Assembly: GCA_964565795.1 (NCBI GenBank)
Contig: CAZMGC010000002.1
Coordinates: forward strand, 1 to 57,853
DNA: 57,853 nt
Source of the DNA: an uncultured Gammaproteobacteria bacterium
Lineage (GTDB): Bacteria > Patescibacteriota > Microgenomatia > Levybacterales > UBA12049
Reading direction: 5' to 3'
The notes beneath the pieces were generated by a model. That model was not told the DNA's origin. It made no database searches and saw only the letters and a list, made by a program, of their open reading frames with translations. Below are positions 1-57,853 of this stretch, one piece after another (within the stretch, counting starts at the first letter, position 1; every line of letters begins with the position of its first letter). Position numbers and translations under genes: made by a program.

Positions 1-1
1 A

Positions 2-1852
2 GATCCATTAACAGTAACAATCGACGTAACTGTAGACGAATTATTATAATTCATAAAAGGCCCAGATTTCCCAACAGCCGGCAGCATTTACGATATAGCA
101 GAAATTAAAAATGTTTACACAACTGGAAGAGGCCGAATTTTAATTCGCGGAAAAGCTGATATCGAAGAAATTGGACAGGGAAAGAGTGCAATTATTATTA
201 CAGAGCTTCCATATCAGGTTAACAAAGCACTACTTGTTGCTAGAATTGCAGAGCTTGTAAGAGAAAAGAAAATCGAAGGAATATCCGACCTTAGAGACGA
301 ATCAGACAGACATGGAATTAGAGTAGTGGTTGAGCTAAAAAGAGACTCTTCTCCAAAAAGAGTTCTTAACAATCTATTCAAATATACTAGCCTTCAAACT
401 ACATTCTCAGCAAATGTCGTAGCGCTTGTTGATAATACACCACAAACCCTTAACCTCAAATCAATTTTGGAGGAATATATTAAGCACAGGTATCTTATTA
501 TTAAGAAAAGATCTGAGTTTGAACTCAAACAAGCTAAGGCAAGACTTCACATCTTAGAAGGACTTAAAATCGCAGTTGATAATCTTGATGCTGTAATTAA
601 AACGATTAGAGAATCCAAAACCCAAGAAGATGCTAAGGAAAACTTGATGAAGAAATTCAAGCTTTCAGAACTTCAAGCTGTAGCTATTTTAGACCTTCAA
701 CTTAGACGCCTTGCTGCTCTTGAGAGACAAAAAATTGAAGATGAATATCAAATGGTTAAAGAAACAATCGCGTATCTTGAGGACCTCTTGGCACATCCTG
801 AAAAAATCCTAAAGATTGTAAAGGATGAATCCAGCTATCTTAAAGAGAAATATTCCGATGAAAGAAGAACTAAGGTCTATAAAGGAAAAGTTGGAGAATT
901 CTCAGAAGAAGATCTAATTCCAAATGAACCAACAGTAATTACATTAACCACTACTGGGTATATCAAACGTCAATCATTAACAAGCTTCAGAACTCAGCAA
1001 AGAGGAGGAAAAGGAGTCAAAGGGATGACCACTAAAGACGAGGATGGAATCATGAACATACGCTCCACCATGACTCACGACAATATTCTTTTCTTCACAA
1101 ATAAAGGAAAGGTTTATCAGACAAAGGCTTATGAGATTGACGAGTCTTCTAGAACCAGCAAGGGCACAGCGGTGGTCAACTTAATCAATATAGAAGCAGG
1201 GGAAAAGGTAGAGTCATTTATCACTTATAACAAGGATGATGAATTTAAGCATGTATTCTTAGCTACCAGAAATGGAACTGTTAAGAAAACAGCAAAGTCT
1301 GAGTTTGAAAATATCAGAAAATCAGGAATTGTTGCTATAAAACTTGATAAGGGAGACGAGCTCGCATGGAGCAATCCAACAACCGGCGCAGACGATATTT
1401 TAGTTTACACTAGAAATGGAAAATGCATCAGATTTGACGAGAAATCCATAAGACCTCTCGGACGCGCTACTCGCGGAGTAAGAGGAATAAAACTCTCAGG
1501 AGATGATTTAGTGGTTGGTATGGACGTAGTTAAAAAAGATGACAATCCAGAATTACTAACTATAATGGAGAACGGTTACGGAAAGAAAACTTTAGTAAAA
1601 GAATTTAATGCGCAGAGTAGAGGAGGAATGGGAGTAAAAATCGCAGAAGTGACAGCTAAGACCGGAAAAGTAGCTTCTTCTCAAGTTATTCCACCAAACG
1701 CTAAAGAGGTAATCATAACTTCAATTAAAGGCCAGGTTGTAAAACTAGAGATTGACAGTATTCCAAAACTCTCACGCGCTACCCAGGGAGTAATCTTAAT
1801 GAGATTCTCCAAACAAGACGACAGAATCGCAGCTATAACCTGTGTTGAATAA
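2..1852 (+). CDS. gyrA: DNA gyrase subunit A, 3' ~1.85 kb (5' end outside window); frame interrupted by an in-frame TAA at 47-49
   Basis: Frame-2 translation from nt 2 reads DPLTVTIDVTVDELL*FIKGPDFPTAGSIYD...ITELPYQVNKALLVARIAELVREKKIEGISDLRDESDRHGIRVVVELKRD and continues into listed ORF 326-1852. These are canonical GyrA segments followed by C-terminal repeat blades. Confidence 0.93.
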
Positions 1853-2695
1853 ATGAAATTAGACGGCAAAGCAATTTCCTCTGAAATCCTAGAAATACTA
1901 AAACAGCGTGTCGAACTTCTCAAAAAGAAAAAAATAACCCCTACTATGGCCATAATCCTAATGGGTGACAATGAAGCTTCTAAAATTTACGTGAGACAAA
2001 AAGGACTTAAGGCTGAGGAAATTGGTGCAAAAGTTAAAGTTTTTCCGACTTCACGAGAAACAACGCACGAAGAATTAACCAAATTAATCAAAAAGCTTGA
2101 TAAAAATCCTAAAATTCATGGAATTATTATCCAAAGACCAGCTGGCCCAAATGTAGACGTAGATTCTTTAACTGAGCTTATTTCAGGCATAAAAGAAGTA
2201 GACGGATTTGGAAAACACTCCAAATATCCAGTCCCCGTAGCAGAAGCTTCATTTCTTCTCATAAAAAAAGCTTTTAAAGAAGGCAACCATACAGATAAAT
2301 TTACTAAATGGATCAAAGACCAAAAAATTGCAGTTATAGGAAAAGGGGAGACTGCAGGAAAGCCTATTATCGATCTTTTAAAAAAGCACAAGCTTAAACC
2401 TCAAGTAATTGACTCCAAAACCCCAAATAAAGAAAAAATATTAAAAGAAGCAGACATCATAATTACTGCCGTCGGAAAAACTATTCTTTCCACAAAACAA
2501 TTCAAAAAAGGAGTAATCCTTGTAGGAGTTGGACTATATACTGATGAAAATGGAAAACTAAGAGGGGACTACAATAACTCAGATGTCGAAAACGTGGCAA
2601 GCTTTTACTCGCCTACCCCAGGTGGAGTAGGACCAGTAAATGTAGCATGCCTTATGGAAAATTTAGTTAAAGCCGCCGAAAACTCTACTAAATAA
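1853..2695 (+). CDS. folD: bifunctional methylenetetrahydrofolate dehydrogenase/cyclohydrolase
   Basis: N-terminus MKLDGKAIS...ITPTMAIILMGDNEASKIYVRQK and C-terminal TPGGVGPVNVACLMEN are typical FolD. The ATG directly abuts the gyrA stop. Confidence 0.9.
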   Translation: MKLDGKAISSEILEILKQRVELLKKKKITPTMAIILMGDNEASKIYVRQKGLKAEEIGAKVKVFPTSRETTHEELTKLIKKLDKNPKIHGIIIQRPAGPNVDVDSLTELISGIKEVDGFGKHSKYPVPVAEASFLLIKKAFKEGNHTDKFTKWIKDQKIAVIGKGETAGKPIIDLLKKHKLKPQVIDSKTPNKEKILKEADIIITAVGKTILSTKQFKKGVILVGVGLYTDENGKLRGDYNNSDVENVASFYSPTPGGVGPVNVACLMENLVKAAENSTK

Positions 2696-2750
2696 TCTTG
2701 TAGTTAAAGCTCTAAATCAAACAAATATTACTACGGCAATCTAATCTTCG

Positions 2751-2780
2751 TTGACTTATTAACTTATAGTGTGTTAAAAT
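2751..2780 (+). promoter_or_regulatory. sigma70-type promoter, -10 close to start codon
   Basis: TTGACT (2751-2756), 18-nt spacer with TGn, TAAAAT (2775-2780), then 9 nt to ATG 2790. Confidence 0.55.
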
Positions 2781-2789
2781 CCCCGCACA

Positions 2790-3239
2790 ATGAATAATAA
2801 TGAAAATATTGAACTTAATTATTGGGGAGAAGGTTTTCAAAATATCTACACAAAACCTGATCCAAATAAAAGAACCATAAAGCAGAAGCTCGCAATCGTT
2901 ATTTCATTTATATCAGTTCTCGCTATTTTACCCACAACAATTTTTGCGATTACAAATTTTAATCCTGTTAATGACCAAAAACTTACGGCAAGAGTAACTA
3001 ATTTTGAACCAACGCAAGCAGTAAGCGAAATACCAACTCCTACTACAACACCACGAGTTAAGGACGTAGTTGTTAAAGGAATCGAATCTAATAAAGTAAA
3101 AGTTATTAATAATGATAGCTATTGGAAAATATCTAAAAGAACTTGCGGAACTGGTAAATATTATCTTTCGATAAAAGAAAAGAATGATAATAAAGCGCTT
3201 TATAAAGACGACTTTGTAATCGTAGATTGCAGTCTATAG
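2790..3239 (+). CDS. hypothetical membrane-anchored protein with LysM-like C-terminal segment
   Basis: One hydrophobic helix (LAIVISFISVLAILPTTIFAI). The C-terminus SYWKISKRTCGTGKYYLSIKEKN resembles LysM. No closer family recognised. Confidence 0.6.
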   Translation: MNNNENIELNYWGEGFQNIYTKPDPNKRTIKQKLAIVISFISVLAILPTTIFAITNFNPVNDQKLTARVTNFEPTQAVSEIPTPTTTPRVKDVVVKGIESNKVKVINNDSYWKISKRTCGTGKYYLSIKEKNDNKALYKDDFVIVDCSL

Positions 3240-3254
3240 TTAGCTTGTCTCCAC

Positions 3255-3284
3255 TTGACAAACCCCTAAGATAGTATTTAGATA
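3255..3284 (+). promoter_or_regulatory. sigma70-type promoter, -10 close to start codon
   Basis: TTGACA (3255-3260), 18-nt spacer, TAGATA (3279-3284), then 9 nt to ATG 3294. Confidence 0.5.
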
Positions 3285-3293
3285 TATATATCC

Positions 3294-4073
3294 ATGGAAA
3301 AAAGAGGAGTTGACCTTATTGGTGCCATTGTCGTTTTTTTTGTACTTCTGTTTGTCTATACGAAATTCATAGGACCTATTCCATTTGCAGTAAATAATGT
3401 AAACACAGCCACAACTGATGTTTTTCAAGCAACTGGTACTGGAAAGGCCTCCTCGGCCCCAGATCAAGCAGTAATTAACTTGGGAGTTACTTCTCAAGGG
3501 ACTTCTGTAGAGCAAGCACAAAACCAAGCAAATGAAGCCTCCAAGAGAATTATAAATGCCCTTAAAGAACAGGGAATTGAAGAAGATAATATTAAAACCA
3601 CAAATTATTCCATAAATCCTAACTATAGCTTTACAGGAGATAATCAAAGAATAACCGGATATACAGTTTCTCAAAATTTCGAAGTTGAATTACCAATCGG
3701 AAAAACAAATCAGGTAGTTGATACTTCTACTAAAGCAGGTGCAAATATGGTTGGGAGCATTTCATTTAAGCTAAATGACAAAAAGCAAAACGAATTAAAA
3801 AATGAAGCGAGAAAAGAAGCAGTAGAAATGGCAAAAAAATCTGCTGAAGGACTTGCAGACGCATCCGGAATAAAACTTGGGAAAATCATAAATGTGACAG
3901 AATCCACAGGAATGATAGGTATGCCTATGCCATTTACTGTAGCTGCAAAAGCAGTAGACTCAGCCCAAGGCGGAGACGTCTTAATTCAAAATCCAGAGGG
4001 GGAAGTCAGCAATATTACTCCAGGCGAAAGCAATGTTGAAGTAACTGTAATTCTTACTTATCAAACTAATTAA
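3294..4073 (+). CDS. SIMPL/DUF541 (YggE-like) periplasmic protein
   Basis: N-terminal anchor, then the pattern ...AVINLGVTSQG.SVEQAQNQANEASKRIINALKEQGIEEDNIKTTNYSINP... and ITPGE..VEVTV, typical of the SIMPL family. Confidence 0.75.
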   Translation: MEKRGVDLIGAIVVFFVLLFVYTKFIGPIPFAVNNVNTATTDVFQATGTGKASSAPDQAVINLGVTSQGTSVEQAQNQANEASKRIINALKEQGIEEDNIKTTNYSINPNYSFTGDNQRITGYTVSQNFEVELPIGKTNQVVDTSTKAGANMVGSISFKLNDKKQNELKNEARKEAVEMAKKSAEGLADASGIKLGKIINVTESTGMIGMPMPFTVAAKAVDSAQGGDVLIQNPEGEVSNITPGESNVEVTVILTYQTN

Positions 4074-4074
4074 G

Positions 4075-4212
4075 ATGTCTAAGGACGAACAGAAGTTTCA
4101 AAAAGCATTTTTACTACAAGTTAGAGCCACATTAAAAGGCGACTATGAACTCGCAACAAAAGCTAGGACTAAAGTAAATTTTTACAGGAAGAAAATAGAC
4201 GACAGAAATTAA
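4075..4212 (+). CDS. possible small ORF (45 aa), not in ORF track
   Basis: ATG overlaps the previous stop (TAAGATG). Translation is MSKDEQKFQKAFLLQVRATLKGDYELATKARTKVNFYRKKIDDRN. There is no homology evidence. Confidence 0.3.
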   Translation: MSKDEQKFQKAFLLQVRATLKGDYELATKARTKVNFYRKKIDDRN

Positions 4213-4216
4213 CTAC

Positions 4217-5164
4217 TTATTCATTTCCGCTATGAAATGACTTATGAACTTCTCTAAGCTGCTTATTTGTTATGTGGGTATAAATCTGAGTAGTCGCAAT
4301 ATTCTTATGTCCGAGCATCTCTTGTACACTTCTCAAATCAGCCCCGTTAGTAAGTAAGTCCGTAGCAAAACTGTGCCTCAAAGTGTGAACTGTAGCATCT
4401 ACTGGTATCCTGGCTTGCCTAACATATTTCTTTACAACTCTCTCAACGCTTCTGGCAGTAAGCCTCATTCTTTCACCATTATTTTCTTCTATTACAGCAC
4501 CTGAATAACGTATAAACATAGGCTTATATGCGTCTTTTCTGTGATTGAGGTATTTTTGTATCCAGTCAGCAGCCCTATCTGAAACGAACACAATTCTTGA
4601 ACGTCTGCCTTTACCTATGATTCCAAACTCCTTGCGGTCTAAATTTATCTGGTCGCGGTTAAGACTTACAAGCTCAGACACACGAAGTCCAGTCGAAAAT
4701 AAAAGCTCCATAATTGCGCGGTCTCTTACTCCTTCTTCCTTAGAAGTATCAGGGCTGGTAACCAGTCTTTCTACTTGATCCCGCTCTAAGAACTTTAGAG
4801 ATCTGCTTTCAGTTTTTGGTAGATCAATTTTGGATGGCTCAAGAGCTTTTATGTCATTTTTTATAAGAAATCTGAGAAATGAACGGAGGGCGATTATGTA
4901 ATAATTCTGCGTAACCCTCTTAAGCCCTGCGCCTTTGTCGTCAGTTTTATTAGAGAGAAAAACTCTGTATTTTCTTATATCTGAAAGGTCTATGTTCTCG
5001 AGATTTTTATTAGGAATTGTTTGCATGTACCATGCTCGGAAGACTTCTAGGTAATGTCTGTAGTCTCTGATCGTAAGCTTACTGCAATTTTTTTCAATCT
5101 CGAGGTATTCTAAAAAATCATTTGAATATCTTAAAAGCTTTTCTTCCATAATACTATAAGTCAA
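4217..5164 (-). CDS. tyrosine recombinase, XerC/XerD family
   Basis: Has the SAM-like N-domain (LEYLEIEKNCSKLTIRDYRHYL). Catalytic motifs are present: GLRVSEL, HTLRHSFATDLL (HxxR) and GHKNIATTQIYTH (nucleophile Tyr). Confidence 0.88.
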   Translation of the reverse strand: MTYSIMEEKLLRYSNDFLEYLEIEKNCSKLTIRDYRHYLEVFRAWYMQTIPNKNLENIDLSDIRKYRVFLSNKTDDKGAGLKRVTQNYYIIALRSFLRFLIKNDIKALEPSKIDLPKTESRSLKFLERDQVERLVTSPDTSKEEGVRDRAIMELLFSTGLRVSELVSLNRDQINLDRKEFGIIGKGRRSRIVFVSDRAADWIQKYLNHRKDAYKPMFIRYSGAVIEENNGERMRLTARSVERVVKKYVRQARIPVDATVHTLRHSFATDLLTNGADLRSVQEMLGHKNIATTQIYTHITNKQLREVHKSFHSGNE

Positions 5165-5352
5165 AATTTGAAGCTAAATTTCTTGAAAAACACCAATTAG
5201 CAGAAGTTAGGGGAGAGTGCCACGTTTGAAAAATTTCTATATCGAAGTGGATCAGACTGTATCCAGTAATCTTAGCTATTTCAGGCAGATAATAACTCAT
5301 TAATAATAAACGCTTTCATTCTGCGATGATCCTAGCGTTGCAAAATGAAAGG

Positions 5353-5382
5353 AAATTGTAAGACGCTAGCGTCTTACAATTT
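5353..5382. repeat. 30-bp perfect palindrome (11-bp arms AAATTGTAAGA / TCTTACAATTT around CGCTAGCG)
   Basis: AAATTGTAAGACGCTAGCGTCTTACAATTT equals its own reverse complement. It lies between the divergent xer gene and ORF 5439. Confidence 0.95.
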
Positions 5383-5401
5383 AATTATACGACGCGGGGA
5401 A

Positions 5402-5430
5402 TTGTATAGTCAAGAGAGATAGATTATAAT
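5402..5430 (+). promoter_or_regulatory. sigma70-type promoter driving a leaderless start
   Basis: TTGTAT, 17 nt, TATAAT (5425-5430), then 8 nt to ATG 5439. No Shine-Dalgarno. Confidence 0.55.
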
Positions 5431-5438
5431 GGCAGCTT

Positions 5439-5846
5439 ATGTTTATAGAATTAGCGATTGCTATTGATCAGAAAAACAACACAAAACCATTAACCGAAAA
5501 AATTGTTAAAAAAGTTGCAGCAAGTCTAACAAATCTAGACGATGACCCAAGAGGAAGATCACTAACGATGCTTGGGGTAAAACTAGGAAGTATTCCGGTA
5601 CTAGAAGAAGGTGTAATTACTCATCACGAACATGTAACCAGATATGTTTACTTCTTCGAATCTTCAAGTCGCTTGGATCCTCTACAAGTTACAGGTGTGG
5701 CGATAGATGGAAGAACAATCACTGAATATACATATAGACGAGAACAGCCAGAATCACATACCATGAGGAACATCTCACTATCTAGAGCTTGGGAATTATT
5801 TAGTGAAGTTGACAAAAGAGTTCCGGTTCAATTTCCAGCTGTTTGA
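5439..5846 (+). CDS. hypothetical protein (135 aa), G+C-richer accessory gene
   Basis: Long ORF with its own promoter. No family recognised. Confidence 0.6.
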   Translation: MFIELAIAIDQKNNTKPLTEKIVKKVAASLTNLDDDPRGRSLTMLGVKLGSIPVLEEGVITHHEHVTRYVYFFESSSRLDPLQVTGVAIDGRTITEYTYRREQPESHTMRNISLSRAWELFSEVDKRVPVQFPAV

Positions 5847-5871
5847 AATAAGATCCTTTGGATGATATAAA
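5843..5871 (+). promoter_or_regulatory. sigma70-type promoter (extended -10) driving a leaderless start
   Basis: TTGAAA (5843-5848, overlapping the upstream TGA stop), 17 nt ending in TGa, TATAAA (5866-5871), then 6 nt to ATG 5878. Confidence 0.6.
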
Positions 5872-5877
5872 TTAATC

Positions 5878-6651
5878 ATGCCAGAAGGAATACATAGACG
5901 AGATATTAGACCGTCACAAGGTGCATTTAGATCAGTCGATCAGGTAAACTCTAACAACCCTAGACTACAGCAAGCAAGAAGAATAACCTCATCTAAAGAC
6001 CACGGTTCAAACGTGCGTCACAGAATAAGAAATATTGCTCTAGCATTAGGAATAATAGCAGGTGGTGGAAGCGGAATCGCACACATTGTTGACGAGGTTA
6101 ACAAACCCCCCGCAGAAACACTTCAGAACTATCAAAACCTAATTACTCAAATCGACATGAACAAATATCTAGTTGAGATCCACAAAGATGGCGAAAAAGA
6201 TTTAGTAGTACGACATGATCCTTACATACCAGACTTTGATGATAGACAAGAAGGCAGAGACAATTATATTGAGATGAATGACATAGTCTCAATAAATGGT
6301 ACCCCTTGGGATGGCAAAGCTCCATTTATTATTGAAAACACTCCGGTTGTAATAGCCACTGATCCAACCTCTGGAATTCTTACTGCACCCTGGTTTGCTG
6401 TTGAATTAGAACACAAAAGCCCTCTGGGAGATATCACTAAAACAGTTGGTTTTATGAGCCATAGTGCTGCTACAGACTCCCACATCACACCTCTTGAATC
6501 TGATGGTGGTATGGTAAATGCTCGGTTCGAAAATGGGCAAATTGTGGGAAAAAATGAATCTGGAGATACAGTGGTGCCTAATGATAAAATAGGCTTAGCA
6601 TCTATCGCAACACACACTTTAACTACTCAGGTTGGAAACCCACAATCTTAA
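5878..6651 (+). CDS. hypothetical membrane-anchored protein (257 aa)
   Basis: Basic N-terminus, then one TM helix (IRNIALALGIIAGGGSGIAHIV). The C-terminal tail IATHTLTTQVGNPQS is shared with ORFs 41695-41982 and 39980-40762. Confidence 0.65.
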   Translation: MPEGIHRRDIRPSQGAFRSVDQVNSNNPRLQQARRITSSKDHGSNVRHRIRNIALALGIIAGGGSGIAHIVDEVNKPPAETLQNYQNLITQIDMNKYLVEIHKDGEKDLVVRHDPYIPDFDDRQEGRDNYIEMNDIVSINGTPWDGKAPFIIENTPVVIATDPTSGILTAPWFAVELEHKSPLGDITKTVGFMSHSAATDSHITPLESDGGMVNARFENGQIVGKNESGDTVVPNDKIGLASIATHTLTTQVGNPQS

Positions 6652-6658
6652 TTTTAAC

Positions 6659-6687
6659 TTGACATATTCTCGGCCTATAGTTATAAT
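6659..6687 (+). promoter_or_regulatory. consensus sigma70 promoter driving a leaderless start
   Basis: TTGACA, 17 nt, TATAAT, then 8 nt to ATG 6696. Confidence 0.7.
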
Positions 6688-6695
6688 AAGCGCCT

Positions 6696-7157
6696 ATGTC
6701 AGACAGATTAAAACACGCACCTGAATCAGCTATTAGATTCGCTGTTAGTCATCCAAGAGCAACTAGACTAGGTGCGCTTGCACTCTCCGCTGCGCTTGCT
6801 ACAACAGCTGTGACACCTGAAGGCCAAAATCCACTAACAAGAATCAAAATTGGAAGTAATGATCCAGAAATAATGACTCAACTTGAAGAAAACGATGGGG
6901 CTTTTCTCAGAGGCAGACCTAACTCTAACAGTGCACCAGTTGCAAGGGCCCCTATAGGAGAAGCTTTCACTGTAATAGGGCTCGTAGAAGATGGCAGATG
7001 GGTTAAAGTTAAACTAGACCCTAAGGAAAACATTCCAGACATTGATATGAATTATGGATTACTACCTAAAAATGATAAAGGAATTACAATAATTCCTAAG
7101 GAAGTTTATATTAAAAGACCTCTTGTAAAGGAAGTCTTCCCTAAACCTAAGAAATAA
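6696..7157 (+). CDS. hypothetical exported protein with SH3b-like segment (153 aa)
   Basis: Signal/anchor-like ATRLGALALSAALATTAVT. GRPNSNSAPVARAPIGEAFTVIGLVEDGRWVKVKL resembles a bacterial SH3 domain. Confidence 0.6.
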   Translation: MSDRLKHAPESAIRFAVSHPRATRLGALALSAALATTAVTPEGQNPLTRIKIGSNDPEIMTQLEENDGAFLRGRPNSNSAPVARAPIGEAFTVIGLVEDGRWVKVKLDPKENIPDIDMNYGLLPKNDKGITIIPKEVYIKRPLVKEVFPKPKK

Positions 7158-7233
7158 GCGAATTTTAGAAATACCTACCAACTCCGTGAATAACCTCTAC
7201 TCTATGCCTGGATGAGTACGATAGTAATTAAAA

Positions 7234-7253
7234 TTTAGCTTCATTTAGCCTCA
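7234..7253 (+). repeat. tandem 10-bp iteron-like pair TTTAGCTTCA TTTAGCCTCA
   Basis: Core TTAGCYT recurs on + at 7235, 7245, 7413, 7594, 7676, 7982 and 8041. It recurs on - at 7893-7899 and at 5171-5177 beside the xer start. Confidence 0.8.
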
Positions 7254-7391
7254 AAAATATAATAATTATATATCCTATAGCGGGGGAGGGATCATATTTT
7301 AAGCAATTGGCAAATACTTAAGAGAGTTAGGCGATAAAAGATAAACGTAAGTTAAAATTCAAGTAAATATATGAGAAATATTCGAAAGAAA

Positions 7392-7553
7392 AACAGGTCT
7401 TCTCCGGGTATATTAGCTTCCGTGACGTCGTAAAAGTATTATTCTACGACGTTATCAGTTTCTACTTCCTAGCGCCTATAATGTCCATATTTTAAGTATA
7501 TGCTTTTGTGGAGAGAATGATAGGAGTCACTACGTTTGTTTAGAAGACCTGTT
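7392..7553. repeat. 12-bp long-range inverted repeat enclosing internal hairpins
   Basis: AACAGGTCTTCT (7392-7403) pairs with AGAAGACCTGTT (7542-7553). Inside it, ACGTCGTA/TACGACGT (7425-7432/7445-7452) form an 8-bp stem with a 12-nt loop. A second 8-bp stem with a 12-nt loop lies at 7641-7668. Confidence 0.8.
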
Positions 7554-7624
7554 GCATCTCTCCGGTAACTAGTTGGTTATTGCATTAATGTGCTTAGCCT
7601 TACACTACGCTCTTCTAAGAGGAG

Positions 7625-7633
7625 TTATCCACA
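7625..7633 (+). promoter_or_regulatory. perfect DnaA-box consensus TTATCCACA
   Basis: Exact 9-mer. A one-mismatch inverted box TGTGGCTAA lies at 8053-8061. Its function is unproven. Confidence 0.3.
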
Positions 7634-8138
7634 TAGGTCACGATTAGACTGCCATATCAATCTAATCGATGATTTTTAGCCTCAAAATCTTAAAGAACAG
7701 TGTTCGTATTTTTTTCGCAATAATAAGGTGACACGTTTAAAGAGAAAGGTATAATTCTTCAGATAATATAGATGCGATTTATTCCCGATACAGGTGAGTT
7801 CTTAAAATTACATATGTGTCTTCTACTCTAAAGACGTATGGGTCTATATAGCTGTGAAAATTACTCAAAAAACCTGTGAAATTGCGACGTCGAGGCTAAA
7901 ATTTGTACATTTTAGTCCTATAATAATTTGATGAATTACTGTATCAGACTATATCACCCTTCTATACATCAAACTATATCATTAGCCTCACTTACCCCTC
8001 TCCTCTTCCCTGTCTTCCACAGTCAAAAAAATTTTCTATTTTAGCTTCAACTTGTGGCTAACTATTTTTAATTCTGAGCCTAATAAAAATGTAATTAGTG
8101 ATTTTAAAGGCTTTATAAGCTATCTCACTTCCCTTTTT

Positions 8139-8942
8139 CTAGGTCCAAGAGGTAAATACGACTAAAACAATAAACACGAATACAGCTACCCAAATATACT
8201 CCCAAAGCACAGATTTAAATAATCTTTTCTCAAACCAAAGATGAGAAAGCCCAACAATAATGTAATAAAATCCAGTTAAGAAAAGTGATATAACGAGTGG
8301 CTTACTTGGCCAAAACCACAACAAAAATGACATTTGAGTAAGCGCTGTACTTAAAAACAATCCCCAGATTATTTCTGTTTTCGCTTTCTTTTCGAGTGTA
8401 TAAGTCCACAATGAATGGACTATTAAAAGAAAAGAATAAACGAAAATTAAAGGTAAAATTATAAAGAAACTTAACTGCGAGCTAAACACTGTATTTGTGA
8501 AAAAAGCGTATATGAAAATTGACAAAACAAATGACACTGTCCTAGCACTTGATAATAATGCAATAGTTCTAACTGATGAGATTGTGAAAATGTTTTGGCT
8601 TAAAAATGCTGAATAGAGTCCAATCGAGTAAAGAATAGTTAAAAATATTTGCACAAGAAGACGGGGCGGCAAAGAGAAGTAGAACAAACCGAATGCTAAT
8701 GTATAAAGAAAGGGTAAAATGAAAACTTGCGGTGTGAAATTACCTTTCAAATCCTTTCTAAGTGCCCAATATAAAAACCCGTTGGTAAAAAAAGCAATTA
8801 GCACTACTAAATAAATTCCTGATCTTGTCAGAAAATGTTCAACTAGAAAAAGGCAAACAGAAAGAGTTAAAACACCGACTGCAAAACGTTGTCTTTTTGT
8901 GAAAATATTCTTTTTAAGCAAAGCAGAAGTTTTAAGCTTCAT
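8139..8942 (-). CDS. polytopic membrane protein, unknown function
   Basis: About 7-8 hydrophobic helices. It sits directly downstream of yebC with no gap. Confidence 0.7.
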   Translation of the reverse strand: MKLKTSALLKKNIFTKRQRFAVGVLTLSVCLFLVEHFLTRSGIYLVVLIAFFTNGFLYWALRKDLKGNFTPQVFILPFLYTLAFGLFYFSLPPRLLVQIFLTILYSIGLYSAFLSQNIFTISSVRTIALLSSARTVSFVLSIFIYAFFTNTVFSSQLSFFIILPLIFVYSFLLIVHSLWTYTLEKKAKTEIIWGLFLSTALTQMSFLLWFWPSKPLVISLFLTGFYYIIVGLSHLWFEKRLFKSVLWEYIWVAVFVFIVLVVFTSWT

Positions 8943-9665
8943 TTAAAGACTGAGATTGGAATAAACTTTTTGAACATCATCCATATCCTCAAGCGCTGAA
9001 AGAAAATTAACAATTTTTTCTTTCTGTTCTTCCCCCACTTCAACAGTATTTTTTGGTTTTCTCGAAATTTCAGCACCTGTTACACTTAACCCCTGTGCCA
9101 TTAATCCTTCTTTTATCTTAGCTAAATCTGATACTTGAGTATATACTCCCACCTCTTCTCCTCTATCCTCTACATCTAATGCGCCCAGTTCTGCAGATAA
9201 CAAAAAAATATCGTCAAGAGATTTATCATTTTTTATAACTGTAATTTCACCTGACAGATCAAATTGATATGCAACAGCACCGGGTCCTGCGAAGCTTGCA
9301 CCTGATTTATTAAATAAACTTTTTACCTCAGAAGTTGTTCTATTAGTGTTATCTGTTACTGCTTCGACTAAAACTGATACTCCTCCTGGAGCAAATCCTT
9401 CATATGTTAATTCTGATAAATCCCCTGCTTCTTTACTGGTAGCGCGTGCAATTGCTCTTTCAATATTATCCTTTGGCATATTGGCACTTCTAGCAAGCTC
9501 AATTGCAAGCCTAAGTCTTGGATTTTGATCAGGGTCTCCTATTCCCCCACCCTGTTTCACTGCAATAGTTATTGCATTAGAAATTTTTGTAAAAGTTGCA
9601 CCACGTTTTACGTCTGCAGCCCCCTTTTGTCTTTTAATTGTTGACCATTTAGAATGTCCACTCAT
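8943..9665 (-). CDS. yebC: YebC/PmpR family DNA-binding regulator
   Basis: MSGHSKWSTIKRQKGAADVKRGATFTK... is the hallmark YebC N-terminus. Confidence 0.9.
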   Translation of the reverse strand: MSGHSKWSTIKRQKGAADVKRGATFTKISNAITIAVKQGGGIGDPDQNPRLRLAIELARSANMPKDNIERAIARATSKEAGDLSELTYEGFAPGGVSVLVEAVTDNTNRTTSEVKSLFNKSGASFAGPGAVAYQFDLSGEITVIKNDKSLDDIFLLSAELGALDVEDRGEEVGVYTQVSDLAKIKEGLMAQGLSVTGAEISRKPKNTVEVGEEQKEKIVNFLSALEDMDDVQKVYSNLSL

Positions 9666-9696
9666 AATTTAATCTTAATATTTTACCATTTGATTA

Positions 9697-9725
9697 TTGA
9701 CTTTTGCAATTTGTAATAGTAAAAT
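9697..9725 (+). promoter_or_regulatory. sigma70-type promoter
   Basis: TTGACT, 17 nt, TAAAAT, then 18 nt to ATG 9744 (a short leader with no SD). Confidence 0.5.
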
Positions 9726-9743
9726 TTTTCAATTAAATCCTCA

Positions 9744-10439
9744 ATGAAAATAACTTCAAATCTAGCCATTCAAGCAACTCTTAAAGGCAACTGGGATGAA
9801 GCTATTAAATTAAATAAATCTCTTCTCGACGAAAATCCAAAAGATGTTGAAGCACTTAACAGAATGGGACTTGCCTATACAATTTTAGGGAAAAGTAAAT
9901 CTGCTAAAAGCACTTATCAAAAAGTATTAGAAATTGATCCACTTAACTCAATCGCATTAAAAAATTTGAGTAAATTAACTTCAGACTCATCTGATGAAGA
10001 AGCAACAATTGTAATAAACATGAATAATATATTTATTGAAGAAACAGGAAAAACAAAAGTAGTTGATTTAATTAATTTAGCACAGGCAGAAGTTCTCAAT
10101 ACGCTTAGAACCGGTCAATCATTAGATTTATCAGCTAAAAGATTAAAAATTTTTATTTCTCAGGGTAAAAAATACATAGGAGTCCTACCTGATGATATAG
10201 GTAAAAGATTGATAAAGTTTTTAAACGGCGGAAACAAATATGAAGCATTTGTTAAATCATCAAATCATCAGAATGTTACTATTTTCATAAGAGAACTCAA
10301 GAGAGCAAATAAATTTAAAGATCAACCTTCATTCCTTCATGTTATTGAGAAAAAATTAAGCCTTAAAAAGGCTAGTAAAGGGAAAGGCAAGAAAAATTTG
10401 GATTACGAAGAAGATGATTCAGAAGAATCTGAAGAATGA
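9744..10439 (+). CDS. TPR-repeat protein with acidic C-terminal tail
   Basis: TPR-like AIKLNKSLLDENPKDVEALNRMGLAYTILGKSKSAKSTYQKVLEIDPLN. The tail is DYEEDDSEESEE. Confidence 0.75.
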   Translation: MKITSNLAIQATLKGNWDEAIKLNKSLLDENPKDVEALNRMGLAYTILGKSKSAKSTYQKVLEIDPLNSIALKNLSKLTSDSSDEEATIVINMNNIFIEETGKTKVVDLINLAQAEVLNTLRTGQSLDLSAKRLKIFISQGKKYIGVLPDDIGKRLIKFLNGGNKYEAFVKSSNHQNVTIFIRELKRANKFKDQPSFLHVIEKKLSLKKASKGKGKKNLDYEEDDSEESEE

Positions 10440-10573
10440 AATATTACCCTCCCCTTAGAAATATCTCTTTGCGCTTCATTTAATTCTTTTTTATTCTTCT
10501 CTTTCTTTAATGCCAAAAATGCCCAAAGAAATGATAATATCCCAATTGCAACAACCCAAATAAATATATTCAT
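10403..10573 (-). CDS. possible small membrane protein (56 aa), not in ORF track
   Basis: ATGA overlap with the stop of the upstream gene. It begins MNIFIWVVAIGILSFLWAFLALKKEK. The 3' part is antisense to the TPR gene tail, so its true extent is uncertain. Confidence 0.3.
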   Translation of the reverse strand: MNIFIWVVAIGILSFLWAFLALKKEKNKKELNEAQRDISKGRVIFHSSDSSESSSS

Positions 10574-11349
10574 TTATCTTGATCCTCACCTAATATAACA
10601 ATTATGTCTGCAATTGAACTTGTTTCGTGTTTTACTGCTTTAATATTTAGCACTTTTGATAATTTTTTTATAGTATATGACTCCTCCTGATAGTAAATTA
10701 CCGAATTCTCTAATTTATCTTTTGAAGAATTAACCAAAACTACATTTCCTCCTAAATTAGTGATGGTTTTTGCAATTTTATTTCCGAGACCTCCAATTTC
10801 AGTAGAATTGGTAACTTGAATACTGACTTTATCTCGTGAGATTGTTTCATCAATAAATTCATTTGAAGAAACCTTATTCAGCTCACTTTCCTCATCTAGG
10901 CTTAGATTTTTATGTGAAAAGTTTTCTCCTTTTACCCCAAACGAATATAGACTAAGCTTAAATAAATCTAGAACATTTAAGCTTGAATCCAGACTTCTTT
11001 TATTAAATAACATTTTCGAAAAAATACTTTTTGACTCAGACGAAAAATCAGAATTTGTTTCTACGAAGACATCTACAGGTATCGAAAACTTATCAACTAC
11101 ACTAAGGCTTTGTGCATTTTCAAGTCTTATTCCGAACTGTTCGCCGGTTTTAGGCGAAACAGTAATTATGTCTACATTTTCATCATTCAACACCGCAACC
11201 GTGAATCGATTTTTGAGATCAAACTCACTTTTTCTAATTATGTCAAAAGTCTTAAATGCGACTGAAATAATAATAATTAGGAGTATTAAGAGTCCAAAAT
11301 AAAGAGCGAGATTATAGCTCTTTATCGTCTCTTTTTTTGCTTTTCTCAT
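10570..11349 (-). CDS. LytR_C (LytR/CpsA/Psr C-terminal)-domain membrane protein
   Basis: N-terminal TM. The C-terminus VTNSTEIGGLGNKIAKTITNLGGNVVLVNS is typical of LytR_C. The start is placed at ATG 11349, which overlaps the upstream small ORF stop (TAATG). Confidence 0.65.
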   Translation of the reverse strand: MRKAKKETIKSYNLALYFGLLILLIIIISVAFKTFDIIRKSEFDLKNRFTVAVLNDENVDIITVSPKTGEQFGIRLENAQSLSVVDKFSIPVDVFVETNSDFSSESKSIFSKMLFNKRSLDSSLNVLDLFKLSLYSFGVKGENFSHKNLSLDEESELNKVSSNEFIDETISRDKVSIQVTNSTEIGGLGNKIAKTITNLGGNVVLVNSSKDKLENSVIYYQEESYTIKKLSKVLNIKAVKHETSSIADIIVILGEDQDK

Positions 11350-11483
11350 TACCAATCTTTTTTCTTTTTAGAGATCAGCTCAGGCATGACATAAGTAGGA
11401 GCATTTGAAGAAATCACTTTTCCCTCCTTACCTTTTTTTGCCTTTTTCTTTTCCCCTTTATAAAATCCACCAAATCCTGGCAT
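11349..11483 (-). CDS. small basic protein (44 aa), not in ORF track
   Basis: A strong SD (TAGGAGGTGA) lies 5-6 nt upstream of the ATG. Translation is MPGFGGFYKGEKKKAKKGKEGKVISSNAPTYVMPELISKKKKDW. It is translationally coupled to the next gene. Confidence 0.5.
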   Translation of the reverse strand: MPGFGGFYKGEKKKAKKGKEGKVISSNAPTYVMPELISKKKKDW

Positions 11484-11507
11484 ATACTCACCTCCTAATT
11501 CAGTTTA

Positions 11508-12236
11508 TCAATTTTTTGAACTTGAAATCAACTTCAAAAATCGTTTTAAATCATCTGATAATTCACTTTTATACATAACTTTCTCACCATTTTTCGGATC
11601 TAAAAATGAAATCGCTTCCGCATGAAGGAACACTCGAGGTAAAATTTTCCTATCAGAATTCGAAACTTTTCTACCACCATAAAGTGGGTCTGAAAAAATA
11701 GGATGATTTATATGCTTCAAGTGCACTCTAATTTGGTGTGTCCTACCTGTTTTTGGAAATAGTCTTACCAAAGTAAGTGTTTCTCTTTCAAATTTAAAAT
11801 AACCTTGCACTTCGTAGTTAGTAAGCGCTTCCCTGCCCCCTGCTAAAACTCCAAATCTTTTTCTATTCCAGGGTAATCTTCCCACGGGAACATTAATTTC
11901 TCCTGATTCTGGCTTAATTTCTCCATGAGAAAGCGCAAGATAACTTTTCTCAACAATTCTCTCTTTAAATTGTCTCTGAAGTTCTCTAAATGCTGTGGAA
12001 TTTTTAGCGATAATTAAAGCTCCCGATGTTTCTTTATCAAGCCTATGAACAATTCCTCCCCTATCTAAAAATTCTTGATCTGGATCTGATTTGTTAATTT
12101 TATTTTCTTTTTCAATTAAATCCTGAAGGGTTATTTCGTTAGTAGTAGTATCAGATCTATTAACAGTAATTCCTGCAGGTTTTTCGATCACTAAATAATC
12201 ATCATTTTCAAATAAAATTTTCAGATTATCTTCCAT
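11508..12236 (-). CDS. RluA-family pseudouridine synthase
   Basis: The catalytic motif HRLDKETSGALII and the C-terminal block RTHQIRVHL are present. Confidence 0.88.
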   Translation of the reverse strand: MEDNLKILFENDDYLVIEKPAGITVNRSDTTTNEITLQDLIEKENKINKSDPDQEFLDRGGIVHRLDKETSGALIIAKNSTAFRELQRQFKERIVEKSYLALSHGEIKPESGEINVPVGRLPWNRKRFGVLAGGREALTNYEVQGYFKFERETLTLVRLFPKTGRTHQIRVHLKHINHPIFSDPLYGGRKVSNSDRKILPRVFLHAEAISFLDPKNGEKVMYKSELSDDLKRFLKLISSSKN

Positions 12237-12924
12237 TTTTAATTGAAATTCTACCCGTTAATTCCTGCTTAATAATTATTCCCATCGAAATAAATAGAAT
12301 TGCTGCAAGGATAAAATTTTCCTTGTGTGTTAAAAAATAGCTGGTTCCAGGATTATCAATAGCACTTGATAGAAGTGAAATCAACGAAAAGAAAACCAAA
12401 AATAAAGCACTTATTGTTCCATCTTTTATTTCTAAAGAACTAGCTTTTGGATATAGATAAATATTTGATGCAAAAAGAATCAAAGAGTACAAAACAAACT
12501 TAACAATAGTTCCGGTTGTAAAATCCTGGGATAAAAGAAAGTAACCCAAAAAACCAAATGGCAATACGAAAATAAATGCCATCGAGAAAAAATCAAAGAC
12601 TCGGGCACGAGGAATTTTTTTTCTCCTGCAGAAGAAAAACAATGCAAATGCTCCCCCAAGAATTGCCCCTGTTATTGATAAACCCGGGAAATAAGGAAAA
12701 AGTAAAAAACCTAATGGATTTATAAAAACTGGGTCCGGATTCATTAAGACATAAAACAGACGCGAGAATAAGAGTGAAACTAAAGAGCATGCAAATACTG
12801 CATTAAAAATATCTTCGAGGGTTATATTTTTTTTAATTAAGACATAATCATCATTTGCCAAATGATAAATTCTATAAAGAAATAAAACTAAACAAACTAA
12901 TAAAACTAAAATAAAAAATTGCAT
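12226..12924 (-). CDS. polytopic membrane protein, divergent Lgt-like
   Basis: SRLFYVL...FPGLSITGAILGG...RRKK...DFF..A parallels prolipoprotein diacylglyceryl transferase blocks. The GR.GNF.N.E block is not recognisable. Confidence 0.45.
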   Translation of the reverse strand: MQFFILVLLVCLVLFLYRIYHLANDDYVLIKKNITLEDIFNAVFACSLVSLLFSRLFYVLMNPDPVFINPLGFLLFPYFPGLSITGAILGGAFALFFFCRRKKIPRARVFDFFSMAFIFVLPFGFLGYFLLSQDFTTGTIVKFVLYSLILFASNIYLYPKASSLEIKDGTISALFLVFFSLISLLSSAIDNPGTSYFLTHKENFILAAILFISMGIIIKQELTGRISIKNGR

Positions 12925-12925
12925 A

Positions 12926-14179
12926 TTATTTAAATTTAAAAATCCTCAATAACGCTATTATAATCACCGATACACCAATTAAAGTGATTACTTTTGAAAC
13001 CCCGATCAAATCCGCTAATGCTCCAACCCCTAATATGGGTACAATTGAAACAAGTCCCACTAAAGTATTAAGCGATCCATAGATTTTACCACGTTGTCTG
13101 TCAGTAGTCTCTTCTTGGATTAATGTGTTAGAAGGTACAAAAACCAGCGAAAACGCAAATCCTACTATTACGGCTAGAATTATTAATAAATGAACATCAT
13201 TTATGATCAAATGGTATGGCAGATTATTATTGATATTTTTTATCATTTCTTGAGATGTTAAAAGATATCCGTAAGGGAAAAGAAGTATTACTATTCCAAT
13301 AATTAAAAGTCCAATTTTGGCTAGGGTCTGTTTAGACTTATTGTGCCAAAAATTACCAATCGCAACTGCTCCAATACTCATTCCTACAACTGCTGGAGTT
13401 ACAAAAAGAGCAGGAAATTTTTCAACTTCTATTTTAAGAATATGCTCAGCGTATCCAGGCCCTATTACTGCAATCACAAGTATTAATGTCTGCAGGAGTG
13501 TTAGTAGAAAAAGTGAATGGTAAACTTTATCTTTCTTCGCCATAAAAGCAAATGCATCTCTAACTTCTTCGAGAATATTAATTTTTATTTTTTCTTTTGG
13601 CTGGTTAAACTTTAATCTAATAAATAATGCAAAAATTGCTGACACTGCAAAAAGAAAAGTAATTAGAATAAAAACATTCGTTTTTCCAAATAAAAGTAGT
13701 AATGGTCCAGATAATGCATAAGCAACGATTATAGAACCAAAAATCCCCATACTAAAAAGTGCATTTGCTGAAATTAAATTTTTCTTAGGAACTAAAAGCG
13801 GAATTATTGGGGTTTCTGCTGGAATAAAAAATTGAGTTATGAGAGAAATTAAAAAGCTTAGAGAATAAACTAAAAATAATTCATGTGAAATAAGAATTAA
13901 AGGAAATGCTGTGAGCGCCCTAAGAATATTTGTATAAACCAAAACATTTTTTTTATTCCATTTATCAACATATACCCCCGCGATAATTCCAAATAGAATT
14001 GAGGGCAAAGTAAATGACAGCACAACCCCAGCTACTGCTGTGTTCGATTCAGATAACTGAAACACGACAATTAAAAGAGTGAAATTAAGAAGATTCATTG
14101 CGAACTGAGAGAAAAATTCAGAAATAAGGAGATACGAAAAAGAAGGAATAGAAAGAACCTTTAAAAAGGGGTTGGCCAT
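12926..14179 (-). CDS. MFS transporter
   Basis: About 12 TM helices. The start is placed at MANPFLKVL (ATG 14179), just downstream of the efp stop, rather than at the overlapping upstream start. Confidence 0.8.
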   Translation of the reverse strand: MANPFLKVLSIPSFSYLLISEFFSQFAMNLLNFTLLIVVFQLSESNTAVAGVVLSFTLPSILFGIIAGVYVDKWNKKNVLVYTNILRALTAFPLILISHELFLVYSLSFLISLITQFFIPAETPIIPLLVPKKNLISANALFSMGIFGSIIVAYALSGPLLLLFGKTNVFILITFLFAVSAIFALFIRLKFNQPKEKIKINILEEVRDAFAFMAKKDKVYHSLFLLTLLQTLILVIAVIGPGYAEHILKIEVEKFPALFVTPAVVGMSIGAVAIGNFWHNKSKQTLAKIGLLIIGIVILLFPYGYLLTSQEMIKNINNNLPYHLIINDVHLLIILAVIVGFAFSLVFVPSNTLIQEETTDRQRGKIYGSLNTLVGLVSIVPILGVGALADLIGVSKVITLIGVSVIIIALLRIFKFK

Positions 14180-14183
14180 AAAA

Positions 14184-14744
14184 TTAATTGACTTTTTGTG
14201 AATATTCTCCGGTTCTCGTGTCAATTCGCACCTTGTCCCCTATCTTTATAAAAAGAGGCACGCGTGTTTTTAACCCATTATCGAGCGTAGCGTCCTTATA
14301 AATATTTGACGCCGAATTCCCTTTTACTCCTGGATCGGCATCAGAAATAACAAAGTCCATTTTTGGAGGAAGATTAAGAGCTAATACTTCATTATTTAAA
14401 ACTGAAACATTAAAGCTCTCCCCTTCTTTTAGATAAGCTGCGTCAGGTCCAATCAGACTCAAAGGCACAGAAATCTGCTCAAAAGAATTTGGATCCATAA
14501 AAAATGCATTCTCTGAATCTTTATATAAGTATTGAACATCTCTTTTGAAAACTTGAACGTTATTTACTTTAGCATTATTCGTAAACCCTTTTTCTGTAGT
14601 TGAACCTTGTCTGATATTTTTAACCTTTACTTTAATATTTGCGGATCCTCTACCCATTTTAATATGCTCATATGAAAGCACTTGATAAAGTTGTCCATTT
14701 TCTTCAAAAATAGTTCCAGCTCGAAGCTCTTGTACACCTATCAT
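14184..14744 (-). CDS. efp: elongation factor P
   Basis: LRAGTIFEENGQLYQVLSYEHIKMGRGSANIKVKVKN and the C-terminal KVRIDTRTGEY are typical EF-P. A GGAG SD lies upstream. Confidence 0.92.
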   Translation of the reverse strand: MIGVQELRAGTIFEENGQLYQVLSYEHIKMGRGSANIKVKVKNIRQGSTTEKGFTNNAKVNNVQVFKRDVQYLYKDSENAFFMDPNSFEQISVPLSLIGPDAAYLKEGESFNVSVLNNEVLALNLPPKMDFVISDADPGVKGNSASNIYKDATLDNGLKTRVPLFIKIGDKVRIDTRTGEYSQKVN

Positions 14745-15697
14745 TTATTTCTCCTAACTCGGATTAGCCCCGATCCGACAACAATCTGTATTCCTTTTTT
14801 TTCAATTTCATCTAAAAATAAATTTGCCCCTATTGAATCAGATGCCATATGTCCAGCGTTAATTACATTCATGTGCATTTTTTTTGCTTCTTTTAGTCCA
14901 TCTTCTGGAATATGCATGTCAACAATTGTTCCGACTCCAACCCTTGCAAGCTCTGCATAGGCTTCTTTGGAAGGATTTGTTCCGCCTGTAAAAAAGATTG
15001 CTACTTTTCCAACCCTACTCTTTGGTCCCCCAGAAACAATTTCAGGTGCATTTTTTCCTTTTGCTGCCTCCTGATATTCAGGCAGCTCCATTAAATATTC
15101 TACTATTTCATCTACGGTTTCGAATTCTCTCTTTGAAAGATAATTCTCCATAAAATGATCCCCTACATTGTCCCAGACAGTGTGTAGATTCATTAAAGGC
15201 ATATTTAAAAGTCGAGCTGTATCTGTGATTTGATTATGGTTACTAGGATGAATCTTTCTCTTAACGTCGTCCATTCTTTCCTTCATTAGGGCGTCCATGA
15301 TATTTACCGGAACACCAACTTTTGCATAACTATCTATCTGGATATCCATCACATCATGTAAAGCTGCTAGAGAAATCCCAACTGGATGATGTCCGACTAC
15401 AGCATCTATTTTCTGACCTTTTTCATTCAATCTATCTGCTAGGAGTATTTCTGTTGCATCTGGATCTATACCTACCAAAATTTTTTTAATTTGGGTTTCT
15501 CCGTCTCCGAACAGAATTCTGGTATCGGAATACGGATTTGTAAGTGTTTCTTCGTCGAAGTACTTTTTCTTTTTTGGAGAAAGTTCTGTAAACTCTTTTT
15601 TTCGCCTTTTTAATATCTCCTCTACTCTTTTTCTTCCTCTGGGATCAGCATCAATCGCCATTTGAATTGCCAAGTCGTAAATTTGTTGAAGTGTCAT
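14741..15697 (-). CDS. NIF3-like (GTP cyclohydrolase 1 type 2 family) metal-binding protein
   Basis: VVGHHP, NLHTVWDN and the GHMASD-type metal ligand blocks are present. Confidence 0.7.
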   Translation of the reverse strand: MTLQQIYDLAIQMAIDADPRGRKRVEEILKRRKKEFTELSPKKKKYFDEETLTNPYSDTRILFGDGETQIKKILVGIDPDATEILLADRLNEKGQKIDAVVGHHPVGISLAALHDVMDIQIDSYAKVGVPVNIMDALMKERMDDVKRKIHPSNHNQITDTARLLNMPLMNLHTVWDNVGDHFMENYLSKREFETVDEIVEYLMELPEYQEAAKGKNAPEIVSGGPKSRVGKVAIFFTGGTNPSKEAYAELARVGVGTIVDMHIPEDGLKEAKKMHMNVINAGHMASDSIGANLFLDEIEKKGIQIVVGSGLIRVRRNK

Positions 15698-15744
15698 AAG
15701 GGAAAGTATATAATATCTGAGGCCAAAAATAAAGATTTAAACGA

Positions 15745-15827
15745 GCCGAGGTGGCGGAATGGTATACGCGGTAGTCTCAAAAACTACTGGTCGCAAGACC
15801 TTGAGAGTTCGAGTCTCTCCCCCGGTA
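15745..15827 (+). tRNA. tRNA-Leu (anticodon CAA), type II with long variable arm; no encoded CCA
   Basis: Folded by hand. Acceptor is GCCGAGG/CCCCGGT, with one A5xC68 mismatch and G1.U72. The D stem has 3 bp. The anticodon stem is GTAGT/ACTAC with loop CTCAAAA. The variable hairpin is GGTC-GCAA-GACC. The T arm is GAGAG-TTCGAGT-CTCTC and the discriminator is A. It closely resembles E. coli tRNA-Leu. Confidence 0.9.
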
Positions 15828-15841
15828 CTAGCGGTAAACAA

Positions 15842-15880
15842 AAAAATAGACTAGCTTCCAAATTTTGCTAGTCTATTTTT
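15842..15880. terminator. bidirectional rho-independent terminator
   Basis: A 14-bp stem AAAAATAGACTAGC/GCTAGTCTATTTTT with A and T runs on both sides. It lies between the convergent tRNA and ORF 15908. Confidence 0.75.
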
Positions 15881-15907
15881 GTTTCGAAACAAAAATCCTG
15901 GAAAAAC

Positions 15908-16219
15908 TTAAACAGTTCCTCCTGGTGTTCCTGTGTCTCCTCCACCTGGTTGCTCTGGTGCAGGCATTCCTGCGTTTGGATCAACTGCTGGTGTAGGTTC
16001 TGGTGTTGGTGCTGGTTCTGGTGCAGGTGGCGGCGTCCAACCTTGATTAGGGTCGACTGCTGGCGCTTGTCCTACTCCTGGATCAGCTGGTGGTGGAGTT
16101 ACTCCGCCTACTGCTGGATCCTGTGCTGGTACTCCTCCCCCCATCCCTGGATCTTGAGGTGGCATTCCACCTGCATTTGGATCTGGAGTTCCAACTGTTG
16201 GGTTATTTTGATCGTCCAT
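15908..16219 (-). CDS. Pro/Gly-rich low-complexity protein (103 aa)
   Basis: The start is placed at MDDQNN, preceded by SD AAGGGGGTGA. The protein has repetitive DP..G/PP motifs. The antisense ORF 15950-16261 is a shadow. Confidence 0.6.
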   Translation of the reverse strand: MDDQNNPTVGTPDPNAGGMPPQDPGMGGGVPAQDPAVGGVTPPPADPGVGQAPAVDPNQGWTPPPAPEPAPTPEPTPAVDPNAGMPAPEQPGGGDTGTPGGTV

Positions 16220-16336
16220 AACATTCACCCCCTTTCGCCTCAAGTCACCCTGAGGTATTAGTTTTCCTATCATATCGGTCTTAATAAAAAATGTAAATAT
16301 ATCAATCGCAGGTTGGACAAGCTTTATACTTTAATT

Positions 16337-17695
16337 TTAGATAACTGTAGCTTGTGTTGGTTCAGCGGGTGGAGCTGAAGAAGTCTCTTCTCTTTTTCTT
16401 TCCATATTATAAAATCTGATTCGATCTCCCCTAAATAGAAGGTCTACTTCTCCTTGTGGACCATTTCTATGCTTAGCAATTGAAAGCTTAGTTTGCATAA
16501 CGTCAGCTATTTCAGCATCCGGTCTATATAAAAACATAACCACGTCTGCGTCCTGTTCGATAGCTCCTGACTCTCTGAGATCTGCAAGTTGCGGTTTCTT
16601 CTCTCCCCTATGCTCAACTGCACGAGACAACTGAGACAGTGCCAGAACTGGAATCTTAAGCTCTCTGGCTAAATTTTTAAGAGCCTGAGAAACGATTGAC
16701 ACTTCCTGAACTCTATTATCATAATGTTTTCCTGGGTCAACTAATTGAAGGTAGTCTACGATAATTATTGAAACGTTATGTTCAAGCTGCAATCTCCTAG
16801 CCTTTGTTCTAATCTGAGAGACTGATATTCCAGGCGTGTCATCAATGTAAATTGGCGCATCTGCCAAAACCCCCATAGCTTCAGACAATTTTGTAAAATC
16901 AGATTCAGTTAATCTTCCTGTTTTAAGTCTCCAGGCATCAACATCAGCTTGTCCAACTAAAAGACGGTCCACTAATTCTTCCTGGCTCATTTCAAGAGAA
17001 AAAATACCAACTGATTTTTTTTCATTTACTGCTATGTGCTGCGACATATTTACAATAAACGCAGTTTTCCCTTGTCCAGGACGAGCTGCTAAAATCAAAA
17101 GATTGGAAGCCTGCATTCCTGAAAGAATATTATCTAAATCAGTAAAACCGGTTTTTACTCCTCTAAGTCCAGCACCCGATTTATGAAGCTCATCGATTCT
17201 GTCAAAACTTTCCGCAAGTCCAGCTTTAATCGGCATGAATCCTTTTATGGTGTGTCCCTGCGTAATTGCAAAAACTGAAGCCTCAGCTTTATCTAAAAGA
17301 TCTTCTGCTTCCTTGTCCTCCATAAAACCCATCTCTGCAATATTTGAACCCAAACCGATTAGCGCTCGCTTCATAGAGTCTTCCTGAATAATTTGAGCGT
17401 AATGTTCAACATTTGCAGCCGTAGGAACGGCATTAAAAAGTTCAGTTAAATAAGACGCATCAATTTTGGCTTTTAGACTTTTAAGTTCTTTAGTGAGAGT
17501 TAAAATATCAATTGGTTTATTTGCATCATGAAGCGAAAGCATTGCTTCAAAAATTTTTCCGTTGTTGTCATCGTAGAAGTCCTTAGGCTTCAATTTTTCT
17601 GAAACTAGTCCGATAGTTTCTTTACTAAGTAAAATCGCGCCCAATACACTTTGCTCTGCTTCCTCACTATGTGGTGGAACTTTAGATGTAGCCAT
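16337..17695 (-). CDS. dnaB: replicative DNA helicase DnaB
   Basis: PPHSEEAEQSVLGAILL, Walker A ARPGQGKTAF, and the blocks IIVDYLQL and LRESGAIEQDADVV are present. Confidence 0.95.
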   Translation of the reverse strand: MATSKVPPHSEEAEQSVLGAILLSKETIGLVSEKLKPKDFYDDNNGKIFEAMLSLHDANKPIDILTLTKELKSLKAKIDASYLTELFNAVPTAANVEHYAQIIQEDSMKRALIGLGSNIAEMGFMEDKEAEDLLDKAEASVFAITQGHTIKGFMPIKAGLAESFDRIDELHKSGAGLRGVKTGFTDLDNILSGMQASNLLILAARPGQGKTAFIVNMSQHIAVNEKKSVGIFSLEMSQEELVDRLLVGQADVDAWRLKTGRLTESDFTKLSEAMGVLADAPIYIDDTPGISVSQIRTKARRLQLEHNVSIIIVDYLQLVDPGKHYDNRVQEVSIVSQALKNLARELKIPVLALSQLSRAVEHRGEKKPQLADLRESGAIEQDADVVMFLYRPDAEIADVMQTKLSIAKHRNGPQGEVDLLFRGDRIRFYNMERKREETSSAPPAEPTQATVI

Positions 17696-17761
17696 AAGTT
17701 TTAAAATAATAGTTCAAGCTCTAGGAAAAAACAATGACACAATCAATAACAAACTCTAGTT

Positions 17762-18292
17762 TTAGCCTAACAAAACTAATTCCATTTCCTGCGGGAGCTT
17801 GTCTGAGGTTGTTGAGTATTTGTTCGCACTTACTGCTTCTTCTTTCCCTAATGATTTTGCAACTTCTGCCTTTTTAGAACCATAAACAAGTAGGACATTT
17901 GGCTCAAGCGCTGTTAAAATAGAATGATTAAATTCATCATTTGAATTAATAACTACCATTTGTGATTCTTCTATCTTGTCATGAATTTTTTCTATGGTTG
18001 TCCCACTCCCTACCAAAACCTTAACATTATCCACATCAATTCTAGCGATTTGATCAGTCTCAATTCTGGTTACTGAAATTTTTACTCCGCTTACTTCATA
18101 CTCCCCTGGGCCTTTTATGGTAATCCTACTTCCTTCAATTTTAGCTTCACTAAATTCAGGACTCTCTTTTAAGCGAATAATTGCATCCGCTTCTGTTTTT
18201 GAAGTAGAAGAAGTAGGATTAATTACTACTGAGGCATTTTTACCTTTAACTTTAATTGTATTTTCGTTTAGTATTGCTATGTCCATTTGCAT
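17762..18292 (-). CDS. hypothetical protein (176 aa)
   Basis: Long ORF with a faint resemblance to a degenerate MBL-fold protein. No catalytic motif seen. Confidence 0.55.
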   Translation of the reverse strand: MQMDIAILNENTIKVKGKNASVVINPTSSTSKTEADAIIRLKESPEFSEAKIEGSRITIKGPGEYEVSGVKISVTRIETDQIARIDVDNVKVLVGSGTTIEKIHDKIEESQMVVINSNDEFNHSILTALEPNVLLVYGSKKAEVAKSLGKEEAVSANKYSTTSDKLPQEMELVLLG

Positions 18293-18401
18293 ATCCTACC
18301 ATGTGTAAGTTTTCTTGACAAGATAAATATTTAAGTAGTATCATGAGCCTTACTTTAAATGTCGAAGGCCAAAAGCCCTGGCAGTATAAATCCTCGGTCT
18401 T

Positions 18402-18827
18402 ATGAAAAAAGAAAAAATTATCCTTTCTTTTATCGCTGCCTTAATTGGAATTGCTCTTGCAATTGCCGCATTCTTTATTTACCAATCTACTAAGAAAGTA
18501 GATCCCTCGGATATTAAAAAAATTTCCATAGAGGACCCTTCCCCAACACCAGGGTCATCTGTTTTCATAACCGTTGAAAGACCAACGGATGAAGAAGTTA
18601 CAGATGAGAGAATTATTACTATTTCCGGAAAGACAATTCCAGATGCTAAAATAATAGTATTAACAGAATCCAGTGAAGAAGCTGGAGTAGCAGCAAGTAA
18701 TGGAAATTTCTCGACTGAAATTTCACTGGATGATGGCGAAAATATTATTGAAGTGAACGCTATTACAAAAACTGGTGAAGTTGCGAAAACTAAACTAATC
18801 GTAACTTACTCAACAGAAACTTTTTAA
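18402..18827 (+). CDS. membrane-anchored exported protein
   Basis: N-terminal TM (IILSFIAALIGIALAIAAFFIY) followed by a beta-rich domain. Confidence 0.65.
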   Translation: MKKEKIILSFIAALIGIALAIAAFFIYQSTKKVDPSDIKKISIEDPSPTPGSSVFITVERPTDEEVTDERIITISGKTIPDAKIIVLTESSEEAGVAASNGNFSTEISLDDGENIIEVNAITKTGEVAKTKLIVTYSTETF

Positions 18828-18828
18828 T

Positions 18829-19581
18829 ATGTTTAAAATTTTTATAATTACATTAATATTATTAACTCTCTCTATTCCCCAAGCATATGGACAAACAAAA
18901 ACTCCTACAAAAAATGCCATACCCACAAGCGACGAGATTGAAAAAATTACAAATAAAGTGGATGCGTTAAAAAATAAAGTTGCTTCTCGAGTAGCTGAGC
19001 TCAATTTGGTTGAAAGAAGAGGAATAATGGGGATTGTTGAAGACTCTTCAGATACTCAAATAACTATTATCGATTTAAATAATAAAACTCGAATTATTGA
19101 TGTAGATGAATTGACTAAATTCTCCTCCGAAGACGATGATTCTTTTGGAATTTCAGATATCAAGAAAGGTTCTAAAATCTCAGCACTTGGTCTTTACAAT
19201 AAAGAGTCTCAAAGGCTTTTAGCACGTTTCGTAAATGAAAAAAATCTTCCATTGTTTCTACATGGAATAATTTCAGAAGTTGACGAGGATAAATTCACTG
19301 TCACTCTTCTAACAGAAGAGGGTAAAGAATATTTAGTAGATGTTGAAAATATAACTAAAACTTTTAGTTATGATGACGGTGAACTTGAATCCTCTGGTTT
19401 TTCAAAAATTGAAAAAATGCAAAACTCAATTGTAATAGGATTCCTAGATCCGAAAGAAAACAATAGATTAACCGCCTCAAGAATAATTACATTTCCTGAT
19501 TTACCTAAAAATCCAAGAATTCAAATAATTGACAACGACACTAAATCAACCCCTACCCCTACTCCAAAAGAGGAAGAATGA
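18829..19581 (+). CDS. secreted hypothetical protein
   Basis: Signal-peptide-like MFKIFIITLILLTLSIPQAYG. It is adjacent to, and coupled with, its neighbours. Confidence 0.65.
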   Translation: MFKIFIITLILLTLSIPQAYGQTKTPTKNAIPTSDEIEKITNKVDALKNKVASRVAELNLVERRGIMGIVEDSSDTQITIIDLNNKTRIIDVDELTKFSSEDDDSFGISDIKKGSKISALGLYNKESQRLLARFVNEKNLPLFLHGIISEVDEDKFTVTLLTEEGKEYLVDVENITKTFSYDDGELESSGFSKIEKMQNSIVIGFLDPKENNRLTASRIITFPDLPKNPRIQIIDNDTKSTPTPTPKEEE

Positions 19582-20630
19582 ACCAAGAATTAAAGAAAAT
19601 TTTAGAAAAAGTTAACGCCATTATCATTTCATCTCCATCAAATATTATTTACTTAACGAAGTTCTCTGGTTTTTCTGAAACAGAAAGAGAATGTTTTTTG
19701 CTAATTACAAAAAATAAAAATTTCCTAATAACTGACAGAAGATATTCAGAGGCAGTTGAAAAAATCACAAAGAATTTTACAGTAATCGATACTGGTGTTG
19801 GCATGTTTTTAAAAAAAGAAGCAAAAGAGCTATTTAAAAAACTAAATTTAAAAACATTGGGATTTGAAGAAAATGATTTGAAAGTAATTGAATATAGATC
19901 TCTCAAAAAAATAACTAAACTCAAGCCTATTGACCTATCTCAAATTAAAATAATTAAAAATGAAGACGAAATTAAAAATATAAAACTTGCATGCGAAATT
20001 GCCGATCAAGCATTTAATGAAGTAATTAAAAAAATAAAATTAGGCATTACAGAAAAAGAAATCTCTAACTTAATAGAGTCTTTTATAAAAGAAAAGAATG
20101 CAGATATCTCCTTTAAACCAATTGTCGCTTTTGGGAAAAATTCTTCAGTTCCCCATCATCAAACAGGAGAAAGTAAACTTAAGAAAAATCAAATAATTCT
20201 ATTAGATTTTGGAGTAAAGAAAAATAATTACTGTTCAGATATGTCACGAACTATTTATTTTGGGAAAGCGCCTGATAAGTTTATAAAAATACACAATACT
20301 GTTTTATTAGCACAGAAAAGAGCCATAAGCGAAATTAGGGTAGGTGTTAAAGCTTCAAAAATTGATAATTCTGCAAGAAACTTCATACTTGATGCTGGAT
20401 TTCCAAACATTATTCACTCTGTTGGACATGGAATCGGCATAGATGTTCACGAAACACCATTTATATCCCCGAATTCCAAAGACACTATTCAGGAAGGCAT
20501 GGTTTTTTCAGTTGAACCAGGAATATATATTCCTAACTATGGCGGAGTTAGAATCGAAGACTTAGTATTAGTAAGAGCAGATAATGTAGAGTTGATTTCC
20601 CACTCAAATAGAGAAATAATAGAGCTATAG
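19578..20630 (+). CDS. M24-family Xaa-Pro aminopeptidase
   Basis: HSVGHGIGIDVHE and GGVRIEDLVLV metal-ligand blocks are present. The ATGA start overlaps the upstream stop. Confidence 0.85.
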   Translation: MNQELKKILEKVNAIIISSPSNIIYLTKFSGFSETERECFLLITKNKNFLITDRRYSEAVEKITKNFTVIDTGVGMFLKKEAKELFKKLNLKTLGFEENDLKVIEYRSLKKITKLKPIDLSQIKIIKNEDEIKNIKLACEIADQAFNEVIKKIKLGITEKEISNLIESFIKEKNADISFKPIVAFGKNSSVPHHQTGESKLKKNQIILLDFGVKKNNYCSDMSRTIYFGKAPDKFIKIHNTVLLAQKRAISEIRVGVKASKIDNSARNFILDAGFPNIIHSVGHGIGIDVHETPFISPNSKDTIQEGMVFSVEPGIYIPNYGGVRIEDLVLVRADNVELISHSNREIIEL

Positions 20631-20634
20631 CTCT

Positions 20635-21639
20635 ATGTTAGATGAACTTAAAAAAGATCTTTCTTCATTAAAACTCCTAATTACCCTGGGAACAATTGCA
20701 GTTGGAATTTATTTATTTGAATACGTAGTTAAATTTTTAAGGGACTTTTCGGACATAATAATAATTCTATTTTTCGGTTGGCTTGTGAGCTTCATACTGG
20801 AACCTTTTGTAGATATTTTTACCAATTATTTAAAAGTTCCAAGAATTATTTCTACAGTTATTGTCTTTGTTTTAGCGGCAATTTTAATCGGGTTAACTTT
20901 CATAGTCTTTATTCCAGATCTTGCAATTCAATTTAAAACTCTTGAACAATTACTTCCCACTTTTAAAGAAAGCGCGCCACCAGTTGTAGCTGATGGAATC
21001 GATAATTTTACTAAATCTATTGGAAGCTATACGAACATTATTCCTTCAGTTACACAGTTTCTGGTTAATTTAGTCACAATTCTTATACTGTCATTTTATT
21101 TAGTGATTGATAAAGACAATTTAAATCGAAGAATGTTTGCGCTAACCCCACGAAAATATCACGATGAAATGAGATTTGTGCAAAGGGTTATCGACCAGTC
21201 ATTTGCCTCATTCGTAAGAATTCAAATTTTATGGGGAGTAATTGGCGGAATTATTACCTGGATAATTCTTACAATTTTTGGAATTAATTTTGCTGGGTCA
21301 ACATCACTAATTGCAGGAATTTTAACTGCCATCCCAGTAATTGGCCCGATAATAGGAGTTATCCCTCCCCTATTGGTAGCTCTTGTTGAAAGACCAGATC
21401 AAGCGTTGTTAATATTCTTAATTATTTTTATAATTCAACAATTCATATTTAATGCTATTGGACCAAAAATAATTGGAAGTGCATTTAGCATAAATCCTGT
21501 AATTGTTATCCTCTCCCTATTAATAGGCATTAAGGTGGCAGGTGCAACTGGAGCAGTTTTTGCAATTCCAATTGCAAGCATAATCATTATAGTTGGTCGC
21601 GAATTTTATAATTTTCATTTCAAAGAAAGAGAAGATTAA
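20635..21639 (+). CDS. AI-2E (PerM) family transporter
   Basis: Polytopic protein with a C-terminal GATGAVFAIPIAS block typical of the AI-2E family. Confidence 0.75.
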   Translation: MLDELKKDLSSLKLLITLGTIAVGIYLFEYVVKFLRDFSDIIIILFFGWLVSFILEPFVDIFTNYLKVPRIISTVIVFVLAAILIGLTFIVFIPDLAIQFKTLEQLLPTFKESAPPVVADGIDNFTKSIGSYTNIIPSVTQFLVNLVTILILSFYLVIDKDNLNRRMFALTPRKYHDEMRFVQRVIDQSFASFVRIQILWGVIGGIITWIILTIFGINFAGSTSLIAGILTAIPVIGPIIGVIPPLLVALVERPDQALLIFLIIFIIQQFIFNAIGPKIIGSAFSINPVIVILSLLIGIKVAGATGAVFAIPIASIIIIVGREFYNFHFKERED

Positions 21640-21649
21640 TACTATGAGC

Positions 21650-21678
21650 TTGACAAAGAAAATACAATATGCCACAAT
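21650..21678 (+). promoter_or_regulatory. sigma70-type promoter of a non-coding leader
   Basis: TTGACA, 17 nt ending in TGc, CACAAT. It starts 11 nt after the upstream stop. Confidence 0.45.
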
Positions 21679-21684
21679 ACATTT

Positions 21685-21802
21685 AATGAAAAACGGATTA
21701 AACACATCATATTGGTATCATGTTCGTCTGAACGGCGGATGTGATTTTCGTGTTTAAAAATTAAACAAAAAGAAATCATGACCGCCGAAAGGCGGTTTTT
21801 TT
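21685..21802 (+). ncRNA. candidate cis-regulatory leader (terminator/antiterminator) or small RNA, about 118 nt
   Basis: No ORF. Stems are CACATC/GATGTG (21703-08/21738-43) and GTTC/GAAC (21722-33). CGGCGG (21733-38) can pair with the terminator 5' arm CCGCCG (21782-87). Confidence 0.35.
21781..21802 (+). terminator. rho-independent terminator
   Basis: ACCGCC-GAAA-GGCGGT followed by a T7 run. Confidence 0.8.
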
Positions 21803-21830
21803 ATGCTTTAAAAAAGCATGTAAACAGAAT

Positions 21831-22910
21831 ATGAAAAATCAAAATAAACAACAAAGAGTAATTTGGATGATGGATGAAACAATCGCTAATGCGCATCCAA
21901 TAAATTGGGGAAGAGTTAGAGAGCTTGAGGCGAGTCTAGTTGCTGCTATCGGGAGCCCTGATTTTAATCATGTTATTGCTGATCCTATACCTTTACTTAG
22001 AAATTTATCTAGAGGACTTAAGAATGAGGATTTTAGTTCAGTAATTGATTTAACTGGATGGATGACCCCTGCATTGCAGGAATTATTCCCTCAAATACCT
22101 GTAGACAACAGTTTTTCGTTAAGTAGAGTGAGGGTTGTTTCTTCTCCAGGTCTCGAAACGACAGGATATAAGGTAAGTCTTTTTCCAGAAGAAGTTGAAG
22201 ATCTTCGTGAAAGATTGGATTTAGAAAAACCTCTTATAGTGGATGATGTGAGTTTTAGTGGTTGGACAAGTAAAAAAACCATGGATATTTTGGGAATAAA
22301 TCCAGCTTCCGCTACTCATGCATTTCTTTTAACAAACGATGGAGATTTGGGAAATAATCCAGGCGCAGTCGGTCTTCTCCAGGGAGTGGGAGGAAGAGTA
22401 ATATCTGGTGGAACAATTACTACTCCTCAAGATGATGGATGGCACCTAAAGGATTTGCATCAAAATCCAAATCTTTCCGAGTCATTTGTTCTTTCAATGT
22501 TATTTCAGGAAATTGTAGGAAGTGACGGAATGGATTCGCAGTCCGCTAGAGATTTTTTCAGAAGAAGTACGGTAATGAGAATTATATTTCCTGATCATCT
22601 TACGTCTGATCAAATAAGAAGACTTATGAATGAGGGAAGATTTATCACAAAAGATGGAAATCCTCCAGACGGAAATGAAATACATGCAAGAAATCCATTC
22701 CTATGGGCAAGCCCATATTTTCAAGCGCACGTCGACATGGCAAAAGTTATTGCAAATAACGAGACAGTCATAAAAACATTGGGAGAGCTAAGAAGTTTGA
22801 CGTCTGATTCTCAAGGAAGAGATGAAGCAAGTCTTGAACTTCAAAGAGTAGTGAGAAGTGAAATCGCAGAACCCGTAGAGGGAAATTTAGGTAGAAGGGA
22901 AAGATTATGA
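21831..22910 (+). CDS. phosphoribosyltransferase-like protein (359 aa, atypical architecture)
   Basis: The PRPP-binding-type motif EKPLIVDDVSFSGWTSKKT is present. The rest is not assignable to a known PRT subfamily. Confidence 0.6.
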   Translation: MKNQNKQQRVIWMMDETIANAHPINWGRVRELEASLVAAIGSPDFNHVIADPIPLLRNLSRGLKNEDFSSVIDLTGWMTPALQELFPQIPVDNSFSLSRVRVVSSPGLETTGYKVSLFPEEVEDLRERLDLEKPLIVDDVSFSGWTSKKTMDILGINPASATHAFLLTNDGDLGNNPGAVGLLQGVGGRVISGGTITTPQDDGWHLKDLHQNPNLSESFVLSMLFQEIVGSDGMDSQSARDFFRRSTVMRIIFPDHLTSDQIRRLMNEGRFITKDGNPPDGNEIHARNPFLWASPYFQAHVDMAKVIANNETVIKTLGELRSLTSDSQGRDEASLELQRVVRSEIAEPVEGNLGRRERL

Positions 22911-23572
22911 ATGAACATAAAATAATTTTTGATATGGATGGAACTCTGTACCACCTAGACAAAACAAAAGGACAAACTTTTGGACAATCTAGGCTTAGGA
23001 GAGAAATTCACGCAAATGTAATTCATTTTTTTGGCGAAAAACTTTCGCTTAGCCCCACGGACTCTGAGCGGGAACACGACAGAATATCTGAAGAATTTAA
23101 AGGGGAAGTAAGTATTGGCGTGGAAAATGAACTAGGGATCTCAAGATCAGAATATTTTGCGGCGACTTGGGATCTTATGCCTGAAGAATATGTTGAACCA
23201 GATCCTGGTCTTCGTGGAGAGCTTGAAGACTTAAGAGGAAGAATCGCAGTTCTTACCGCAGCCCCTAGAATTTGGGCTGCGCGAGTTCTATCTTTTCTAG
23301 ACATAGAAGATTTATTTGATGGGAAAATTTTTACTGGTGAACCAAACTTAAGAAAACCAGATCCTAATGTTTTTAGGATGGTTGCCATGAGTCTTGACGC
23401 ACAACCAGAAAATGTTTTCTCTATTGGAGACCAGGAACATACGGATATAGTTCCAGCAAAAAAAATAGGAATGAAAGCTGTAAAGATTGGTCCTGGGGAA
23501 ACAGTTGCCGATTTTCAGGCAGAAGATGTAAAACAAGCTCTGGGAATTTTAAGAAGAGGAGGATTTATATGA
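22907..23572 (+). CDS. HAD-superfamily phosphatase (nucleotidase-like)
   Basis: Motif I IIFDMDGTLY, motif II VLTAAP, and motif IV SIGDQEHTD are present. The ATGA start overlaps the upstream stop. Confidence 0.8.
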   Translation: MNEHKIIFDMDGTLYHLDKTKGQTFGQSRLRREIHANVIHFFGEKLSLSPTDSEREHDRISEEFKGEVSIGVENELGISRSEYFAATWDLMPEEYVEPDPGLRGELEDLRGRIAVLTAAPRIWAARVLSFLDIEDLFDGKIFTGEPNLRKPDPNVFRMVAMSLDAQPENVFSIGDQEHTDIVPAKKIGMKAVKIGPGETVADFQAEDVKQALGILRRGGFI

Positions 23573-24486
23573 AAAAAATAATTATTGATACAGATCCAGG
23601 ACAGGATGATGCAATGGCTATAATGTTAGCCATTAAAAGTCGTGCTTTTGAAATACAAGCTATTACTACAGTTTGTGGAAATTCAACTGTAAAAAACACT
23701 ACGCGAAACGCTAGATTTATTCTTGATGCATTAGGACGAAGTGAAATCCCTCTATACTCAGGAGAAGCAAAACCTTTAAAGCGTCCTTTAATTCAGGCAG
23801 TTGTACATGGGAAAAGCGGACTTGAGGGTATTGATCCAACAAATAATCCAGTGCTTACTGGAAATGCTCCGGATAAGATAATTTCATTTGTTAAATCAAA
23901 TCCCGGAAAAATTACAATCGTTACCTTGGGTCCTTTAACAAACATAGCCAAGGCAATTTTAATAGATAAAATAACAATGAAAAAAGTAAAGGAACTGGTA
24001 ATTATGGGAGGAGCTATTAATGTAGCTGGAAATAAGAATAGAGTGGCAGAGTTTAATATCTTTGTTGATCCTGATGCTGCTGATATTGTATTTAATTTTC
24101 CTATTAAAAAAACTATTGTCCCACTAGATGCATGTAATAATGTGCGATTTCAAATAAGAGATTTTATGAAAATTAAAAACAATAGGCTACGCAATTTATT
24201 AGTTAATATGAATAAACCCTATATCAAAAACCTTGAAAAAGATGCAGGCATTAAAGCTGCTCTAATGTATGACCCATTAACCATATTTTACTTGTTAGAA
24301 AAAGATGCTTGCCTCACCTTTAATGATAACGTTCAAATAGAAACAGTTGGCGGAATAACAAGGGGCATGACGGTCGTTGATAAACGAAAAATTAAGGACG
24401 GACTTATACCTAACACAACAATAGTTAAATACATAAATGAAAAGAAGTTTCGCAAATGTTTCTTAGATACCCTAAACAATGAATAA
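23569..24486 (+). CDS. nucleoside hydrolase (IUNH family)
   Basis: The N-terminal fingerprint IIIDTDPGQDDAMAIMLA is present. The start overlaps the upstream stop. Confidence 0.88.
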   Translation: MKKIIIDTDPGQDDAMAIMLAIKSRAFEIQAITTVCGNSTVKNTTRNARFILDALGRSEIPLYSGEAKPLKRPLIQAVVHGKSGLEGIDPTNNPVLTGNAPDKIISFVKSNPGKITIVTLGPLTNIAKAILIDKITMKKVKELVIMGGAINVAGNKNRVAEFNIFVDPDAADIVFNFPIKKTIVPLDACNNVRFQIRDFMKIKNNRLRNLLVNMNKPYIKNLEKDAGIKAALMYDPLTIFYLLEKDACLTFNDNVQIETVGGITRGMTVVDKRKIKDGLIPNTTIVKYINEKKFRKCFLDTLNNE

Positions 24487-24519
24487 CTATTTTTTAAATC
24501 ATTATAAGGAATAGCTTTG

Positions 24520-24528
24520 TGCTATTAT
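24520..24528 (+). promoter_or_regulatory. extended -10 element 6 nt upstream of hisS ATG
   Basis: TGcTATTAT, then TAATCT, then ATG 24535. No SD. Confidence 0.45.
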
Positions 24529-24534
24529 TAATCT

Positions 24535-25743
24535 ATGAAAGTTGAACCCAGAACACTAAAAGGATTTAGAGATTTCTTGCCTAAAGAAGCAAGAAAACGC
24601 TCATACGTTTTAAACATCTTAAAAGAGGTGTTTGAGTCCTATGGCTTTGAACCACTTGAAACTCCAGCACTTGAATACGACGACATTTTATCCGGAAAAT
24701 ATGGGGAAGAAGGAGATAAATTAATGTATAAATTCGTGGACAACGGCGATAGAAAAGTTGCCATGCGGTATGACCAAACAGTTCCTCTTGCGAGAGTCAT
24801 AGCTCAGTATCAAAACGACCTCCCTCTTCCATTTAAACGCTATCAGATTCAAAATGTCTATCGCGCAGAAAACACACAAAAAGGTAGATTTAGAGAATTT
24901 CTGCAAGTAGATATTGACACAGTAGGCTCCACTTCCCTTTTAGCTGATGCGGAAATAATTTCTATCGCAATAAAATGTTTTGAAAAATTAGGATTTAAAA
25001 ATTTTAAAGCAGAAATAAATGACAGAAGAATTTTTCAAGAACTTATCAAAAATAAATTGTTTGATGGAAGTTCGCGTATATTAGGTTTACGAGCAATTGA
25101 TAAACTTGGAAAAATTGGTTAAGAAGGCGTATTAGAAGAACTAGGAAAGGCGGGGGTAGATAAAAACCAAAGAAAATTATTATTAAACACCATAAAAAAT
25201 CTTGTACCAGACAAAGATTTTTCAAATATTTTTAACTTTCTAAAAGATCAGGGCATAAATGAAAATAATTTTGAATTTAACCCTACACTTGCACGTGGAC
25301 TCGATTACTATACAAGTGCAATCTTTGAATTAGTTTGTGAAGATTATCCAGCTGGATCACTTGGCGGTGGTGGAAGATATGATAATTTAATTGGAATGTT
25401 TGCGAATCAAACAATACCTGCCGTGGGATTTGCTTTTGGTTTTGACAGAGTCATGGAAGCGATGACAGAACTCGGTCTCTTCCCTACTGATTTAGAAGAA
25501 GCAAAAGTTTTAGTCACGAACACAAATCCCAGCTCACCAAAAATCGCAAATGATTTAAGAGATAGAGGAATCAAAACAGAACTATACATCGATGAAAAAG
25601 ATTTAGATAAACAGCTTAAATATGCTGACAAAAAACAGATACCGTATGTTTTAATAGTAGAAGAAACTCTTACTTTAAAGAATATGAAAACTGGAGAAAA
25701 AAAAGAAATTACCTTAGATCAACTGTCCGATGCAATTAGGTAA
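24535..25743 (+). pseudogene. hisS: histidine--tRNA ligase interrupted by a single in-frame TAA (25120-25122)
   Basis: ORFs 24535-25122 and 25396-25743 are in the same frame, and 25123-25395 is open. The continuous translation is ...AIDKLGKIG*EGVLEELGKAGV...LARGLDYYTSAIFEL...GGGGRYDNLIG...AVGFAFGFDRV. This covers class II motifs 1-3 and the anticodon-binding domain. Confidence 0.9.
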
Positions 25744-26644
25744 AGTCCAACTTTCAATTCTCGCTCTTATAATAGCCAATGTTATTTGGGGCGCATCTTT
25801 CCCCATTTATAAATGGGCTCTTGATGATATCCCCTCACTTACTTTTGTATTTTTAAGATTTTATATCGCAGCACTTATACTCCTTCCTTTTGTTTATAAA
25901 GATTTAAAAATTCAAAGAGAAGACTGGCGGGATTTATTTTTATTATCATTCGTCGGAATTACGGTATCAATTTCATTACTAATTCTGGGTCTGAAACTAT
26001 CTTCAAGTATAAATGCTCCTATCATAATGTCCGCCGGTCCTGTCGTTCTAATAATTGGCTCTCTTTTTTATCTTAAAGAAAAGCTAAAAAGAAAAGTGGT
26101 TTTAGGAACATTAGTCAGCCTTATCGGAGTATTACTAATTGTAATTTTACCTGTTTTTAAAGAAGGACTTGATGGAAGCGTTTTGGGAAACTTATTTTTA
26201 GTCGGAGCTGCGATTACTTCTGTAGTACATGCACTATTACTTAAAAAAATTATGCCAAAATATAAACCACTTGTTGTAGCTTTCTGGCAATTTTTAATTG
26301 GCTCTCTCCCTCTTCTTCCATTCTTTTTTATAGAGTTAAACCAAACATATTGGACCTCGGACATAAATTTGAAAATATTAATGGGGATCTTCTTTGGGTC
26401 AATTCTCGCAACTGCTATCGCTCATTCTATTTATGCATATGGGATTAAATTCATAAAAGCTTCGGAAGTAGGAGTATTCACTTATGTAGACCCAGTCGCG
26501 ACAATCATCGTTGCAGTTCCACTTCTCCACGAAGAAATCACTCCACTTTATGTTGTAGGTGCATTCTTTGTTTTCCTTGGAATATTTGTGGCCGAGGGGC
26601 GCCTACACTATCATCCACTTCATAAACTTAGACGAAGTAATTAA
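25730..26644 (+). CDS. EamA/DMT-family transporter
   Basis: Ten TM helices. ALIIANVIWGASFPIYKWAL is typical of EamA repeats. Confidence 0.8.
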   Translation: MQLGKVQLSILALIIANVIWGASFPIYKWALDDIPSLTFVFLRFYIAALILLPFVYKDLKIQREDWRDLFLLSFVGITVSISLLILGLKLSSSINAPIIMSAGPVVLIIGSLFYLKEKLKRKVVLGTLVSLIGVLLIVILPVFKEGLDGSVLGNLFLVGAAITSVVHALLLKKIMPKYKPLVVAFWQFLIGSLPLLPFFFIELNQTYWTSDINLKILMGIFFGSILATAIAHSIYAYGIKFIKASEVGVFTYVDPVATIIVAVPLLHEEITPLYVVGAFFVFLGIFVAEGRLHYHPLHKLRRSN

Positions 26645-26943
26645 CCTCGTCTTCCATGAGCCCTAGGTGCTGGCGCAGTAGCTTCTTGAGGGACTTGGAG
26701 TACACCTTGAATAACCTCACCACTATGTCCTGCTGCTAATAATAGGAATCTTGCACTTTGATCTGGTGCTACATGAAGACCCGACATTAGTCCTTCCGCA
26801 ACTTGAGGACTAGCGTTTCTATTTCCCTTCAGTAACCTGGAGATTGAACTATGGTCCACACCAGATGCTTCGCCCAATCTTCTTTGGGAAAATCCCTGAG
26901 CCGCCATTCTTAAACCAAGTTCTGATGCAAATTCCTTTGTCAT
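26641..26943 (-). CDS. XRE-family helix-turn-helix protein (100 aa), G+C-richer
   Basis: FSQRRLGEASGVDHSSISRLLKG is an HTH_3-type motif. It has its own leaderless promoter. Confidence 0.75.
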   Translation of the reverse strand: MTKEFASELGLRMAAQGFSQRRLGEASGVDHSSISRLLKGNRNASPQVAEGLMSGLHVAPDQSARFLLLAAGHSGEVIQGVLQVPQEATAPAPRAHGRRG

Positions 26944-26950
26944 AGTGAGG

Positions 26951-26980
26951 ATTATATAATTTTATTTTTTAAGAAGTCAA
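26951..26980 (-). promoter_or_regulatory. consensus sigma70 promoter driving a leaderless start
   Basis: On the minus strand: TTGACT, 18 nt, TATAAT, then 7 nt to ATG 26943. Confidence 0.6.
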
Positions 26981-26991
26981 GACAGGACAAT

Positions 26992-27582
26992 CTAATCGAC
27001 GACCTTTAACTTCGGCCATTTTTTAATCCACTTTTTTTCTTTTACTCTTCTTTGAAAGACCCCTGGATCAAATGCAAATACTTTTTCATAATCTGGTATT
27101 GGCTTAACTAGAAAATTTAGAAGATCCTCAGTTCCATGCGGAGCAAGTAAGATTAGTTTATTGTTTTTCAAACGGACAGCAATACATGTCGCAGTCTCTG
27201 ACCATTCTGATAATGCTTCTTCACTATTTTTATATGGAATTCTTTGGTGATAGTTATGCATTCTTGATTGATTTGTAACTGACCACTTAACTCCTGGAAA
27301 AATTTTACCCAATCTCTCCTGATAACTATCTTCTGACTTCGTACTGTAACTATCTCCCTCTTCTTCTGAAAAATCTTTTTTATCAAAGTAGATAAGATCA
27401 ATATCGGGGACTGGAGTTCTTGCCCTATAACCATGCATGTAATCCCAAACTTTAGAGCGAATAAACCCTCCTCCGATCCACCAGTCAGGCAAATTCAAGG
27501 ACTCTGCGGCTCTTAGAACATTCATCATCCATTTGTCTTCGCGAATCAAATTTAGAATGTCTTCTTCAGTGAGCTTCTTCAT
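26992..27582 (-). CDS. nucleotidyltransferase family protein (DUF925/NTP_transf_6-like)
   Basis: WWIGGGFIRSKVWDYMHG...PDIDLIYFD matches that family as recalled. Confidence 0.65.
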   Translation of the reverse strand: MKKLTEEDILNLIREDKWMMNVLRAAESLNLPDWWIGGGFIRSKVWDYMHGYRARTPVPDIDLIYFDKKDFSEEEGDSYSTKSEDSYQERLGKIFPGVKWSVTNQSRMHNYHQRIPYKNSEEALSEWSETATCIAVRLKNNKLILLAPHGTEDLLNFLVKPIPDYEKVFAFDPGVFQRRVKEKKWIKKWPKLKVVD

Positions 27583-28009
27583 TTAAATAATTTTTCAAAA
27601 TCTCAAATAAACCGTCACCAAATAAAACTGATAATGGCATTTTTTCCATTTCCGAAAAGCTGAACCAGCCTATTTCTGCGCATTTTTCCGGTTCTAAAAT
27701 TTTGGGATTTCCACTTTTTAATCTACAGAGTGCTGGTATCGCAACCCAATGTTTGTCTTCTTCTGGGATTATGTGATTTAAAACTCCAAGAGGACGGATA
27801 AATTCTACTTCTGCGCCAAATTCTTCTTTAAATTCTCTCTCGATTGCAGCTTTAAAAGATTCATGGCGCTCAAGTCCTCCACCCGGACATTCCCATTTTC
27901 CTCTTTCACTTCGAGCCTTCTCTCCCCTTTTCGCTAAGAACAATCGATTATTTTCGTCAAAAATTACAGCTCCAACTCCAACGCCATCGATTTGTTTAAT
28001 ATTTTTCAT
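27566..28009 (-). CDS. Nudix hydrolase
   Basis: The Nudix box is GGGLERHESFKAAIEREFKEEFG. It overlaps the downstream NTase gene by 17 nt. Confidence 0.85.
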   Translation of the reverse strand: MKNIKQIDGVGVGAVIFDENNRLFLAKRGEKARSERGKWECPGGGLERHESFKAAIEREFKEEFGAEVEFIRPLGVLNHIIPEEDKHWVAIPALCRLKSGNPKILEPEKCAEIGWFSFSEMEKMPLSVLFGDGLFEILKNYLNEEAH

Positions 28010-28030
28010 TTAAAAATTATACCACGTGTA

Positions 28031-28059
28031 TTGTTTTTAGGCTCGATTTAGGATATAAT
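28031..28059 (+). promoter_or_regulatory. sigma70-type promoter driving leaderless rpmE
   Basis: TTGTTT, 17 nt, TATAAT (28054-28059), then 7 nt to ATG 28067. Confidence 0.55.
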
Positions 28060-28066
28060 AATCGAT

Positions 28067-28366
28067 ATGAAACAAGCTTTGCACCCACAATATTTTGATC
28101 AAGCACAAGTTATTTGCGTTTGTGGACATAAATGGACAACTGGTTCTACTCAGGAAGTAATTCACGTGGAACTTTGCTCTAATTGTCATCCATTCTATAC
28201 CGGTGAACAAAGATTCGTAGACACAGCTTCTAGAATTCAGAAATTCCAAACTAGAACTGAAACTGCTAAGAAATATCAGGTTGTAAATAAAGAAAAGAAA
28301 GAAGCTCAAAGAAAACAGGCAGAAGCTCCTAAAACTCTCCGCGAAATGCTTGCGCAAATTAGCTAG
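28067..28366 (+). CDS. rpmE: 50S ribosomal protein L31
   Basis: MKQALHPQYF...VICVCGHKW...CSNCHPFYTG is the L31 zinc-ribbon pattern. Confidence 0.9.
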   Translation: MKQALHPQYFDQAQVICVCGHKWTTGSTQEVIHVELCSNCHPFYTGEQRFVDTASRIQKFQTRTETAKKYQVVNKEKKEAQRKQAEAPKTLREMLAQIS

Positions 28367-28375
28367 CTCCAAAAA

Positions 28376-29260
28376 ATGGACGATTACAGAAAAGCCCTAA
28401 TCGATTCTATTGACGCAAAAATTGCTCAAACCTCTGAGCTCTTGTCTGATCCCGACTTTAAAGAAATGGCAGAGGAAGAACTTCTGGCGCTAAACAAACA
28501 AAAAGATCAAATCATGGGAAATTATGAAAATACTAGCGAAGACGAAGATTCACTTGATGATCGAAATGTAATTCTACAAACAAGTGGCGCTGCTGGAGGA
28601 GAAGAAGCTAAGCTTTGGGGAGATGAACTGCTTAGAATGTATACTAGATTTGGTGAACGCGTAGGACTTAAGTTTGAACAAGTAGATGAAGGAGTTTTAA
28701 GAGTTAGCGGGAAATATAATGGCAAAGGTCCTTTTAATATTTTTAAATATGAAGCCGGCGTTCACAGGGTTCAGAGAATCCCTGCAACTGAAAAAAGAGG
28801 AAGGGTACATACATCTACTGCCACAGTTTCTGTTCTCCCAGAGCTAGAGGATATCGATCTTCACATTAATCCTGCTGACATTGTTTTTGAAGCTTATAGA
28901 TCAGGCGGACATGGTGGACAAAACGTTAATAAAGTTAGTACTGCTGTTCGCATCAAACATATTCCAACTGGAATAGTTGTTACCGCTTCCACCGAAAGAT
29001 TTCAGGGTCAAAATAGAGAAATTGCTATGAATCTTTTAAGAAGTAAACTTTGGGAAATTGAAGTTGAAAAACAACACAGTGAAATTAGTTCACTTAAGTC
29101 AACTCAAGTTGGGCGCGGAACAAGAAGTGAAAAAATTAGAACTTTTAATTTTCCTCAAGACAGATTAACAGACCACAGAATAAATAAATCTTGGCACAAT
29201 TTACCAAAAATAATGGATGGAGAAATTGAAGACATTCTTAATGCAGATTACGAAATATAA
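28376..29260 (+). CDS. prfA: peptide chain release factor 1 (short N-terminal domain)
   Basis: The PAT tripeptide ([18 protein letters not shown]), GGQ ([11 protein letters not shown]) and the block [11 protein letters not shown] are present. Its 294 aa is shorter than typical RF1. Confidence 0.88.
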
Positions 29261-30921
29261 ACTTTCTCTTTTTGTTTGTGCTCCTCAATAAGCTTTAGAT
29301 GATCGTCACTTACTAAAATATTTGCTAAATGATTTCCGCCAGCAATATGCGGCATTATTACATAATCAGCTCCAGCTTTATAAAAATCCTTTGCGTCAGA
29401 TTTATCGAATGCTGCCACAATAACTTTAACGTGGTTAAATTTCTTAATGCCCTTTAAAAGAAGTAAATTATCCTCAGGATCAGATGCAGTTGAAATGATT
29501 AAATCTGCTTTTTCTACATTTACAGCTTGTAAAATTTCAGGGTCTGACATGTCACCAAAAAAAGTTTTAATTTTTCGCTTATTTAATTTTTCAATAATGT
29601 CTGGATCAAAATCTACTACTACAAACTTGGAATTCTTTTTAATAAGCGCATTAAGAATTCCCTCTCCCATTCTATTTGCACCAATTAAAATTACGTGATT
29701 TTTTAATTCTTCCAATTCATTTTCGATGTCTGCAGATTTTCGCTCGAATATTCCCAAAAAACGCACTAATAATTTATATAGATAATTACTATTTGTTATG
29801 AAATAAGTAGAAACAACAAAAGTAATTACGCCCACAAAAGTAATAATTGAAAGAGTTTCTTCCGGAACATGACCAATCTTATTTCCCAGATAAAGCATTA
29901 TTAATGAAAATTCAGAGATTTGAGCCAGAGCCACTCCTGACATAAATGAAGTTCTTTTTTTATACTTAAGAAGCCCAAGGATAATCATTACGATAATAGG
30001 ACTTATTAATAAAACGAAAACTGAAAATACAGACACCGAAAGAAGAATTTGAGATATATTATTAAATGCTAAATCCATTCCTAATGTAACGAAAAAGATT
30101 GTTAAGAAAAAATCTCTTAAAGGTTTTATTTTCGTAATAATTTGAAAACTCTCAATTGAAGAAGCCAATGCAATTCCAGCTAAAAGTCCACCAATTTCTA
30201 TAGAAAATCCTATTAGAGGTGAACTTACTAATGCGGCAATTCCAAATACCCATGCCAGACTAAATAAAAAAAGTGATTCAGAGGAACGGGCAATTACATT
30301 TAGAATTTTTGGGATTATATTTCTACTTAAAAATATTACCCAACCAAATAGAACTACCACCTTAAGAATAGCAACTCCGATTTCAAAAAAGTTTATCGAA
30401 GACCCCCCTACTCCGCTAAAAGTAGAAAGTAAAATTAAAATAAAAATGGCTGTCAAATCCTGTACTAACAGGATTCCAAGGGTTATTTTTCCATAAAGGC
30501 TTTTTAAATCTCTTTTATCTGACAATAGCTTTATTATTAAAATGGTTGATGAAAATGCCAGCGCAATTCCAATGTATATTGAGGTGAGAGCTGAAAAACC
30601 AAGCAGCAAACTAATTCCAAAACCTACAACTGAAGTGAATATCATTTGCAAAGATCCTGCAAGAAGTGCATTTTTTCCAACAGTCTTAAGCTCTTTTATG
30701 TTTAGCTCAAGACCAATCATAAATAGAAGAAGTGTGATTCCAATTGAAGCCAAAGACTGCATTAGTTCATGGCTATGGAAATTAAATAAACCCAATGGGC
30801 CGACTAAAATACCAGTAATTATAAAAGCGAGAATTGAAGGCTGTTTTAGGAATCTAAAAATTATAGAAAGAACTGCGGCTAAAAAAATTACAACTGTAAG
30901 TTCAAGAAAAATACTCTCCAC
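29248..30921 (-). CDS. cation:proton antiporter (Kef-type) with C-terminal TrkA-N domain
   Basis: A polytopic CPA2-like N-domain plus [12 protein letters not shown] (Rossmann GxGxxG). Confidence 0.8.
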
Positions 30922-30953
30922 TAATCTAGTTTATCTTGCCTTACATAACTTTT

Positions 30954-31901
30954 TCAAGCATTGATAGCTGGAACGATCATAATTTCTTCCTCGAGAATAA
31001 TTCCATATTTATCTTTTACTTCTTTTTTTGCGAGCTCTATTAGAGAAACTACATCTTTTGCTTTTGCATTTTTAAAATTAACAATAAAATTTGGATGCTT
31101 TTCAGAAAACTTAGCTCCGCCAATCTCTTTCCCCTTAAAATTAAGCGCCACTAAAAGCTTAGCAACTGGAATTACAGGAAATGGATCTGGTTTAATACTA
31201 TCTTTAAATTCCTCTAATACTTTCCTTGAGACTACTTCAACATCTAAATTCTTAAAAGTACTACCGATACTAGGAAGATCTAGTGGATGTCTATCAATTC
31301 TGTAGTCAATCTTTTCCTGAGTTTTTTCTTTTATTTCTTCTTTATTGCCTTTTTTTAGTTTATATTTAACAGATAAAATTATTTCATTTTTACCATCTCC
31401 ACTTTTAAATACACTTTGTCTGTAACCAAAACTACACTCTTTATGATTTCTCTTTTTTATTTTCAACGTATCAATATCTATGCTTACGACCTCAACTAGA
31501 TTATCTTCCATTTCCCCAAGAAATGCGCCTGCATTACCCCTTATCCCACCTCCGACAGTTCCCGGAAGTCCTCCAGCCCATTCAAGACCAGTCAATGAAT
31601 TTTGCTCACAAAAGGCTACGAATGAATCCACTAAGGTTCCTGAACCTACAGAAATAAAATCCCCTTCCCTTTTAATAAAATTAATAGAATCCTTTATAAC
31701 TAAACCATCAAATCCTTCATCGCTAAAAAGAATATTTGTTCCACCACCTAAAATAAAAATTGGTAAATCCTTTTTTAATTGCCGCCACTCTATTAGACCT
31801 TTTTTCAAATCATCTTCAGATTTAAATTCTAAAAAATAAGAAGCTGGGCCACCAATTTTAAAATTACTATATTTTTTAAGAGGAATATTAGTTTGAATCA
31901 T
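30954..31901 (-). CDS. murB: UDP-N-acetylenolpyruvoylglucosamine reductase
   Basis: KIGGPASYF, LGGGTNILF and GGLPGTVGGGIRGNAGAF are present. Confidence 0.9.
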   Translation of the reverse strand: MIQTNIPLKKYSNFKIGGPASYFLEFKSEDDLKKGLIEWRQLKKDLPIFILGGGTNILFSDEGFDGLVIKDSINFIKREGDFISVGSGTLVDSFVAFCEQNSLTGLEWAGGLPGTVGGGIRGNAGAFLGEMEDNLVEVVSIDIDTLKIKKRNHKECSFGYRQSVFKSGDGKNEIILSVKYKLKKGNKEEIKEKTQEKIDYRIDRHPLDLPSIGSTFKNLDVEVVSRKVLEEFKDSIKPDPFPVIPVAKLLVALNFKGKEIGGAKFSEKHPNFIVNFKNAKAKDVVSLIELAKKEVKDKYGIILEEEIMIVPAINA

Positions 31902-33040
31902 TATTGATTGGGAGTTAATTCAAGTGTAGCGCTAACAGTCCTCGTTTGTCCACTTTTCCAGATCTCAATATTTATAATATCTCCTACTTTTTTCGAAGAA
32001 ATAACATTTGACACCTGATAATCATTATTTATATTTTTACCATCAATTTTTGTAATTATATCCCCTTCTGTAATTTCTGCTTTTTCTGCAGGAGAATTTG
32101 GCACAACAGTTTGAATAAATGCTCCTTCTACGACTTCGTTTTCCTTTGCCAATTCTTTATCAATTATTCTATATGAAACACCCAAGAAAGCTCTGTTAAA
32201 TTGGCCAGTCTTATTAAAGTTATCAATAGAAGCTTTAATAGTATCAATTGGAAGAGCGAATCCTATATTTTGCCCACCACTTGCTACCGCAGTATTTACT
32301 CCTATTACTTGAGAAGAAGAATTAAGAAGTGGTCCTCCAGAATTTCCAGGATTTATTGCGGCGTCAGTCTGAATTACATTGTCTAATTCTTCTGCATCAA
32401 AATAATCTCCTGCTGTTATTCCCCGCCCGAGTCCTGAAATTACACCAGTTGTTACTGTATTAGGAAATTCTCCTAATGCAGTTCCTATTGCTATAACGAA
32501 TTGACCTACTTTAAGATTTGATGAGCTACCTAAATCTACTGGTTTCAAAGCTTGTCCTGGATTTTTTGAAGGATCAATTTTCAATATTGAAATATCATTT
32601 ACTGGGTCTCTGTAAATTTGAAGGACTTCATATCTTTTATTATTATTTGTTACAACTTCATATCTTGCCGAAGTATCCGATACAACATGCTTGTTAGTGA
32701 CAATCAAACCCTCTTTACTAACTATAAAACCAGAACCTATACTCTGCGGCTCCGGATCTGTTGACTCAACTGGCACATCAAAGCCAAAAATTGAAAATGG
32801 ACTTAAATCATAGGTACTGGTTTGAGGAGGAAGATCCCTAGAAATCGTAACTACAGATGGACCCACTTTATTTACCGTGTCTATTACTACTGATTCTTCA
32901 CTTTGAATCCTAACTCTGTCTTCCTCAACCTTTTTTTCATCACTATCTGGGGAAACATTCAGATTAAATTTATCTCCAATATATGAAAAGCCAATAAGGA
33001 ATGTTATCAAAACTAAGACGAGGGCAACCAGTCTTCTCAT
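31901..33040 (-). CDS. HtrA/DegP-family serine protease with PDZ domain
   Basis: The catalytic GNSGGPL is present, along with an N-terminal anchor and a C-terminal PDZ-like segment. Confidence 0.88.
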   Translation of the reverse strand: MRRLVALVLVLITFLIGFSYIGDKFNLNVSPDSDEKKVEEDRVRIQSEESVVIDTVNKVGPSVVTISRDLPPQTSTYDLSPFSIFGFDVPVESTDPEPQSIGSGFIVSKEGLIVTNKHVVSDTSARYEVVTNNNKRYEVLQIYRDPVNDISILKIDPSKNPGQALKPVDLGSSSNLKVGQFVIAIGTALGEFPNTVTTGVISGLGRGITAGDYFDAEELDNVIQTDAAINPGNSGGPLLNSSSQVIGVNTAVASGGQNIGFALPIDTIKASIDNFNKTGQFNRAFLGVSYRIIDKELAKENEVVEGAFIQTVVPNSPAEKAEITEGDIITKIDGKNINNDYQVSNVISSKKVGDIINIEIWKSGQTRTVSATLELTPNQ

Positions 33041-33047
33041 AGGAAAG

Positions 33048-34304
33048 TTATTTTAGCAGCTCTAATACAGCTTTTTCAAGCTGAGTGTCTCTCTCAGGAC
33101 TCTTTGGATCAAGCTTAACTTCTACGTCAGGTTTTAACCCCTCTCCATTCACCCATGTTCCATTTGGAGTTAACCATTTTGCAATTGTAACGTGAATTCC
33201 TGCTCCCTCGCCCAAATCTTCTGCCTGCTGAATTGTTCCTTTTCCAAACGAAGTTTCTCCAACTAATGTTGCTCTCTGATTATCCCTAAGCGCACCAGCA
33301 ACTATTTCTGATGCTGAAGCAGATCCTTTATTTATTAGAACTATAACTGGGACATCAGTTAAGAATCCTTTTCTATTTGCCTTAAGCACATTTTTCCCAG
33401 ACGCATCTTCTTCGCTAACCACATCTGATCCCTCTTCTACGAATTCTGATGCAATAAATACTGCATCTGTTAAATATCCTCCTGGATTATTTCTCAAGTC
33501 TAAAATTATTCCTTCAATTTCAGTGTTATTTAATTTAAGGTTCATGTCATTAATTGCAGCTAACCATTCGGAATTTGTATTGTCTCCAAATTGTGAAAGA
33601 CTTACATAAGCGATATTTACATTGTCATATTTTTTATCAAGCTCAATTGAATCAATCTCTTTACCTTTTTTAATCCATGTCTGGACACTTTTTACAGTTA
33701 TAACATCTCTAATTATTTTTACATCGCGGGTTTTTTCCTCATCCTTGTGAAGAAGTGTTAGTTCAACTGTCGTTCCTTTTTCTCCTCTAATTTTTTCAAC
33801 AGCTTGAGAAAGAGTCATAGAAGCTGTTGATTGCTTGTTAACTGCTACGATAAAATCCCCTGCTCTAACTCCTGCTTTTTGCGCTGGACTTCCATTAATT
33901 GGCGCAACAACTATAATTTTCTGATCTTTCATTCCAAGCTCAGCACCAATTCCCTGAAATTGACCTGCCAAACCCTGTTTGAAATTTTCGTTTTGAACTG
34001 GAGGAAGATATACGGTAAATGGATCGTCCAGTGACTGAACCATTCCGGAAATCGCACCATTCAACATTTTTTGAGGATCTAATTTAGTCTTGTCATAGTA
34101 ATCTTTTTCAAGCTTTTGCCAAACAGTCCAGAACTGTTCGAAATTTACATTTGTTATCTGAGGTGGGGGCTCTTTACTAGCGACACTTATTTGAGGCTTG
34201 AAACCTTTCCAATCGAAGTTAATCTTATTTACCCCAAAGTAATACCCCACTAAGAGTGAGATTAATATCACAAGAACTAATTGGATTCTTGGGGTCTTAT
34301 GCAT
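33048..34304 (-). CDS. S41 carboxy-terminal processing protease
   Basis: PDZ, then LDLRNNPGG and INKGSASASEI (Ser nucleophile block). Confidence 0.88.
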   Translation of the reverse strand: MHKTPRIQLVLVILISLLVGYYFGVNKINFDWKGFKPQISVASKEPPPQITNVNFEQFWTVWQKLEKDYYDKTKLDPQKMLNGAISGMVQSLDDPFTVYLPPVQNENFKQGLAGQFQGIGAELGMKDQKIIVVAPINGSPAQKAGVRAGDFIVAVNKQSTASMTLSQAVEKIRGEKGTTVELTLLHKDEEKTRDVKIIRDVITVKSVQTWIKKGKEIDSIELDKKYDNVNIAYVSLSQFGDNTNSEWLAAINDMNLKLNNTEIEGIILDLRNNPGGYLTDAVFIASEFVEEGSDVVSEEDASGKNVLKANRKGFLTDVPVIVLINKGSASASEIVAGALRDNQRATLVGETSFGKGTIQQAEDLGEGAGIHVTIAKWLTPNGTWVNGEGLKPDVEVKLDPKSPERDTQLEKAVLELLK

Positions 34305-34325
34305 CTAGATAGAATACCTTAAAAC

Positions 34326-34571
34326 CTATCCTCTTGCAATAAACGGCAGTAGGGCTAGGTGTCTTGCGTACTTTATGTTTTTTGTGATTTCATTCTGATG
34401 TCTTGCACAAAGTCCATCCCTACTTCTAGGAACAATCTTTCCTCTTTCTGTCAAGAATTTTTGAAGAACTGAAACTTCTTCAAAAGAAGGAGTTTTCTTT
34501 TCCTCACAGAAAAAACATTTTTTTGGTACTCCTTTTAATATTCTTTTTCTTGGTCTCCTGTCTTTTCCCAT
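34326..34571 (-). CDS. rpsR: 30S ribosomal protein S18
   Basis: CFFCEEKK...LQKFLTERGKIVPRSRDGLCARHQ...IKYARHLALLPF. Confidence 0.92.
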   Translation of the reverse strand: MGKDRRPRKRILKGVPKKCFFCEEKKTPSFEEVSVLQKFLTERGKIVPRSRDGLCARHQNEITKNIKYARHLALLPFIARG

Positions 34572-34578
34572 ATATTAT

Positions 34579-35094
34579 TTAGAAAGGTATGTCATCTGGC
34601 GCAACTTCTTCTGTATCATTTGAAGAACTTTCTCCAGATGGAGCTACCTCTATTTCCTCCTTTTCTTCTTTACCCTCTTCAACGGGTTTTTTTGATTTCT
34701 TTTTTGCCTCTCTTGGCGCTTCTTCTACTTCCTCTTCTTTATCCCCTGACGTTGGTCGCCCCATCGAATCAAGAAGTATCATATCAGAAATAATAATTTC
34801 TGTAGTAGACTTCTGTGTTCCATCCTGAGCATTCCAAGTTCTCGTTGCCAATCTTCCTTCTACAAAGACTTTTTTTCCTTTTGTTAAAAATTGACTACAA
34901 AGTTCTGCCAATTTATTCCAAGCAACAATCCTGTGAAATTCTGCTTCATCTCTCTTCTCTCCCGTATCAGTTGTCCAACTTCTGTTAGTTGCTAATCCAA
35001 ATGAACAAACTGCTGTTCCCTGTGGCGTATATCTTAATTCTGGATCCCGGGTAAGATTTCCAATGAGCTGAACTCTATTTAATGATCGTGCCAT
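34579..35094 (-). CDS. ssb: single-stranded DNA-binding protein
   Basis: OB fold beginning MARSLNRVQLIGNLTRDPELRYTPQG, with the acidic tail ending DDIPF. Confidence 0.93.
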   Translation of the reverse strand: MARSLNRVQLIGNLTRDPELRYTPQGTAVCSFGLATNRSWTTDTGEKRDEAEFHRIVAWNKLAELCSQFLTKGKKVFVEGRLATRTWNAQDGTQKSTTEIIISDMILLDSMGRPTSGDKEEEVEEAPREAKKKSKKPVEEGKEEKEEIEVAPSGESSSNDTEEVAPDDIPF

Positions 35095-35095
35095 A

Positions 35096-35368
35096 TTATT
35101 TAAGTCTTAGTAAAAGGTGTCTTAAAACTTTGTCATCATTGAGAAGCTTAGTCTCAAAACCCTTATCTACGACTTCGTCTGTTGTAATATTCCAGTTATA
35201 AAATGCTCCACTTACTTCTTTTTTGATAGGATAAGCTAAGGCTTTTTGGCCCCAAGACTTTTCTTCGATTTTTGCTTTTCCAAATTGAGATTTAATACTT
35301 TCAACAAGTTTCTTTACTTCCGCTTCTTTAAGAGTTGTTTTAAGTACGAATGTTAATTGGTAAATCAT
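35096..35368 (-). CDS. rpsF: 30S ribosomal protein S6
   Basis: MIYQLTFVLKT...WGQKALAYPIKK. The start is placed at the internal ATG matching S6 N-termini. The track's upstream start (35392) is an alternative. Confidence 0.85.
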   Translation of the reverse strand: MIYQLTFVLKTTLKEAEVKKLVESIKSQFGKAKIEEKSWGQKALAYPIKKEVSGAFYNWNITTDEVVDKGFETKLLNDDKVLRHLLLRLK

Positions 35369-35436
35369 TTTTGTTAGAGTTAATATTAACATAAATTAAG
35401 GCTAAAAACAACCAGATATTGTGTTAAGATAAATTA

Positions 35437-36027
35437 ATGTTTGACGCATTAGTGGTACTAGGAAAAAACATAGGAATTGGTTGGACTAGGGAAAAAATTC
35501 GTAAAACTCCAAATTTTCTTTCTGATAGATCCGAATTAAGCGTTTTTGCTACAGGTTTATTATTTAAAACTGGAAATTTTAATAAGATTATTTTTTCAGG
35601 TGGTAAAACAGCGGGTGTTGATTTCCCCTCTGAGGCCCGTGCAATGAAAGATTTTTTACTTAAAGAATTTCCAGAAATTCCAGGGGACAAGATAATCTTA
35701 GAAGAGAATTCTTTCGACACTATAGAAAATGCTACTGAAGTAAAAAAGATACTTAAGGATATAGGAATTAATCAAACTATTGGGTTAACGACAAATGAAT
35801 TTGCAAAACGAGCAAAAATGGTTTTTAAAAAAGAGGGTTTAAGAATAGATTTTCTTAAAGTTAATGATGCGTTAAAAAGATTAAGCCCTGAAACTTACGA
35901 AAAACATAAATATAAAAAAAATGTTCTTGAGGTACTTTATGAAAACTGGGCTTATCTAATTATTTTAACTCCTATAGCAAGACAGATTGCGCATTATATG
36001 ATTAGAAAAATGAGGTCTAAAGATTAG
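35437..36027 (+). CDS. DUF218/YdcF-family protein
   Basis: GG.TAG...SEARAMKDFL...ILEENSFDTIENA pattern. Extended -10 TGtTAAGAT (35422-35430) lies 6 nt from the ATG. Confidence 0.7.
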   Translation: MFDALVVLGKNIGIGWTREKIRKTPNFLSDRSELSVFATGLLFKTGNFNKIIFSGGKTAGVDFPSEARAMKDFLLKEFPEIPGDKIILEENSFDTIENATEVKKILKDIGINQTIGLTTNEFAKRAKMVFKKEGLRIDFLKVNDALKRLSPETYEKHKYKKNVLEVLYENWAYLIILTPIARQIAHYMIRKMRSKD

Positions 36028-36079
36028 GTTCCAATTTTACTTGTCCTTCCGAAGCTTTAGCGAAGGTGGAAATTCAACC

Positions 36080-37177
36080 TTATGTTCCAATCTTAAATTC
36101 AACTACATCTCCATCTTTTACTATGTAATCTCGTCCTTCTAGCTGAGCTTTTCCATTTTCGCGTGCTCCCTTCCAGCCATTAAACTCCACAAATGGATCA
36201 AATCCGACGACTTCGGCTTTAATAAATTTCTTAATAAAATCTGTATGAATTTCTCCCGCTGCGAGCTGAGCGTTAATGCCTTTACGAATTGTCCAAGCTC
36301 TAACCTCTTTCTCCCCTGCTGTTAAAAAAGAAATAAGACCTAATTCTTGATAAGCTTTTTGAATTAGTCTTTGAAGGCCTGAAAATTCTAATCCCAAATC
36401 TTTTAAGTATTCGATTTGCTCTTCGTTAGACAAGCTCGCGAGTTCAGCTTCAATTTTTGCAGAAATCACGACTACTTTTTCTTGTCTTACATTTAGTTTT
36501 TCAGAGTAATCTTTTGCAATCTGATCAATTTTAGAAGAATTATAATCTGATTCTGAAACATTTAAAACTATAATTTCAGGTTTATTTGTTAGAAGAAATA
36601 AATCGCGGGTCGCTTCTTTTTCTTCTTCCGTTAAATCAATGTCATAAGCTCGTTTTCCAGAATTTAATCCCTCTAGCAATTTTTCTGCACCTGATTTTTT
36701 ATGAGGTTCAAGTTTTCTATTTTCTAAAGTTTTCCCTAGAGTTTGTATATCAGCTAAAGCAAGTTCTGTATTTATTGTTTCATAATCCTCTTTAACTCCA
36801 ACACTTCCCTCGCGGACAATGTCACCATCTTCAAAAGCTCTTACGACATGTGCAATAACTGATACTTCACGGATATGTGAGAGAAATTTGTTACCTAACC
36901 CAGCGCCTTCAGAGGCACCCTTAACCAAACCTGCAATATCTACGAAATTAACAGTCGCGGGTTTAATTGGAGGCAAATTATCCATTTTTTCCTCTGACAT
37001 TGTAATCTCGGCAAGTTTTTCCAAACGAGAATCTGGAACAGGAACTACTCCGACATTTGGCTCAATTGTCGCGAATGGATAATTAGCAACAAGTGCTTGC
37101 TGCCTTTTTAAAAGCGCGTTAAACAATGTAGACTTACCTACATTTGGCAGACCCACAATTCCAATACTTAAATTCAT
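36080..37177 (-). CDS. ychF: ribosome-binding ATPase YchF
   Basis: [18 protein letters not shown], a TGS-like C-terminus. TATAAT (37185-37190) lies 7 nt upstream of the ATG. Confidence 0.93.
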
Positions 37178-37192
37178 GAGGCTAATTATATC

Positions 37193-37222
37193 AAAAAAAG
37201 AACCTCGCTTTGCGAGGTTCTT
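37193..37222 (-). terminator. rho-independent terminator for ORF 37243-37458
   Basis: An 11-bp stem AAGAACCTCGC/GCGAGGTTCTT, followed on the minus strand by a T7 run. Confidence 0.75.
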
Positions 37223-37242
37223 AAAAAATTTTCATTTTATAA

Positions 37243-37458
37243 TTATTTTTTCTTACTCTTGCTTTTCTTAACGTCTTTTTTGATAAGGCCTGTCATCTCA
37301 CCACTTTTACTAACTAAATTATTTACGACGCCGGTTACATTCTCAAGATTCTTTTTATCTTTAAGCGTAACTACTCCCACTACTGCTGCACCAGCTCCAA
37401 CTACTACACCAGTTACTGCTGCTAATAATGGATTTACTCCGTTTTTCTTTTTTGCCAT
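37243..37458 (-). CDS. small Gly/Val-rich membrane-associated protein (YtxH-like)
   Basis: A strong SD GGAGGTGA lies upstream. The hydrophobic stretch is LLAAVTGVVVGAGAAVVGVV and the tail is Lys-rich. Confidence 0.65.
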   Translation of the reverse strand: MAKKKNGVNPLLAAVTGVVVGAGAAVVGVVTLKDKKNLENVTGVVNNLVSKSGEMTGLIKKDVKKSKSKKK

Positions 37459-37517
37459 TTAATTCACCTCCTCTGTATCCAGCATATCATTATTTAATAT
37501 CAGTTGTATATAAAAAT

Positions 37518-37546
37518 TTGACAAACAATTTCACTAAGCATATATT
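37518..37546 (+). promoter_or_regulatory. consensus sigma70 promoter driving a leaderless start
   Basis: TTGACA, 17 nt, TATATT, then 8 nt to ATG 37555. Confidence 0.6.
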
Positions 37547-37554
37547 GAATTACG

Positions 37555-37953
37555 ATGGCTAAAATATTGTTAATTGAAGACGACAAAACTCAAGCTGATA
37601 TTTATCTAACCAGATTACTCGCAGAAGGTTTCGGAGCTGCTTGGGCTCAGGATGGCGAGTTAGGACTTAAGATGGCTTTAGAACACCATCCTACAGTCAT
37701 CGTTCTAGACATAATGATGCCTAAGATGAATGGCATTAGCGTTTTGGAAGCACTTCGTAAAGATCAGTGGGGCGCTACAGTACCTGTTATAATTCTTACC
37801 AATCTTGATCCCACACATGAATTAACAGATAAGGTCTATAGAAATAGCGCTTCCTTCTTTCTCCTGAAGCAAGCTACTGATCCTCAACTTCTAATTGAAA
37901 AAATAAATGAAATTTTATCTAAAACCCCTCAAGAAAACCCCCAAATTGTTTAA
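37555..37953 (+). CDS. stand-alone response-regulator receiver (CheY-like)
   Basis: ILLIEDD, VLDIMMPKMNG (phospho-acceptor Asp) and the ILTN block are present. There is no output domain. Confidence 0.85.
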   Translation: MAKILLIEDDKTQADIYLTRLLAEGFGAAWAQDGELGLKMALEHHPTVIVLDIMMPKMNGISVLEALRKDQWGATVPVIILTNLDPTHELTDKVYRNSASFFLLKQATDPQLLIEKINEILSKTPQENPQIV

Positions 37954-37965
37954 ATTTACATTTTC

Positions 37966-38397
37966 TTAAGATTTTTTCTTTAAAATTTCAAAACCTTTTC
38001 TAATTACATTTCCCTCCTGATCATTATCTTTATAATATTGGTCCACTTCCTCCTCTGTTATCCAAGCGTGTTCTTCGTGGTCTTCGCGGTTTAGTGGAAT
38101 TACCTGATCTGGATTTTTCATCTGTGCAAAATATAAAACTTCTATCACGTGATCGCGCCCTTCATTCATGAGATACGTAAACTCTGCGTAAGGCTCACCC
38201 AAAATTATTTCTATATTAAATTCCTCTATCAGTTCTCTTTTTAGGCAATCTTTTACTGTCTCACCAAACTCAACATGTACACCCGGAAGTTCCCATTTTC
38301 CAGGAAGAAAAGACTTCGTAAGAGCTCTTTTCCCAATCAAAACTTTCCCGTCTTTATGAAGAAAAACACACGCAGTAATTACTTGCCTATTGTCCAT
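37966..38397 (-). CDS. Nudix hydrolase (MutT-like)
   Basis: The Nudix box is GVHVEFGETVKDCLKRELIEEFN. Confidence 0.85.
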   Translation of the reverse strand: MDNRQVITACVFLHKDGKVLIGKRALTKSFLPGKWELPGVHVEFGETVKDCLKRELIEEFNIEIILGEPYAEFTYLMNEGRDHVIEVLYFAQMKNPDQVIPLNREDHEEHAWITEEEVDQYYKDNDQEGNVIRKGFEILKKKS

Positions 38398-38442
38398 GGA
38401 TTAAATTATAACATTTGAACTAAATATTGAGAATTTTAGAAA

Positions 38443-38873
38443 CTAATTTTGCGGATATTCACCAAACTCATTCATGCACTCAGCCGTAAATAAAGCAAGT
38501 GTAATTTTTAAAGTAATCAATTTTTTCCCAGATTCTTTTAATGCACGTAAAGCAGCTAAAGATCTTTTCAAACCGTCAATTATTAAAATTGGCTCGTCTT
38601 CTTTTGTTCTTACTCCAAAAATTGTAAAAAAGAAAAACCATTAGATAAAATTTTTCTTTTATAATCTTCAACAAAGGATTCCTCATGAGATCCTAACTTA
38701 TTCGAAATAAAGTGACTAATTCTTTTATCATTTTTTAATTTCGGAGGATAAAATTCCTTAAGTAAGTCAGGATCAATAATATTGATAATTTTAAAATCCT
38801 TATTTTGCGACTTGTGAAATAAAAGGATAGCGTTTGTGATCCATGCTGACGCATTAGGGTCTACCAGATTCAT
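38443..38873 (-). pseudogene. frameshifted gene of unknown function (weak phosphoribosyltransferase-like C-terminal half)
   Basis: The 87-aa ORF (38610-38873) stops in a T/A-run. A second frame, open from about 38640, continues as ...VRTKEDEPILIIDGLKRSLAALRALKESGKKLITL...EYPQN*. A 1-nt shift in the homopolymer region would join the two. Confidence 0.5.
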
Positions 38874-38879
38874 GAGGCT

Positions 38880-38908
38880 AATTTACTCCCCTTTTGCTTC
38901 GGTGTCAA
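38880..38908 (-). promoter_or_regulatory. consensus sigma70 promoter driving a leaderless start
   Basis: On the minus strand: TTGACA-CCGAAGCAAAAGGGGAG-TAAATT, then 6 nt to ATG 38873. Confidence 0.6.
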
Positions 38909-38937
38909 GAATTTAATTTCAGTTTGAAATTGAAAAG

Positions 38938-38946
38938 TGGTATAAT
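38938..38946 (+). promoter_or_regulatory. extended -10 promoter element
   Basis: TGgTATAAT, then 10 nt to ATG 38957. It is divergent from the 38880-38908 promoter. Confidence 0.5.
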
Positions 38947-38956
38947 CCCACGCATT

Positions 38957-39544
38957 ATGGAAGGAATGCATGGAGGCTACTATGACGGTGGAGCAAGTGA
39001 TACCCGTGAACCAGGAATACTATCTACCGCTGAATTGATCGCACGGGAAGCAGAAGATGAACTAATGGAAATGGTGAGACAAAATCCAGATTTGATAGCT
39101 TATGTTTCTCAAGCCAACATCAGACAGGCTGCTAATCTACTTACCAAGCTTCAAAGAAGGCTAAAACAAGATCCAGGTTATTTTGAAGATGTTCTGAATG
39201 CGCTTAGAAAAAGATCTGCGGATAATCCAGGAGCTCGCGCTCTATACATAGATCCACTATCCCCTTTAGTCTTAACTCAATCACCAGAAGGACTTGAAGG
39301 ATTTATTCCAGTTTTAGGATGCACTCTTCAGGCACTTCACGATTTAAGAGGATATCTTAATGGTCCTAATATAGTTCACTCTGAAGGAGATTATGTTCTT
39401 TATGCTTATGAACAAATGGAAAGAAATCCAGATGCACTTATAAAATATGAACATACTCCAATTGAGTACGTAGCTATGGCTTCTGCCAGCTTTACAAATG
39501 AAACATTCCGCTTCAGAATCCAAGGAGATCAACTAGCATCATGA
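38957..39544 (+). CDS. hypothetical protein (195 aa), G+C-richer
   Basis: The start is placed at MEGMHGG, downstream of the -10 box. The track's 38894 start would lie inside the promoter region. Confidence 0.6.
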   Translation: MEGMHGGYYDGGASDTREPGILSTAELIAREAEDELMEMVRQNPDLIAYVSQANIRQAANLLTKLQRRLKQDPGYFEDVLNALRKRSADNPGARALYIDPLSPLVLTQSPEGLEGFIPVLGCTLQALHDLRGYLNGPNIVHSEGDYVLYAYEQMERNPDALIKYEHTPIEYVAMASASFTNETFRFRIQGDQLAS

Positions 39545-39569
39545 TAATTTTACTCTAAGGCACAACCTG

Positions 39570-39592
39570 CTCCCCTTTTGCTTCGGTGTCAA
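39570..39592 (-). repeat. orphan copy of the 23-nt promoter element TTGACACCGAAGCAAAAGGGGAG
   Basis: Identical 23-mer to 38886-38908. A 19/23 copy lies at 41327-41349 and a related copy sits in the promoter at 41997-42018. This one has no good -10 and points antisense into ORF 38957-39544. Confidence 0.85.
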
Positions 39593-39595
39593 TTG

Positions 39596-39940
39596 TTAGA
39601 ATACTCTTTTAATATGGCTTGGAAAAGATTCAGCAAGCATTGCATTACTTTCATCTATGATTGCTTGTGCCTCGTTAACAGAAAGATCAGCTTGCTTTGC
39701 AGCATCCTCTATGGAATATGCTCCCATCATTCTCCACATAGCTGCCGCATTTTGTAAAGGCAAATGTGCTAGCGTATGAATAAGAGCTCTTCTATAAATT
39801 GCTCCAGTATTTTCATAATCTATCCTAGCTTTATCAATTTTCCTTTGTCTTTGAATATCTATTGGAATGACAGATGAATCAGTTGGCTCTGGCACAAAAG
39901 GTGGCAAAATTTTTAAGTGGTCTGGTCTAGGCCTTTCCAT
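39596..39940 (-). CDS. small sigma70-region-4-like HTH protein (114 aa), paralog of 41346-41651
   Basis: Starts MERPRPDHLKILPP. HLPLQNAAAMWRMMGAYSIEDAAKQADLSVNEAQAIIDESNAMLAESF resembles ECF sigma region 4.2. Confidence 0.6.
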   Translation of the reverse strand: MERPRPDHLKILPPFVPEPTDSSVIPIDIQRQRKIDKARIDYENTGAIYRRALIHTLAHLPLQNAAAMWRMMGAYSIEDAAKQADLSVNEAQAIIDESNAMLAESFPSHIKRVF

Positions 39941-39947
39941 CTCGAGA

Positions 39948-39977
39948 ATATTATTTCACTTTTTATTTCGAAGTCAA
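39948..39977 (-). promoter_or_regulatory. sigma70 promoter driving a leaderless start
   Basis: TTGACT-TCGAAATAAAAAGTGAAA-TAATAT, then 7 nt to the ATG. It is nearly identical to the promoter at 41659-41688. Confidence 0.6.
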
Positions 39978-39979
39978 GA

Positions 39980-40762
39980 TTAGGCGAAGACTTGCTGAGT
40001 AACAAGAGTATGTCGGGCTACTTTTTGCATTTGAGCAAATGCTTCAATGGTAGGAGTTAGGGTATGTGAAATAAATTCAACTGCACTTGCTTGACCTGTC
40101 CCTACTCCTAATACCAAAAGTGCAGAGGGAAGATCTCTTTCTGCGAGACCCACCATCATATTCTGCAAATGCTCAGGGGTATCAAACCCTGAATCGGCAA
40201 ACAATTGTGTTTCTTCTTTCACCACATCTGCTGGCAAATCTACAAGCGTAGCCAATTTGGCAAAAACAGGAAGCACATCTGTCTCTTCAGAAGCAGAATG
40301 TAAAACTTCTAGATCTGCTTCAACACCTTTACTTGTCAGTCTCGGATAAAGACCAAGTACTGCCATTGGCTCTGTAACCTGATCACTAGTTAGTCGAAAT
40401 CTTGTATAAAGCTTCCCTGCTTTACCTTGAGCGATCAGTCTCATTTGCTCTTCATTTGTAAGACCTCTTAATCTATTAAAAAGCTCTCTATCATCTGAGC
40501 CTGCTTTTTCTGGTTGAGCTCCTAAGATCTCTCCGAGGGGACCATCCATAGCTCCTAGAAAAAGTTCGACTAATTCACCATTCATAGGAACGATTCTTCC
40601 ATCATCCAAAACTTCACCAAATGAAGTATTTACACTTGGAACAAATATAACTCTTGCAGATCTGATTAAAGCCGAGTCGCGATTACCTACCGCGCCTCTG
40701 TCTTTCCATTCTTTCCAATATCTTTGATTACCTGGTTCTCTTGCTTTCAACTCTGCGCTCAT
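39980..40762 (-). CDS. hypothetical protein (260 aa), G+C-richer
   Basis: Long ORF. The C-terminal VARHTLVTQQVFA is related to the tails of ORFs 5878-6651 and 41695-41982. Confidence 0.6.
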   Translation of the reverse strand: MSAELKAREPGNQRYWKEWKDRGAVGNRDSALIRSARVIFVPSVNTSFGEVLDDGRIVPMNGELVELFLGAMDGPLGEILGAQPEKAGSDDRELFNRLRGLTNEEQMRLIAQGKAGKLYTRFRLTSDQVTEPMAVLGLYPRLTSKGVEADLEVLHSASEETDVLPVFAKLATLVDLPADVVKEETQLFADSGFDTPEHLQNMMVGLAERDLPSALLVLGVGTGQASAVEFISHTLTPTIEAFAQMQKVARHTLVTQQVFA

Positions 40763-40770
40763 AAATGTGG

Positions 40771-40799
40771 ATTATACTTCCCTTAATCTAGAAAGTCAA
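40771..40799 (-). promoter_or_regulatory. consensus sigma70 promoter driving a leaderless start
   Basis: TTGACT, 17 nt, TATAAT, then 8 nt to ATG 40762. Confidence 0.65.
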
Positions 40800-40816
40800 A
40801 AAAATATATTTCCTGA

Positions 40817-40844
40817 TTGATTAAAATTCACAAAGATATATAAT
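40817..40844 (+). promoter_or_regulatory. sigma70 promoter driving a leaderless start
   Basis: TTGATT, 16 nt, TATAAT (40839-40844), then 7 nt to ATG 40852. Confidence 0.55.
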
Positions 40845-40851
40845 GCCGATC

Positions 40852-41325
40852 ATGGAATCAAGATTCGCTAAAAGAATGGGATATCAAGAAGCAAGACCAG
40901 TGCCTGACATAACAATTGTTAGAAGCTATGTGCCGGCAGATGCTGTAACTAGACTTGGTGCAGAAGTGGAAAGACTTAGAGCTGCTGAATCTAACCCTAC
41001 GGATGATGTAAATCTTCAAATGTATTCAGCTCTTACAGAAAATCTCAGACAAAGAAAACCAATTATGATTGCTCCTGTAGTAGTTGAAGAAACTGTTTAT
41101 CCAATAGTCGTAGTTCTTACTTTTGGAAATCGTGAAGGAACTGGCAGTGCCGAATCATCATTTGGCGTAATGGTAGAAGATGGGGAAGTATTAATAGATC
41201 ACTTATTTAATGGTGATGATCATCAAGGCTCTCCAGAATTAAGAGATGAATACGTAGGAAAATTAAAAGAACATTTAAAGCAGGGTCATAGACTTACATT
41301 TTTTCCTCCACGCCTTCTAACCTAA
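40852..41325 (+). CDS. hypothetical protein (157 aa), G+C-richer
   Basis: The start is placed at MESRF. The track's ATG 40843 lies inside the -10 box. Confidence 0.6.
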   Translation: MESRFAKRMGYQEARPVPDITIVRSYVPADAVTRLGAEVERLRAAESNPTDDVNLQMYSALTENLRQRKPIMIAPVVVEETVYPIVVVLTFGNREGTGSAESSFGVMVEDGEVLIDHLFNGDDHQGSPELRDEYVGKLKEHLKQGHRLTFFPPRLLT

Positions 41326-41345
41326 GCTGCCTTTATGTTTCGGTG

Positions 41346-41651
41346 TCAAGATTTTTTATGCTTAGGAAAAATTTGGCTGTATGTGGGAAAATCTTCCAAG
41401 AGCCTCGTTTTTCCAGCTACAAAGCTATCCCTGAAAACTTCTTCAGACATTCCACTTCTTTTTATAGCATCGTCTACAGATTCAGCACCGGTTGCAGACC
41501 ACATCGCATTCGCCTGATCTAGTGTCAATCTTGAAAAAGCCTTTATTCTTAATCTATATAAAAAAGCTTCTGATCTCTCTTCTCTAGTCATGGGTCTTCT
41601 ATTTTTTACTTCAAGTGGAGGGAGTAGCGTTAAGTGTTTCGGTCTTTCCAT
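41346..41651 (-). CDS. small sigma70-region-4-like HTH protein (101 aa), paralog of 39596-39940
   Basis: Starts MERPKHLTLLPP. LTLDQANAMWSATGAESVDDAIKRSGMSEEVFRDSFVAGKTRLLEDF aligns with the paralog and with sigma region 4.2. Confidence 0.6.
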   Translation of the reverse strand: MERPKHLTLLPPLEVKNRRPMTREERSEAFLYRLRIKAFSRLTLDQANAMWSATGAESVDDAIKRSGMSEEVFRDSFVAGKTRLLEDFPTYSQIFPKHKKS

Positions 41652-41658
41652 TTCGTGT

Positions 41659-41688
41659 GTATTATTTCACTTTCTGCTTCGAAGTCAA
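41659..41688 (-). promoter_or_regulatory. sigma70 promoter driving a leaderless start
   Basis: TTGACT-TCGAAGCAGAAAGTGAAA-TAATAC, then 7 nt to ATG 41651. Confidence 0.6.
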
Positions 41689-41694
41689 TGCTAA

Positions 41695-41982
41695 TTATCC
41701 TTGTGGGTTTTGTGACTGAGTTGTTAGGATTCTTCTGGCGATTGTCCCTCCACCAACACTCATTAATCCTCTTGAATCACCAATTAACACTTGAGGATTA
41801 TTAATTTGTGCAGTAGGTCTTATGTCAACAATTGAGGTTCGGACTCTTCTGTGATTCCCTCCTGCTTGAAAAAATACATCTACTTGATCACCTGGCTGCA
41901 ATTCTCTTACCTTAGTATAGGGTCCCCTTCTTCTGCCATCAAACCCAAGTGATTCTATTGAAATTCCATATCGTTTTTCCAT
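41695..41982 (-). CDS. hypothetical small protein (95 aa)
   Basis: Its C-terminal tail IARRILTTQSQNPQG is shared with ORF 5878-6651. Confidence 0.6.
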   Translation of the reverse strand: MEKRYGISIESLGFDGRRRGPYTKVRELQPGDQVDVFFQAGGNHRRVRTSIVDIRPTAQINNPQVLIGDSRGLMSVGGGTIARRILTTQSQNPQG

Positions 41983-41990
41983 GGCTATGA

Positions 41991-42018
41991 ATTATACATC
42001 CTTTTGCTTAGGTGTCAA
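41991..42018 (-). promoter_or_regulatory. consensus sigma70 promoter driving a leaderless start
   Basis: TTGACA-CCTAAGCAAAAGGATG-TATAAT, then 8 nt to ATG 41982. Confidence 0.65.
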
Positions 42019-42024
42019 TATTAA

Positions 42025-42435
42025 TTAAAAATTTCGGGGGTCTTCTTGCGGATCTGATCTTCTCTGTATTGGCCTTAAATCCATAACTGATCTATCGTTA
42101 AAAACTGTAATATCATATGGAGTTTGGGATCTTGGTGTATTTGGGTCAAATTCTCGCCCCTCTGAATAATTAATTCTGGTGTGTAGTCCTCTCTGTTCTG
42201 CAAAATCCATTAATCTTTTTCCTACAGCCATAATCATCACGCTTCCAAGTAAAGGAAGTGAAACACCAGGATCATCTATTCTTCTATCTGCATAGTCTAG
42301 AACAAATGAAATTCCATAATTTACAAAAGCAGCTGCGCCCACAGTTAAAAGAGTGGCGCCGGCTCCTTTAACCATATCCGATGAAGGTTCTTTAGCTAGA
42401 TCTTTTGATAATGTAGTTACTTCTACTTTCGACAT
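42025..42435 (-). CDS. hypothetical membrane protein (136 aa)
   Basis: Two hydrophobic segments: GATLLTVGAAAFVNYGISFVL and LPLLGSVMIMAVG. Confidence 0.6.
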   Translation of the reverse strand: MSKVEVTTLSKDLAKEPSSDMVKGAGATLLTVGAAAFVNYGISFVLDYADRRIDDPGVSLPLLGSVMIMAVGKRLMDFAEQRGLHTRINYSEGREFDPNTPRSQTPYDITVFNDRSVMDLRPIQRRSDPQEDPRNF

Positions 42436-42441
42436 GAGCGT

Positions 42442-42470
42442 AATCTACTCCTCTTTTATTTTAAAGTCAA
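42442..42470 (-). promoter_or_regulatory. sigma70 promoter driving a leaderless start
   Basis: TTGACT, 17 nt, TAGATT, then 6 nt to ATG 42435. Confidence 0.6.
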
Positions 42471-42510
42471 GAATGGAAGAATTTATATTCTAAAATGCTA
42501 GAATTAATAA

Positions 42511-42732
42511 ATGAAATTATCTGTAGTCGCTCATCCAAATGCTAAAAAAGAAAAAATTGAAGAAGATCTTTTGGGCACACTCCATGTATATGTAAATGAG
42601 CCTCCGCTTAATGGACGCGCAAATTCTGCAATCATAAATTCGCTTTCAAAACACTTTAAAATAAAACGATCAAATGTGATTTTAATTAGCGGCGAAAAAT
42701 CCAAGAATAAAGTATTTGAAATAATAAATTAA
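42511..42732 (+). CDS. DUF167 (YggU-like) protein
   Basis: KLSVVAHPNAKKEKI...HVYVNEPPLNGRANSAIINSLSKHFKIKRSNVILISGEKSKNK is typical DUF167. It has AT-rich native composition. Extended -10 TGcTAGAAT lies 6 nt from the ATG. Confidence 0.8.
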   Translation: MKLSVVAHPNAKKEKIEEDLLGTLHVYVNEPPLNGRANSAIINSLSKHFKIKRSNVILISGEKSKNKVFEIIN

Positions 42733-42735
42733 TTG

Positions 42736-43146
42736 TTACTTCGCGCGCATGCGATTGTTGCGGGGATTATGCTCTAATTCCACCAATCCCAAAGCTTCCA
42801 TAAGAGGAGGCATATACATCCCAAATCTTCCACGAAGTCCTTTTTTTAGTCCGTACCATCCACCGATAGGATTTTTGGGAGACCTAGCCCAAGCTTCCAC
42901 GGTCCCCTCTTTAGCTTCCTTTTGCTCATCTGCACTCCCGAGCTCCATCCAATCTCCATGTTTTTTTAGCATTTCATGAAGATCTTTTATAGCACGAAGA
43001 TCATAACTAAGAGTTGTGGATCCAACTACGCAAACAATCGCAGGCGGATTAAGACTTTCATCTTTATACATGGTGTATTCGCTAGTTCCAGGAGGGGTTT
43101 TTAATTTCCAGGGATTTTCTCGAGTTCCAAGATTTTTATCAGACAT
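42736..43146 (-). CDS. conserved hypothetical protein (136 aa)
   Basis: The blocks ENPWKLKTPPGTSEYTM, GDWMELGSADEQK and GGWYGLKKGLRGRFG...EHNPRNNRMRA look like a widely conserved uncharacterised family. This is from recollection, with no name assigned. Confidence 0.65.
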   Translation of the reverse strand: MSDKNLGTRENPWKLKTPPGTSEYTMYKDESLNPPAIVCVVGSTTLSYDLRAIKDLHEMLKKHGDWMELGSADEQKEAKEGTVEAWARSPKNPIGGWYGLKKGLRGRFGMYMPPLMEALGLVELEHNPRNNRMRAK

Positions 43147-43153
43147 ATCTGTT

Positions 43154-43182
43154 AATCTACATTTCTTTTACTTAAGTGTCAA
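43154..43182 (-). promoter_or_regulatory. consensus sigma70 promoter driving a leaderless start
   Basis: TTGACA, 17 nt, TAGATT, then 7 nt to ATG 43146. Confidence 0.6.
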
Positions 43183-43184
43183 GA

Positions 43185-43466
43185 TTAATTTATAGATTTA
43201 TCTGCAGGTGGTGGGACTGGATTTTGACGAAGAAGATCAAGCTCCTCCCCTAATGGTCTTGTGTCTGGTGTTATTTCTCCAGCTTGCGCAAGTCTTGCCA
43301 TCTCCTCCATCATTCTTATTGCTCCCCTTACGGCATTTCCGTCTCCAAGCAATCTTAAATCTCCCTGCGTAAATCCACCCTTTAGCCTAATAATCTTAAT
43401 AGGTTTTCGTGGTGAATCGAGAGGTTCGTCTGGATTTTTTGGTACTTCTTGTTCTTTTCCTGCCAT
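43185..43466 (-). CDS. hypothetical small protein (93 aa)
   Basis: ORF with its own promoter. No family recognised. Confidence 0.55.
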   Translation of the reverse strand: MAGKEQEVPKNPDEPLDSPRKPIKIIRLKGGFTQGDLRLLGDGNAVRGAIRMMEEMARLAQAGEITPDTRPLGEELDLLRQNPVPPPADKSIN

Positions 43467-43475
43467 ACACGAGGG

Positions 43476-43503
43476 ATTATATTCTTTTAGTTTATGCTGT
43501 CAA
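43476..43503 (-). promoter_or_regulatory. consensus sigma70 promoter driving a near-leaderless start
   Basis: TTGACA, 16 nt, TATAAT, then 9 nt to ATG 43466. Confidence 0.6.
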
Positions 43504-43509
43504 GGCAGA

Positions 43510-44025
43510 TTATTTTCCAAAAGTAGCTGTCACTGCTGTCGGCTGTGGAATTCCAAAGTGAGCAAGAGTTCCCCTGTTTTGTCCTTCATGATGCGCTTCA
43601 TGCGCTCTCATATCCTGAAGAACTGAAAAACCTGATAGACCTGGCTCTGAATATGGAATATCTACTCTTCTACCCCAATTCGCAGGATTTCTAAAGACTC
43701 TTTCAAGTCCCGCTGTTCCGCCGTCAAATAAAGCCAGTAATTCTTCTCGGGAAAGCGCTGAAAGATCAGGTAGTGCTTCTCTTTCTTCAGTTTCAAATGC
43801 TCTCAATCTAACATCTGCGTGTTTTACCTGATGCTCAAGATAAACTCTTTGAGATGCGATATCTACTCCTACAGCTTCACCGAATTGTGCTTCTGTTGTA
43901 ACTGAATAAGCTACTTTATTCGCTCTACGTAAAATTAAAAGCATGTCTACGGATCTATCTATTTCATCTACTAAGGCTTCTGGAATAAGTACTTGCTCAT
44001 GATGTGAACCTGCTTCTGCTGTCAT
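43510..44025 (-). CDS. DinB/YfiT-like (DinB_2) putative metalloenzyme
   Basis: A helical bundle with His ligands. The C-terminal HEAHHEGQ motif is typical of the DinB superfamily. Confidence 0.65.
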   Translation of the reverse strand: MTAEAGSHHEQVLIPEALVDEIDRSVDMLLILRRANKVAYSVTTEAQFGEAVGVDIASQRVYLEHQVKHADVRLRAFETEEREALPDLSALSREELLALFDGGTAGLERVFRNPANWGRRVDIPYSEPGLSGFSVLQDMRAHEAHHEGQNRGTLAHFGIPQPTAVTATFGK

Positions 44026-44031
44026 GCCATA

Positions 44032-44059
44032 ATTATAAGCTCTTTAACCTCGAAGTCAA
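44032..44059 (-). promoter_or_regulatory. consensus sigma70 promoter driving a leaderless start
   Basis: TTGACT, 16 nt, TATAAT, then 6 nt to ATG 44025. Confidence 0.65.
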
Positions 44060-44073
44060 GGCAAGAGCTTTGG

Positions 44074-44102
44074 TTGACAGGAATAATTAAAAGTAGTATA
44101 AA
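44074..44102 (+). promoter_or_regulatory. consensus sigma70 promoter driving a leaderless start
   Basis: TTGACA, 17 nt, TATAAA, then 8 nt to ATG 44111. It is back-to-back with the 44032-44059 promoter. Confidence 0.65.
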
Positions 44103-44110
44103 AATCCACT

Positions 44111-44734
44111 ATGGTAGATTTAGAGCCCAGAAGAAAACGTGGTAAAGAAAAAGATCCTGTAAATTGGCTCGCTATTGATGAAGCTATTGTTTTAAAGCTT
44201 GCTGAACCAGATCCAGAAGATCCAGATAAGAGAAGATATCCAGAGATTGATCAAGCTTTAGCTGAAGCAGTTATCGATGGCGTGGACAAATCGGGACTAT
44301 CAGAAGCTCACATAGAACGGATAAGGGATGGGATGCTTAAAAGAATAATCGACGCAAAAGCACTAACTTTAGCTAGAATTAACAACTATCGGTATTTAAC
44401 CACAAATGTAGAAAGGGCGAGAATGGATGCCTTTCTAGCAACTCTCCGCGACTTAAATCCTGCGACATCATTTGAATCTATGTCTGACTATGCAGCTCTA
44501 TTTACTCAGGAAGTAGCTCGCCCTGTACAACAGGATTCTCAAGTTACATACATAGACCCTACCGCTCCTCCAAAATTTGATCCTGATAGACCCATCGCAC
44601 CTGGTAATTTTTTAGATCATGTTCTCGGAAAAGAAGTGCAAAGATACATCGGGGATCCTCCAAAACCTACTGGAGCCAAAGTGTATTCAAGTCCCCTTCC
44701 AAACAACCATAGAGTTATGGGAAGTAAATATTAA
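44111..44734 (+). CDS. hypothetical protein (207 aa), G+C-richer
   Basis: Long ORF. No family recognised. Confidence 0.6.
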   Translation: MVDLEPRRKRGKEKDPVNWLAIDEAIVLKLAEPDPEDPDKRRYPEIDQALAEAVIDGVDKSGLSEAHIERIRDGMLKRIIDAKALTLARINNYRYLTTNVERARMDAFLATLRDLNPATSFESMSDYAALFTQEVARPVQQDSQVTYIDPTAPPKFDPDRPIAPGNFLDHVLGKEVQRYIGDPPKPTGAKVYSSPLPNNHRVMGSKY

Positions 44735-44763
44735 TACTTTCAATTATTTTATTTAGAAATGAA

Positions 44764-44934
44764 TCAGAGGCTAAGCATCTTCATCACTTCGTAAACAAAA
44801 ACTCCTGGCCAAAATAATGCCTTAATAAGACCCCATACTGTTTCCTGAAATCCAGATGTTACCTGAATATAATAAATCGCGGCTCCTATTATTCCAGTGC
44901 AATAAATTGCGGAGAGACCTGCATTATCTTTCAT
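44764..44934 (-). CDS. small membrane protein (56 aa), not in ORF track
   Basis: A strong SD TAAGGAGGTG lies 6 nt upstream of the ATG. Translation is MKDNAGLSAIYCTGIIGAAIYYIQVTSGFQETVWGLIKALFWPGVFVYEVMKMLSL, with two hydrophobic helices. Confidence 0.6.
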   Translation of the reverse strand: MKDNAGLSAIYCTGIIGAAIYYIQVTSGFQETVWGLIKALFWPGVFVYEVMKMLSL

Positions 44935-44962
44935 AATTCTCACCTCCTTAAAAAATCTTGAA

Positions 44963-45451
44963 CTATAAACTTAATTTTACGAAACCTAAATTTCCGGGAT
45001 TTGCCGCTGCTTTAATTTTTCCACTATCATCATTCATCTCATTACTCAGTATAACTCTTGTTGGATGCTCTCCGGGTGATTCTAAAATACTGTAAATGGG
45101 ATTTACATAAGATGTCCTAATTCCCCCGTTCGTCATTAGAAATAGTTCATTTGCTACAAACCCAGAAAAACCTGTAATTCTATCATTCACAGAGCCATTT
45201 TTAGTTAAAATCAAATCGATTTTTTCTCCGACCACCTGCCCATCCAAAAATGAATCAACGACTTGTCCTAAAAGTAATGCCTCCTGGCCACCGAATAAAA
45301 CTCTGGTTCTACTATTTACATCTGGTAAAATTCCTAAAATTTCAGCTACTACTTGTCTTTGGTCAGGGGTCAGAAGTCTAGCAATTCTTTCATGCTTTGC
45401 CATTTCAGCTTCCCTTACCATAAATCTTCTATAAGCTTCGTTGAAAACCAC
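44963..45451 (-). CDS. hypothetical protein (162 aa; GTG start as listed, ATG 45421 possible)
   Basis: Long ORF. The promoter is positioned for the GTG start. Confidence 0.55.
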   Translation of the reverse strand: MVFNEAYRRFMVREAEMAKHERIARLLTPDQRQVVAEILGILPDVNSRTRVLFGGQEALLLGQVVDSFLDGQVVGEKIDLILTKNGSVNDRITGFSGFVANELFLMTNGGIRTSYVNPIYSILESPGEHPTRVILSNEMNDDSGKIKAAANPGNLGFVKLSL

Positions 45452-45459
45452 TAAGATTC

Positions 45460-45488
45460 AAAATACTCCTTAAATTAATCCAAGTCAA
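45460..45488 (-). promoter_or_regulatory. sigma70 promoter
   Basis: TTGACT, 17 nt, TATTTT, then 8 nt to GTG 45451. Confidence 0.5.
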
Positions 45489-45501
45489 TTTAAGTATAAA
45501 T

Positions 45502-46068
45502 TTATGCGGATCTTAAAAATTGCCTAACATCTTGGTTAAGAGGCCCAATAAAGCTTTTTATAGTATCAGCAGTTCTTGGAGCTAAGGCTCCCGGTATTTT
45601 ATCTCTATCCATTCTGGAAATATCAGGGTACGCAGCTAAAGCTTTTTCGTGCATATTTAATGCTTCGCTTAATCCCATCCAAGCAATTCTATCATGCTCG
45701 TTTGGAGCTGCATTTACCGGATTAAGTCCCGTCGCATCTAGTAAAAAGGATCTTATATTTATCTCCCGACTATGAATTTTTCCTCCATGTATTTCAGATA
45801 AAACAGATGCTGAATCCTTTACATGTAATAGATCACTCCTCTTAATTACAATCCCCAATTCTTCCCATGCTTCTCTTCTTGCGGTGTCTATTAGCGCTTC
45901 TCCTTTTTCTCGCATTCCACCAAAAAAAGCCCACTGATCCCTAAAAGAACTTGTATTGCGATGTCCCAGTAAAACTTCAAGCTCTATTTCCCCAGCTCTT
46001 ACTGGAATTACTTGAGACCCCACTAAAATCACTCTTCTCATTTCTGGAGTTTTTAATCTTTCAGACAT
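45502..46068 (-). CDS. Nudix hydrolase, G+C-richer
   Basis: The Nudix box is GGMREKGEALIDTARREAWEELG. The start is placed at MSERLK (46068), because the listed ATG 46080 lies inside the -10 hexamer. Confidence 0.8.
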   Translation of the reverse strand: MSERLKTPEMRRVILVGSQVIPVRAGEIELEVLLGHRNTSSFRDQWAFFGGMREKGEALIDTARREAWEELGIVIKRSDLLHVKDSASVLSEIHGGKIHSREINIRSFLLDATGLNPVNAAPNEHDRIAWMGLSEALNMHEKALAAYPDISRMDRDKIPGALAPRTADTIKSFIGPLNQDVRQFLRSA

Positions 46069-46077
46069 AGAACTGTT

Positions 46078-46106
46078 CATTATCCCAGCTTTTTAAAATG
46101 TGTCAA
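46078..46106 (-). promoter_or_regulatory. sigma70 promoter
   Basis: TTGACA, 17 nt, ATAATG, then 9 nt to ATG 46068. Confidence 0.55.
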
Positions 46107-46136
46107 GATAATTTTATCGTTTAAAAATCATTTCTA

Positions 46137-46165
46137 TTGACAATGAATACTCACCCAAATAGAAT
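46137..46165 (+). promoter_or_regulatory. consensus sigma70 promoter
   Basis: TTGACA, 17 nt, TAGAAT, then 24 nt to ATG 46190. Confidence 0.55.
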
Positions 46166-46189
46166 CTCTTTACCTCTGCTCGTAAACCT

Positions 46190-47440
46190 ATGAAACCGAT
46201 TACACCTTTTGGCTTACCTATTGGAATAAGTGTAACTATATGGACACTTGTTGGATTAATTAGATTTTTATCAGAAAAACTAATTAAACCAAAAAAGACG
46301 AAAAAGAAAAATAGATTTAAACCCGAGGACATCGCGGTAGTCATCCCTGCGCATAATGAGGAAATAATAATTAGAAAATGCGTAAAAGCAGTTAAAGTTT
46401 TTTTACCTGCGAATCAAATATATGTTATTTCGGATGGATCTACAGATAAAACTTACAGTAATGCGAAAAAAGAAAAATGTCATGTTGCAAAGTTAAAACC
46501 AGGACGAGGAAAAGCAAGAGCCTTAAAATACTTATTTAAAGAATACAGATTATTTGAAAGATACAAATTAATTTTAATAGTTGATGCAGATACGAAAATG
46601 GATAAAGACACACTTAAGTTTGCTTTGCCTATGTTTAATGATAAAGATATAAAAGTTGTTTTTGCTAGTTCGCAAATAAAATGGCCAAAACATATAATGC
46701 CTCGAAGAAAATTATATTATGTTGCATATAGGGATAGACTAAATAGACTTCTCCAGTATTGTTTTGTGTATGGACAAACTTGGAAATACACAAATGTTAA
46801 CTACGTAATTCCAGGATTTGCAACCATGTATAGATCAGATGCATTAAAAAAACTTGAGATTGATACACCAGGTTTACTAATCGAAGATTTTAACTTAGCT
46901 TTTCAATTTCACAAAAAAAAGTTAGGGAAAATTGGCTATGAGCCAAGAATGATCGGTTGGGATCAATACCCCGAATCATTCGTAGATTACTGGAAACAAG
47001 TAAGACGCTGGAATATAGGTTTTTTCCAAACAGTTAAAAAAAATAAAATTTGGCCAAGTATGTTCTGGGTTGCACTAGGAATTTTTTCATTAGAGATATT
47101 ACTCCACTCTTTATTCCTATTAATCTTGCCGTTAGTGCTATTATCAACCCTTTCGAATTTTATAAATATCGGACCTTTTTCAGGAATGATAAATATTTAT
47201 GAGTCTTTACCTTTTTATGAAAGCTACTCTATTTTTGATCTTTTCATAAGTATCTTTTTTATAGATTATATATTTACAATAATCATTGGTATCTGGAACA
47301 GAAAACCGCAGTATTTAATTTATGGTTTCTTTTTTATTTTTATGCACTATGCAACGTCCCTTATCCTCTTGTCTTCAATCTATCCAGGGTTCTTTGGAAA
47401 TTCGAGTGGAAAATGGATATCACCAAAAAGACAGGCTTAA
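46190..47440 (+). CDS. membrane-embedded processive family-2 glycosyltransferase
   Basis: VVIPAHNEE, ISDGSTDKT and VDADT are present, along with the Q(V)RRW motif (KQVRRWNIG). TM helices flank the catalytic domain, as in chitin, PNAG and cellulose synthases. Confidence 0.8.
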   Translation: MKPITPFGLPIGISVTIWTLVGLIRFLSEKLIKPKKTKKKNRFKPEDIAVVIPAHNEEIIIRKCVKAVKVFLPANQIYVISDGSTDKTYSNAKKEKCHVAKLKPGRGKARALKYLFKEYRLFERYKLILIVDADTKMDKDTLKFALPMFNDKDIKVVFASSQIKWPKHIMPRRKLYYVAYRDRLNRLLQYCFVYGQTWKYTNVNYVIPGFATMYRSDALKKLEIDTPGLLIEDFNLAFQFHKKKLGKIGYEPRMIGWDQYPESFVDYWKQVRRWNIGFFQTVKKNKIWPSMFWVALGIFSLEILLHSLFLLILPLVLLSTLSNFINIGPFSGMINIYESLPFYESYSIFDLFISIFFIDYIFTIIIGIWNRKPQYLIYGFFFIFMHYATSLILLSSIYPGFFGNSSGKWISPKRQA

Positions 47441-47446
47441 GATAAA

Positions 47447-48571
47447 TTAGTCATCTAAATTTTCAAGAACTTTCCAGACGCTTTGGTCTTCGTTTCCAAG
47501 CCGCCAAAAAGTTATGCCAGTAAAATTAGCTTTTTTAGCTAATTGTGCCTTCGCATATACACTTTGCGCATTTTCAAACCATACTTCATGTGTTCCATAT
47601 TTAAAAGTTGGAGATTTTTGAAAGTCATCAAATTCGGCTTCATCTTTTTCATTCTCTAAAAGCTCAGATACCTCTTTAAAAGTTAATCCTTTTGCGGGTT
47701 TATCTGTAGACTTATCCCAATCATACCCATACAGTGGTATTCCCAAGAAAATCTTTTCCTGTGGAATTCCAATTGACTGAGAATAACCAATTATTTTTTT
47801 TACCCAACCAATACTTGCAATTGGACCAGGATCATCCTCGTCTGTATGCTCACTGTATCCCATTATCTGTATTTGATCCGAATATTGAGCCAATTTAACC
47901 CAATCCTGAAACCTTGAAACACTTTCTCCTTTTATATTTTCTCCTGTTTTCGGATGTAGAACAGTAGTCAAAATTTTATTTTCATTTTTTAATTCAATCG
48001 ATAATCTTCTTATAAATTCTGAATATTTATCTTTTGTGTCCGAATCAAGCAATTCATAATCAATTATTATTCCATCAAAATTAAACTCACTTAACACCTC
48101 CGTTATATTTTCAATGTGCTTTTGTGTTAATGCTTCACTGTATATTATCTTCTCTACTCTTTTTGAGCTCCAACTATCTGGATTTTCTGGCAAATTTGTA
48201 ATTACCGCACTGACTTTTACATTATTTTCATGAGCAAGCTCAATTAAATCTCTGTCCTCTTCTGCATAACTATATTTAACAACTTCCCCATTTTCTCCTA
48301 TGTAATATAAAAATAAATTAATATAGTCAAAGGAAGAAATATTATCCTTAAAAGATTCAACTGCTGCTTCTTCATCCCAATAAGGAATAGAACCTTTTAT
48401 CAAAAATGGTCTATTATTTATGGTTGGTGTTATTATACTTTTCACTTCTTTCGTATTTGAATTTTCTTTAGTTAAATTTGAACTTCGTAATATGGCTAAG
48501 CCAGTCCAAAAAAAGATTAGAATTAAAACCAATACGAGAAGCTTTTCGTATTTGAAAAGTTTTCTCATCAA
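47447..48571 (-). CDS. GH18-family (chitinase-like) glycoside hydrolase, membrane-anchored
   Basis: FDGIIIDYE corresponds to the GH18 DxxDxDxE block with the catalytic Glu retained. An N-terminal anchor is present. Confidence 0.75.
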   Translation of the reverse strand: MMRKLFKYEKLLVLVLILIFFWTGLAILRSSNLTKENSNTKEVKSIITPTINNRPFLIKGSIPYWDEEAAVESFKDNISSFDYINLFLYYIGENGEVVKYSYAEEDRDLIELAHENNVKVSAVITNLPENPDSWSSKRVEKIIYSEALTQKHIENITEVLSEFNFDGIIIDYELLDSDTKDKYSEFIRRLSIELKNENKILTTVLHPKTGENIKGESVSRFQDWVKLAQYSDQIQIMGYSEHTDEDDPGPIASIGWVKKIIGYSQSIGIPQEKIFLGIPLYGYDWDKSTDKPAKGLTFKEVSELLENEKDEAEFDDFQKSPTFKYGTHEVWFENAQSVYAKAQLAKKANFTGITFWRLGNEDQSVWKVLENLDD

Positions 48572-49404
48572 GAAATTAAAATTGAACGTGCTTCTTTTGC
48601 GGGTACATTAAAAAGGAGATCTAAAATAGATAGATTTGCAATAAATCCATGCTGCTTATTAAATAGTTGTGGATACTCCCTGCATTTCCAATCCTGTACT
48701 TTTATAGATATTCCATTATTTTCAAATAATGAATGATCTACATATGCTGACACCGCTGTTCCACCACAAAAATCTTCATTTGCACCAAGCTCCTTCATGA
48801 ATGCCACAATTTTTTCGTTAGTTTTAAGAGTTGGATCCTTTAAGCTTTCACTTTCTGATGACCTCTTAATTTCCCTAAGTCTTATTAGCTTATCCTTTGC
48901 CAATAGTTCAACCACTTTATCGATATTCAGCATATCTTTATCAAACTTTTTTACACCTATAATTTTCAAAAGACCCCAAAGAGTTGTAGATATGTTTAAA
49001 TCAGCTAAATTTTTGTGCTTTATTTTGAGCAATTCTTCTAACTCTGGAAAGATTTCATCAAACTGTGGAGACTTTGAGTATGCAACCTTAAATGTTTTTA
49101 AATGTCCCTCTATCCACTCAGAGCTATCTTCAATTTTAGTTGAAACGATAGGCAAAAACCCTTCGTGATGAATAGGAATTGATAATAAAAATCTGCCGAA
49201 TGACTGTTTTATGGGAGAATGCGCCTGATATGACTTATCTGTTCCCCCATCAGGATACTTATGTTTTCTAACGAACTGAGCCTCATCTCTAATTGCAAAA
49301 ACATCAGTATTTAATATCCTTGCAAAATAGTGAAGTCTTGGAAAGTACTGGGGCTGGATGCCGGAGTACCTCTTCGTTTTTATTGTCGTTCCGGCCTTTG
49401 TCAT
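48568..49404 (-). CDS. WbqC-like family protein
   Basis: The N-terminus IQPQYFPRLHYFARI...AIRDEAQF is characteristic of the WbqC family. Confidence 0.7.
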   Translation of the reverse strand: MTKAGTTIKTKRYSGIQPQYFPRLHYFARILNTDVFAIRDEAQFVRKHKYPDGGTDKSYQAHSPIKQSFGRFLLSIPIHHEGFLPIVSTKIEDSSEWIEGHLKTFKVAYSKSPQFDEIFPELEELLKIKHKNLADLNISTTLWGLLKIIGVKKFDKDMLNIDKVVELLAKDKLIRLREIKRSSESESLKDPTLKTNEKIVAFMKELGANEDFCGGTAVSAYVDHSLFENNGISIKVQDWKCREYPQLFNKQHGFIANLSILDLLFNVPAKEARSILIS

Positions 49405-49481
49405 TTCGTTTATCTTTTATATCTTTATTTGGAACATAGGTCAATACAATTTAATATATCAAAGTGGGTTACTTTTAAGAC

Positions 49482-50993
49482 TTAAAATCCTGGAAAATAG
49501 TCTGTGACAATTTTATGTGGCTTAATTCCTAAATTTCCTAACAATTTCTTATATCCTTCTACCATAGAAATAGGACCTGAGAGATAAAATGTTCTATTTA
49601 CATAATTAGGAACTTCTTTTTTTATTATTTCAGCCGTAAGTCTTCCTTTATATCCATTCCAATTTATATTTTCAAAATTTTTTGTAAGAATCGGAATAGT
49701 TTTTAAACCAAAAGGCTCGGCATTTTTAAAAACATCGTTATAAACAAAATTTTCTGGTTCTGAATTTGAGAAAAATAAAACAATATCTCTTTTTTCTTTT
49801 CTATCAATAATATACTTTGCCATACCTCTAAATGGAGTTACACCAATTCCACCTGCTATAAAAACTAATTTTTCTTCTGTGTTTTTTGGAATTGTAAAAT
49901 CACCTGAAAGATTTCCTGCATAAATTTTTTGCCCTGGAGAAAGCTTTAATAGAGAATTTTTAAAACTGCTCCCCTTAGTACTTTCTATTCTAACTCCAAG
50001 TTTTACATCTTTTTCCGTAGGACTTGATGAAATCGTGAAATACCTTCTTACTCCCCTGGAATCTGGTCTACGATGACCAAGTGTCCATTCAAAATATTGA
50101 CCCGGAAGAAAAGATAATGATTTTGGTTTTTTAAAAACAAACTCATAAATATTTGGAGAAAGTTGAATTTTTTCGATAAATTCCAAAATCAATCTTTTTC
50201 TAAAACTTACAAAATAAGAAAATATATTTCCTAAAACTAATGCAGTTTCAGAGGTCATGTAAAATGGCCCAATATTAAATTGCACACCTGTTAAAAATCC
50301 CACTAAAGCACCATAAATAATTTGGAGACGTCTACTTGGAGGCATAGTCAAAGGCTCAGTCAGCATGACAGTTCCTAAAAATAATAACGGCCAGGATGGA
50401 ATAGCCTGGCTTAAAATTTTTATAACATCTGAACCATTTAGTATTGCGGAAATCGAGATTGATAAAACTGCGAAAATAAAATAAGAAATAAAAAGAGAAA
50501 ATTTTCTAACTTTTCTTACTATTAAAAGTCCGATGACGAGAACAAATGGAAAAAGAAAAGTATTTCCAATCCACCATTCTCCCTGATATGCGCCAAATAA
50601 ACCCATTAACACTAACGAAAACGCCGCGGGGTTAAAAAAGTGTTTTTTATGAAGCGCTAGAATATACTTGGAACCCATCGCAATTGCGGAGAATAAAATA
50701 TAATTTAAAGGAGATCCTCCAAATTCGTATGGTGTGAGAATTAAAAAAAGAATCAAGCCCGTGATAGCGAAAGATTCAAGATTTGTTTGGACTTTAAAAA
50801 TCTTTGCAAATATAAAATTTGAAATAAAACACGAGAGAAGAATTAAAACCAAACTAGAAATTAGATTAAGAGTTGGAAATGGAACAATTCCAACTCCTGA
50901 AAAGAAAATGGAAATGCACGCAAGAAAAATTAGTCCGTACAAAACAACGCGGTAGGTTGTAAAACTGTTTAGGAGGTTATCTATTGCTCTCAT
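49482..50993 (-). CDS. fusion of RnfD/NqrB-like membrane domain and ferredoxin-NADP-reductase-like FAD/NAD(P) domain
   Basis: The N-domain has HFFNPAA and MLTEPLTMP (RnfD/NqrB-like). The C-domain has RRYFTISS (FAD RxYS) and FIAGGIGVTPF (NAD-binding). Confidence 0.7.
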   Translation of the reverse strand: MRAIDNLLNSFTTYRVVLYGLIFLACISIFFSGVGIVPFPTLNLISSLVLILLSCFISNFIFAKIFKVQTNLESFAITGLILFLILTPYEFGGSPLNYILFSAIAMGSKYILALHKKHFFNPAAFSLVLMGLFGAYQGEWWIGNTFLFPFVLVIGLLIVRKVRKFSLFISYFIFAVLSISISAILNGSDVIKILSQAIPSWPLLFLGTVMLTEPLTMPPSRRLQIIYGALVGFLTGVQFNIGPFYMTSETALVLGNIFSYFVSFRKRLILEFIEKIQLSPNIYEFVFKKPKSLSFLPGQYFEWTLGHRRPDSRGVRRYFTISSSPTEKDVKLGVRIESTKGSSFKNSLLKLSPGQKIYAGNLSGDFTIPKNTEEKLVFIAGGIGVTPFRGMAKYIIDRKEKRDIVLFFSNSEPENFVYNDVFKNAEPFGLKTIPILTKNFENINWNGYKGRLTAEIIKKEVPNYVNRTFYLSGPISMVEGYKKLLGNLGIKPHKIVTDYFPGF

Positions 50994-51012
50994 TTTATTA
51001 TTGTACTAAATT

Positions 51013-51885
51013 TTATTTTTTTATAAAAAGCTCAGCAGGAAAATTCTTAGATTTCTTAAATGTATAATCTGGATATAAAATTAAATATTCAAAATCAAAA
51101 TATTTTAATAGTTTTTCCTGAGAAACAAAAAATAAACACGTAGCTATTCCATCTGCTGTAACAGCATTTTTAGCAATTACCCAAGTCGCCAATATTTCAT
51201 CCGGAGATTTTAAGGAGTTGGCATTAATAATGTGATGAAATTTATCCCATGCTCGCTTATTTCCCGATGACGCAGCAATTGACTGATTTTTTATTTTTGC
51301 AATTCCAATTACCTGTTCGAAATTCCCAGGATGCTCCAGCCCAACGGACAATGATTTTTCATCATTTTTATAATAGATATCTCCCCCACCATCGATTGTA
51401 AAAGTATTTATATTATTTTCTAAAAGTAATTTTGCAATAATATCAATTAGGTATCCTTTTCCCAAACCTCCAAAATCTAAAATAAATGGCTTTTTAACTG
51501 TTAGAGTGGGATAGTCAAATGAATAAATTTCTGAAGACTTAGGAAGTTTCGTAATTTTTCCAGGCTTCAAGCTATAACCTGAATCATATCCGGCTTCATC
51601 AAGAGTTTTTCCAATCAAAAGAGTAAATGCTCCATTTGTAATCAGCTCAAGTTTTTTATAAAGAGAAAACAACTCTTTGGCGTCAGGCGGAAATTTATAC
51701 TCGCCTTTTTTCTCTGAAATTTTCCAAATTAAAGAATCCTTCCGGAATCTCGAATATATTTTATCAAACTCCTCAATCCTTTTAGAAATTATTGAAAGAG
51801 TTTTGCTCTGGGAGATTGGCGCATCAAAACAATCGATTACCCAATGGGTTCCGATTGCTTCAAATGCCAGATGAAAAGAATTCAT
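51013..51885 (-). CDS. apbE: FAD:protein FMN transferase (ApbE family)
   Basis: DFGGLGKGYLID and AASSGNKRAW blocks are present. Confidence 0.8.
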   Translation of the reverse strand: MNSFHLAFEAIGTHWVIDCFDAPISQSKTLSIISKRIEEFDKIYSRFRKDSLIWKISEKKGEYKFPPDAKELFSLYKKLELITNGAFTLLIGKTLDEAGYDSGYSLKPGKITKLPKSSEIYSFDYPTLTVKKPFILDFGGLGKGYLIDIIAKLLLENNINTFTIDGGGDIYYKNDEKSLSVGLEHPGNFEQVIGIAKIKNQSIAASSGNKRAWDKFHHIINANSLKSPDEILATWVIAKNAVTADGIATCLFFVSQEKLLKYFDFEYLILYPDYTFKKSKNFPAELFIKK

Positions 51886-51887
51886 AA

Positions 51888-52385
51888 TTAAGAACTAGCT
51901 TGAGCTTGTGCCTTAATTTCTTCAAGAGCCGTATTAAATCCAATTGGAGTTAAGCTTGAACCAGAGATTTTTCCAAGTTTTACCTCATCTATATTTTTTC
52001 CAACAACTTGTTCTTTATAGTTAGCGATGAAATCTTCTTGGATTTTCTTAGAGATTGGCGCTTTTGCTTGAGCAACTACATCCACATTTTCAATTACTCC
52101 ACCTTTAAGCGTAACAGTAACATCGATGGATTCTGTTCCTGAGTGATATGAATATTCTCCTACTGCTTCATATGTTCCATCTTTATAGTTTCCGGTCATT
52201 GCACCCTGTTCACTTGTTTCCTGTATCGTTCCTGTTGTATCTTGAGGAGTTTCTACCACTGCTTGCTCTTTATTTTTGGATAGAACCAAACCACCAATTG
52301 CAACTGCTGCGATAATAATAACCACCGCAATTCCAACCATAATCATGTTTTTGTTCATTCCAGTTTTTTGTGTTTCTTCTTCCAT
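51888..52385 (-). CDS. membrane-anchored FMN-binding-domain protein
   Basis: SD GGAGGTGA, a TM anchor, then GTYEAVGEY...GG.IENVDV and ISGSSLTPIGFNTAL (FMN_bind-like, flavinylation Thr/Ser context). Confidence 0.7.
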   Translation of the reverse strand: MEEETQKTGMNKNMIMVGIAVVIIIAAVAIGGLVLSKNKEQAVVETPQDTTGTIQETSEQGAMTGNYKDGTYEAVGEYSYHSGTESIDVTVTLKGGVIENVDVVAQAKAPISKKIQEDFIANYKEQVVGKNIDEVKLGKISGSSLTPIGFNTALEEIKAQAQASS

Positions 52386-52454
52386 TTACTCACCTCCAAT
52401 CTATAATTCAAGTTTATTTTATAATTTAATATCCGTTGAATTATAACAAATAAT

Positions 52455-53558
52455 TTAAAGATATTTATTGTAAAATTCAATTGTTTTCTCCATCGCCTCG
52501 GTAAAGGAAGAACCAGTAAAATTATGACCCCCACTCTGATATTCGATTAATTCATGAGGAATTGAAGTTTTATCCAAAATGTTATTCAAATTTCTACTAT
52601 ATCCAATATTTACCACGGGGTCATCAACTGTATGATTTAAGGAAATTGCACCGGTTATTCCATCTAAATAATTTGTGAAAGGAACTTGCTTCCAGAAGGG
52701 ATGATTTGGGTCAAACTGCCCATACATATCACTCAAACGTTGACGTCTATTTCTATTTATATTCTGATCAGACGGAGGACGGTAACTGTTATCATCAATT
52801 CCGTATTTTTGCATGTCTGAATATGTATAGACTGCTCCACCCCAAATCGCAATCGCAGAAATATCAGGTTGTGCTGCTAAGGCGCGCGTTATTACATTTC
52901 CTGCCATAGAATGTCCCCAAAGCCCAACTTTCTCGGGATTTACAAAATTTGAAACTTGAAGCGCTGCTCTAGCATTCAAAGTATCAACTATATAATCAGA
53001 GCCATAATACCCTCCACCCGCTTCCCCGTCACTTTCTCCATGCCCTCTTAAATCAATTTTAAAAACCACAAAGCCATTTCTCGCTAGATAATCTACGTAG
53101 GCGCTATAATTTCCTGTTGTCGTGTATGTAGAAGGAGGAATATAACCATGAACAAAAACGATAGCTGGCCACCCCCCTGCTGGTGCTTCTCCGCTAGGAA
53201 TCGTTAGTAAACCATTAATTTTAAATCCATCTGAATCATAAGAAGTTAAATAACTTGTGTAATTAGAATTCGTGGAATACTGTTCGCGTTCATTTAATTT
53301 ACTTTTATATTCTCTTGCACGAAGCGAAGGAATTGTCATTTCTGAAAATGGATATGGAGTTGGCGTTGGATTAACTGAAGAGGTTATATTGGAAATTTTA
53401 GATGCTGAATCTCCTTTTGAAAGAACAAAATAAAGTCCTCCAAAAACGAAAGCATTAAATCCTATTAAAGCTGCTAATAGAAGAATTATCTTCTTTCTCT
53501 TTTCGGTTGGTGTCAAACCTGGATCATTTGATACCTGAGGTGGCACTTTGTTTTCCAT
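52455..53558 (-). CDS. alpha/beta hydrolase (S9/dienelactone-hydrolase-like), membrane-anchored
   Basis: The nucleophile elbow is GLWGHSMAGN. Extended -10 TGgTATAAT (53567-53575) lies 8 nt from the ATG. Confidence 0.75.
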   Translation of the reverse strand: MENKVPPQVSNDPGLTPTEKRKKIILLLAALIGFNAFVFGGLYFVLSKGDSASKISNITSSVNPTPTPYPFSEMTIPSLRAREYKSKLNEREQYSTNSNYTSYLTSYDSDGFKINGLLTIPSGEAPAGGWPAIVFVHGYIPPSTYTTTGNYSAYVDYLARNGFVVFKIDLRGHGESDGEAGGGYYGSDYIVDTLNARAALQVSNFVNPEKVGLWGHSMAGNVITRALAAQPDISAIAIWGGAVYTYSDMQKYGIDDNSYRPPSDQNINRNRRQRLSDMYGQFDPNHPFWKQVPFTNYLDGITGAISLNHTVDDPVVNIGYSRNLNNILDKTSIPHELIEYQSGGHNFTGSSFTEAMEKTIEFYNKYL

Positions 53559-53605
53559 GAGTTAAAATTATACCAAAAAATCTAAGATATCTTTATTTAT
53601 TAAAA

Positions 53606-54760
53606 TTATTTATGGGATTTAAAAATTCTTAAGTAAACAAAAAAATTAAGAGATTGAAATATTTGAATTATTAAAAGAGCAACAACAGGTGATAATTTAT
53701 CTGCTACAAGTCCTACCAAAAATGCAACAATTCCAAAACATATACTTCCAAAGAATGAATCCAATGACCCCATCGTTGCTCTCTGTTCTTGCTTGAATTC
53801 TTTTTGCATAAGTGATGACTTTGCAACAACTGTAGTCCCATAAAAAAGTGACGTTGTTGACATTAAAACAGGAGTTAAAACTGAAGGAAAAATTGCCGGA
53901 ACAGTAGTTACAAATCTTGCCCATGCGTTCCCTGCTAGAAGCATTTTAAGCTCTCCAAATTTTTTAATTGTTCTACCACTAAAATGAAAACTAATTGCAG
54001 CACCAAAATAAGAAAATATCTTTGCGATTGGAATTGCCCAAGCTGGCCAAACAAGTGAATAAATCGCAGCTTGGAATTGAAACGATACCTCACCAAAGCC
54101 GTACCCTATAATCGAGGAGACACTTAAAAGCCTAAGTTTTGGATTATGTTTAAAAGCCAAAAGAGCTTCTTTTAAATGTAAATAAATATTCCCAGATTTA
54201 CTTGAGTGAACCTTGGGCTCAGTAAAAGCAAAAGAAAGAAAAAAACAGATTACTTGTGGTATTACAGAAAGCCAAACGAGTAGAGAAAAAGAACCCTTGA
54301 GTAAAAGTACAGCACCAATTATTGCCGAAAGACCAAGTGCGATTTGAGACATTTTACTAATCTTTCCATATAATTCTGCATATCTATGTTCTTCGTTATT
54401 TTCTGCTAAAGAGTCATGTATGAATGCGTCATTATTTCCACTGTAGAATGCATTGCAAAGCCCCATAAATATTGATCCAATCGCTAAAATCATGAATGAA
54501 CCCCCTATTGAATAAAAGATTGATGCAATTAATGCAAAAAATGATCCAAGTATTATAGTTTTATGTCTTCCAATTCTGTCAGAAAAAATTCCAGTTGGGA
54601 TTTCAAGAAAAGCTGAAGAAACAGTTATGATCGAGAATACGCTCATTCCAAGCGCATAAGAACCTGAAACCTGTGCAAAATAAAGTATTGCAATCGGAGC
54701 ATAGAATTTAAATTCCGTAAAAAAATTAAACCATGAAAAAAGATTTATATTCTTGTGCAT
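53606..54760 (-). CDS. MFS transporter
   Basis: About 12 TM helices with the GIFSDRIGRHK loop motif. TATAAT (54767-54772) lies 6 nt from the ATG. Confidence 0.8.
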   Translation of the reverse strand: MHKNINLFSWFNFFTEFKFYAPIAILYFAQVSGSYALGMSVFSIITVSSAFLEIPTGIFSDRIGRHKTIILGSFFALIASIFYSIGGSFMILAIGSIFMGLCNAFYSGNNDAFIHDSLAENNEEHRYAELYGKISKMSQIALGLSAIIGAVLLLKGSFSLLVWLSVIPQVICFFLSFAFTEPKVHSSKSGNIYLHLKEALLAFKHNPKLRLLSVSSIIGYGFGEVSFQFQAAIYSLVWPAWAIPIAKIFSYFGAAISFHFSGRTIKKFGELKMLLAGNAWARFVTTVPAIFPSVLTPVLMSTTSLFYGTTVVAKSSLMQKEFKQEQRATMGSLDSFFGSICFGIVAFLVGLVADKLSPVVALLIIQIFQSLNFFVYLRIFKSHK

Positions 54761-54778
54761 AGATGAATTATACTATTA

Positions 54779-55981
54779 TTACTCGTACCTTATTGCTTCT
54801 ATTGGAGAAAGATCTGCTGCTTTTTTAGCCGGGAAAACACCAAAGAAAATTCCAATTACCGATGAGATTCCGAGAGCAGCAACTACGGAAATAAAATTTA
54901 TTCCCGCAGGGAAAAAAGGTTGTATTAAAATTACAATTAATACTGCTATTAAAAGTCCTAATAAACCACCAAACACTGACAGGATAAGAGCTTGTACTAA
55001 AAATTGAAGCAGTATATCTTTTCTAGTAGCCCCTATTGCACGCCTGATTCCGATTTCTTTTGTGCGCTCTGTTACTGTTGCATACATAATATTCATAATT
55101 CCAATTCCTCCGACAATTAAAGAAATCGATCCGATTGCGATTAGAATATAATTAAGAATTGAAAAAATTTGAGTTACAATATTTAAAATTTCTGTCTGTT
55201 CTATAACCTGAAACTCATCCTCCTCATAAGATTTTAAAAAAAGTTCGTTTAAGTCTTTTTTAACCTGGGGTATTGATTCTTCGTTACTTGCTTGAACATT
55301 TATTTGTGTAAATTTTTTGTTAGGATTTAGAGAGTTGATTTTATAAGATACATAACTATAACTATCAAAAGTTGGACCTCCAAGACCACCGCCTCCTTTT
55401 GAATCAAGGACACCAACTACTTGGAAAATTTGATCAGATATTCTTATCTTTTTATTTATAGCTGATTCCTTTGATCCATATAAATCCTCAGCCAACTTTG
55501 GTCCTATCATTACTTTTTTAGCTCTTTTATCAATATCTGATTTTGTTAAAAGTCTCCCAGCTTCTGCTTTTAAATTAAGTACTTTCGCAACATCTTGATT
55601 TGTTAAAATTATAGTTGTAGACTTTTTTTCTCCATTTGCTTCTGCAATTGAAGATTTTTCATAAGTTGGTACTGCATATTTAACATTCGCTATTTTTTTA
55701 ACCTTAGCAACATCTTTTTCTTCAAATCTTTCCCCTATTGATCCAGGATCTTGAAATCCTCCACCATCAGCTAAAACTCTAGATGGTAAAACATAAATAC
55801 TGTTAGACCCCAGATTCTCGAACTGCTGCTCTATGTAATTTCTTAAACCAATCCCAAAAGCAATTAAAAGCACTACTGACAAAACACCAATTAAAATTCC
55901 TAAAGAAGTGAGAAAAGTTCTAATCTTATTTCTTTTGAAATCATCAATCGCTGAATCAAATAAAAAAATAAAGCGCTTCAT
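54779..55981 (-). CDS. ABC transporter permease, MacB/FtsX type
   Basis: An N-terminal TM, a large periplasmic domain, and a C-terminal FtsX block (ERTKEIGIRRAIGA). Confidence 0.85.
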   Translation of the reverse strand: MKRFIFLFDSAIDDFKRNKIRTFLTSLGILIGVLSVVLLIAFGIGLRNYIEQQFENLGSNSIYVLPSRVLADGGGFQDPGSIGERFEEKDVAKVKKIANVKYAVPTYEKSSIAEANGEKKSTTIILTNQDVAKVLNLKAEAGRLLTKSDIDKRAKKVMIGPKLAEDLYGSKESAINKKIRISDQIFQVVGVLDSKGGGGLGGPTFDSYSYVSYKINSLNPNKKFTQINVQASNEESIPQVKKDLNELFLKSYEEDEFQVIEQTEILNIVTQIFSILNYILIAIGSISLIVGGIGIMNIMYATVTERTKEIGIRRAIGATRKDILLQFLVQALILSVFGGLLGLLIAVLIVILIQPFFPAGINFISVVAALGISSVIGIFFGVFPAKKAADLSPIEAIRYE

Positions 55982-56649
55982 GAATCAATTATCTCCCCAT
56001 CTTTCATTTTTATTTGTCTTCTAGCTTCTGCAGCAATTTCCTTATCATGCGTAACAATAAGAATTGTAACCTTTAAATCCTTATTAAGTTCTTCAAGAAG
56101 TTTTAAAATTTCTGCACCTGATTTAGAATCAAGATTTCCTGTAGGCTCATCTGCTAAAATTAATTTAGGTTTCATGATAAGAGCCCTAGCAATCGCAACT
56201 CTTTGTTGTTGACCACCCGAAATCTTATTTGGTCTATAATTCCTGCGCTCAATTATCCCAAATCTTTGCAATAATTCTTCTGCTCTCTGATAAGGATCAA
56301 AATCTATTTTTGACTTAGAATATAATGCAGGCAAAACCACATTTTCTATTACCGATAGTTTATTAATTAAATTAAATTGCTGAAATATAAACCCCACATA
56401 TCTGTTTCTAAATTCTGACAGTGCATCGTCGGAAAGCTTTGAAACATCCTTTTCATCTAATAAGACTTTACCCGAAGTTGGTTTGTCTAAAAGACCAAGT
56501 ATATGCATCATGGTAGATTTACCGCAACCTGAGGGCCCTACGATTGATGCGAATTCTCCGTCTTTTATGGTTAAATTTATTTTCTTGAGGACTTTTGCAG
56601 TATCTTCGCCAATTTCATAATCTTTTTCTACATCGATTAGTTTAATCAT
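55978..56649 (-). CDS. ABC transporter ATP-binding protein (MacB/LolD-like)
   Basis: Walker A GPSGCGKST, signature SGGQQQRVAIARAL, and Walker B ILADEPTGNLD. Confidence 0.92.
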   Translation of the reverse strand: MIKLIDVEKDYEIGEDTAKVLKKINLTIKDGEFASIVGPSGCGKSTMMHILGLLDKPTSGKVLLDEKDVSKLSDDALSEFRNRYVGFIFQQFNLINKLSVIENVVLPALYSKSKIDFDPYQRAEELLQRFGIIERRNYRPNKISGGQQQRVAIARALIMKPKLILADEPTGNLDSKSGAEILKLLEELNKDLKVTILIVTHDKEIAAEARRQIKMKDGEIIDS

Positions 56650-57664
56650 AAACTACATCACCCTCATTTATTCCTTCAGTAATCTCAATATCCTCTTCTG
56701 TTTCTAGACCAGTTTTTATATATCTTTTTTCTTTATTTTTCCCCACTAGAACATAACTTCCATTTTCATCAGATTTAATGAATTTTGAAGAAACATATAA
56801 AGCATTTTCTTTCTCTCGAACTATAAATGTTGCATCTCCTGTCATTCCAATCCTAAAAGAAGGTATATCACCTGTGACAGAAACTTTTACTCTATAAACA
56901 GTCCCAGACTCATTTTCATCTGGAGTAAATGAAATACTTTCAATCTTTCCAGATATTTTTTTGCCCTCAAAAGCATCCAGAGAAATCTCACATTCTTCTC
57001 CTATATCTAGAGAGACTACTTCAGTTTGATCTGCGGAAACCGAAAAATATACGGTGTCAGGATTTACAATTTCAAATAAAACTGTCCCAAAAGTAATATT
57101 ATTTCCTACATAATAATTCGACTTACTAGCAACTATTCCCTTAAAAGGAGCTACTATCACTGAATCTCTTTTTGCGATATCTTTCAACTCTACCGCCAAT
57201 ACAGCCTTATCTAAATCATATTGATTATTTTCTAGAATTCTTTTAATCTCTGAATTCGCAGCATTTTCGGGAGTAGCATTCCCGTTATCTTCTTTAGTTT
57301 GTTCAAAATTATTCCTTTCCTTGGAATAATCCAGGAGTGAGGACTGTAAATTTTTTACGACAGAGAATTGATCGAGAGTTGCTAAGCTCTGATTTTTAGA
57401 AATTTCATCTCCTTCTTCCACACCTATCCAGCTAATCTTACCTGAAACTGGAAAAAATAAATTAGTTTTCTCGGTCGCACTTATCTCACCAGATAAAACA
57501 AGCTCTTCCTTTAGATTTCCAGACTTAACAATTGCAGATTCTTGAGGCGAAGAGTTTCTATTTCTTACTAAAAAACCAATACCAATCAGAGCAATTACTA
57601 ATAAAATTGCTAATATTTTTTTCTTTTTAAGAAATAATCTAATAAAGGCAGTCAATCGGGTCAC
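56642..57664 (-). CDS. efflux periplasmic adaptor (HlyD/MacA family)
   Basis: An N-terminal anchor, lipoyl/beta-barrel-like segments, and an overlap with the ABC ATPase gene. Confidence 0.75.
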   Translation of the reverse strand: MTRLTAFIRLFLKKKKILAILLVIALIGIGFLVRNRNSSPQESAIVKSGNLKEELVLSGEISATEKTNLFFPVSGKISWIGVEEGDEISKNQSLATLDQFSVVKNLQSSLLDYSKERNNFEQTKEDNGNATPENAANSEIKRILENNQYDLDKAVLAVELKDIAKRDSVIVAPFKGIVASKSNYYVGNNITFGTVLFEIVNPDTVYFSVSADQTEVVSLDIGEECEISLDAFEGKKISGKIESISFTPDENESGTVYRVKVSVTGDIPSFRIGMTGDATFIVREKENALYVSSKFIKSDENGSYVLVGKNKEKRYIKTGLETEEDIEITEGINEGDVVYD

Positions 57665-57771
57665 TTAATATAGAATAGCATTTTTTTGTAGCTAAATAAA
57701 TACAATTTTAAGTATTGAAATTAAAAGTAATTTAAAGCTAATTTATATGCTATACTTTGTCTGATTCTGAA

Positions 57772-57853
57772 ATGAAATTATTAAATATTGGATTTATAAT
57801 TCCCTCATATAATGAGTCACAAAACATTATTCTTCTTATTAATAAAATTAGAA
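57772..57853 (+). CDS. family-2 glycosyltransferase, N-terminal 27 codons (truncated by window end)
   Basis: MKLLNIGFIIPSYNESQNIILLINKIR is a typical GT2 N-terminus. Confidence 0.6.
   Translation, partial: MKLLNIGFIIPSYNESQNIILLINKIR

Follow-up and report, generated by a model that had tools for sequence, protein, structure and literature searches.

The question raised by this fragment of an uncultured Levyibacteriota genome (Microgenomates, Patescibacteria/CPR; 35% GC) is where its messenger RNAs begin. A sequence-only reading had listed 29 starts at which a sigma70-type -10 box lies near enough to the start codon for the transcripts to lack a leader, and had proposed that two modes of translation initiation coexist. 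When the window was analysed, i.e. the whole stretch of 57,853 nt, the start-proximal arrangement was confirmed as real and far above chance. For about half of the transcription units in the fragment, it is well supported in silico that an ordinary bacterial promoter abuts the start codon, so that the mRNA should start there, its leader absent. We found no earlier description of a leaderless architecture for the Levyibacteriota lineage in the literature.

Promoters at the start codons

Distances are given as d, the number of nt from the last base of the -10 to the start codon. PWM scoring supports a good sigma70-type promoter at d = 6-10 for 24 of the 29 starts on the list (Table 1): 16 of them have TTGAC(A/T) (one TTGATT, one TTGAAA) with a spacer of 16-18 nt, and the remainder TGnTATAAT or a perfect TATAAT. 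Four others (24535, 35437, 54760 and 57664) are weaker, with only a -10 or extended -10 to support them, and 3294 is poor, its perfect TTGACA being followed by a poor -10 (TTAGAT/TAGATA). At least five good sites lie beyond the earlier list (38397, 28009, 33040, 30921 and 35392). As had been claimed, no Shine-Dalgarno (SD) sequence intervenes, since 6-10 nt leaves no room for one. Each start codon is the first one downstream of the preceding in-frame stop, and Pfam domains start at residues 1-10 (L31, YchF, HisRS, HTH, DUF218, response regulator, DUF6855, DUF167, NUDIX). Some starts are ambiguous (35392/35368, 18292/18286 and 5164). Of four start corrections that had been derived from the promoters, 46068 is borne out by an orthologue, 40852 and 38957 are based solely on promoter geometry, and the change from 14224 to 14179 is reasonable but unrelated to any promoter.

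Table 1. Start sites and the signals in front of them. Promoters are given as -35, spacer length and -10; "extra" marks sites beyond the earlier list; duplex energies are in kcal/mol; L numbers denote related loci.
Start	Positions	Strand	Signal	Remarks
2790 (149 aa, no Pfam)	2751..2792	+	TTGACT-18-TGtTAAAAT, d=9; score 12.8	strong
3294 (SIMPL/DUF541)	3255..3296	+	TTGACA; TTAGAT sp17 d=10 / TAGATA sp18 d=9	weakest listed site
5439	5425..5441	+	TATAAT, d=8; score 7.9	weak -35 TTGTAT
5878	5843..5880	+	TTGAAA-17-TGaTATAAA, d=6; score 7.5	-10 without final T
6696 (SH3 protein)	6659..6698	+	TTGACA-17-TATAAT, d=8; score 14.3	window's best promoter
24535 (hisS)	24520..24537	+	TGcTATTAT, d=6; score 6.2	moderate
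26943 (HTH regulator)	26941..26980	-	TTGACT-18-TATAAT, d=7; score 12.0	Pfam HTH_31 begins at residue 4
28009 (NUDIX)	28007..28024	-	TGgTATAAT, d=6; score 8.5	extra; back to back with rpmE promoter; kept in L001, L002, L004
28067 (rpmE, L31)	28054..28069	+	TATAAT, d=7	Pfam L31 model 1-63 = residues 1-63; -10 retained at d=6-9 in 6/6 orthologues
30921 (GTG; Na+/H+ exchanger)	30919..30957	-	TTGAAA-18-TAAACT, d=6; score 8.6	extra; L001-L004: TA[AG]ACT d=6
33040 (HtrA-like protease)	33038..33079	-	TTGAAA-18-TGcTAAAAT, d=9; score 11.3	extra; within 3' end of S41 peptidase gene; kept in 6/7 orthologues
35392 (rpsF)	35390..35427	-	TTAACA-17-TAGCCT, d=6	extra, uncertain; true start may be second Met at 35368
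35437 (DUF218)	35422..35439	+	TGtTAAGAT, d=6; score 5.8	identical in 4 orthologues
37177 (ychF)	37175..37222	-	TGaTATAAT, d=7	discriminator TAGCCTC; T-run of terminator hairpin 37222-37198 leads into TGaTATAAT
37555 (response regulator)	37518..37557	+	TTGACA-17-TATATT, d=8; score 12.8	kept in 5 orthologues
38397 (NUDIX)	38395..38413	-	TGtTATAAT, d=7; score 10.5	extra
38873	38871..38908	-	TTGACA-17-TAAATT, d=6; score 11.5	discriminator AGCCTC
38957	38938..38959	+	TGgTATAAT, d=10; score 9.8	replaces TTG 38894; 2-3 nt leader likely
39940	39938..39977	-	TTGACT-16-TGaAATAAT, d=9; score 10.5
40762 (orphan, 260 aa)	40760..40799	-	TTGACT-17-TATAAT, d=8; score 13.0	sole homologue (L101 10001): TTGACT-16-TATAAT d=7
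40852	40817..40854	+	TTGATT-16-TATAAT, d=7; score 9.3	replaces 40843, whose ATG the -10 overlaps
41651 (39940 paralogue)	41649..41688	-	TTGACT-16-TGaAATAAT, d=9
41982	41980..42018	-	TTGACA-16-TATAAT (12/12), d=8; score 13.3
42435	42433..42470	-	TTGACT-17-TAGATT, d=6; score 11.1	spacer holds GAGGAG, 12 nt from ATG
42511 (DUF167/YggU)	42496..42513	+	TGcTAGAAT, d=6	Pfam match from residue 2; identical TGcTAGAAT d=6 in L101
43146 (DUF6855)	43144..43182	-	TTGACA-17-TAGATT, d=7; score 12.4
43466	43464..43503	-	TTGACA-16-TATAAT (12/12), d=9; score 13.3	kept in L001
44025	44023..44059	-	TTGACT-16-TATAAT, d=6; score 12.0
44111	44074..44113	+	TTGACA-17-TATAAA, d=8; score 8.2	L001, L002, L005 retain TTGACA..GTATAAA..ATG
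45451 (GTG)	45449..45488	-	TTGACT-17-TATTTT, d=8	-35/-10 retained at d=7-9, with ATG, in L001, L002, L005; spacer AGGAG not conserved
46068 (NUDIX)	46066..46106	-	TTGACA-16-TGgGATAAT, d=10	replaces 46080; L005: GATAAT-8 nt-ATG, no ATG at 46080 position
53558 (alpha/beta hydrolase)	53556..53575	-	TGgTATAAT, d=8	same in L001, L011, L101
54760 (MFS transporter)	54758..54772	-	TATAAT, d=6; score 6.4	moderate; -10 within 3' end of preceding gene (gap 18)
57664 (GTG; HlyD-like)	57662..57680	-	TGcTATTCT, d=7; score 5.5	weak
11483 (44 aa)	11481..11496	-	AGGAGG; duplex -14.5	SD-led
23569 (nucleoside hydrolase)	23557..23571	+	AGGAGG; duplex -11.9	SD-led, internal
37458 (71 aa)	37456..37472	-	AGAGGAGGTGA; duplex -16.2	SD-led; SD kept in orthologues
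44934 (56-aa membrane peptide)	44932..44949	-	AAGGAGGTGA 5 nt from ATG; duplex -15.4	SD-led
52385	52383..52397	-	GGAGGTGA; duplex -13.6	SD-led
46190 (glycosyltransferase)	46137..46192	+	TTGACA-17-TAGAAT ending 24 nt before start	leadered, SD-less

Excess over chance

Matches to TTGACA-N16-18-TATAAT at 11 or more of 12 positions number 17 in the window, compared with 2.55 +/- 1.4 in dinucleotide shuffles, and perfect 12/12 matches number three, compared with 0.03. A scan of the window made independently of genes gave 18 promoters scoring at least 11, 13 of which are followed within 100 nt by an ATG or GTG that begins an ORF of 80 aa or more, at d = 6-9 in 10 of the 13; in 15 related MAG loci, where gene models are simple longest-ORF calls, the same scan placed 26 of 36 strong promoters 6-9 nt from an ORF start. 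When starts are used as the anchor, a -10 (PWM >= 4) occurs at d = 6-9 in 18 of 44 operon-first genes, as opposed to 3 of 23 others and to 3.8 in other 4-nt windows upstream (p = 7e-9), and the excess recurs in the related loci (p = 2e-21). In an independent promoter scan of the 35-47 kb region, two sites matched the consensus at 12/12 and five at 11/12. Six of these seven promoters belong to listed starts; the other one ends at 46165 and is separated from the start at 46190 by 24 nt. With the same pipeline, no start-proximal promoter appeared among the 20 best of Bacillus anthracis pXO1 (33% GC) and one among its 60 best, and Escherichia coli K-12 gave 0 of 36. The -10-to-start distance shows its excess at 6-9 nt in the window, with 0-1 cases in the control genomes.

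A single island of orphan genes, whose promoters form a subtype of their own, contributes 15 of the 38 candidate sites and therefore inflates the site count; operon-first genes that qualify are 26-30 of 43 in the window and 11-15 of 28 outside the island. Intergenic spacers are about one promoter long, ~38-50 nt between genes on the same strand and ~57-90 nt between divergent genes.

Promoter identity and start context

A -35 is present at 36% of start-proximal -10s and at 3.6% of those elsewhere, TGn at 37% versus 5.4%, and one or both at 66% versus 8.6% (OR 20, p = 4e-43), leaving about one third of sites with neither in recognisable form. This enrichment indicates that the start-proximal -10s are promoters, beyond mere AT-rich sequence. 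SD cores precede only 2 of 99 genes with such promoters, compared with 33 of 215 others (p = 2e-4). Among the genes with start-proximal promoters ATG makes up 89% of start codons, and the base at -1 is a pyrimidine in 77% (58% otherwise). The discriminators are purine-poor (24-39% purines from position 4 to d) and pyrimidine-rich, ending in Y-ATG, which on its sequence reads as the Y-1R+1Y+2 transcription "start element".

In 49 bacteria transcription start sites (TSSs) are centred 7 bp past the -10 (PMC12641261). The modal d in the window is 8 nt, placing the A of ATG at the ninth nt after the -10. This is slightly past the optimum of 7-8 nt, and leaders of 1-3 nt may therefore occur on some transcripts, while others may start on an upstream purine, such as G8 at 43466; the modal spacing is compatible with leaders of 0-3 nt.

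Genes with a Shine-Dalgarno sequence or with neither signal

Strong GGAGG sites are present at 11483, 14744, 16219, 37458, 44934 and 52385, as had been reported, but a strong SD (AAGGAGGTGA) is found at only about 10 of the 74 genes. Starts with a proximal promoter and SD-led starts do coexist, but the proposed pair of initiation modes is incomplete: a third class, 26 of the 74 genes, shows no SD and no promoter next to the start. Most of its members are internal cistrons that start within a few nt of the preceding stop or overlap it, and it also includes a few leadered genes that lack an SD (46190, 9744 and 18402). In three promoters of the island (38873, 42435 and 45451) a GGAG-like sequence lies 12-14 nt before the start.

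Conservation in relatives

In Levyibacteriota/Microgenomates MAGs a -10 at d = 5-10 is kept at 55 of 70 orthologous starts, compared with 4 of 46 for non-leaderless genes, and even where the upstream 45 nt are less than 60% identical it is kept in 20 of 31 versus 2 of 17. In ychF, 9 of 15 orthologues have TGnTAtAAT or TACAAT 6-9 nt before the ATG with unrelated DNA upstream, two more have TATAAT without TG, and two have AGGAG instead of the promoter. A further relative with independent public gene calls (L101) shows the architecture at 11 of 25 genes. The signal is weaker in a broader metagenomic sample (DnaB identity 44-84%), at 16-19% of first genes over a background of 5-8%, and 33 of 142 strong promoters there are start-proximal. 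Public contigs in which these genes occur come from metagenomes, not from transcripts.

What the sequence shows directly is the architecture itself, together with its statistical excess, its conservation and the fact that it and SD sequences exclude each other. The window also agrees with every testable sequence-level prediction of leaderless transcription (spacing, -35/TGn, SD exclusion, ATG preference, Y(-1)R(+1)Y(+2), conservation and absence from control genomes), which supports the leaderless reading of these promoters.

Proposed mechanism and alternative explanations

The best explanation, and in our view a probable one, is that these are genuine housekeeping promoters set for leaderless mRNAs. 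We infer where transcription starts and how ribosomes are recruited as follows. At promoters of the sigma70/SigA type, either TTGAC(A/T) and TAtAAT separated by 16-18 nt or an extended TGnTAtAAT, RNA polymerase would initiate on the start codon's A or G or no more than ~3 nt upstream of it, producing mRNAs with neither a 5' UTR nor an SD, whose 5'-terminal AUG would presumably be bound directly by the ribosome and initiator tRNA. Leaderless initiation would then serve most monocistronic or operon-first genes, a canonical AAGGAGGTGA-type SD a minority of genes, and SD-less initiation those internal cistrons whose start adjoins or overlaps the preceding stop codon.

One may also consider that the promoters are real but that expression comes mainly from longer read-through or upstream transcripts, with SD-independent internal initiation (AU-rich unstructured starts, reinitiation), the proximal promoters being a by-product of compaction and no dedicated leaderless system existing. 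Intrinsic terminators are indeed scarce (in 35-47 kb, six terminator-like matches, with eight expected, and one convincing), spacers of 38-50 nt are entirely occupied by promoters, and SD-less initiation is evident at leadered and internal cistrons (rpsF-ssb-rpsR, 46190, 9744, 18402, and the 26 signal-less genes); read-through polycistronic RNAs probably also exist. Nevertheless, compaction alone should lead to broad distances rather than a spike at 6-9 nt, and promoters that overlap the preceding coding sequence (33040, 54760) still lie at d = 6-9. The Y-ATG start element, the purine-poor discriminators and the conserved spacing further argue for selection on the relation of TSS to ATG, and we regard this scenario as unlikely.

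Far less probable is that the TATAAT-like hexamers are translation signals, such as an AU-rich enhancer or standby site comparable to the non-SD "group B" (e.g. Bacteroidota). While AT-rich DNA just before starts is common in low-GC genomes, and about one in three sites shows no recognisable -35 or TGn, such signals would not account for correctly spaced promoter elements at 66% of the sites, compared with 8.6% of -10-like hexamers elsewhere, for the concentration at operon-first genes, or for the lack of such a peak in the matched low-GC control. Finally, -10-like matches can occur anywhere in DNA of 35% GC, and with longest-ORF models in the related loci and some ambiguous starts, real starts might lie further downstream behind an ordinary leader. 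The shuffle, offset and control-genome tests are all contrary to this, the starts are bounded by upstream stops and downstream Pfam domain boundaries, and independent public gene calls agree; chance or annotation artefact was therefore rejected for the bulk of sites, and is the least probable account of all.

Comparison with known systems

The archaeal leaderless systems ("group D"; haloarchaea, Sulfolobus) share with this fragment a high leaderless proportion of first genes and the use of SD or nothing internally, but archaea use a TATA box ~26 nt upstream with a BRE, whereas here the -35/-10 elements and their spacing are bacterial. In group B most genes are likewise SD-less, yet there one and the same non-SD motif, which is no promoter, stands before first and internal genes alike on mRNAs with leaders, whereas in this fragment a promoter (-35/TGn) takes that place and canonical SDs are still used. 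With respect to the Y-1R+1Y+2 "start" element (PMC12641261), the pyrimidine before ATG/GTG creates YAT/YGT 7-10 nt after the -10, the TSS-fixing configuration, here fused with the start codon, which is outside that paper's scope; its sole CPR species, Nanosynbacter lyticus, has imprecise TSS data.

The closest counterpart is GeneMarkS-2 "group C", whose defining feature is a Pribnow box placed 6-8 nt before the start (PMC6028130), and leaderless design with a start-adjacent promoter is established in Actinobacteria and Deinococcus (PMC6028130). As in Mycobacterium tuberculosis and Deinococcus-Thermus (e.g. D. deserti; PMC6028130), the box lies ~6-8 nt from operon-first starts, SDs are absent from leaderless genes and kept at others, and leaderless units amount to tens of percent. 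In contrast to those high-GC organisms, the Levyibacteriota fragment is low in GC, its promoters combine -35 and -10 elements that are nearly perfect by E. coli standards, or have a TGn-extended -10, where mycobacteria typically have only a -10 (TANNNT), its local fraction of qualifying first genes exceeds the quoted 25-50%, and its SD use is unusually low. Thus, it appears that a known architecture is present in a new lineage.

Promoter-to-start spacing

Operon-first genes in the window often carry a sigma70-type promoter whose -10 hexamer ends about 6-10 nt before the start codon, an arrangement that we call leaderless-type (d denotes the number of nucleotides that separate the -10 hexamer from the start codon). 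A -10 with a weight-matrix score of at least 4 ended at d = 6-9 in 18 of 44 operon-first genes, against a mean of 3.8 for other 4-nt windows in the same regions (p = 7e-9), and the -10 signal at in-frame internal ATGs was about 0.7% per offset. The pattern can be seen by eye when the 60-nt sequences that precede all ORF starts are listed, as exemplified by the start at 6696 (aacTTGACAtattctcggcctatagtTATAATaagcgcctATG). When gene calls were ignored and both strands were scanned at every position with E. coli-derived -35 and -10 weight matrices (spacer 15-19), 18 promoters in the window scored at least 11; 13 of them were followed within 100 nt by an ATG or GTG that begins an ORF of 80 aa or longer, and in 10 of these 13 the start codon lay 6-9 nt past the -10, producing a spike at d = 6-9. 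A separate consensus scan of 35-47 kb found two 12/12 and five 11/12 promoters, of which six belong to starts listed in the sequence-only reading, while the remaining one, which ends at 46165, is 24 nt away from the start at 46190.

Chance and AT-richness (the 57.8 kb have ~35% GC) are ruled out by shuffles, by the offset windows and by two control replicons. Matches of at least 11/12 to TTGACA-N16-18-TATAAT numbered 17 in the window versus 2.55 +/- 1.4 in dinucleotide shuffles, and perfect matches three versus 0.03. With an identical pipeline, 50 kb of pXO1 (33% GC) had d = 6-9 in none of its top 20 promoters and in one of its top 60, and 50 kb of E. coli K-12 in none of 36. These counts confirm the earlier claim that a -10 lies close upstream of operon-first starts; the distances between -10 and start, scanned in the window and in related loci, are non-random and peak at d = 6-9. 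Over ~58 kb plus flanks, 26-30 of 43 first genes are leaderless-type, including 11-15 of the 28 that lie outside a cluster of orphan genes (the island).

Individual sites and start codons

The sequence-only reading had listed about 29 such starts. Among the curated starts, 24 of these are strong and four moderate, whereas 3294 is weak, combining a perfect -35 with a poor -10; several further sites had been missed. Each start codon is the first ATG, GTG or TTG after an upstream in-frame stop, the same starts appear in public gene calls on other contigs, and Pfam models begin at residues 1-10 for L31 (model 1-63 covering residues 1-63), YchF, HisRS, an HTH regulator, DUF218, a response regulator, DUF6855, DUF167 and a NUDIX protein.

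Leaderless-type sites and other features of the window
Feature	Position	Signal or content
Strong sites	2790, 5439, 5878, 6696, 26943, 28067, 37177, 37555, 38873, 38957, 39940, 40762, 40852, 41651, 41982, 42435, 42511, 43146, 43466, 44025, 44111, 45451, 46068, 53558	
Moderate sites	24535, 35437, 54760, 57664	-10 or extended -10 only
Site missed earlier	38397	TGtTATAAT, d = 7
Site missed earlier	28009	TGgTATAAT, d = 6
Site missed earlier	33040	TTGAAA-18-TGcTAAAAT, d = 9, within upstream gene
Site missed earlier	30921	GTG start; TTGAAA-18-TAAACT, d = 6
Site missed earlier	18292 (start probably 18286)	TTGTCA-17-TAGGAT, then 6 nt
Perhaps also missed	35392, 34304, 15697, 17695, 50993	
Canonical SD	44934, 37458, 52385, 11483, 23569	AAGGAGGTGA-type; AAGGAGGTGA at 44934
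ORF-free gap	7158-8138 (core 7208-7712, + strand)	T-run 7704-7712
9-mer TTAGCCTCA	7245, 7676, 7982 (+); 37185-37177, 38881-38873 (-)	
tRNA-Leu(CAA)	15745-15828 (region 15686-15828)	TTGAAG-17-TATAAT upstream, ending at 15714
hisS	24535-25743	in-frame TAA, 25120-25122 (GKIG*EGV)
rpsF-ssb-rpsR operon	34326-35392	
Hairpin	37222-37198	11-bp stem
Orphan-gene island	38600-46110	
DUF6855 gene	42736-43146	

A rule by which the promoter decides the start had been used to correct four starts, and it applies to three of them. At 46068, the orthologue in the related locus L005 has GATAAT 8 nt before its ATG and lacks an ATG at the 46080 position; 40852 is to be preferred to 40843 because a TATAAT overlaps the 40843 ATG; and 38957 has TGgTATAAT 10 nt upstream, so that a TTG extension from 38894 would run through that promoter. 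The fourth correction is sensible on other grounds: the curated site scan found no promoter at 14179/14224, but 14179 lies 4 nt past the efp stop, and a start at 14224 would give a 41-nt overlap with efp. An AGGAG upstream of 45451 was considered as a Shine-Dalgarno (SD) site and ruled out, as it is unconserved in orthologues while the -35 and -10 are kept.

Promoter identity and the predicted 5' end

One could also imagine that the hexamers act as translation enhancers. The window and 15 related loci together hold 99 start-proximal -10s, which were compared with 5,697 -10-like hexamers elsewhere: a correctly spaced -35 accompanied 36% of the former and 3.6% of the latter, a TGn extension 37% and 5.4%, and one or the other 66% and 8.6% (OR 20, p = 4e-43), a co-occurrence that rules out this explanation. 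Within the window the signal was present in 18/44 first genes versus 3/23 internal genes, as expected of a promoter and not of an RBS-like motif common to internal genes; 28 of 96 tightly spaced genes in the related loci also had it, consistent with internal promoters. The earlier statement that these genes have no SD also largely held, SD cores being found at 2/99 leaderless-type starts versus 33/215 elsewhere (p = 2e-4).

The start context is distinctive as well. ATG makes up 89% of start codons at leaderless-type genes, a pyrimidine precedes the start codon in 77% of them versus 58% elsewhere (p = 0.0015), and discriminators are C/T-rich (24-39% purines from position 4 to the start, with TAGCCTC and CCTC frequent). 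A 2025 survey of 49 bacteria placed transcription start sites (TSSs) around 7 bp after the -10 and found that a Y-1R+1Y+2 'start' element fixes them (PMC12641261); the Y-ATG and Y-GTG seen here are exactly this element. Given the purine-poor discriminator, the A or G of the start codon would be the favoured initiating nucleotide at positions 7-10. From a TSS ~7 nt after the -10 (PMC12641261) we infer that the primary 5' end lies at the start codon, with a 5' UTR of at most 5 nt, and the modal d of 8 suggests that some RNAs may have leaders of 1-3 nt. Transcript-derived contigs were sought for rpmE and the gene at 40762, and the matching contigs were all metagenomic; the population is present in runs SRR12487045 and SRR11524805 and in assembly ERZ4201044.

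The main rival explanation invokes read-through transcripts. These are likely, because intrinsic terminators are not enriched in 35-47 kb (6 terminator-like hits versus 8 expected from shuffles), where the sole convincing hairpin runs directly into the extended -10 of ychF. On the side of start-proximal initiation stands the retention of the -10 in relatives. At orthologous starts a -10 at d = 5-10 was kept in 55/70 cases for leaderless genes versus 4/46 for other genes, and in 20/31 versus 2/17 when the upstream 45 nt were <60% identical. For ychF (window start 37177), nine of 15 orthologues have TGnTA[TC]AAT 6-9 nt from the ATG and two more have TATAAT without the TG, in upstream DNA that is otherwise unrelated. 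In L004 (~1542) and L005 (~10001), AGGAG-6 nt-ATG stands in place of TGnTATAAT, which shows, as far as these motifs indicate the mode of initiation, that orthologues switch between leaderless-type and SD initiation.

Distribution among relatives and host lineage

In the 15 related loci (L001-L015), 50/151 first genes had a start-proximal -10 (p = 2e-21), and of the 36 strong promoters followed by an ORF, 26 were at d = 6-9. The 260-aa orphan gene at 40762 has one homologue among 5.8 billion proteins; in the locus of that homologue, for which genes were called separately, 11/25 genes showed the architecture and three a AAGGAGGTGA-type SD. In 80 loci sampled more widely from metagenomes (DnaB identity 44-84%), the signal was present in 16-19% of first genes versus 5-8% background, and 33/142 strong promoters were at d = 6-9. 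Because the signal is weaker there, the high density appears to belong to this organism and those closely related to it, at least in the regions sampled.

YchF relatives in species-representative genomes were Levyibacteriota, Microgenomates and Patescibacteria MAGs, at identities from 93% down to 52%, and the source organism is thus a Levyibacteriota (CPR) bacterium. Several TPA MAG records among the related loci (L001-L004, L009-L013) are titled 'uncultured Gammaproteobacteria/Pseudomonadales bacterium', yet belong to Levyibacteriota/Microgenomates by YchF identity and synteny; their titles are probably a taxonomy-label error in public records. The window carries gyrA (3' part), folD, xerC-like, yebC, efp, dnaB, hisS, rpmE, a release factor gene, murB, htrA/ctpA-like proteases, rpsF-ssb-rpsR, ychF, an ABC/HlyD exporter and a single tRNA gene, tRNA-Leu. 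The promoter of the latter shares sequence with the start region of 15697, a divergent gene, and implies a ~24-nt 5' leader to be processed. The hisS gene is one ~400-codon frame broken by a single in-frame TAA and split into 195-aa and 115-aa pieces in the ORF list; the TAA may be a nonsense mutation or an error in assembly or consensus, or this essential gene may have become a pseudogene.

Shine-Dalgarno use and genes with neither signal

Two initiation modes had been said to coexist in the window. The signals of both are present, but there is also a third class: the 74 curated genes comprise 30 leaderless-type (56649 among these being more likely SD-led), eight possible leaderless, 10 SD and 26 with neither signal. 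GGAGG is ~12-fold enriched before starts (5/74 occurrences sit 3-11 nt upstream, versus 0.43 expected), so the anti-SD is presumably intact; strong SDs are found at few genes only, several of them tiny (44-71 aa). Judging from the canonical AAGGAGGTGA consensus, the 16S 3' end would presumably read ...CACCUCCUU; no 16S rRNA 3' end was present in the 100 related loci searched.

Fifteen of the 26 genes with neither signal are internal cistrons that follow a same-strand gene at <35 nt, and most overlap the stop of that gene or lie within 0-9 nt of it, which suggests termination-reinitiation coupling, including at ssb and rpsR. In their operon these two genes start 1 and 7 nt past the upstream stop, without an SD, and, with the Pfam S6 model beginning only at residue 11, rpsF may start at its second Met (35368). 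A few first genes (46190, 9744, 18402) have a good promoter and an 11-50 nt leader without an SD.

Orphan-gene island and ORF-free gap

Of the 18 small genes in the island (39% GC), 14 lack a Pfam match, and the 15 leaderless-type genes there each have a separate promoter. AAAG or AAGG occurs 3-6 nt upstream of the -10 in 14/15 island promoters versus 1/23 elsewhere in the window (a post-hoc motif; Fisher p = 2e-8), suggesting a shared regulator or promoter subtype. The genes at 39940 and 41651 are paralogues. Searches for a prophage or plasmid origin gave zero PHROG and zero phage tblastn matches, the sole phage or plasmid link being DUF6855, with a distant relative, 61% identical, on a Rhodococcus plasmid, and such an origin was rejected.

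Amid this tightly packed genome, 981 nt lack any ORF of at least 40 aa. This gap of ~1 kb had no Rfam match at E <= 1. It aligns with the related locus L021 at 67% over 862 nt, in patchy near-identical blocks, compared with 74% identity in the genes on either side. RNAalifold, given this pair of sequences, returned 79 pairs, in 13 of which both bases differ, and folding of 7300-7680 gave an MFE z-score of -2.0. A T-run closes the conserved part. With two sequences compared, the gap is a weak candidate for a novel ncRNA of ~470 nt. The 9-mer TTAGCCTCA occurs five times in the window versus 0.56 expected. TAGCCTC follows TATAAT directly as discriminator in at least nine promoters of the window and relatives (the observation draws on L001, L002, L004, L005, L011, L013, L021 and L101, the last being the locus of the 40762 homologue), mostly leaderless ones such as those of ychF and 38873; it also occurs three times in the gap and once in an L101 promoter spacer, and may be a favoured discriminator or a putative protein-binding site.

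Significance and comparison with known systems

That Actinobacteria, Deinococcus-Thermus and archaea make leaderless mRNAs is well documented. Full-text literature, with most subscription journals outside its scope, yielded no paper tying them to CPR/Patescibacteria, Microgenomates, Parcubacteria or Saccharibacteria, and where leaderless mRNA came up in the matches, it was as an aside or in a reference list. If confirmed, our observations would extend the leaderless-rich bacteria to a large, deep-branching radiation with reduced ribosomes, and would bear on the idea of leaderless initiation as an ancestral trait or one that streamlined translation machinery favours. They would also provide a start-assignment rule for CPR MAGs, in which a -10 6-10 nt upstream takes precedence over the longest ORF or an SD (46068, 40852 and 38957 being examples), compact native expression signals (~37 nt from promoter to ATG) for emerging Patescibacteria genetics, and a case of gene-by-gene leaderless/SD switching among orthologues (ychF in L004/L005).

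A stronger reading, which we consider conceivable but rather doubtful, is that in Levyibacteriota and close Microgenomates leaderless initiation prevails across the whole lineage, at more than half of transcription units, with intergenic DNA reduced to a bare promoter, one promoter per gene, the 'start element' merged with the start codon (Y-ATG, following a C/T-rich discriminator, e.g. TAGCCTC) and SDs reserved for a handful of genes. Organisms with reduced ribosomes would then have an initiation regime nearer to that of haloarchaea than of any described bacterial group, and SD-based gene finders would have introduced systematic start-codon errors into CPR MAG annotations.

The window differs from archaeal leaderless genomes (group D of GeneMarkS-2), which have a TATA box/BRE ~26 nt upstream, in that it has TTGACA/TATAAT at bacterial spacing; no peak above background was seen in it near d ~20-26. 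Nor does it resemble group B, in which SD use is lost and the same non-SD motif precedes all genes, because it retains a canonical AAGGAGGTGA SD; loss of the anti-SD has been reported only in part of Parcubacteria (PMC9297842). The likeness is to group C, in which the Pribnow box of first genes lies 6-8 nt from the start, an architecture that 90% of Actinobacteria and 97% of Deinococcus-Thermus show but that is rare elsewhere (PMC6028130): the window shares its first-gene -10 spacing, the absence of SDs there and their presence elsewhere, and a signal that is a promoter, marked in the window by a -35 or TGn. As read from its sequence, the architecture of the window is that of group C, in another lineage.

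Follow-up and report, generated by a model that had tools for sequence, protein, structure and literature searches.

A classical dif site, used under the guidance of FtsK, is expected at the replication terminus. In Sulfolobus, dif is not tied to the zone of fork fusion. The plasmid Xer sites cer and psi have cores flanked by DNA for PepA together with ArgR or ArcA, and these proteins shape the synapse and make resolution independent of chromosome position. The archaeal XerA/dif system has a single Xer and a conserved 28-bp site and does without FtsK (PMC5357621). The location of dif beside the recombinase gene may be a hallmark of single-recombinase systems, and the arms of difH (AGTTATGAAAA) and difSL (TTTCCGAAAA) end in runs of A by the centre (PMC5357621).

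CPR bacteria are largely uncultured and their chromosome handling is inferred almost wholly from gene content. The present analysis concerns a gene-free kilobase within a 57.8-kb stretch of DNA, the whole of which is referred to as the window. This kilobase is the Levyibacteria version of a class-wide, single-copy intergenic DNA locus of the CPR class Microgenomatia, here called the element. It is conserved in sequence, architecture and synteny, its motifs are enriched and oriented, and its repeats change in concert within lineages. The element offers a concrete class-wide locus with a candidate Xer core, an origin-distant DnaA box and co-evolving 10-mers that suggest a DNA-binding protein. 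No mention of it was found in the literature on CPR origins, structured RNAs or Xer/dif in Patescibacteria.

Conservation and layout of the locus

As had been claimed from the sequence, positions 7158-8138 contain no ORF of 60 aa or more, and the only ORFs in them have 38-39 aa. The flanking genes converge on the region, with an SH3-domain ORF (6696-7157, +) on one side and the DUF5656 gene (-) on the other. The corresponding gap is free of ORFs in nearly all of 22 syntenic loci and holds an intact gene in none of them, which removes the objection, anticipated in the original prediction, that relatives might carry a gene here. A conserved minus-strand micro-ORF over 7200-7256 was considered and rejected; its amino acids are less conserved than its nucleotides, and the ORF is missing in distant relatives.

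Among Levyibacteria relatives the element can be aligned over about 900-950 nt, and at least 120 Microgenomatia genomes each carry its core blocks a single time. Blocks of the element are 88-100% identical where the adjacent DUF5656 protein is only 45-55% identical, and the indels in an alignment of ten close relatives have lengths that are not multiples of three. One natural deletion was identified, in the genome labelled L009/L086, which is without the right two-thirds of the element. The A+T content is slightly higher in the element (63.5%) than in its flanks (60.9%).

The layout across Microgenomatia is constant and consists of xer (-), the element, DUF5656 (-), yebC (-) and a TPR gene (+). 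In 120 loci, xer (-) is present on the left in 82, and DUF5656 (-) on the right in 95, yebC (-) in 88 and the TPR gene (+) in 81. Ancestrally the element is bordered by the start of the xer gene on one side and by the 3' end of the DUF5656-yebC operon on the other. In the clade of the window, three extra genes separate xer from the element, which is still conserved there. These genes are spaced by intergenic gaps of 31 and 44 nt, and their insertion point lies to the left of block B1 and not at the core. The coordinates of all features are collected in Table 1.

Table 1. Features of the element and of its neighbouring genes in the window; M1 denotes the 10-mer TTTAGCYTCA
Feature	Position	Strand	Remarks
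xer	4217-5164	-	315-aa tyrosine recombinase, XerC/XerD/XerA type
Degenerate second dif-like site, CGTCGTATAA-TTAAA-TTGTAAGACG	5370-5394	-	Overlaps TTGACT-18-TATAAT promoter match upstream of xer
Block B0, CTCTATGCCTGGATGAGTACGATAGTAATT	7200-7229	+	Conserved in close Levyibacteria (alignment; RNAalifold helices 1-4)
M1 head-to-tail tandem, TTTAGCTTCA then TTTAGCCTCA	7234-7253	+	Kept in 10/10 close relatives and most distant Levyibacteria
Block B2, CCTATAGCGGGGGAGGGA	7274-7291	+	One CCTATAR copy and a G-run
Block B3, GGTCTTCTCC, then M1-like copy TTAGCTTCC at 7413-7421	7396-7421	+	Abuts left arm of palindrome
dif-like core (palindrome), ACGTCGTAAAA-GTATTA-TTCTACGACGT	7425-7452		28 bp; 11-nt inverted arms, 10/11 complementary; 6-bp centre
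Perfect DnaA box, TTATCCACA	7625-7633	+	Inside conserved string AGTTATCCACA
Inverted pair of M1-like half copies, CGATTAGACTG-N6-CAATCTAATCG	7641-7668		TTTAGCTTG...CAAGCTAAA in relatives
M1 copy, TTTAGCCTCA	7675-7684	+	Best-conserved copy (TTTTAGCCTCAAAA)
T-run block, TGTTCGTATTTTTTTCG	7701-7717	+	TTCGGGTTTT in other lineages
Sigma-70-like promoter match, GTGACA-16-TATAAT	7728-7755	+	11/12 consensus match; close clade of the window only
Two GTGAAA(A/T) half-sites, 22 nt apart	7852-7882	+	10-fold enriched inside elements
M1 copy (GAGGCTAAAA on + strand)	7892-7901	-	Followed by TTTGTACAT
CCTATAAT	7917-7924	+	Nearly invariant class-wide; resembles a -10 box on either strand
Two ATCA(G/A)ACTATATCA copies, 25 nt apart	7941-7981	+	Give four TATCA sites
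M1 copy ATTAGCCTCA, then CT-rich block CCCCTCTCCTCTTCCC	7981-8010	+	CT-rich block invariant
M1 copy, TTTAGCTTCA	8040-8049	+	
CTCACTTCCC	8124-8133	+	Copy of CACTTC(C/T)C motif family, just before DUF5656 stop codon
DUF5656 membrane protein gene and yebC	8139-8942 and 8943-9665	-	Constant right-hand neighbours of the element

The 10-mer repeat and the other modules

The heptamer TTAGCYT, by which the region had been singled out, is the core of the 10-mer M1, of which the element contains 6-9 copies. Its positions as originally given are exact (7235, 7245, 7413, 7594, 7676, 7982 and 8041 on the plus strand, 7893-7899 on the minus strand), as are the additional inverted copy at 5171-5177 (-), the two 13-mers of the same sequence (7244-7256, 7675-7687) and the 10-bp tandem (7233-7253). 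Over the whole window the heptamer is not over-represented (28 found against 28.9 expected from shuffles). The claimed local enrichment is nonetheless real, with 8 of the 28 copies lying within 1.7% of the window and the other 20 spread over 56.9 kb (0.35 per kb). By our own post hoc arithmetic, this clustering has a Poisson P of ~4e-9. The enrichment was replicated independently on a set of 145 non-redundant related loci, where the density of TTAGCYTC in the element is 18 times that in 1.15 Mb of flanks. The window and 145-locus counts both answer the concern that the motif might be equally frequent elsewhere.

The alignment of ten close relatives shows conservation of the heptamer copies at 7235, 7245, 7676, 7893 (-), 7982 and 8041. 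Of the copy at 7413 only AGCCTCC is retained, and the copy at 7594 falls in a variable block and is not conserved. The M1 family also tops the list of repeated 8-mers in a de novo motif search. The repeats form, as predicted, a real array of short DNA-level sites that is conserved. All 10-mer copies of one genome share a lineage-specific variant, such as TTAGCTTC (five copies) in L008, TTAGCCTGGT (up to seven copies) in Pacebacteria and TTAGCGCA in L116. Such concerted change within lineages fits sites for a trans-acting protein, and a DNA-binding protein of this kind most probably recognises the 10-mer. Many elements, of Woesebacteria and others, have no 8-mer that is repeated three or more times, and the repeats are therefore not essential to whatever the core does.

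It had also been observed correctly that TTAGCCTCATG stands right against two start codons, that of the YchF gene (36080-37177, -) and that of an 87-aa ORF from 38873 (-). A general tie of the motif to gene starts does not follow, since outside the element the 10-mer is not enriched there (9/125 against 16/370 in the control), and a role as a general start-codon or promoter module was rejected for this reason.

Other modules are enriched inside elements as well, and several are strongly oriented. The DnaA-box pattern TT[AT]TCCACA is present in 102 of 145 elements and is 20-fold enriched, with 102 matches on the plus strand and 2 on the minus strand. The corresponding values are 26-fold for TTCG[TG][AG]TTTT, the pattern of the T-run block (89 plus, 3 minus), and 20-fold for CTATATCAH, the pattern of the ATCA(G/A)ACTATATCA repeat (154 plus, 4 minus). 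This repeat has the class-wide form TATATCAAACTATATCA, and tandem CTATATCA constitutes an oriented module. CCTATA[AG]T is enriched 16-fold, and in an alignment of 28 Levyibacteria sequences block B2 ranks with the most conserved blocks in the left part of the element. Block B0 includes TGAG and GTGA, which repeat parts of the 10-mer's 3' half in inverted orientation, and in Pacebacteria the core TTAGCCT stands 2-3 nt from the palindrome arm.

The order and orientation of the modules differ among lineages. The two GTGAAA half-sites have the same orientation in Levy-, Woese- and Collierbacteria and opposite orientations in Pacebacteria, CCTATAA flips and the DnaA box moves. In distant relatives this box is located between the GTGAAAA pair and CCTATAAT, where it aligns with the TTTGTACAT that follows the minus-strand M1 copy in the window. 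This lineage-specific arrangement argues for an element that works at the DNA level rather than the RNA level.

Candidate Xer core site and alternative explanations

The palindrome is the most conserved piece of the element. Its class consensus is TTAYGTCGYAAAA-GTWWTA-TTGTRCGACRTAA, with 13-nt arms that match at 12/13, and fixed arms enclose a variable centre (GTATTA, GTTATA, GTAATA). It has the architecture of a dif core, in which inverted arms of ~11 bp surround a centre of 6-8 bp. Its similarity to known dif sequences is limited and counts against this assignment; in our own comparison its arms match the canonical XerD arm at 7/11 positions. The palindrome is unique in the window even with three mismatches allowed, and in the loci scanned its pattern gave one match per locus in at least 120 genome assemblies, all of Microgenomatia. 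It is thus single-copy, like dif, within the window and per retrieved locus. In Levyibacteria loci that were retrieved by synteny alone it is nearly invariant, and its 24-nt pattern can be used as a specific marker for finding the element in Microgenomatia assemblies.

The Xer protein matches the XerD structure 1a0p at 3.9e-40 and scores 217.1 bits on the XerA_Arch model, for which the cutoff is 220. Pfam covers residues 16-300 and assigns only a SAM-like core-binding domain and a catalytic domain. The earlier suggestion of arm-type recombinase sites, in the classical sense, is not supported, as this assignment includes no N-terminal arm-binding domain. The distance from the xer start to the palindrome is 500-1200 nt in non-Levyibacteria lineages and >2 kb in the window. 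An M1-like copy (5169-5177) lies 4 nt before the predicted xer start, and arm-like half-sites (CGTCGYANAA) are found upstream of xer in all Levyibacteria lineages examined; extra arm copies are confined to the side of the palindrome that faces xer. The occurrence of such half-sites in the xer promoter suggests autoregulation by Xer. The proposed link to a tyrosine recombinase is supported in that the locus was ancestrally directly upstream of xer and carries a dif-like core.

The palindrome is accordingly placed here as a candidate dif-type core site for the neighbouring Xer, and the best explanation of the element is a Xer recombination site plus a large accessory or regulatory DNA region, to which a probability of roughly 0.55 is given. 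From the features described above, we infer that the neighbouring Xer would act on the palindrome within a gene-plus-site module, and that the rest of the kilobase would be a fixed, oriented series of short putative protein-binding modules, namely the 10-mers, one DnaA box, the T-run, two GTGAAAA half-sites, CCTATAAT and tandem CTATATCA. The putative protein that binds the 10-mer would occupy both flanks of the core in several copies and would either shape the recombination complex, as the accessory sequences of cer/psi do, or control local promoters. If the palindrome is dif, the Xer system of Microgenomatia becomes defined and the control of resolution away from a skew switch becomes the question; if it is not, the element is an unexplained class-wide locus. 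The palindrome could alternatively be the operator of a dimeric transcription factor.

A further reading is put forward tentatively and is considered unlikely. Microgenomatia may keep a terminus-independent chromosomal Xer site that is governed by ~1 kb of accessory DNA, on which a lineage-specific protein bound to the TTAGCCT repeats and DnaA bound to its one oriented box would be assembled to either side of the core. This would couple dimer resolution, or another Xer event such as cassette capture beside xer, to the replication cycle. The element would then be a chromosomal counterpart of cer/psi with initiator input, and no such bacterial case was found in the literature.

Systems in which Xer serves an integrating element were also considered. 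The palindrome was not found in phage contigs, which leaves elements that integrate through Xer without support from this source. A second dif-like site flanking the inserted genes was sought with a relaxed pattern, and the 16 hits correspond to background (9-21 in shuffles); the site at 5370-5394 is assigned to the xer promoter and not to a flank of these genes. An integron was rejected on an integrase-model score of 119 bits against a cutoff of 265, and the gaps between the inserted genes are too short for attC sites.

Skews at 4-fold sites were computed for the window and seven related loci. The cumulative skew and the convergent genes of the window had hinted at a terminus; the 4-fold-site skews show no strand-composition switch at the element across 17 kb of left flank and 50 kb of right flank, and a terminus location, as expected of a classical dif, is therefore not supported. 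On the right flank, minus-strand genes have GC3 values of +0.13 to +0.17 and plus-strand genes values of -0.11 to -0.21, and the GC3 and TA3 skews together assign the leading-strand signature to the minus strand. On the left flank, too, genes of the plus strand have a lagging appearance (GC3 -0.03 to -0.38), and the plus-oriented block there extends for only ~12-15 kb.

Instead of a recombination site, the element could be a very long transcriptional control region that governs xer or a small transcript. The palindrome and half-sites would be operators of a dimeric regulator, for example the neighbouring protein of the YebC/PmpR family, and the 10-mers would be operators that are also used on the leaderless-type promoters of ychF and ORF 38873. 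This is unlikely, although several promoter features agree with it. TTAGCCTCATGAAT directly follows TATAAT or TAAATT at the two gene starts, the M1-like copy before the xer start is conserved, the half-site CGTCGTATAAT overlaps the -10 of the TTGACT-18-TATAAT match upstream of xer, and CCTATAAT with TTGATA gives promoter-like matches on both strands (CTGATA-16-TATTAT on the minus strand). In our own reading of the alignment, however, the spacing of these promoter-like hexamers varies from 13 to 16 nt among relatives. The yebC gene is a constant neighbour (88/120 loci) whose product NCBIfam names a DNA-binding regulator; recent work assigns YebC-family proteins a role in translation. Arms of 11-13 nt, a 6-bp centre and class-wide invariance fit a recombinase core better than an operator, the 10-mer has no excess at gene starts outside the element, and the element is conserved even where three genes separate it from xer.

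Slightly less probable is a large structured noncoding RNA resembling OLE, transcribed either from the plus strand or, as a 3' extension of the DUF5656-yebC operon, from the minus strand, with the 10-mers as pairing or protein-binding segments. Conservation of ~950 nt without an ORF, in a mosaic of invariant and variable blocks, and constant linkage to a membrane-protein gene would suit such an RNA. The folding z-scores of the two strands (-0.26 and -1.04) nevertheless indicate ordinary stability. The RNAalifold consensus is sparse, with 71 pairs in ~1000 nt (~14% of nucleotides paired) and a covariation term of +0.64; 6 of these pairs change on both sides and 33 never vary. Only 2-6 of 500 shuffles reach the observed pair counts, and deriving the structure from the same alignment inflates these controls. 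Plus- and minus-strand 10-mers can pair, and the consensus includes a helix of 567-575 with 827-835, but the single compensatory change in this long-range 10-mer helix is present because L008 changed all of its copies. At its Y:R position the palindrome stem mostly agrees with a hairpin on the plus strand, whereas in a minus-strand RNA the common T..G state would give a C-A mismatch. Searches of Rfam returned nothing relevant at gathering thresholds over the whole window or at E up to 10 over 7000-8300, ARAGORN reported no tRNA or tmRNA in the region, and no conserved promoter-plus-terminator pair was found. The combination of covariation and a known-family match that marks a structured RNA is not seen in the element, and the order and orientation of its modules vary by lineage.

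Replication control is a similarly improbable function. The element would be a chromosomal origin, or a locus of the datA/DARS type that titrates or reactivates DnaA, and the TTAGCCTCA 10-mer would be a lineage-specific weak DnaA site. This 10-mer matches the DnaA box TTATCCACA at 7/9 positions and a hybrid sequence, TTAGCCACA, is present at 8053-8061, but the Pacebacteria variant TTAGCCTGGT is further from the box. The perfect box in fixed orientation in 102/145 elements, the T-run and slightly AT-richer composition, the single copy per genome and the neighbouring replication genes (gyrA, gyrB and holB on the left, dnaB on the right) also speak for replication control. Against it, DnaA boxes (at most one mismatch) number a median of one and a maximum of three per element, and neither dnaA nor dnaN is among the ORFs annotated in 17 kb of left flank and 50 kb of right flank. 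A chromosomal oriC would have clustered DnaA boxes and an unwinding element at the skew minimum, from which the genes diverge. The genes converge, with ~80% of those on the right pointing toward the element, and the 4-fold-site skew indicates forks that move toward it from the right, which is the opposite of an origin. The plasmid-type iteron origin of the original prediction fares no better, given that no rep or dnaA gene was found (Pfam and NCBIfam identify no rep-like gene among the neighbours) and that the 10-mers are dispersed on both strands with irregular spacing, the sole tandem comprising 2.1 copies; iterons of such origins are tandem repeats of about 17-22 bp, all on one strand and beside a rep gene. 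The suggested partition site was likewise not recovered, as the 16-bp parS palindrome TGTTNCACGTGAAACA has no match in the region at up to three mismatches and the region offers no more than GTGAAA half-sites.

A reading of the region as functionless debris, either of a gene or, as proposed earlier, of a graveyard of promoter/start modules, is scarcely credible: the lack of an ORF and the 10-mer at two gene starts would fit it, but it is contradicted by core blocks that are conserved class-wide in at least 120 genomes, by blocks that exceed the DUF5656 protein in identity, by indels that are not multiples of three and by the absence of an intact gene from all 22 syntenic loci.

Comparison with known systems

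The XerS/difSL system of streptococci and lactococci and the XerH/difH system of Helicobacter and Campylobacter have a site that is single-copy per chromosome and linked to the recombinase gene, and the palindrome of the element shows the same genetic linkage. As in difH and difSL, the arm ACGTCGTAAAA ends in AAAA next to the centre. The two arms are also nearly symmetric, as in those systems and as expected when one protein binds both. The recombinase itself falls outside the XerS/XerH family, with 145.6 bits on the XerS model (cutoff 267) and 1.4e-10 for the XerH structure; it is a protein of 315 aa with best matches to XerD, XerC and XerA. Unlike in the XerS/XerH modules, the site is 500-1200 nt from the gene (>2 kb in the window) rather than immediately adjacent, no skew switch is located at the element, the core lies inside ~1 kb of further conserved motifs and recombination is, in this case, predicted.

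The archaeal XerA system is approached by the score of the Xer protein on the XerA model, 217.1 bits for a cutoff of 220. It differs in that the present host is bacterial, the arm sequences are not the same and no accessory region has been described for XerA. With iteron origins, oriC, datA and DARS the element has in common a repeated short motif, a DnaA box, an A+T-rich tract and a gene-free stretch. It differs from them in having no nearby rep or dnaA gene, one DnaA box in place of a cluster and a fork polarity that is wrong for an origin. Like OLE RNA with the membrane protein OapA, it combines a long, conserved run of noncoding sequence with a constant link to the gene of a small membrane protein; unlike OLE RNA, it has no Rfam match or excess stability, almost no covariation and modules that are shuffled among lineages.

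In our reading, the element resembles cer and psi in that its putative Xer core is flanked by DNA for other putative proteins. Its motifs (TTTAGCYTCA, the DnaA box, GTGAAAA and CTATATCA) are unrelated to ARG boxes or ArcA sites. In contrast to the plasmid sites, the element is chromosomal and conserved across a class, and its accessory DNA is ~5x longer and extends on both sides of the core.

A class-wide intergenic locus in Microgenomatia

The kilobase at 7158-8138, from a Candidatus Levyibacteriota genome of the CPR group (Patescibacteria), is flanked by converging genes, an SH3-domain ORF on the left and a DUF5656 gene on the right. The original prediction of an ORF-free kilobase rich in TTAGCYT is borne out: the region has no ORF of 60 aa or more, and every predicted copy of the heptamer is present. 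The heptamer is not over-represented in the window as a whole (28 found versus 28.9 expected), and eight of the 28 copies lie inside this kilobase.

Conservation of the region and its counterparts in relatives (together, the element) reaches much wider than expected. An ORF-free gap of ~760-1200 nt occupies the same place in nearly all of 22 loci retrieved via the DUF5656 protein. The window's region aligns with those of close relatives at ~72% identity over ~900 nt, and short blocks of the element are 88-96% identical even where the DUF5656 protein is only 45-55% identical. A ten-sequence profile detects the element in every Levyibacteria locus covering the position, while the most conserved block, with the pattern GTCGYAAAAGTWWTATTNTRCGAC, matches once each in at least 120 genomes; all the matches listed belong to the class Microgenomatia (Levy-, Woese-, Gottesman-, Pace-, Collier-, Curtiss- and Blackburnbacteria). 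The neighbours are constant across 120 loci carrying the element's palindrome, with minus-strand xer on the left (82/120) and minus-strand DUF5656 (95/120), minus-strand yebC (88/120) and a plus-strand TPR gene (81/120) on the right. The ancestral order is therefore xer, transcribed away from the element, then the element, then the 3' end of DUF5656-yebC.

On the best-supported explanation, the element is a class-wide DNA locus linked to xer, in which a dif-type core is accompanied by an extensive accessory or regulatory region and the TTAGCCT 10-mers are putative sites for a binding factor. This explanation as a whole is judged somewhat better than even (probability roughly 0.55); most of the uncertainty lies in two conjectural parts, namely action of Xer on the palindrome and a role of the repeats in recombination, not in transcription. 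The earlier proposal of a protein-binding array survives at a recombinase-linked locus, whereas an iteron origin, a partition site and decay do not. No description of the locus was found in the literature on CPR origins, structured RNAs or Xer/dif in Patescibacteria.

The window's clade has an insertion of three plus-strand genes of low conservation (5439-7157) between xer and the element. The gene content of this slot varies among Levyibacteria (the window and loci L002, L006, L008, L017 and L021 of relatives were compared): the window's three plus-strand ORFs (135, 257 and 153 aa) evolve fast and match no family apart from a weak SH3 hit; L002 carries two ORFs (457 and 143 aa), L008 and L021 have one each (419 and 614 aa) and L017 has none. 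The slot beside the recombinase gene looks like an insertion hot spot. At 6633-7037 of L009, a locus whose genome is also represented by L086 and L070, the right two-thirds of the element and the last 55 DUF5656 codons are gone and the tandem 10-mers and palindrome are retained; either a naturally occurring deletion or an artefact of assembly may account for this. In some relatives a 7-nt microsatellite, (TATTTGC)n in 2-6 copies, separates the right end of the element from the stop codon of DUF5656 (L002, ~1410-1450; L011, ~6800-6845; L008, ~6805-6830); it is absent from the window.

Repeats and modules of the element

Motif enrichment was computed for the element against 1.15 Mb of flanks in 145 non-redundant loci. 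Most motif families show strong strand bias in these loci, being nearly constant on a single strand (plus versus minus: DnaA box, 102 and 2; CTATATCAH, 154 and 4; T-run, 89 and 3).

Features of the window's locus and motif enrichment in the element relative to flanks (145 loci)
Feature	Position	Strand	Enrichment
Xer-type tyrosine recombinase gene (xer)	4217-5164	-	
SH3-domain ORF	6696-7157	+	
Tandem 10-mers	7234-7253		
CCTATAGCGGGGGAGGGA	7274-7291		
GGTCTTCTCC, then 10-mer-like copy abutting palindrome	7396-7421		
Palindrome	7425-7452		
Perfect DnaA box	7625-7633		
Inverted pair of 10-mer-like half copies	7641-7668		
10-mer	7675-7684		
T-run TGTTCGTATTTTTTTCG	7701-7717		
Two GTGAAA(A/T) sites, 22 nt apart	7852-7882		
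10-mer	7892-7901	-	
CCTATAAT	7917-7924		
ATCARACTATATCA, two copies	7941-7981		
10-mer and invariant CT-rich block CCCCTCTCCTCTTCCC	7981-8010		
10-mer	8040-8049		
CTCACTTCCC	8124-8133		
DUF5656 membrane protein gene	8139-8942	-	
yebC (after DUF5656)	8943-9665	-	
TPR gene	beyond yebC	+	
TTAGCYTC			18-fold
TTAGCCTGG			43-fold
DnaA box TT[AT]TCCACA			20-fold
CCTATA[AG]T			16-fold
YGTGAAAW			10-fold
CTATATCAH			20-fold
T-run TTCG[TG][AG]TTTT			26-fold

TTAGCYT is the core of a longer 10-mer, TTTAGCYTCA, with a two-copy tandem at 7233-7253 and identical 13-mers starting at 7244 and 7675. In a de novo count, the 8-mers most often repeated within elements are all members of this family (TAGCCTCA, TTAGCCTC and TTTAGCCT, in 23, 21 and 17 loci respectively). 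The 10-mer copies change in concert within lineages: related locus L008 has five or six copies of TTAGCTTC, Pacebacteria have up to seven of TTTAGCCTGGT or its complement on both strands, and the variants in loci L116 and L106 are TTAGCGCA and TTTAGCAT. Dispersed binding sites of a co-evolving protein change in concert, and the 10-mers behave as such sites. YebC, always adjacent, is one candidate binder; DnaA is a formal candidate, the 10-mer matching the DnaA box at 7/9 positions. At 8053-8061 on the minus strand, TTAGCCACA combines the 10-mer core TTAGCCTCA with the DnaA box TTATCCACA in a hybrid that differs from either by a single mismatch. In Levyibacteria and Pacebacteria one 10-mer copy lies directly against the palindrome's left arm, and a copy is kept a few nt before the xer start. 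Many Woesebacteria elements have no strongly repeated 8-mer, which makes the array an elaboration of particular lineages outside the universal core.

Outside the element, the motif shows no general tie to gene starts (9/125 versus 16/370 in the control). In the YchF gene and ORF 38873 it lies between a -10 hexamer and the ATG, abutting the latter, and both read TTAGCCTCATGAAT. These minus-strand starts (YchF, 37177-37193; the 87-aa ORF, 38873-38910) have the 16-mer AATTAGCCTCATGAAT in common, with the ATG 6-7 nt past a -10-like hexamer (TATAAT; TTGACA-17-TAAATT), a layout as would be expected for leaderless mRNAs.

A structured RNA is a weak alternative. RNAalifold does propose a consensus structure, but a sparse one of 71 pairs in ~1000 nt with a positive covariation term, in which 33 pairs are invariant and only 6 change on both sides; the one 'compensatory' change, in a long-range helix joining the 7675 and 7893 copies, is explained by the concerted change of the 10-mers. 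The element has no Rfam match and ordinary folding energies, no terminator-like sites were found in it, and promoter-like matches do not exceed chance. Unlike in one folded RNA, module order and orientation shift between lineages. In the window's clade the DnaA box comes before the TTAG palindrome, whereas other Levyibacteria have it between GTGAAAA and CCTATAAT; the TATATCA block precedes the T-run in Woesebacteria, the GTGAAA sites form direct repeats in some lineages but inverted ones in Pacebacteria, and CCTATAA is flipped in Collierbacteria. Such shuffling fits protein-binding DNA modules rather than one folded RNA.

Replication terminus, origin or decay

A terminus was at first suggested by the peak of the window's cumulative skew close to the element and by gene orientations converging there. 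The skews computed at 4-fold degenerate sites speak against this placement: no switch was found at the element across 50 kb to the right and the 17 kb available to the left. On the right, coding-strand GC3 skew is +0.13 to +0.17 in minus-strand genes and -0.11 to -0.21 in plus-strand genes, so the minus strand leads on that side. On the left, plus-strand genes look lagging in the window and seven related loci (GC3 -0.03 to -0.38), with TA3 of ~ -0.15 in 4/7 of the latter. The plus-oriented block on this side (holB, gyrB, H+-PPase, gyrA, folD and others) spans only ~12-15 kb, with minus-strand genes beyond, and by 4-fold-site skew appears oriented head-on to replication. This block, including the H+-pyrophosphatase and a SIMPL-family gene, is kept across Levyibacteria (window 1-7157; 1-16800 in related locus L025).

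An origin is excluded by the same skews, which have forks arriving at the element from its right-hand side; DnaA boxes number a median of one per element, and neither dnaA nor dnaN was found nearby. Pseudogene debris or a graveyard of promoter modules is ruled out by the class-wide conservation and fixed layout.

The palindrome as a candidate Xer core site

The single-copy palindrome, ACGTCGTAAAA-GTATTA-TTCTACGACGT, has 11-nt arms, complementary at 10/11 positions, around a 6-bp centre; in the class consensus, TTAYGTCGYAAAA-GTWWTA-TTGTRCGACRTAA, the arms match at 12/13 positions. The arms are fixed and the centre varies (GTATTA, GTTATA, GTAATA). Their near symmetry is as expected if one recombinase binds both. 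Arm-like half-sites, CGTCGYANAA, occur upstream of xer in every Levyibacteria lineage examined, and the window has a degenerate full site at 5370-5394 whose TATAAT is the -10 of a TTGACT-18-TATAAT match. Extra arm copies are found on only one side of the palindrome, that facing xer. Pacebacteria loci L091 and L131 carry an isolated one, TTATGTCGCACAATATT, between xer and the palindrome, ~215 nt from the latter. The best structural match of the neighbouring Xer-type protein is XerD (3.9e-40); among NCBIfam models it scores 264 bits for XerD and 261 for XerC, both below cutoff, and 217 for XerA against a cutoff of 220.

From these and further features, the palindrome looks like an Xer core site on which the neighbouring Xer may act. 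It shares the arm and centre geometry of dif sites, and its arms have A-runs at their centre-facing ends, as do those of difH and difSL (quoted in PMC5357621). The palindrome adjoins the xer gene, and linkage of site and recombinase gene is a possible hallmark of single-recombinase systems (review PMC5357621). By analogy with archaeal XerA and the plasmid sites cer and psi, it could be a terminus-independent Xer site.

Follow-up and report, generated by a model that had tools for sequence, protein, structure and literature searches.

Putative attenuator upstream of hisS

The region behind the AI-2E transporter gene in the window (the whole stretch of 57,853 nt that was analysed) very probably encodes a ribosome-mediated leader-peptide transcription attenuator of the trp/his/pheST type, which from its sequence would most likely respond to histidine and possibly to tyrosine and tryptophan as well. 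This reading is based on the sequence elements observed, their conservation, covariation of the 1:2 hairpin, the match between leader codons and downstream genes across paralogues, and linkage to hisS, the gene for histidyl-tRNA synthetase. An earlier note on this DNA had described a unit of promoter, leader and terminator whose helices exclude one another and proposed a transcription attenuator, and that part of its proposal is supported here. The mechanism itself is textbook, but it has not been described for these very small, uncultivated bacteria. Literature searched for Saccharibacteria, Patescibacteria, CPR and TM7 gave no link to leader peptides, attenuation or T-boxes. Since CPR/Patescibacteria are not grown in pure culture, their gene regulation has hardly been explored.

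Promoter, leader ORF and terminator

The elements of the leader region are as follows.

21637–39: stop codon TAA of the AI-2E transporter gene (read from the sequence)
21650–21655, + strand: -35 box TTGACA (sequence and promoter scan)
21670–21678, + strand: extended -10 box TGc-CACAAT, with CACAAT at 21673–78 (TG-extended -10 kept in the genus alignment)
21686–21757, + strand: predicted leader ORF of 23 codons plus TAA, peptide MKNGLNTSYWYHVRLNGGCDFRV (ATG at 21686, TAA at 21755–57; conserved in relatives)
21710–21721, + strand: candidate regulatory codons TAT TGG TAT CAT (Y W Y H), with the His codon at 21719–21721
21717–21728, + strand: region 1, 5′ arm of the predicted anti-antiterminator hairpin, ATCATGTTCGTC (12-bp stem in the scan; covariation)
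21734–21745, + strand: region 2, GGCGGATGTGAT, predicted partner of region 1 or region 3 (scan, fold, swap control, covariation)
21773–21787, + strand: region 3, AAATCATGACCGCCG, predicted 3′ partner in the antiterminator, including the terminator 5′ arm (MFE fold, swap control)
21780–21802, + strand: intrinsic terminator GACCGCC-GAAA-GGCGGTT with stem 21780–86/21791–97, GAAA loop and U7 tract (sequence, scan)
21803–21819, + strand: extra 7-bp hairpin ATGCTTT/AAAGCAT located 3′ of the terminator (not conserved)

The -35 box, spacer, -10 box, terminator, extra hairpin, downstream ATG and CGGCGG/CCGCCG pair were all read from the sequence at the positions given in the earlier note, which was wrong, however, in describing the leader as a non-coding stretch with no ORF. 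The two promoter boxes are separated by a 17-nt spacer with TGc at its 3′ end, and the promoter scan scored 10/12 matches with the TG present. Promoter-like sites were no more common in the 5-kb region than in shuffled sequences (17 found, 17.8 expected), so it is conservation, rather than the sequence match, that supports the promoter call. A -10-like box ending 5–9 nt before the start codon was detected in 25 of the 39 related leaders, most of which also have a perfect or near-perfect TTGACA at a spacing of 16–18 nt. In the window, the ATG of the leader ORF lies only 7 nt after the -10 box, and the leader mRNA is therefore probably leaderless, with transcription predicted to start at or next to this ATG.

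Terminator-like sites were enriched in the 5-kb region (8 found, 2.9 expected). All 39 aligned leaders retain the terminator, its helix being paired in 100% of cells, and the 146-nt RNA has a folding energy of -39.2 kcal/mol (z = -4.64), with 0/200 shuffles folding as well. The extra hairpin behind the terminator has a similar counterpart only in G003 among the aligned relatives, and explains a sub-threshold Rfam match to AaHKsRNA82.

At the place of the Y-W-Y-H codons, just before or inside the covarying 1:2 hairpin, the leader peptides of relatives contain HH, HYH, HWYH, HSHH or HHH, and every hisS- or his-linked leader has 1–3 His codons at this one place, adjoining or inside region 1. The chance of at least two His in 22 residues is 0.043 at the usage of this genome. 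Classical attenuators usually carry at least two regulatory codons, and the window's own leader has a single His codon as opposed to 2–3 in relatives, which counts against the attenuator reading. Apart from the cognate codons the leader peptide is not conserved. The nucleotides of region 2 are conserved in reading frames that differ by lineage (GGCDF, AAVIF and GGVIF), and selection therefore acts on the RNA rather than on the C-terminus of the peptide.

Alternative helices and proposed mechanism

The conserved covarying helix pairs 21717–28 with 21734–45, and the His codon at 21719–21 is located within its 5′ arm. The earlier note had suggested inspection of related upstream regions, and in these the leader is indeed conserved and helix 1:2 covaries. 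Its own CACATC/GATGTG and GTTC/GAAC helices are present in the window, but are not kept in relatives. In the aligned leaders, 91% of cells were paired versus 34–52% when the partners were slid, both sides changed in 10/17 pairs, and there were 36 compensatory cells compared with 10.4 in shuffles (reached by 0/500), although these pair counts are biased by an alignment (A2) that was fitted to the model and come from related genomes, which are not independent.

Pairing between regions 2 and 3 is indicated by the complementarity of CGGCGG (21733–38) to the terminator 5′ arm CCGCCG (21782–87), which had been pointed out before and was confirmed here, and by the MFE fold, which pairs 21733–48 with 21773–87 as antiterminator. 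The test of this 2:3 pairing was thermodynamic and comparative, and the support comes only from comparison of paralogues, because the terminator and the GGCGG core are invariant within the His group. The core of region 2 is a copy of the terminator 3′ arm in 8/8 paralogues (GGCGG here; GGAGG, GGGAGG and AGGGG in others), and in the swap control the upstream part of the His leader paired with its own arm at -9.7 kcal/mol, versus -2.2 to -6.5 kcal/mol with foreign arms.

From these elements we infer the transcription start, translation of the ORF, ribosome stalling and the regulatory outcome in the following scheme. Transcription would begin at the ATG at 21686 or beside it, and a ribosome would translate the 23-codon ORF of the leaderless mRNA. 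When charged tRNA-His is scarce, the ribosome would stall with the CAT codon (21719–21) in its A site, and stalling at the adjoining Tyr or Trp codons may have the same effect. The stalled ribosome would cover region 1 (21717–28) and leave region 2 (21734–45) free to pair with region 3 (21773–87), and this 2:3 pairing would block the terminator and allow RNA polymerase to read into ORF4, the HAD hydrolase gene, the nucleoside hydrolase gene and hisS. When His-tRNA is plentiful, the ribosome would pass region 2 and reach the stop codon at 21755, with the 21780–97 hairpin and U7 tract terminating transcription; without translation, regions 1 and 2 would pair, and the same hairpin would again terminate. 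Ribosome-blocking folds were calculated for 35 leaders containing one or more His codons. All 35 retained the terminator when the ribosome stood at the stop codon. When it was stalled at His, the terminator was lost in 24/35, including the window's leader; in the other 11/35 the terminator was kept, which counts against the scheme.

Conservation of the leader and linkage to hisS

The leader is 72–86% identical in 8/15 genomes of the same genus, and its core is present in six other genera. Downstream of the leader, hisS was found on the same strand in 13/15 fetched loci, 0–4.7 kb away and behind 0–4 co-directional genes, the exceptions being L029, which is at a contig end, and L038, which is an Arg-type copy. 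A further 18 His-type leaders of the order were covered for 1.5 kb each, and of these seven precede hisS (one of them HisI as well) and three precede HisG or HisD, while the other eight loci end before any such gene. In wider relatives, a covariance-model match within 3 kb upstream was present in only 5/25 named hisS loci, which counts against the attenuator reading. A search of the genome contigs with a generic DNA pattern (GGCGG...terminator) was uninformative, as its matches were mostly in GC-rich genomes.

The position of the terminator, 140 nt past the transporter stop codon and on the same strand, would also fit a hairpin that merely terminates the transporter transcript, with the rest a chance arrangement, and the promoter match alone is not above chance. 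In other genera, however, the element follows different or opposite-strand genes, and since the upstream neighbour changes while the downstream link persists, the leader is to be assigned to the genes that follow it rather than to the transporter. The promoter boxes are also conserved, as is the whole 150-nt unit and not the hairpin alone, and we consider a simple transporter terminator extremely unlikely.

Paralogous leaders with swapped codons

The covariance model placed the family in 90/151 genomes of the order, and by sequence one scaffold is common to the His, Arg, Lys, Trp, Phe and Tyr copies. A paralogue preceding argH-argG in G003 (...NSRRD...) has AGA AGA (RR) at the place of the His codons; the genome of the window has KKNKKN before lysS, W before trpS and FGFYF before pheS, and G166 has YYY before tyrS. 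The scores of all five synthetases are above the NCBIfam cut-offs.

Such codon swapping bears on the orphan riboswitch proposed in the earlier note, which would bind a nucleobase, nucleoside or PRPP and control a nucleotide-salvage operon. As that proposal expects, the leader has a terminator and helices that exclude each other, and nucleoside hydrolase or phosphorylase genes are found behind related leaders in L029, L175 and L187. Against this, the leader looks translated, and the cognate codons in its conserved ORF change according to the gene that follows. As for the RNA, what is conserved is a simple scaffold of two hairpins without a junction or pocket-like core. The Rfam scan gave no match to the purine, preQ1, ZTP, ykkC, PRPP or other riboswitch models, in line with the failure of the earlier note to recognise a known riboswitch class. 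The salvage genes, taken to be the regulated target, are variable cargo (a homologue of ORF4 is present in only 1/60 relatives), with hisS or his genes as the conserved partner. We thus give ligand sensing hardly any credence.

Antitermination by an RNA-binding regulator or by uncharged tRNA-His, in the manner of a miniature T-box or of TRAP/HutP, would also account for the choice of synthetase and amino-acid genes as targets, which is as in T-box regulons, and true T-boxes do occur in relatives, over the cut-off in 2/41 genomes. The hallmarks of T-boxes are a Stem I with specifier loop and an antiterminator bulge for pairing with the 3′ end of the tRNA. No specifier loop, T-box motif or repeated triplet binding sites were found here, and the T-box model (RF00230) matched nothing in the window or across the genome as a whole (G000), and nothing at this site even at E ≤10, in a search which does find T-boxes in relatives and control genomes. 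The leader is also ~115 nt long with a conserved ORF, and the paralogue-specific information is in the codons of that ORF. Control by such a regulator or by tRNA is consequently very unlikely.

At gathering score, no Rfam family was found at the leader site in a search of the whole window. Lowering the threshold to E ≤10 for positions 21500–21950 gave only sub-threshold matches, such as Trp_leader (19.9 bits, needs 41) and Phe_leader (20 bits, needs 55), and His_leader (RF00514) was absent among the matches even then.

Downstream genes and cargo

The features downstream of the leader are as follows.

21831–22910, + strand: ORF4, 359 aa, variable cargo, Tyr-poor with 2 Tyr (ATG at 21831)
22907–23572, + strand: HAD-family hydrolase, cargo
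23569–24486, + strand: nucleoside hydrolase of the IU_nuc_hydro family, cargo
24520–24528, + strand: TGcTATTAT, candidate own extended -10 box of hisS (6 nt before the hisS ATG)
24535–25743, + strand: hisS, histidyl-tRNA synthetase, conserved target (in-frame TAA at 25120–22)

This is the only hisS gene in the assembly, and for its orthologue in G005 the score is above the TIGR00442 cut-off. Most loci have a promoter-like box (TGnTATnAT) 6–7 nt before the hisS ATG and lack a Shine-Dalgarno sequence, and the dependence of hisS on read-through is therefore putative. The low His content of HisS is no distinguishing mark, since all CPR relatives have 0–2 His with or without a model match upstream.

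The box before hisS could also mean that hisS is transcribed from its own promoter, and that the leader is an independent small gene, encoding an sRNA or a 23-aa peptide, with no regulation of downstream genes. It does form a complete promoter-ORF-terminator unit, and attenuator-derived RNAs with functions in trans (rnTrpL/peTrpL) are reported for Sinorhizobium. We nevertheless regard an independent gene as improbable, as its place and direction ahead of hisS or his genes are maintained across families while the upstream neighbour changes, the peptide is unconserved but for its cognate codons, with the frame over region 2 varying by lineage, and region 2 mimics the terminator 3′ arm in all eight paralogues, a feature needed only for a switch.

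ORF4 had been labelled PRT-like, which could not be confirmed: no match was found in Pfam, NCBIfam or PDB, and Atlas gave a weak Pribosyltran lead (cluster score 0.87, family on 14% of members). It also lacks similarity to two other proteins encoded behind Tyr-type leaders or T-boxes. ORF4 (8 His and 2 Tyr in 359 aa) and the HAD hydrolase (6 His and 3 Tyr in 221 aa) are both Tyr-poor and not His-poor, which suggests that the signal may not be histidine alone. For ORF4, 12 Tyr were expected (P = 4e-4), and its only relative found, a protein of 352 aa in G020, contains 0 Tyr and is encoded directly behind a T-box with specifier UAC (Tyr). His and Trp are scarce in the nucleoside hydrolase and in HisS. 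Orphan small proteins are encoded after four other attenuators of this genome (Lys, Ile, Trp and Phe), and 3/4 are poorest in the cognate amino acid. In the Lys, Trp and Phe cases the orphan is followed by the synthetase gene that matches the leader, and a search of 150 further genomes of the order with the 137-aa Lys-linked orphan gave no match with the query used. Such cognate-poor orphan proteins may represent an unrecognised class of starvation-expressed proteins. We tentatively suggest, as an idea with the odds against it, that the interval between leader and hisS is a cargo slot in which new genes come under amino acid starvation control with the leader codons co-evolving, and S-Y-W-Y-H would then be a sensor of Tyr/Trp and His.

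If the attenuator reading is true, reduced genomes would monitor tRNA charging by coupled transcription-translation attenuators rather than by T-boxes, using one RNA scaffold re-targeted by swapping a few codons and a sensor ORF with leaderless translation. As an annotation rule, the leader codons would predict the amino acid to which downstream genes of unknown function respond, and the family would form a set of ~115-nt natural switches testable in heterologous hosts.

Comparison with known systems

The leader resembles hisL (RF00514) and trpL in having a short cognate-codon ORF, 1:2, 2:3 and 3:4 hairpins, and a terminator before the structural genes. The predicted ORF (21686–21757) has one His codon (1–3 in relatives), the 5′ arm of the 1:2 hairpin (helix 21717–28/21734–45) overlaps or follows the regulatory codons, the terminator (stem 21780–97 plus U7) is located between ORF and genes, and 2:3 and 3:4 are predicted by folding to be mutually exclusive. 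In relatives, this leader is also placed before hisG, hisD and hisI. In contrast, hisL has seven consecutive His codons versus 1–3 here, with no sequence or covariance-model similarity; in trpL, two regulatory codons suffice. The leader differs from both in being probably leaderless, and in having a tRNA synthetase with variable cargo as main target rather than a biosynthetic operon.

In bacilli, histidine leader peptides with terminators are predicted upstream of a hisS paralogue and hisZ, and sensing systems (T-box or leader peptide) are argued to be exchanged between lineages, according to Naville and Gautheret 2010 (PMC2965389). The leaders described there regulate paralogues beside a T-box-controlled hisS, whereas here hisS is the sole copy in the assembly and no T-box was found in the genome, and a sequence relation is not expected. 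Leaderless polycysteine short ORFs in mycobacteria are described as Cys-responsive attenuators (bioRxiv 10.1101/834739), and likewise have a short ORF at a leaderless 5′ end, with the amino acid sensed via translation; the leader described here differs from what is given there in its explicit terminator/antiterminator pair, amino acid and phylum.

In E. coli pheM-pheST, too, classical attenuation acts on an aminoacyl-tRNA synthetase gene through leader codons that match the enzyme, and attenuators with such codons are predicted for Streptomyces trpS and leuS (PMC1262725). Next to these systems, the leader described here belongs to another phylum and to a paralogous family on one scaffold, with the synthetase gene often located kilobases downstream behind cargo.

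Promoter, leader ORF and terminator upstream of ORF4

The region between the AI-2E transporter gene and ORF4 (P0001) contains a short unit of promoter, leader ORF and terminator, very probably a leader-peptide attenuator with a His codon (possibly sensing Tyr, Trp and His) in front of an operon in which hisS is the conserved gene.

Features from the AI-2E transporter gene to hisS, in order
20635-21639: AI-2E transporter gene (Pfam PF01594), TAA at 21637-39
21650-55, + strand: -35 box TTGACA, read in the sequence
21673-78, + strand: -10 box CACAAT, after a 17-nt spacer ending in TGc, read in the sequence
21686 (ATG) to 21755-57 (TAA), + strand: leader ORF of 23 residues
21780-97, + strand: GC-rich terminator hairpin with a GAAA loop, then seven T's up to 21802
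21803-19: second hairpin, 7 bp
21831-22910, + strand: next long ORF (ORF4)
22907-23572: HAD gene
23569-24486: nucleoside hydrolase gene
24535-25743: hisS, followed by an EamA gene

The earlier note was largely correct in its observation, as the promoter boxes, terminator, second hairpin and ORF start at 21831 were all recovered at the same coordinates, but the leader that it described as free of ORFs does contain the 23-residue ORF. A consensus scan matched the promoter at 10 of 12 positions plus the TG, and also picked up the terminator. In the AT-rich DNA around the site (35.8% GC), promoter-like matches showed no excess (17 found versus 17.8 expected from shuffles), and terminator-like sites were enriched (8 versus 2.9 expected), with none listed on the + strand from 21802 to 25500. 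The 146-nt leader RNA folds with -39.2 kcal/mol (z = -4.64 versus shuffles), and its minimum free energy (MFE) structure is a long helix of 21733-48 with 21773-87, which excludes the terminator. The Rfam comparison that the note had proposed gave no family for the leader at the gathering score, with a tRNA (15745-15827) as the sole match in the window, and at E ≤ 10 only sub-threshold, terminator-driven matches were found at the leader site. Of the aligned relatives, G003 alone has a counterpart of the second hairpin (GTGCTGT...ACAGCAT). ORF4 lacks a recognisable Shine-Dalgarno sequence and has no Pfam or NCBIfam family, and the ends of ORF4, the HAD gene and the nucleoside hydrolase gene overlap one another.

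Conservation of the leader and linkage to hisS

The 196-nt leader region is kept in 8 of 15 same-genus genomes with 72-86% identity, and its core was also found in six other genera. This conservation is not tied to ORF4, a homologue of which is present in 1/60 related genomes. Upstream of the leader lies the AI-2E gene within the genus, and a different gene or a gene on the opposite strand in other genera. For 15 leader loci, as much as 8 kb of downstream sequence was compared with the window's HisS, split into two halves; a same-strand hisS was found in 13, at 0 to ~4.7 kb, with solely co-directional, closely spaced genes between leader and hisS. At the other two loci, one contig ends after 1.9 kb (L029) and the other leader is a second copy in its genome (L038, in G003). 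The intervening genes vary by genome, and include Asp/Glu racemase, M15 and M19 dipeptidases, class I/II aminotransferase, a short HisG, GNAT, NYN, DUF6282, HAD and nucleoside hydrolase. The attenuator part of the note's interpretation holds, whereas its reading as a riboswitch for nucleotide salvage is wrong.

An order-wide search with a covariance model of the leader (R1) gave 18 further His-type leaders, with hisS in seven (one additionally with hisI) and hisG or hisD in three within the 1.5 kb examined; for the remaining eight the sequence stops too early for a downstream call. As a point against the attenuator reading, an R1 match lies within 3 kb upstream in only 5 of the 25 named hisS loci from wider relatives.

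In locus L030 (G002), the leader terminator is immediately followed by 17 codons left over from the hisS 5′ end (MKIEPKTLKGFRDFLPR*), and then by an NYN-domain gene and a full hisS. This remnant has the look of a scar left where a gene was inserted behind the leader, in keeping with a cargo slot in that interval. Loci L028 and L031 contain N runs (masked or unassembled), one of them within the L031 terminator loop, and L031 was excluded from the RNA alignments.

The hisS gene itself was found as a single copy in the window's own assembly (1.10 Mb, 94 contigs, ~96% complete). In most loci TGnTAT(T/G)AT is located 6-7 nt upstream of the hisS ATG (24520-24534 in the window; also L027, L031, L033, L034 and L037), and no Shine-Dalgarno sequence precedes hisS in the loci examined; hisS may be transcribed from an extended -10 promoter of its own, as a leaderless mRNA. 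A GAA (Glu) codon of the G005 orthologue is an in-frame TAA in the window's hisS (25120-25122), with the frame intact on either side; this reflects either a real nonsense variant or an error of sequencing or consensus calling in the metagenome-assembled genome.

Leader peptides and RNA structure

Conserved in the leader alignment are TTGACA-N17-TGnGAnAAT, a start codon (ATG, GTG or TTG) 6-7 nt past the -10 box, and the short ORF. A -10-like hexamer, mostly TG-extended and with TTGACA, ends 5-9 nt upstream of the start codon in 25/39 related leaders, and the leader ORF is probably leaderless. The peptides are variable save for His codons at one position, with motifs such as ..LNHYHVR.., ..NNHHVR.. 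and ..NHSHHVR.. within the genus, and ..LNHWYH.., ..LNHHSTTA, ..LNHYHYSA, ..NHHHTPL.. and ..SHNH.. elsewhere. The window's leader has a single His codon (S-Y-W-Y-H), as do G005, G014 and G002, which counts against the His-attenuator reading. Region 2 (GGCGGnTGTGATTTT) is conserved at the nucleotide level, but its translation differs by lineage (GGCDF, AAVIF or GGVIF), and in some genera the stop codon falls upstream of it, so it is the RNA that is constrained, not the peptide's C-terminus.

The conserved hairpin pairs region 1 (21717-28, ATCATGTTCGTC) with region 2 (21734-45, GGCGGATGTGAT), and the scan had also listed it as a 12-pair stem. The inner helices CACATC/GATGTG and GTTC/GAAC proposed earlier are not retained among the aligned relatives. 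R1 was built from 15 leaders (A1), and 39 leaders were then aligned to it (A2). For this hairpin and the terminator, 91% of the cells in A2 are standard pairs, versus 34-52% with the 3′ partners slid by 1-3 columns, and both sides change in 10 of 17 pairs. A count of covariation gave 36 compensatory cells versus 10.4 ± 2.7 in shuffles (0/500 as high), in an alignment that is model-fitted and of kin genomes. Within the His/Arg group the terminator and the region 2 core GGCGG hardly vary and yield no covariation, so the argument for the antiterminator rests on the paralogues. In all eight copies of the window's genome the region 2 core, ~47-54 nt from the start codon, repeats the terminator 3′ arm (GGCGG, GGAGG, GGGAGG or AGGGG). 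The upstream part of the His leader gives -9.7 kcal/mol with its own terminator arm versus -2.2 to -6.5 with the arms of other copies; arm-swap means are -10.1 matched versus -8.3 mismatched, CCTCC being common to many non-His copies.

Ribosome positions were modelled by nucleotide blocking in 35 leaders with at least one His codon, leaving out one leader in which the terminator was not detected and three Arg-type leaders with no stall model. When stalling is placed at the last His codon, the MFE fold lacks the terminator in 24/35, including the window's leader; with the ribosome at the stop codon the terminator is complete in 35/35, and in the free RNA in 26/35. On the window's leader, a ribosome whose A site holds CAT 21719-21 would extend over the RNA to ~21731 and mask the whole of region 1, and such stalling would release region 2 to pair with region 3 (21773-87).

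A family of predicted attenuators with other codons

The element is one of a modular attenuator family in the order, in which R1 at E ≤ 0.01 matched 90/151 genomes and 48/73 genera, often in several copies. The second G003 copy (L038) has the same scaffold with the peptide MSNLMKLNSRRDTG..., where AGA AGA replaces the His codons of the hisS leaders, and precedes argH and argG. Another relative (G166) has a YYY leader followed by a 320-aa protein and tyrS. The window's genome has nine R1 matches at E ≤ 1, the ninth (E = 0.97) being unconvincing. Of its seven paralogues outside the window, most start with ATGTTTAGA (MFR) and carry a terminator of the CCTCC/GGAGG type. Unlike the His copy, these paralogues are followed by genes with a strong AGGAGGTGA ribosome-binding site.

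Paralogues in the window's genome (C, contig)
Positions: C3:40693-40796(-), C3:55130-55256(+), C8:35857-35979(-), C8:9280-9390(-), C8:9912-10029(-), C38:7118-7240(-), C38:1318-1428(-)
Peptide MFEVNVSKKNKKNSY: 137-aa orphan, then class I lysS
Peptide MFKFDFINLNWSS...: 142-aa orphan, then trpS
Peptide MINKLNFGFYFTLLSGR: 83-aa orphan, then pheS
Ile-rich, Thr/Phe-rich and Leu/Ile/Val-rich peptides: small orphans
Orphans of 83-142 aa without Pfam family, behind the Lys, Trp, Phe and Ile attenuators: C3:40238-40648(-), C8:35421-35849(-), C38:1021-1272(-), C8:8830-9231(-)

In L181 (1432-1556 and 2126-2247) and L185 (1501-1622 and 2174-2299), two attenuators of the family stand in tandem, with a single short gene in the ~0.6 kb that separates them (a GNAT gene in L181).

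Composition of downstream genes and T-boxes

The orphans behind the Lys, Trp and Phe leaders sit between the attenuator and the matching aminoacyl-tRNA synthetase gene, and the cognate residue is scarce in the orphans (K 1/137, P = 2e-4; I 4/133, P = 0.012; W 0/142; F 1/83). Across the seven orphans, the counts of K, I and W are each lowest in the cognate protein; all seven are generally K-poor, a confounder. The Lys-linked orphan had no match in 150 other genomes of the order.

ORF4 (2 Tyr in 359 aa versus 12 expected, P = 4e-4) and the HAD protein (3 Tyr in 221 aa) are poor in Tyr and not in His. The nucleoside hydrolase has one His and no Trp in 305 aa. The window's HisS lacks both in 401 residues, but HisS of CPR relatives has 0-2 His with or without an R1 match, so low His there is not discriminating. 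The sole ORF4 homologue found (G020) has 0 Tyr in 352 aa and lies directly behind a T-box over the Rfam cut-off (L003 2564-2849(-)). With the specifier position calibrated on the argH-argG T-box of G024 (L198, loop GAAG-AGA-G), its specifier is UAC (Tyr), as is that of a second T-box over the cut-off in G002 (L197 2134-2419(-)); T-boxes and leader-peptide attenuators therefore coexist in the order. Sensing of several amino acids by one leader is known from the thr and ilv operons. Given the Tyr-poor cargo and the Tyr T-box at the G020 homologue, the Tyr and Trp codons adjoining the leader His codon may also be sensed.

Comparison with known systems

The predicted logic would be of the trp/his/pheST type, with start site, translation, stalling and outcome all inferred from sequence features. 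A literature search that covered the names CPR, Patescibacteria, Saccharibacteria and TM7 found no paper on such elements. Classical attenuators ahead of synthetase genes are well established in the case of E. coli pheST, and have been predicted for trpS and leuS in Streptomyces (PMC1262725). In bacilli, leader peptides with His codons were predicted ahead of hisZ and of a hisS paralogue (PMC2965389), and in mycobacteria leaderless short ORFs that sense Cys are reported (10.1101/834739).
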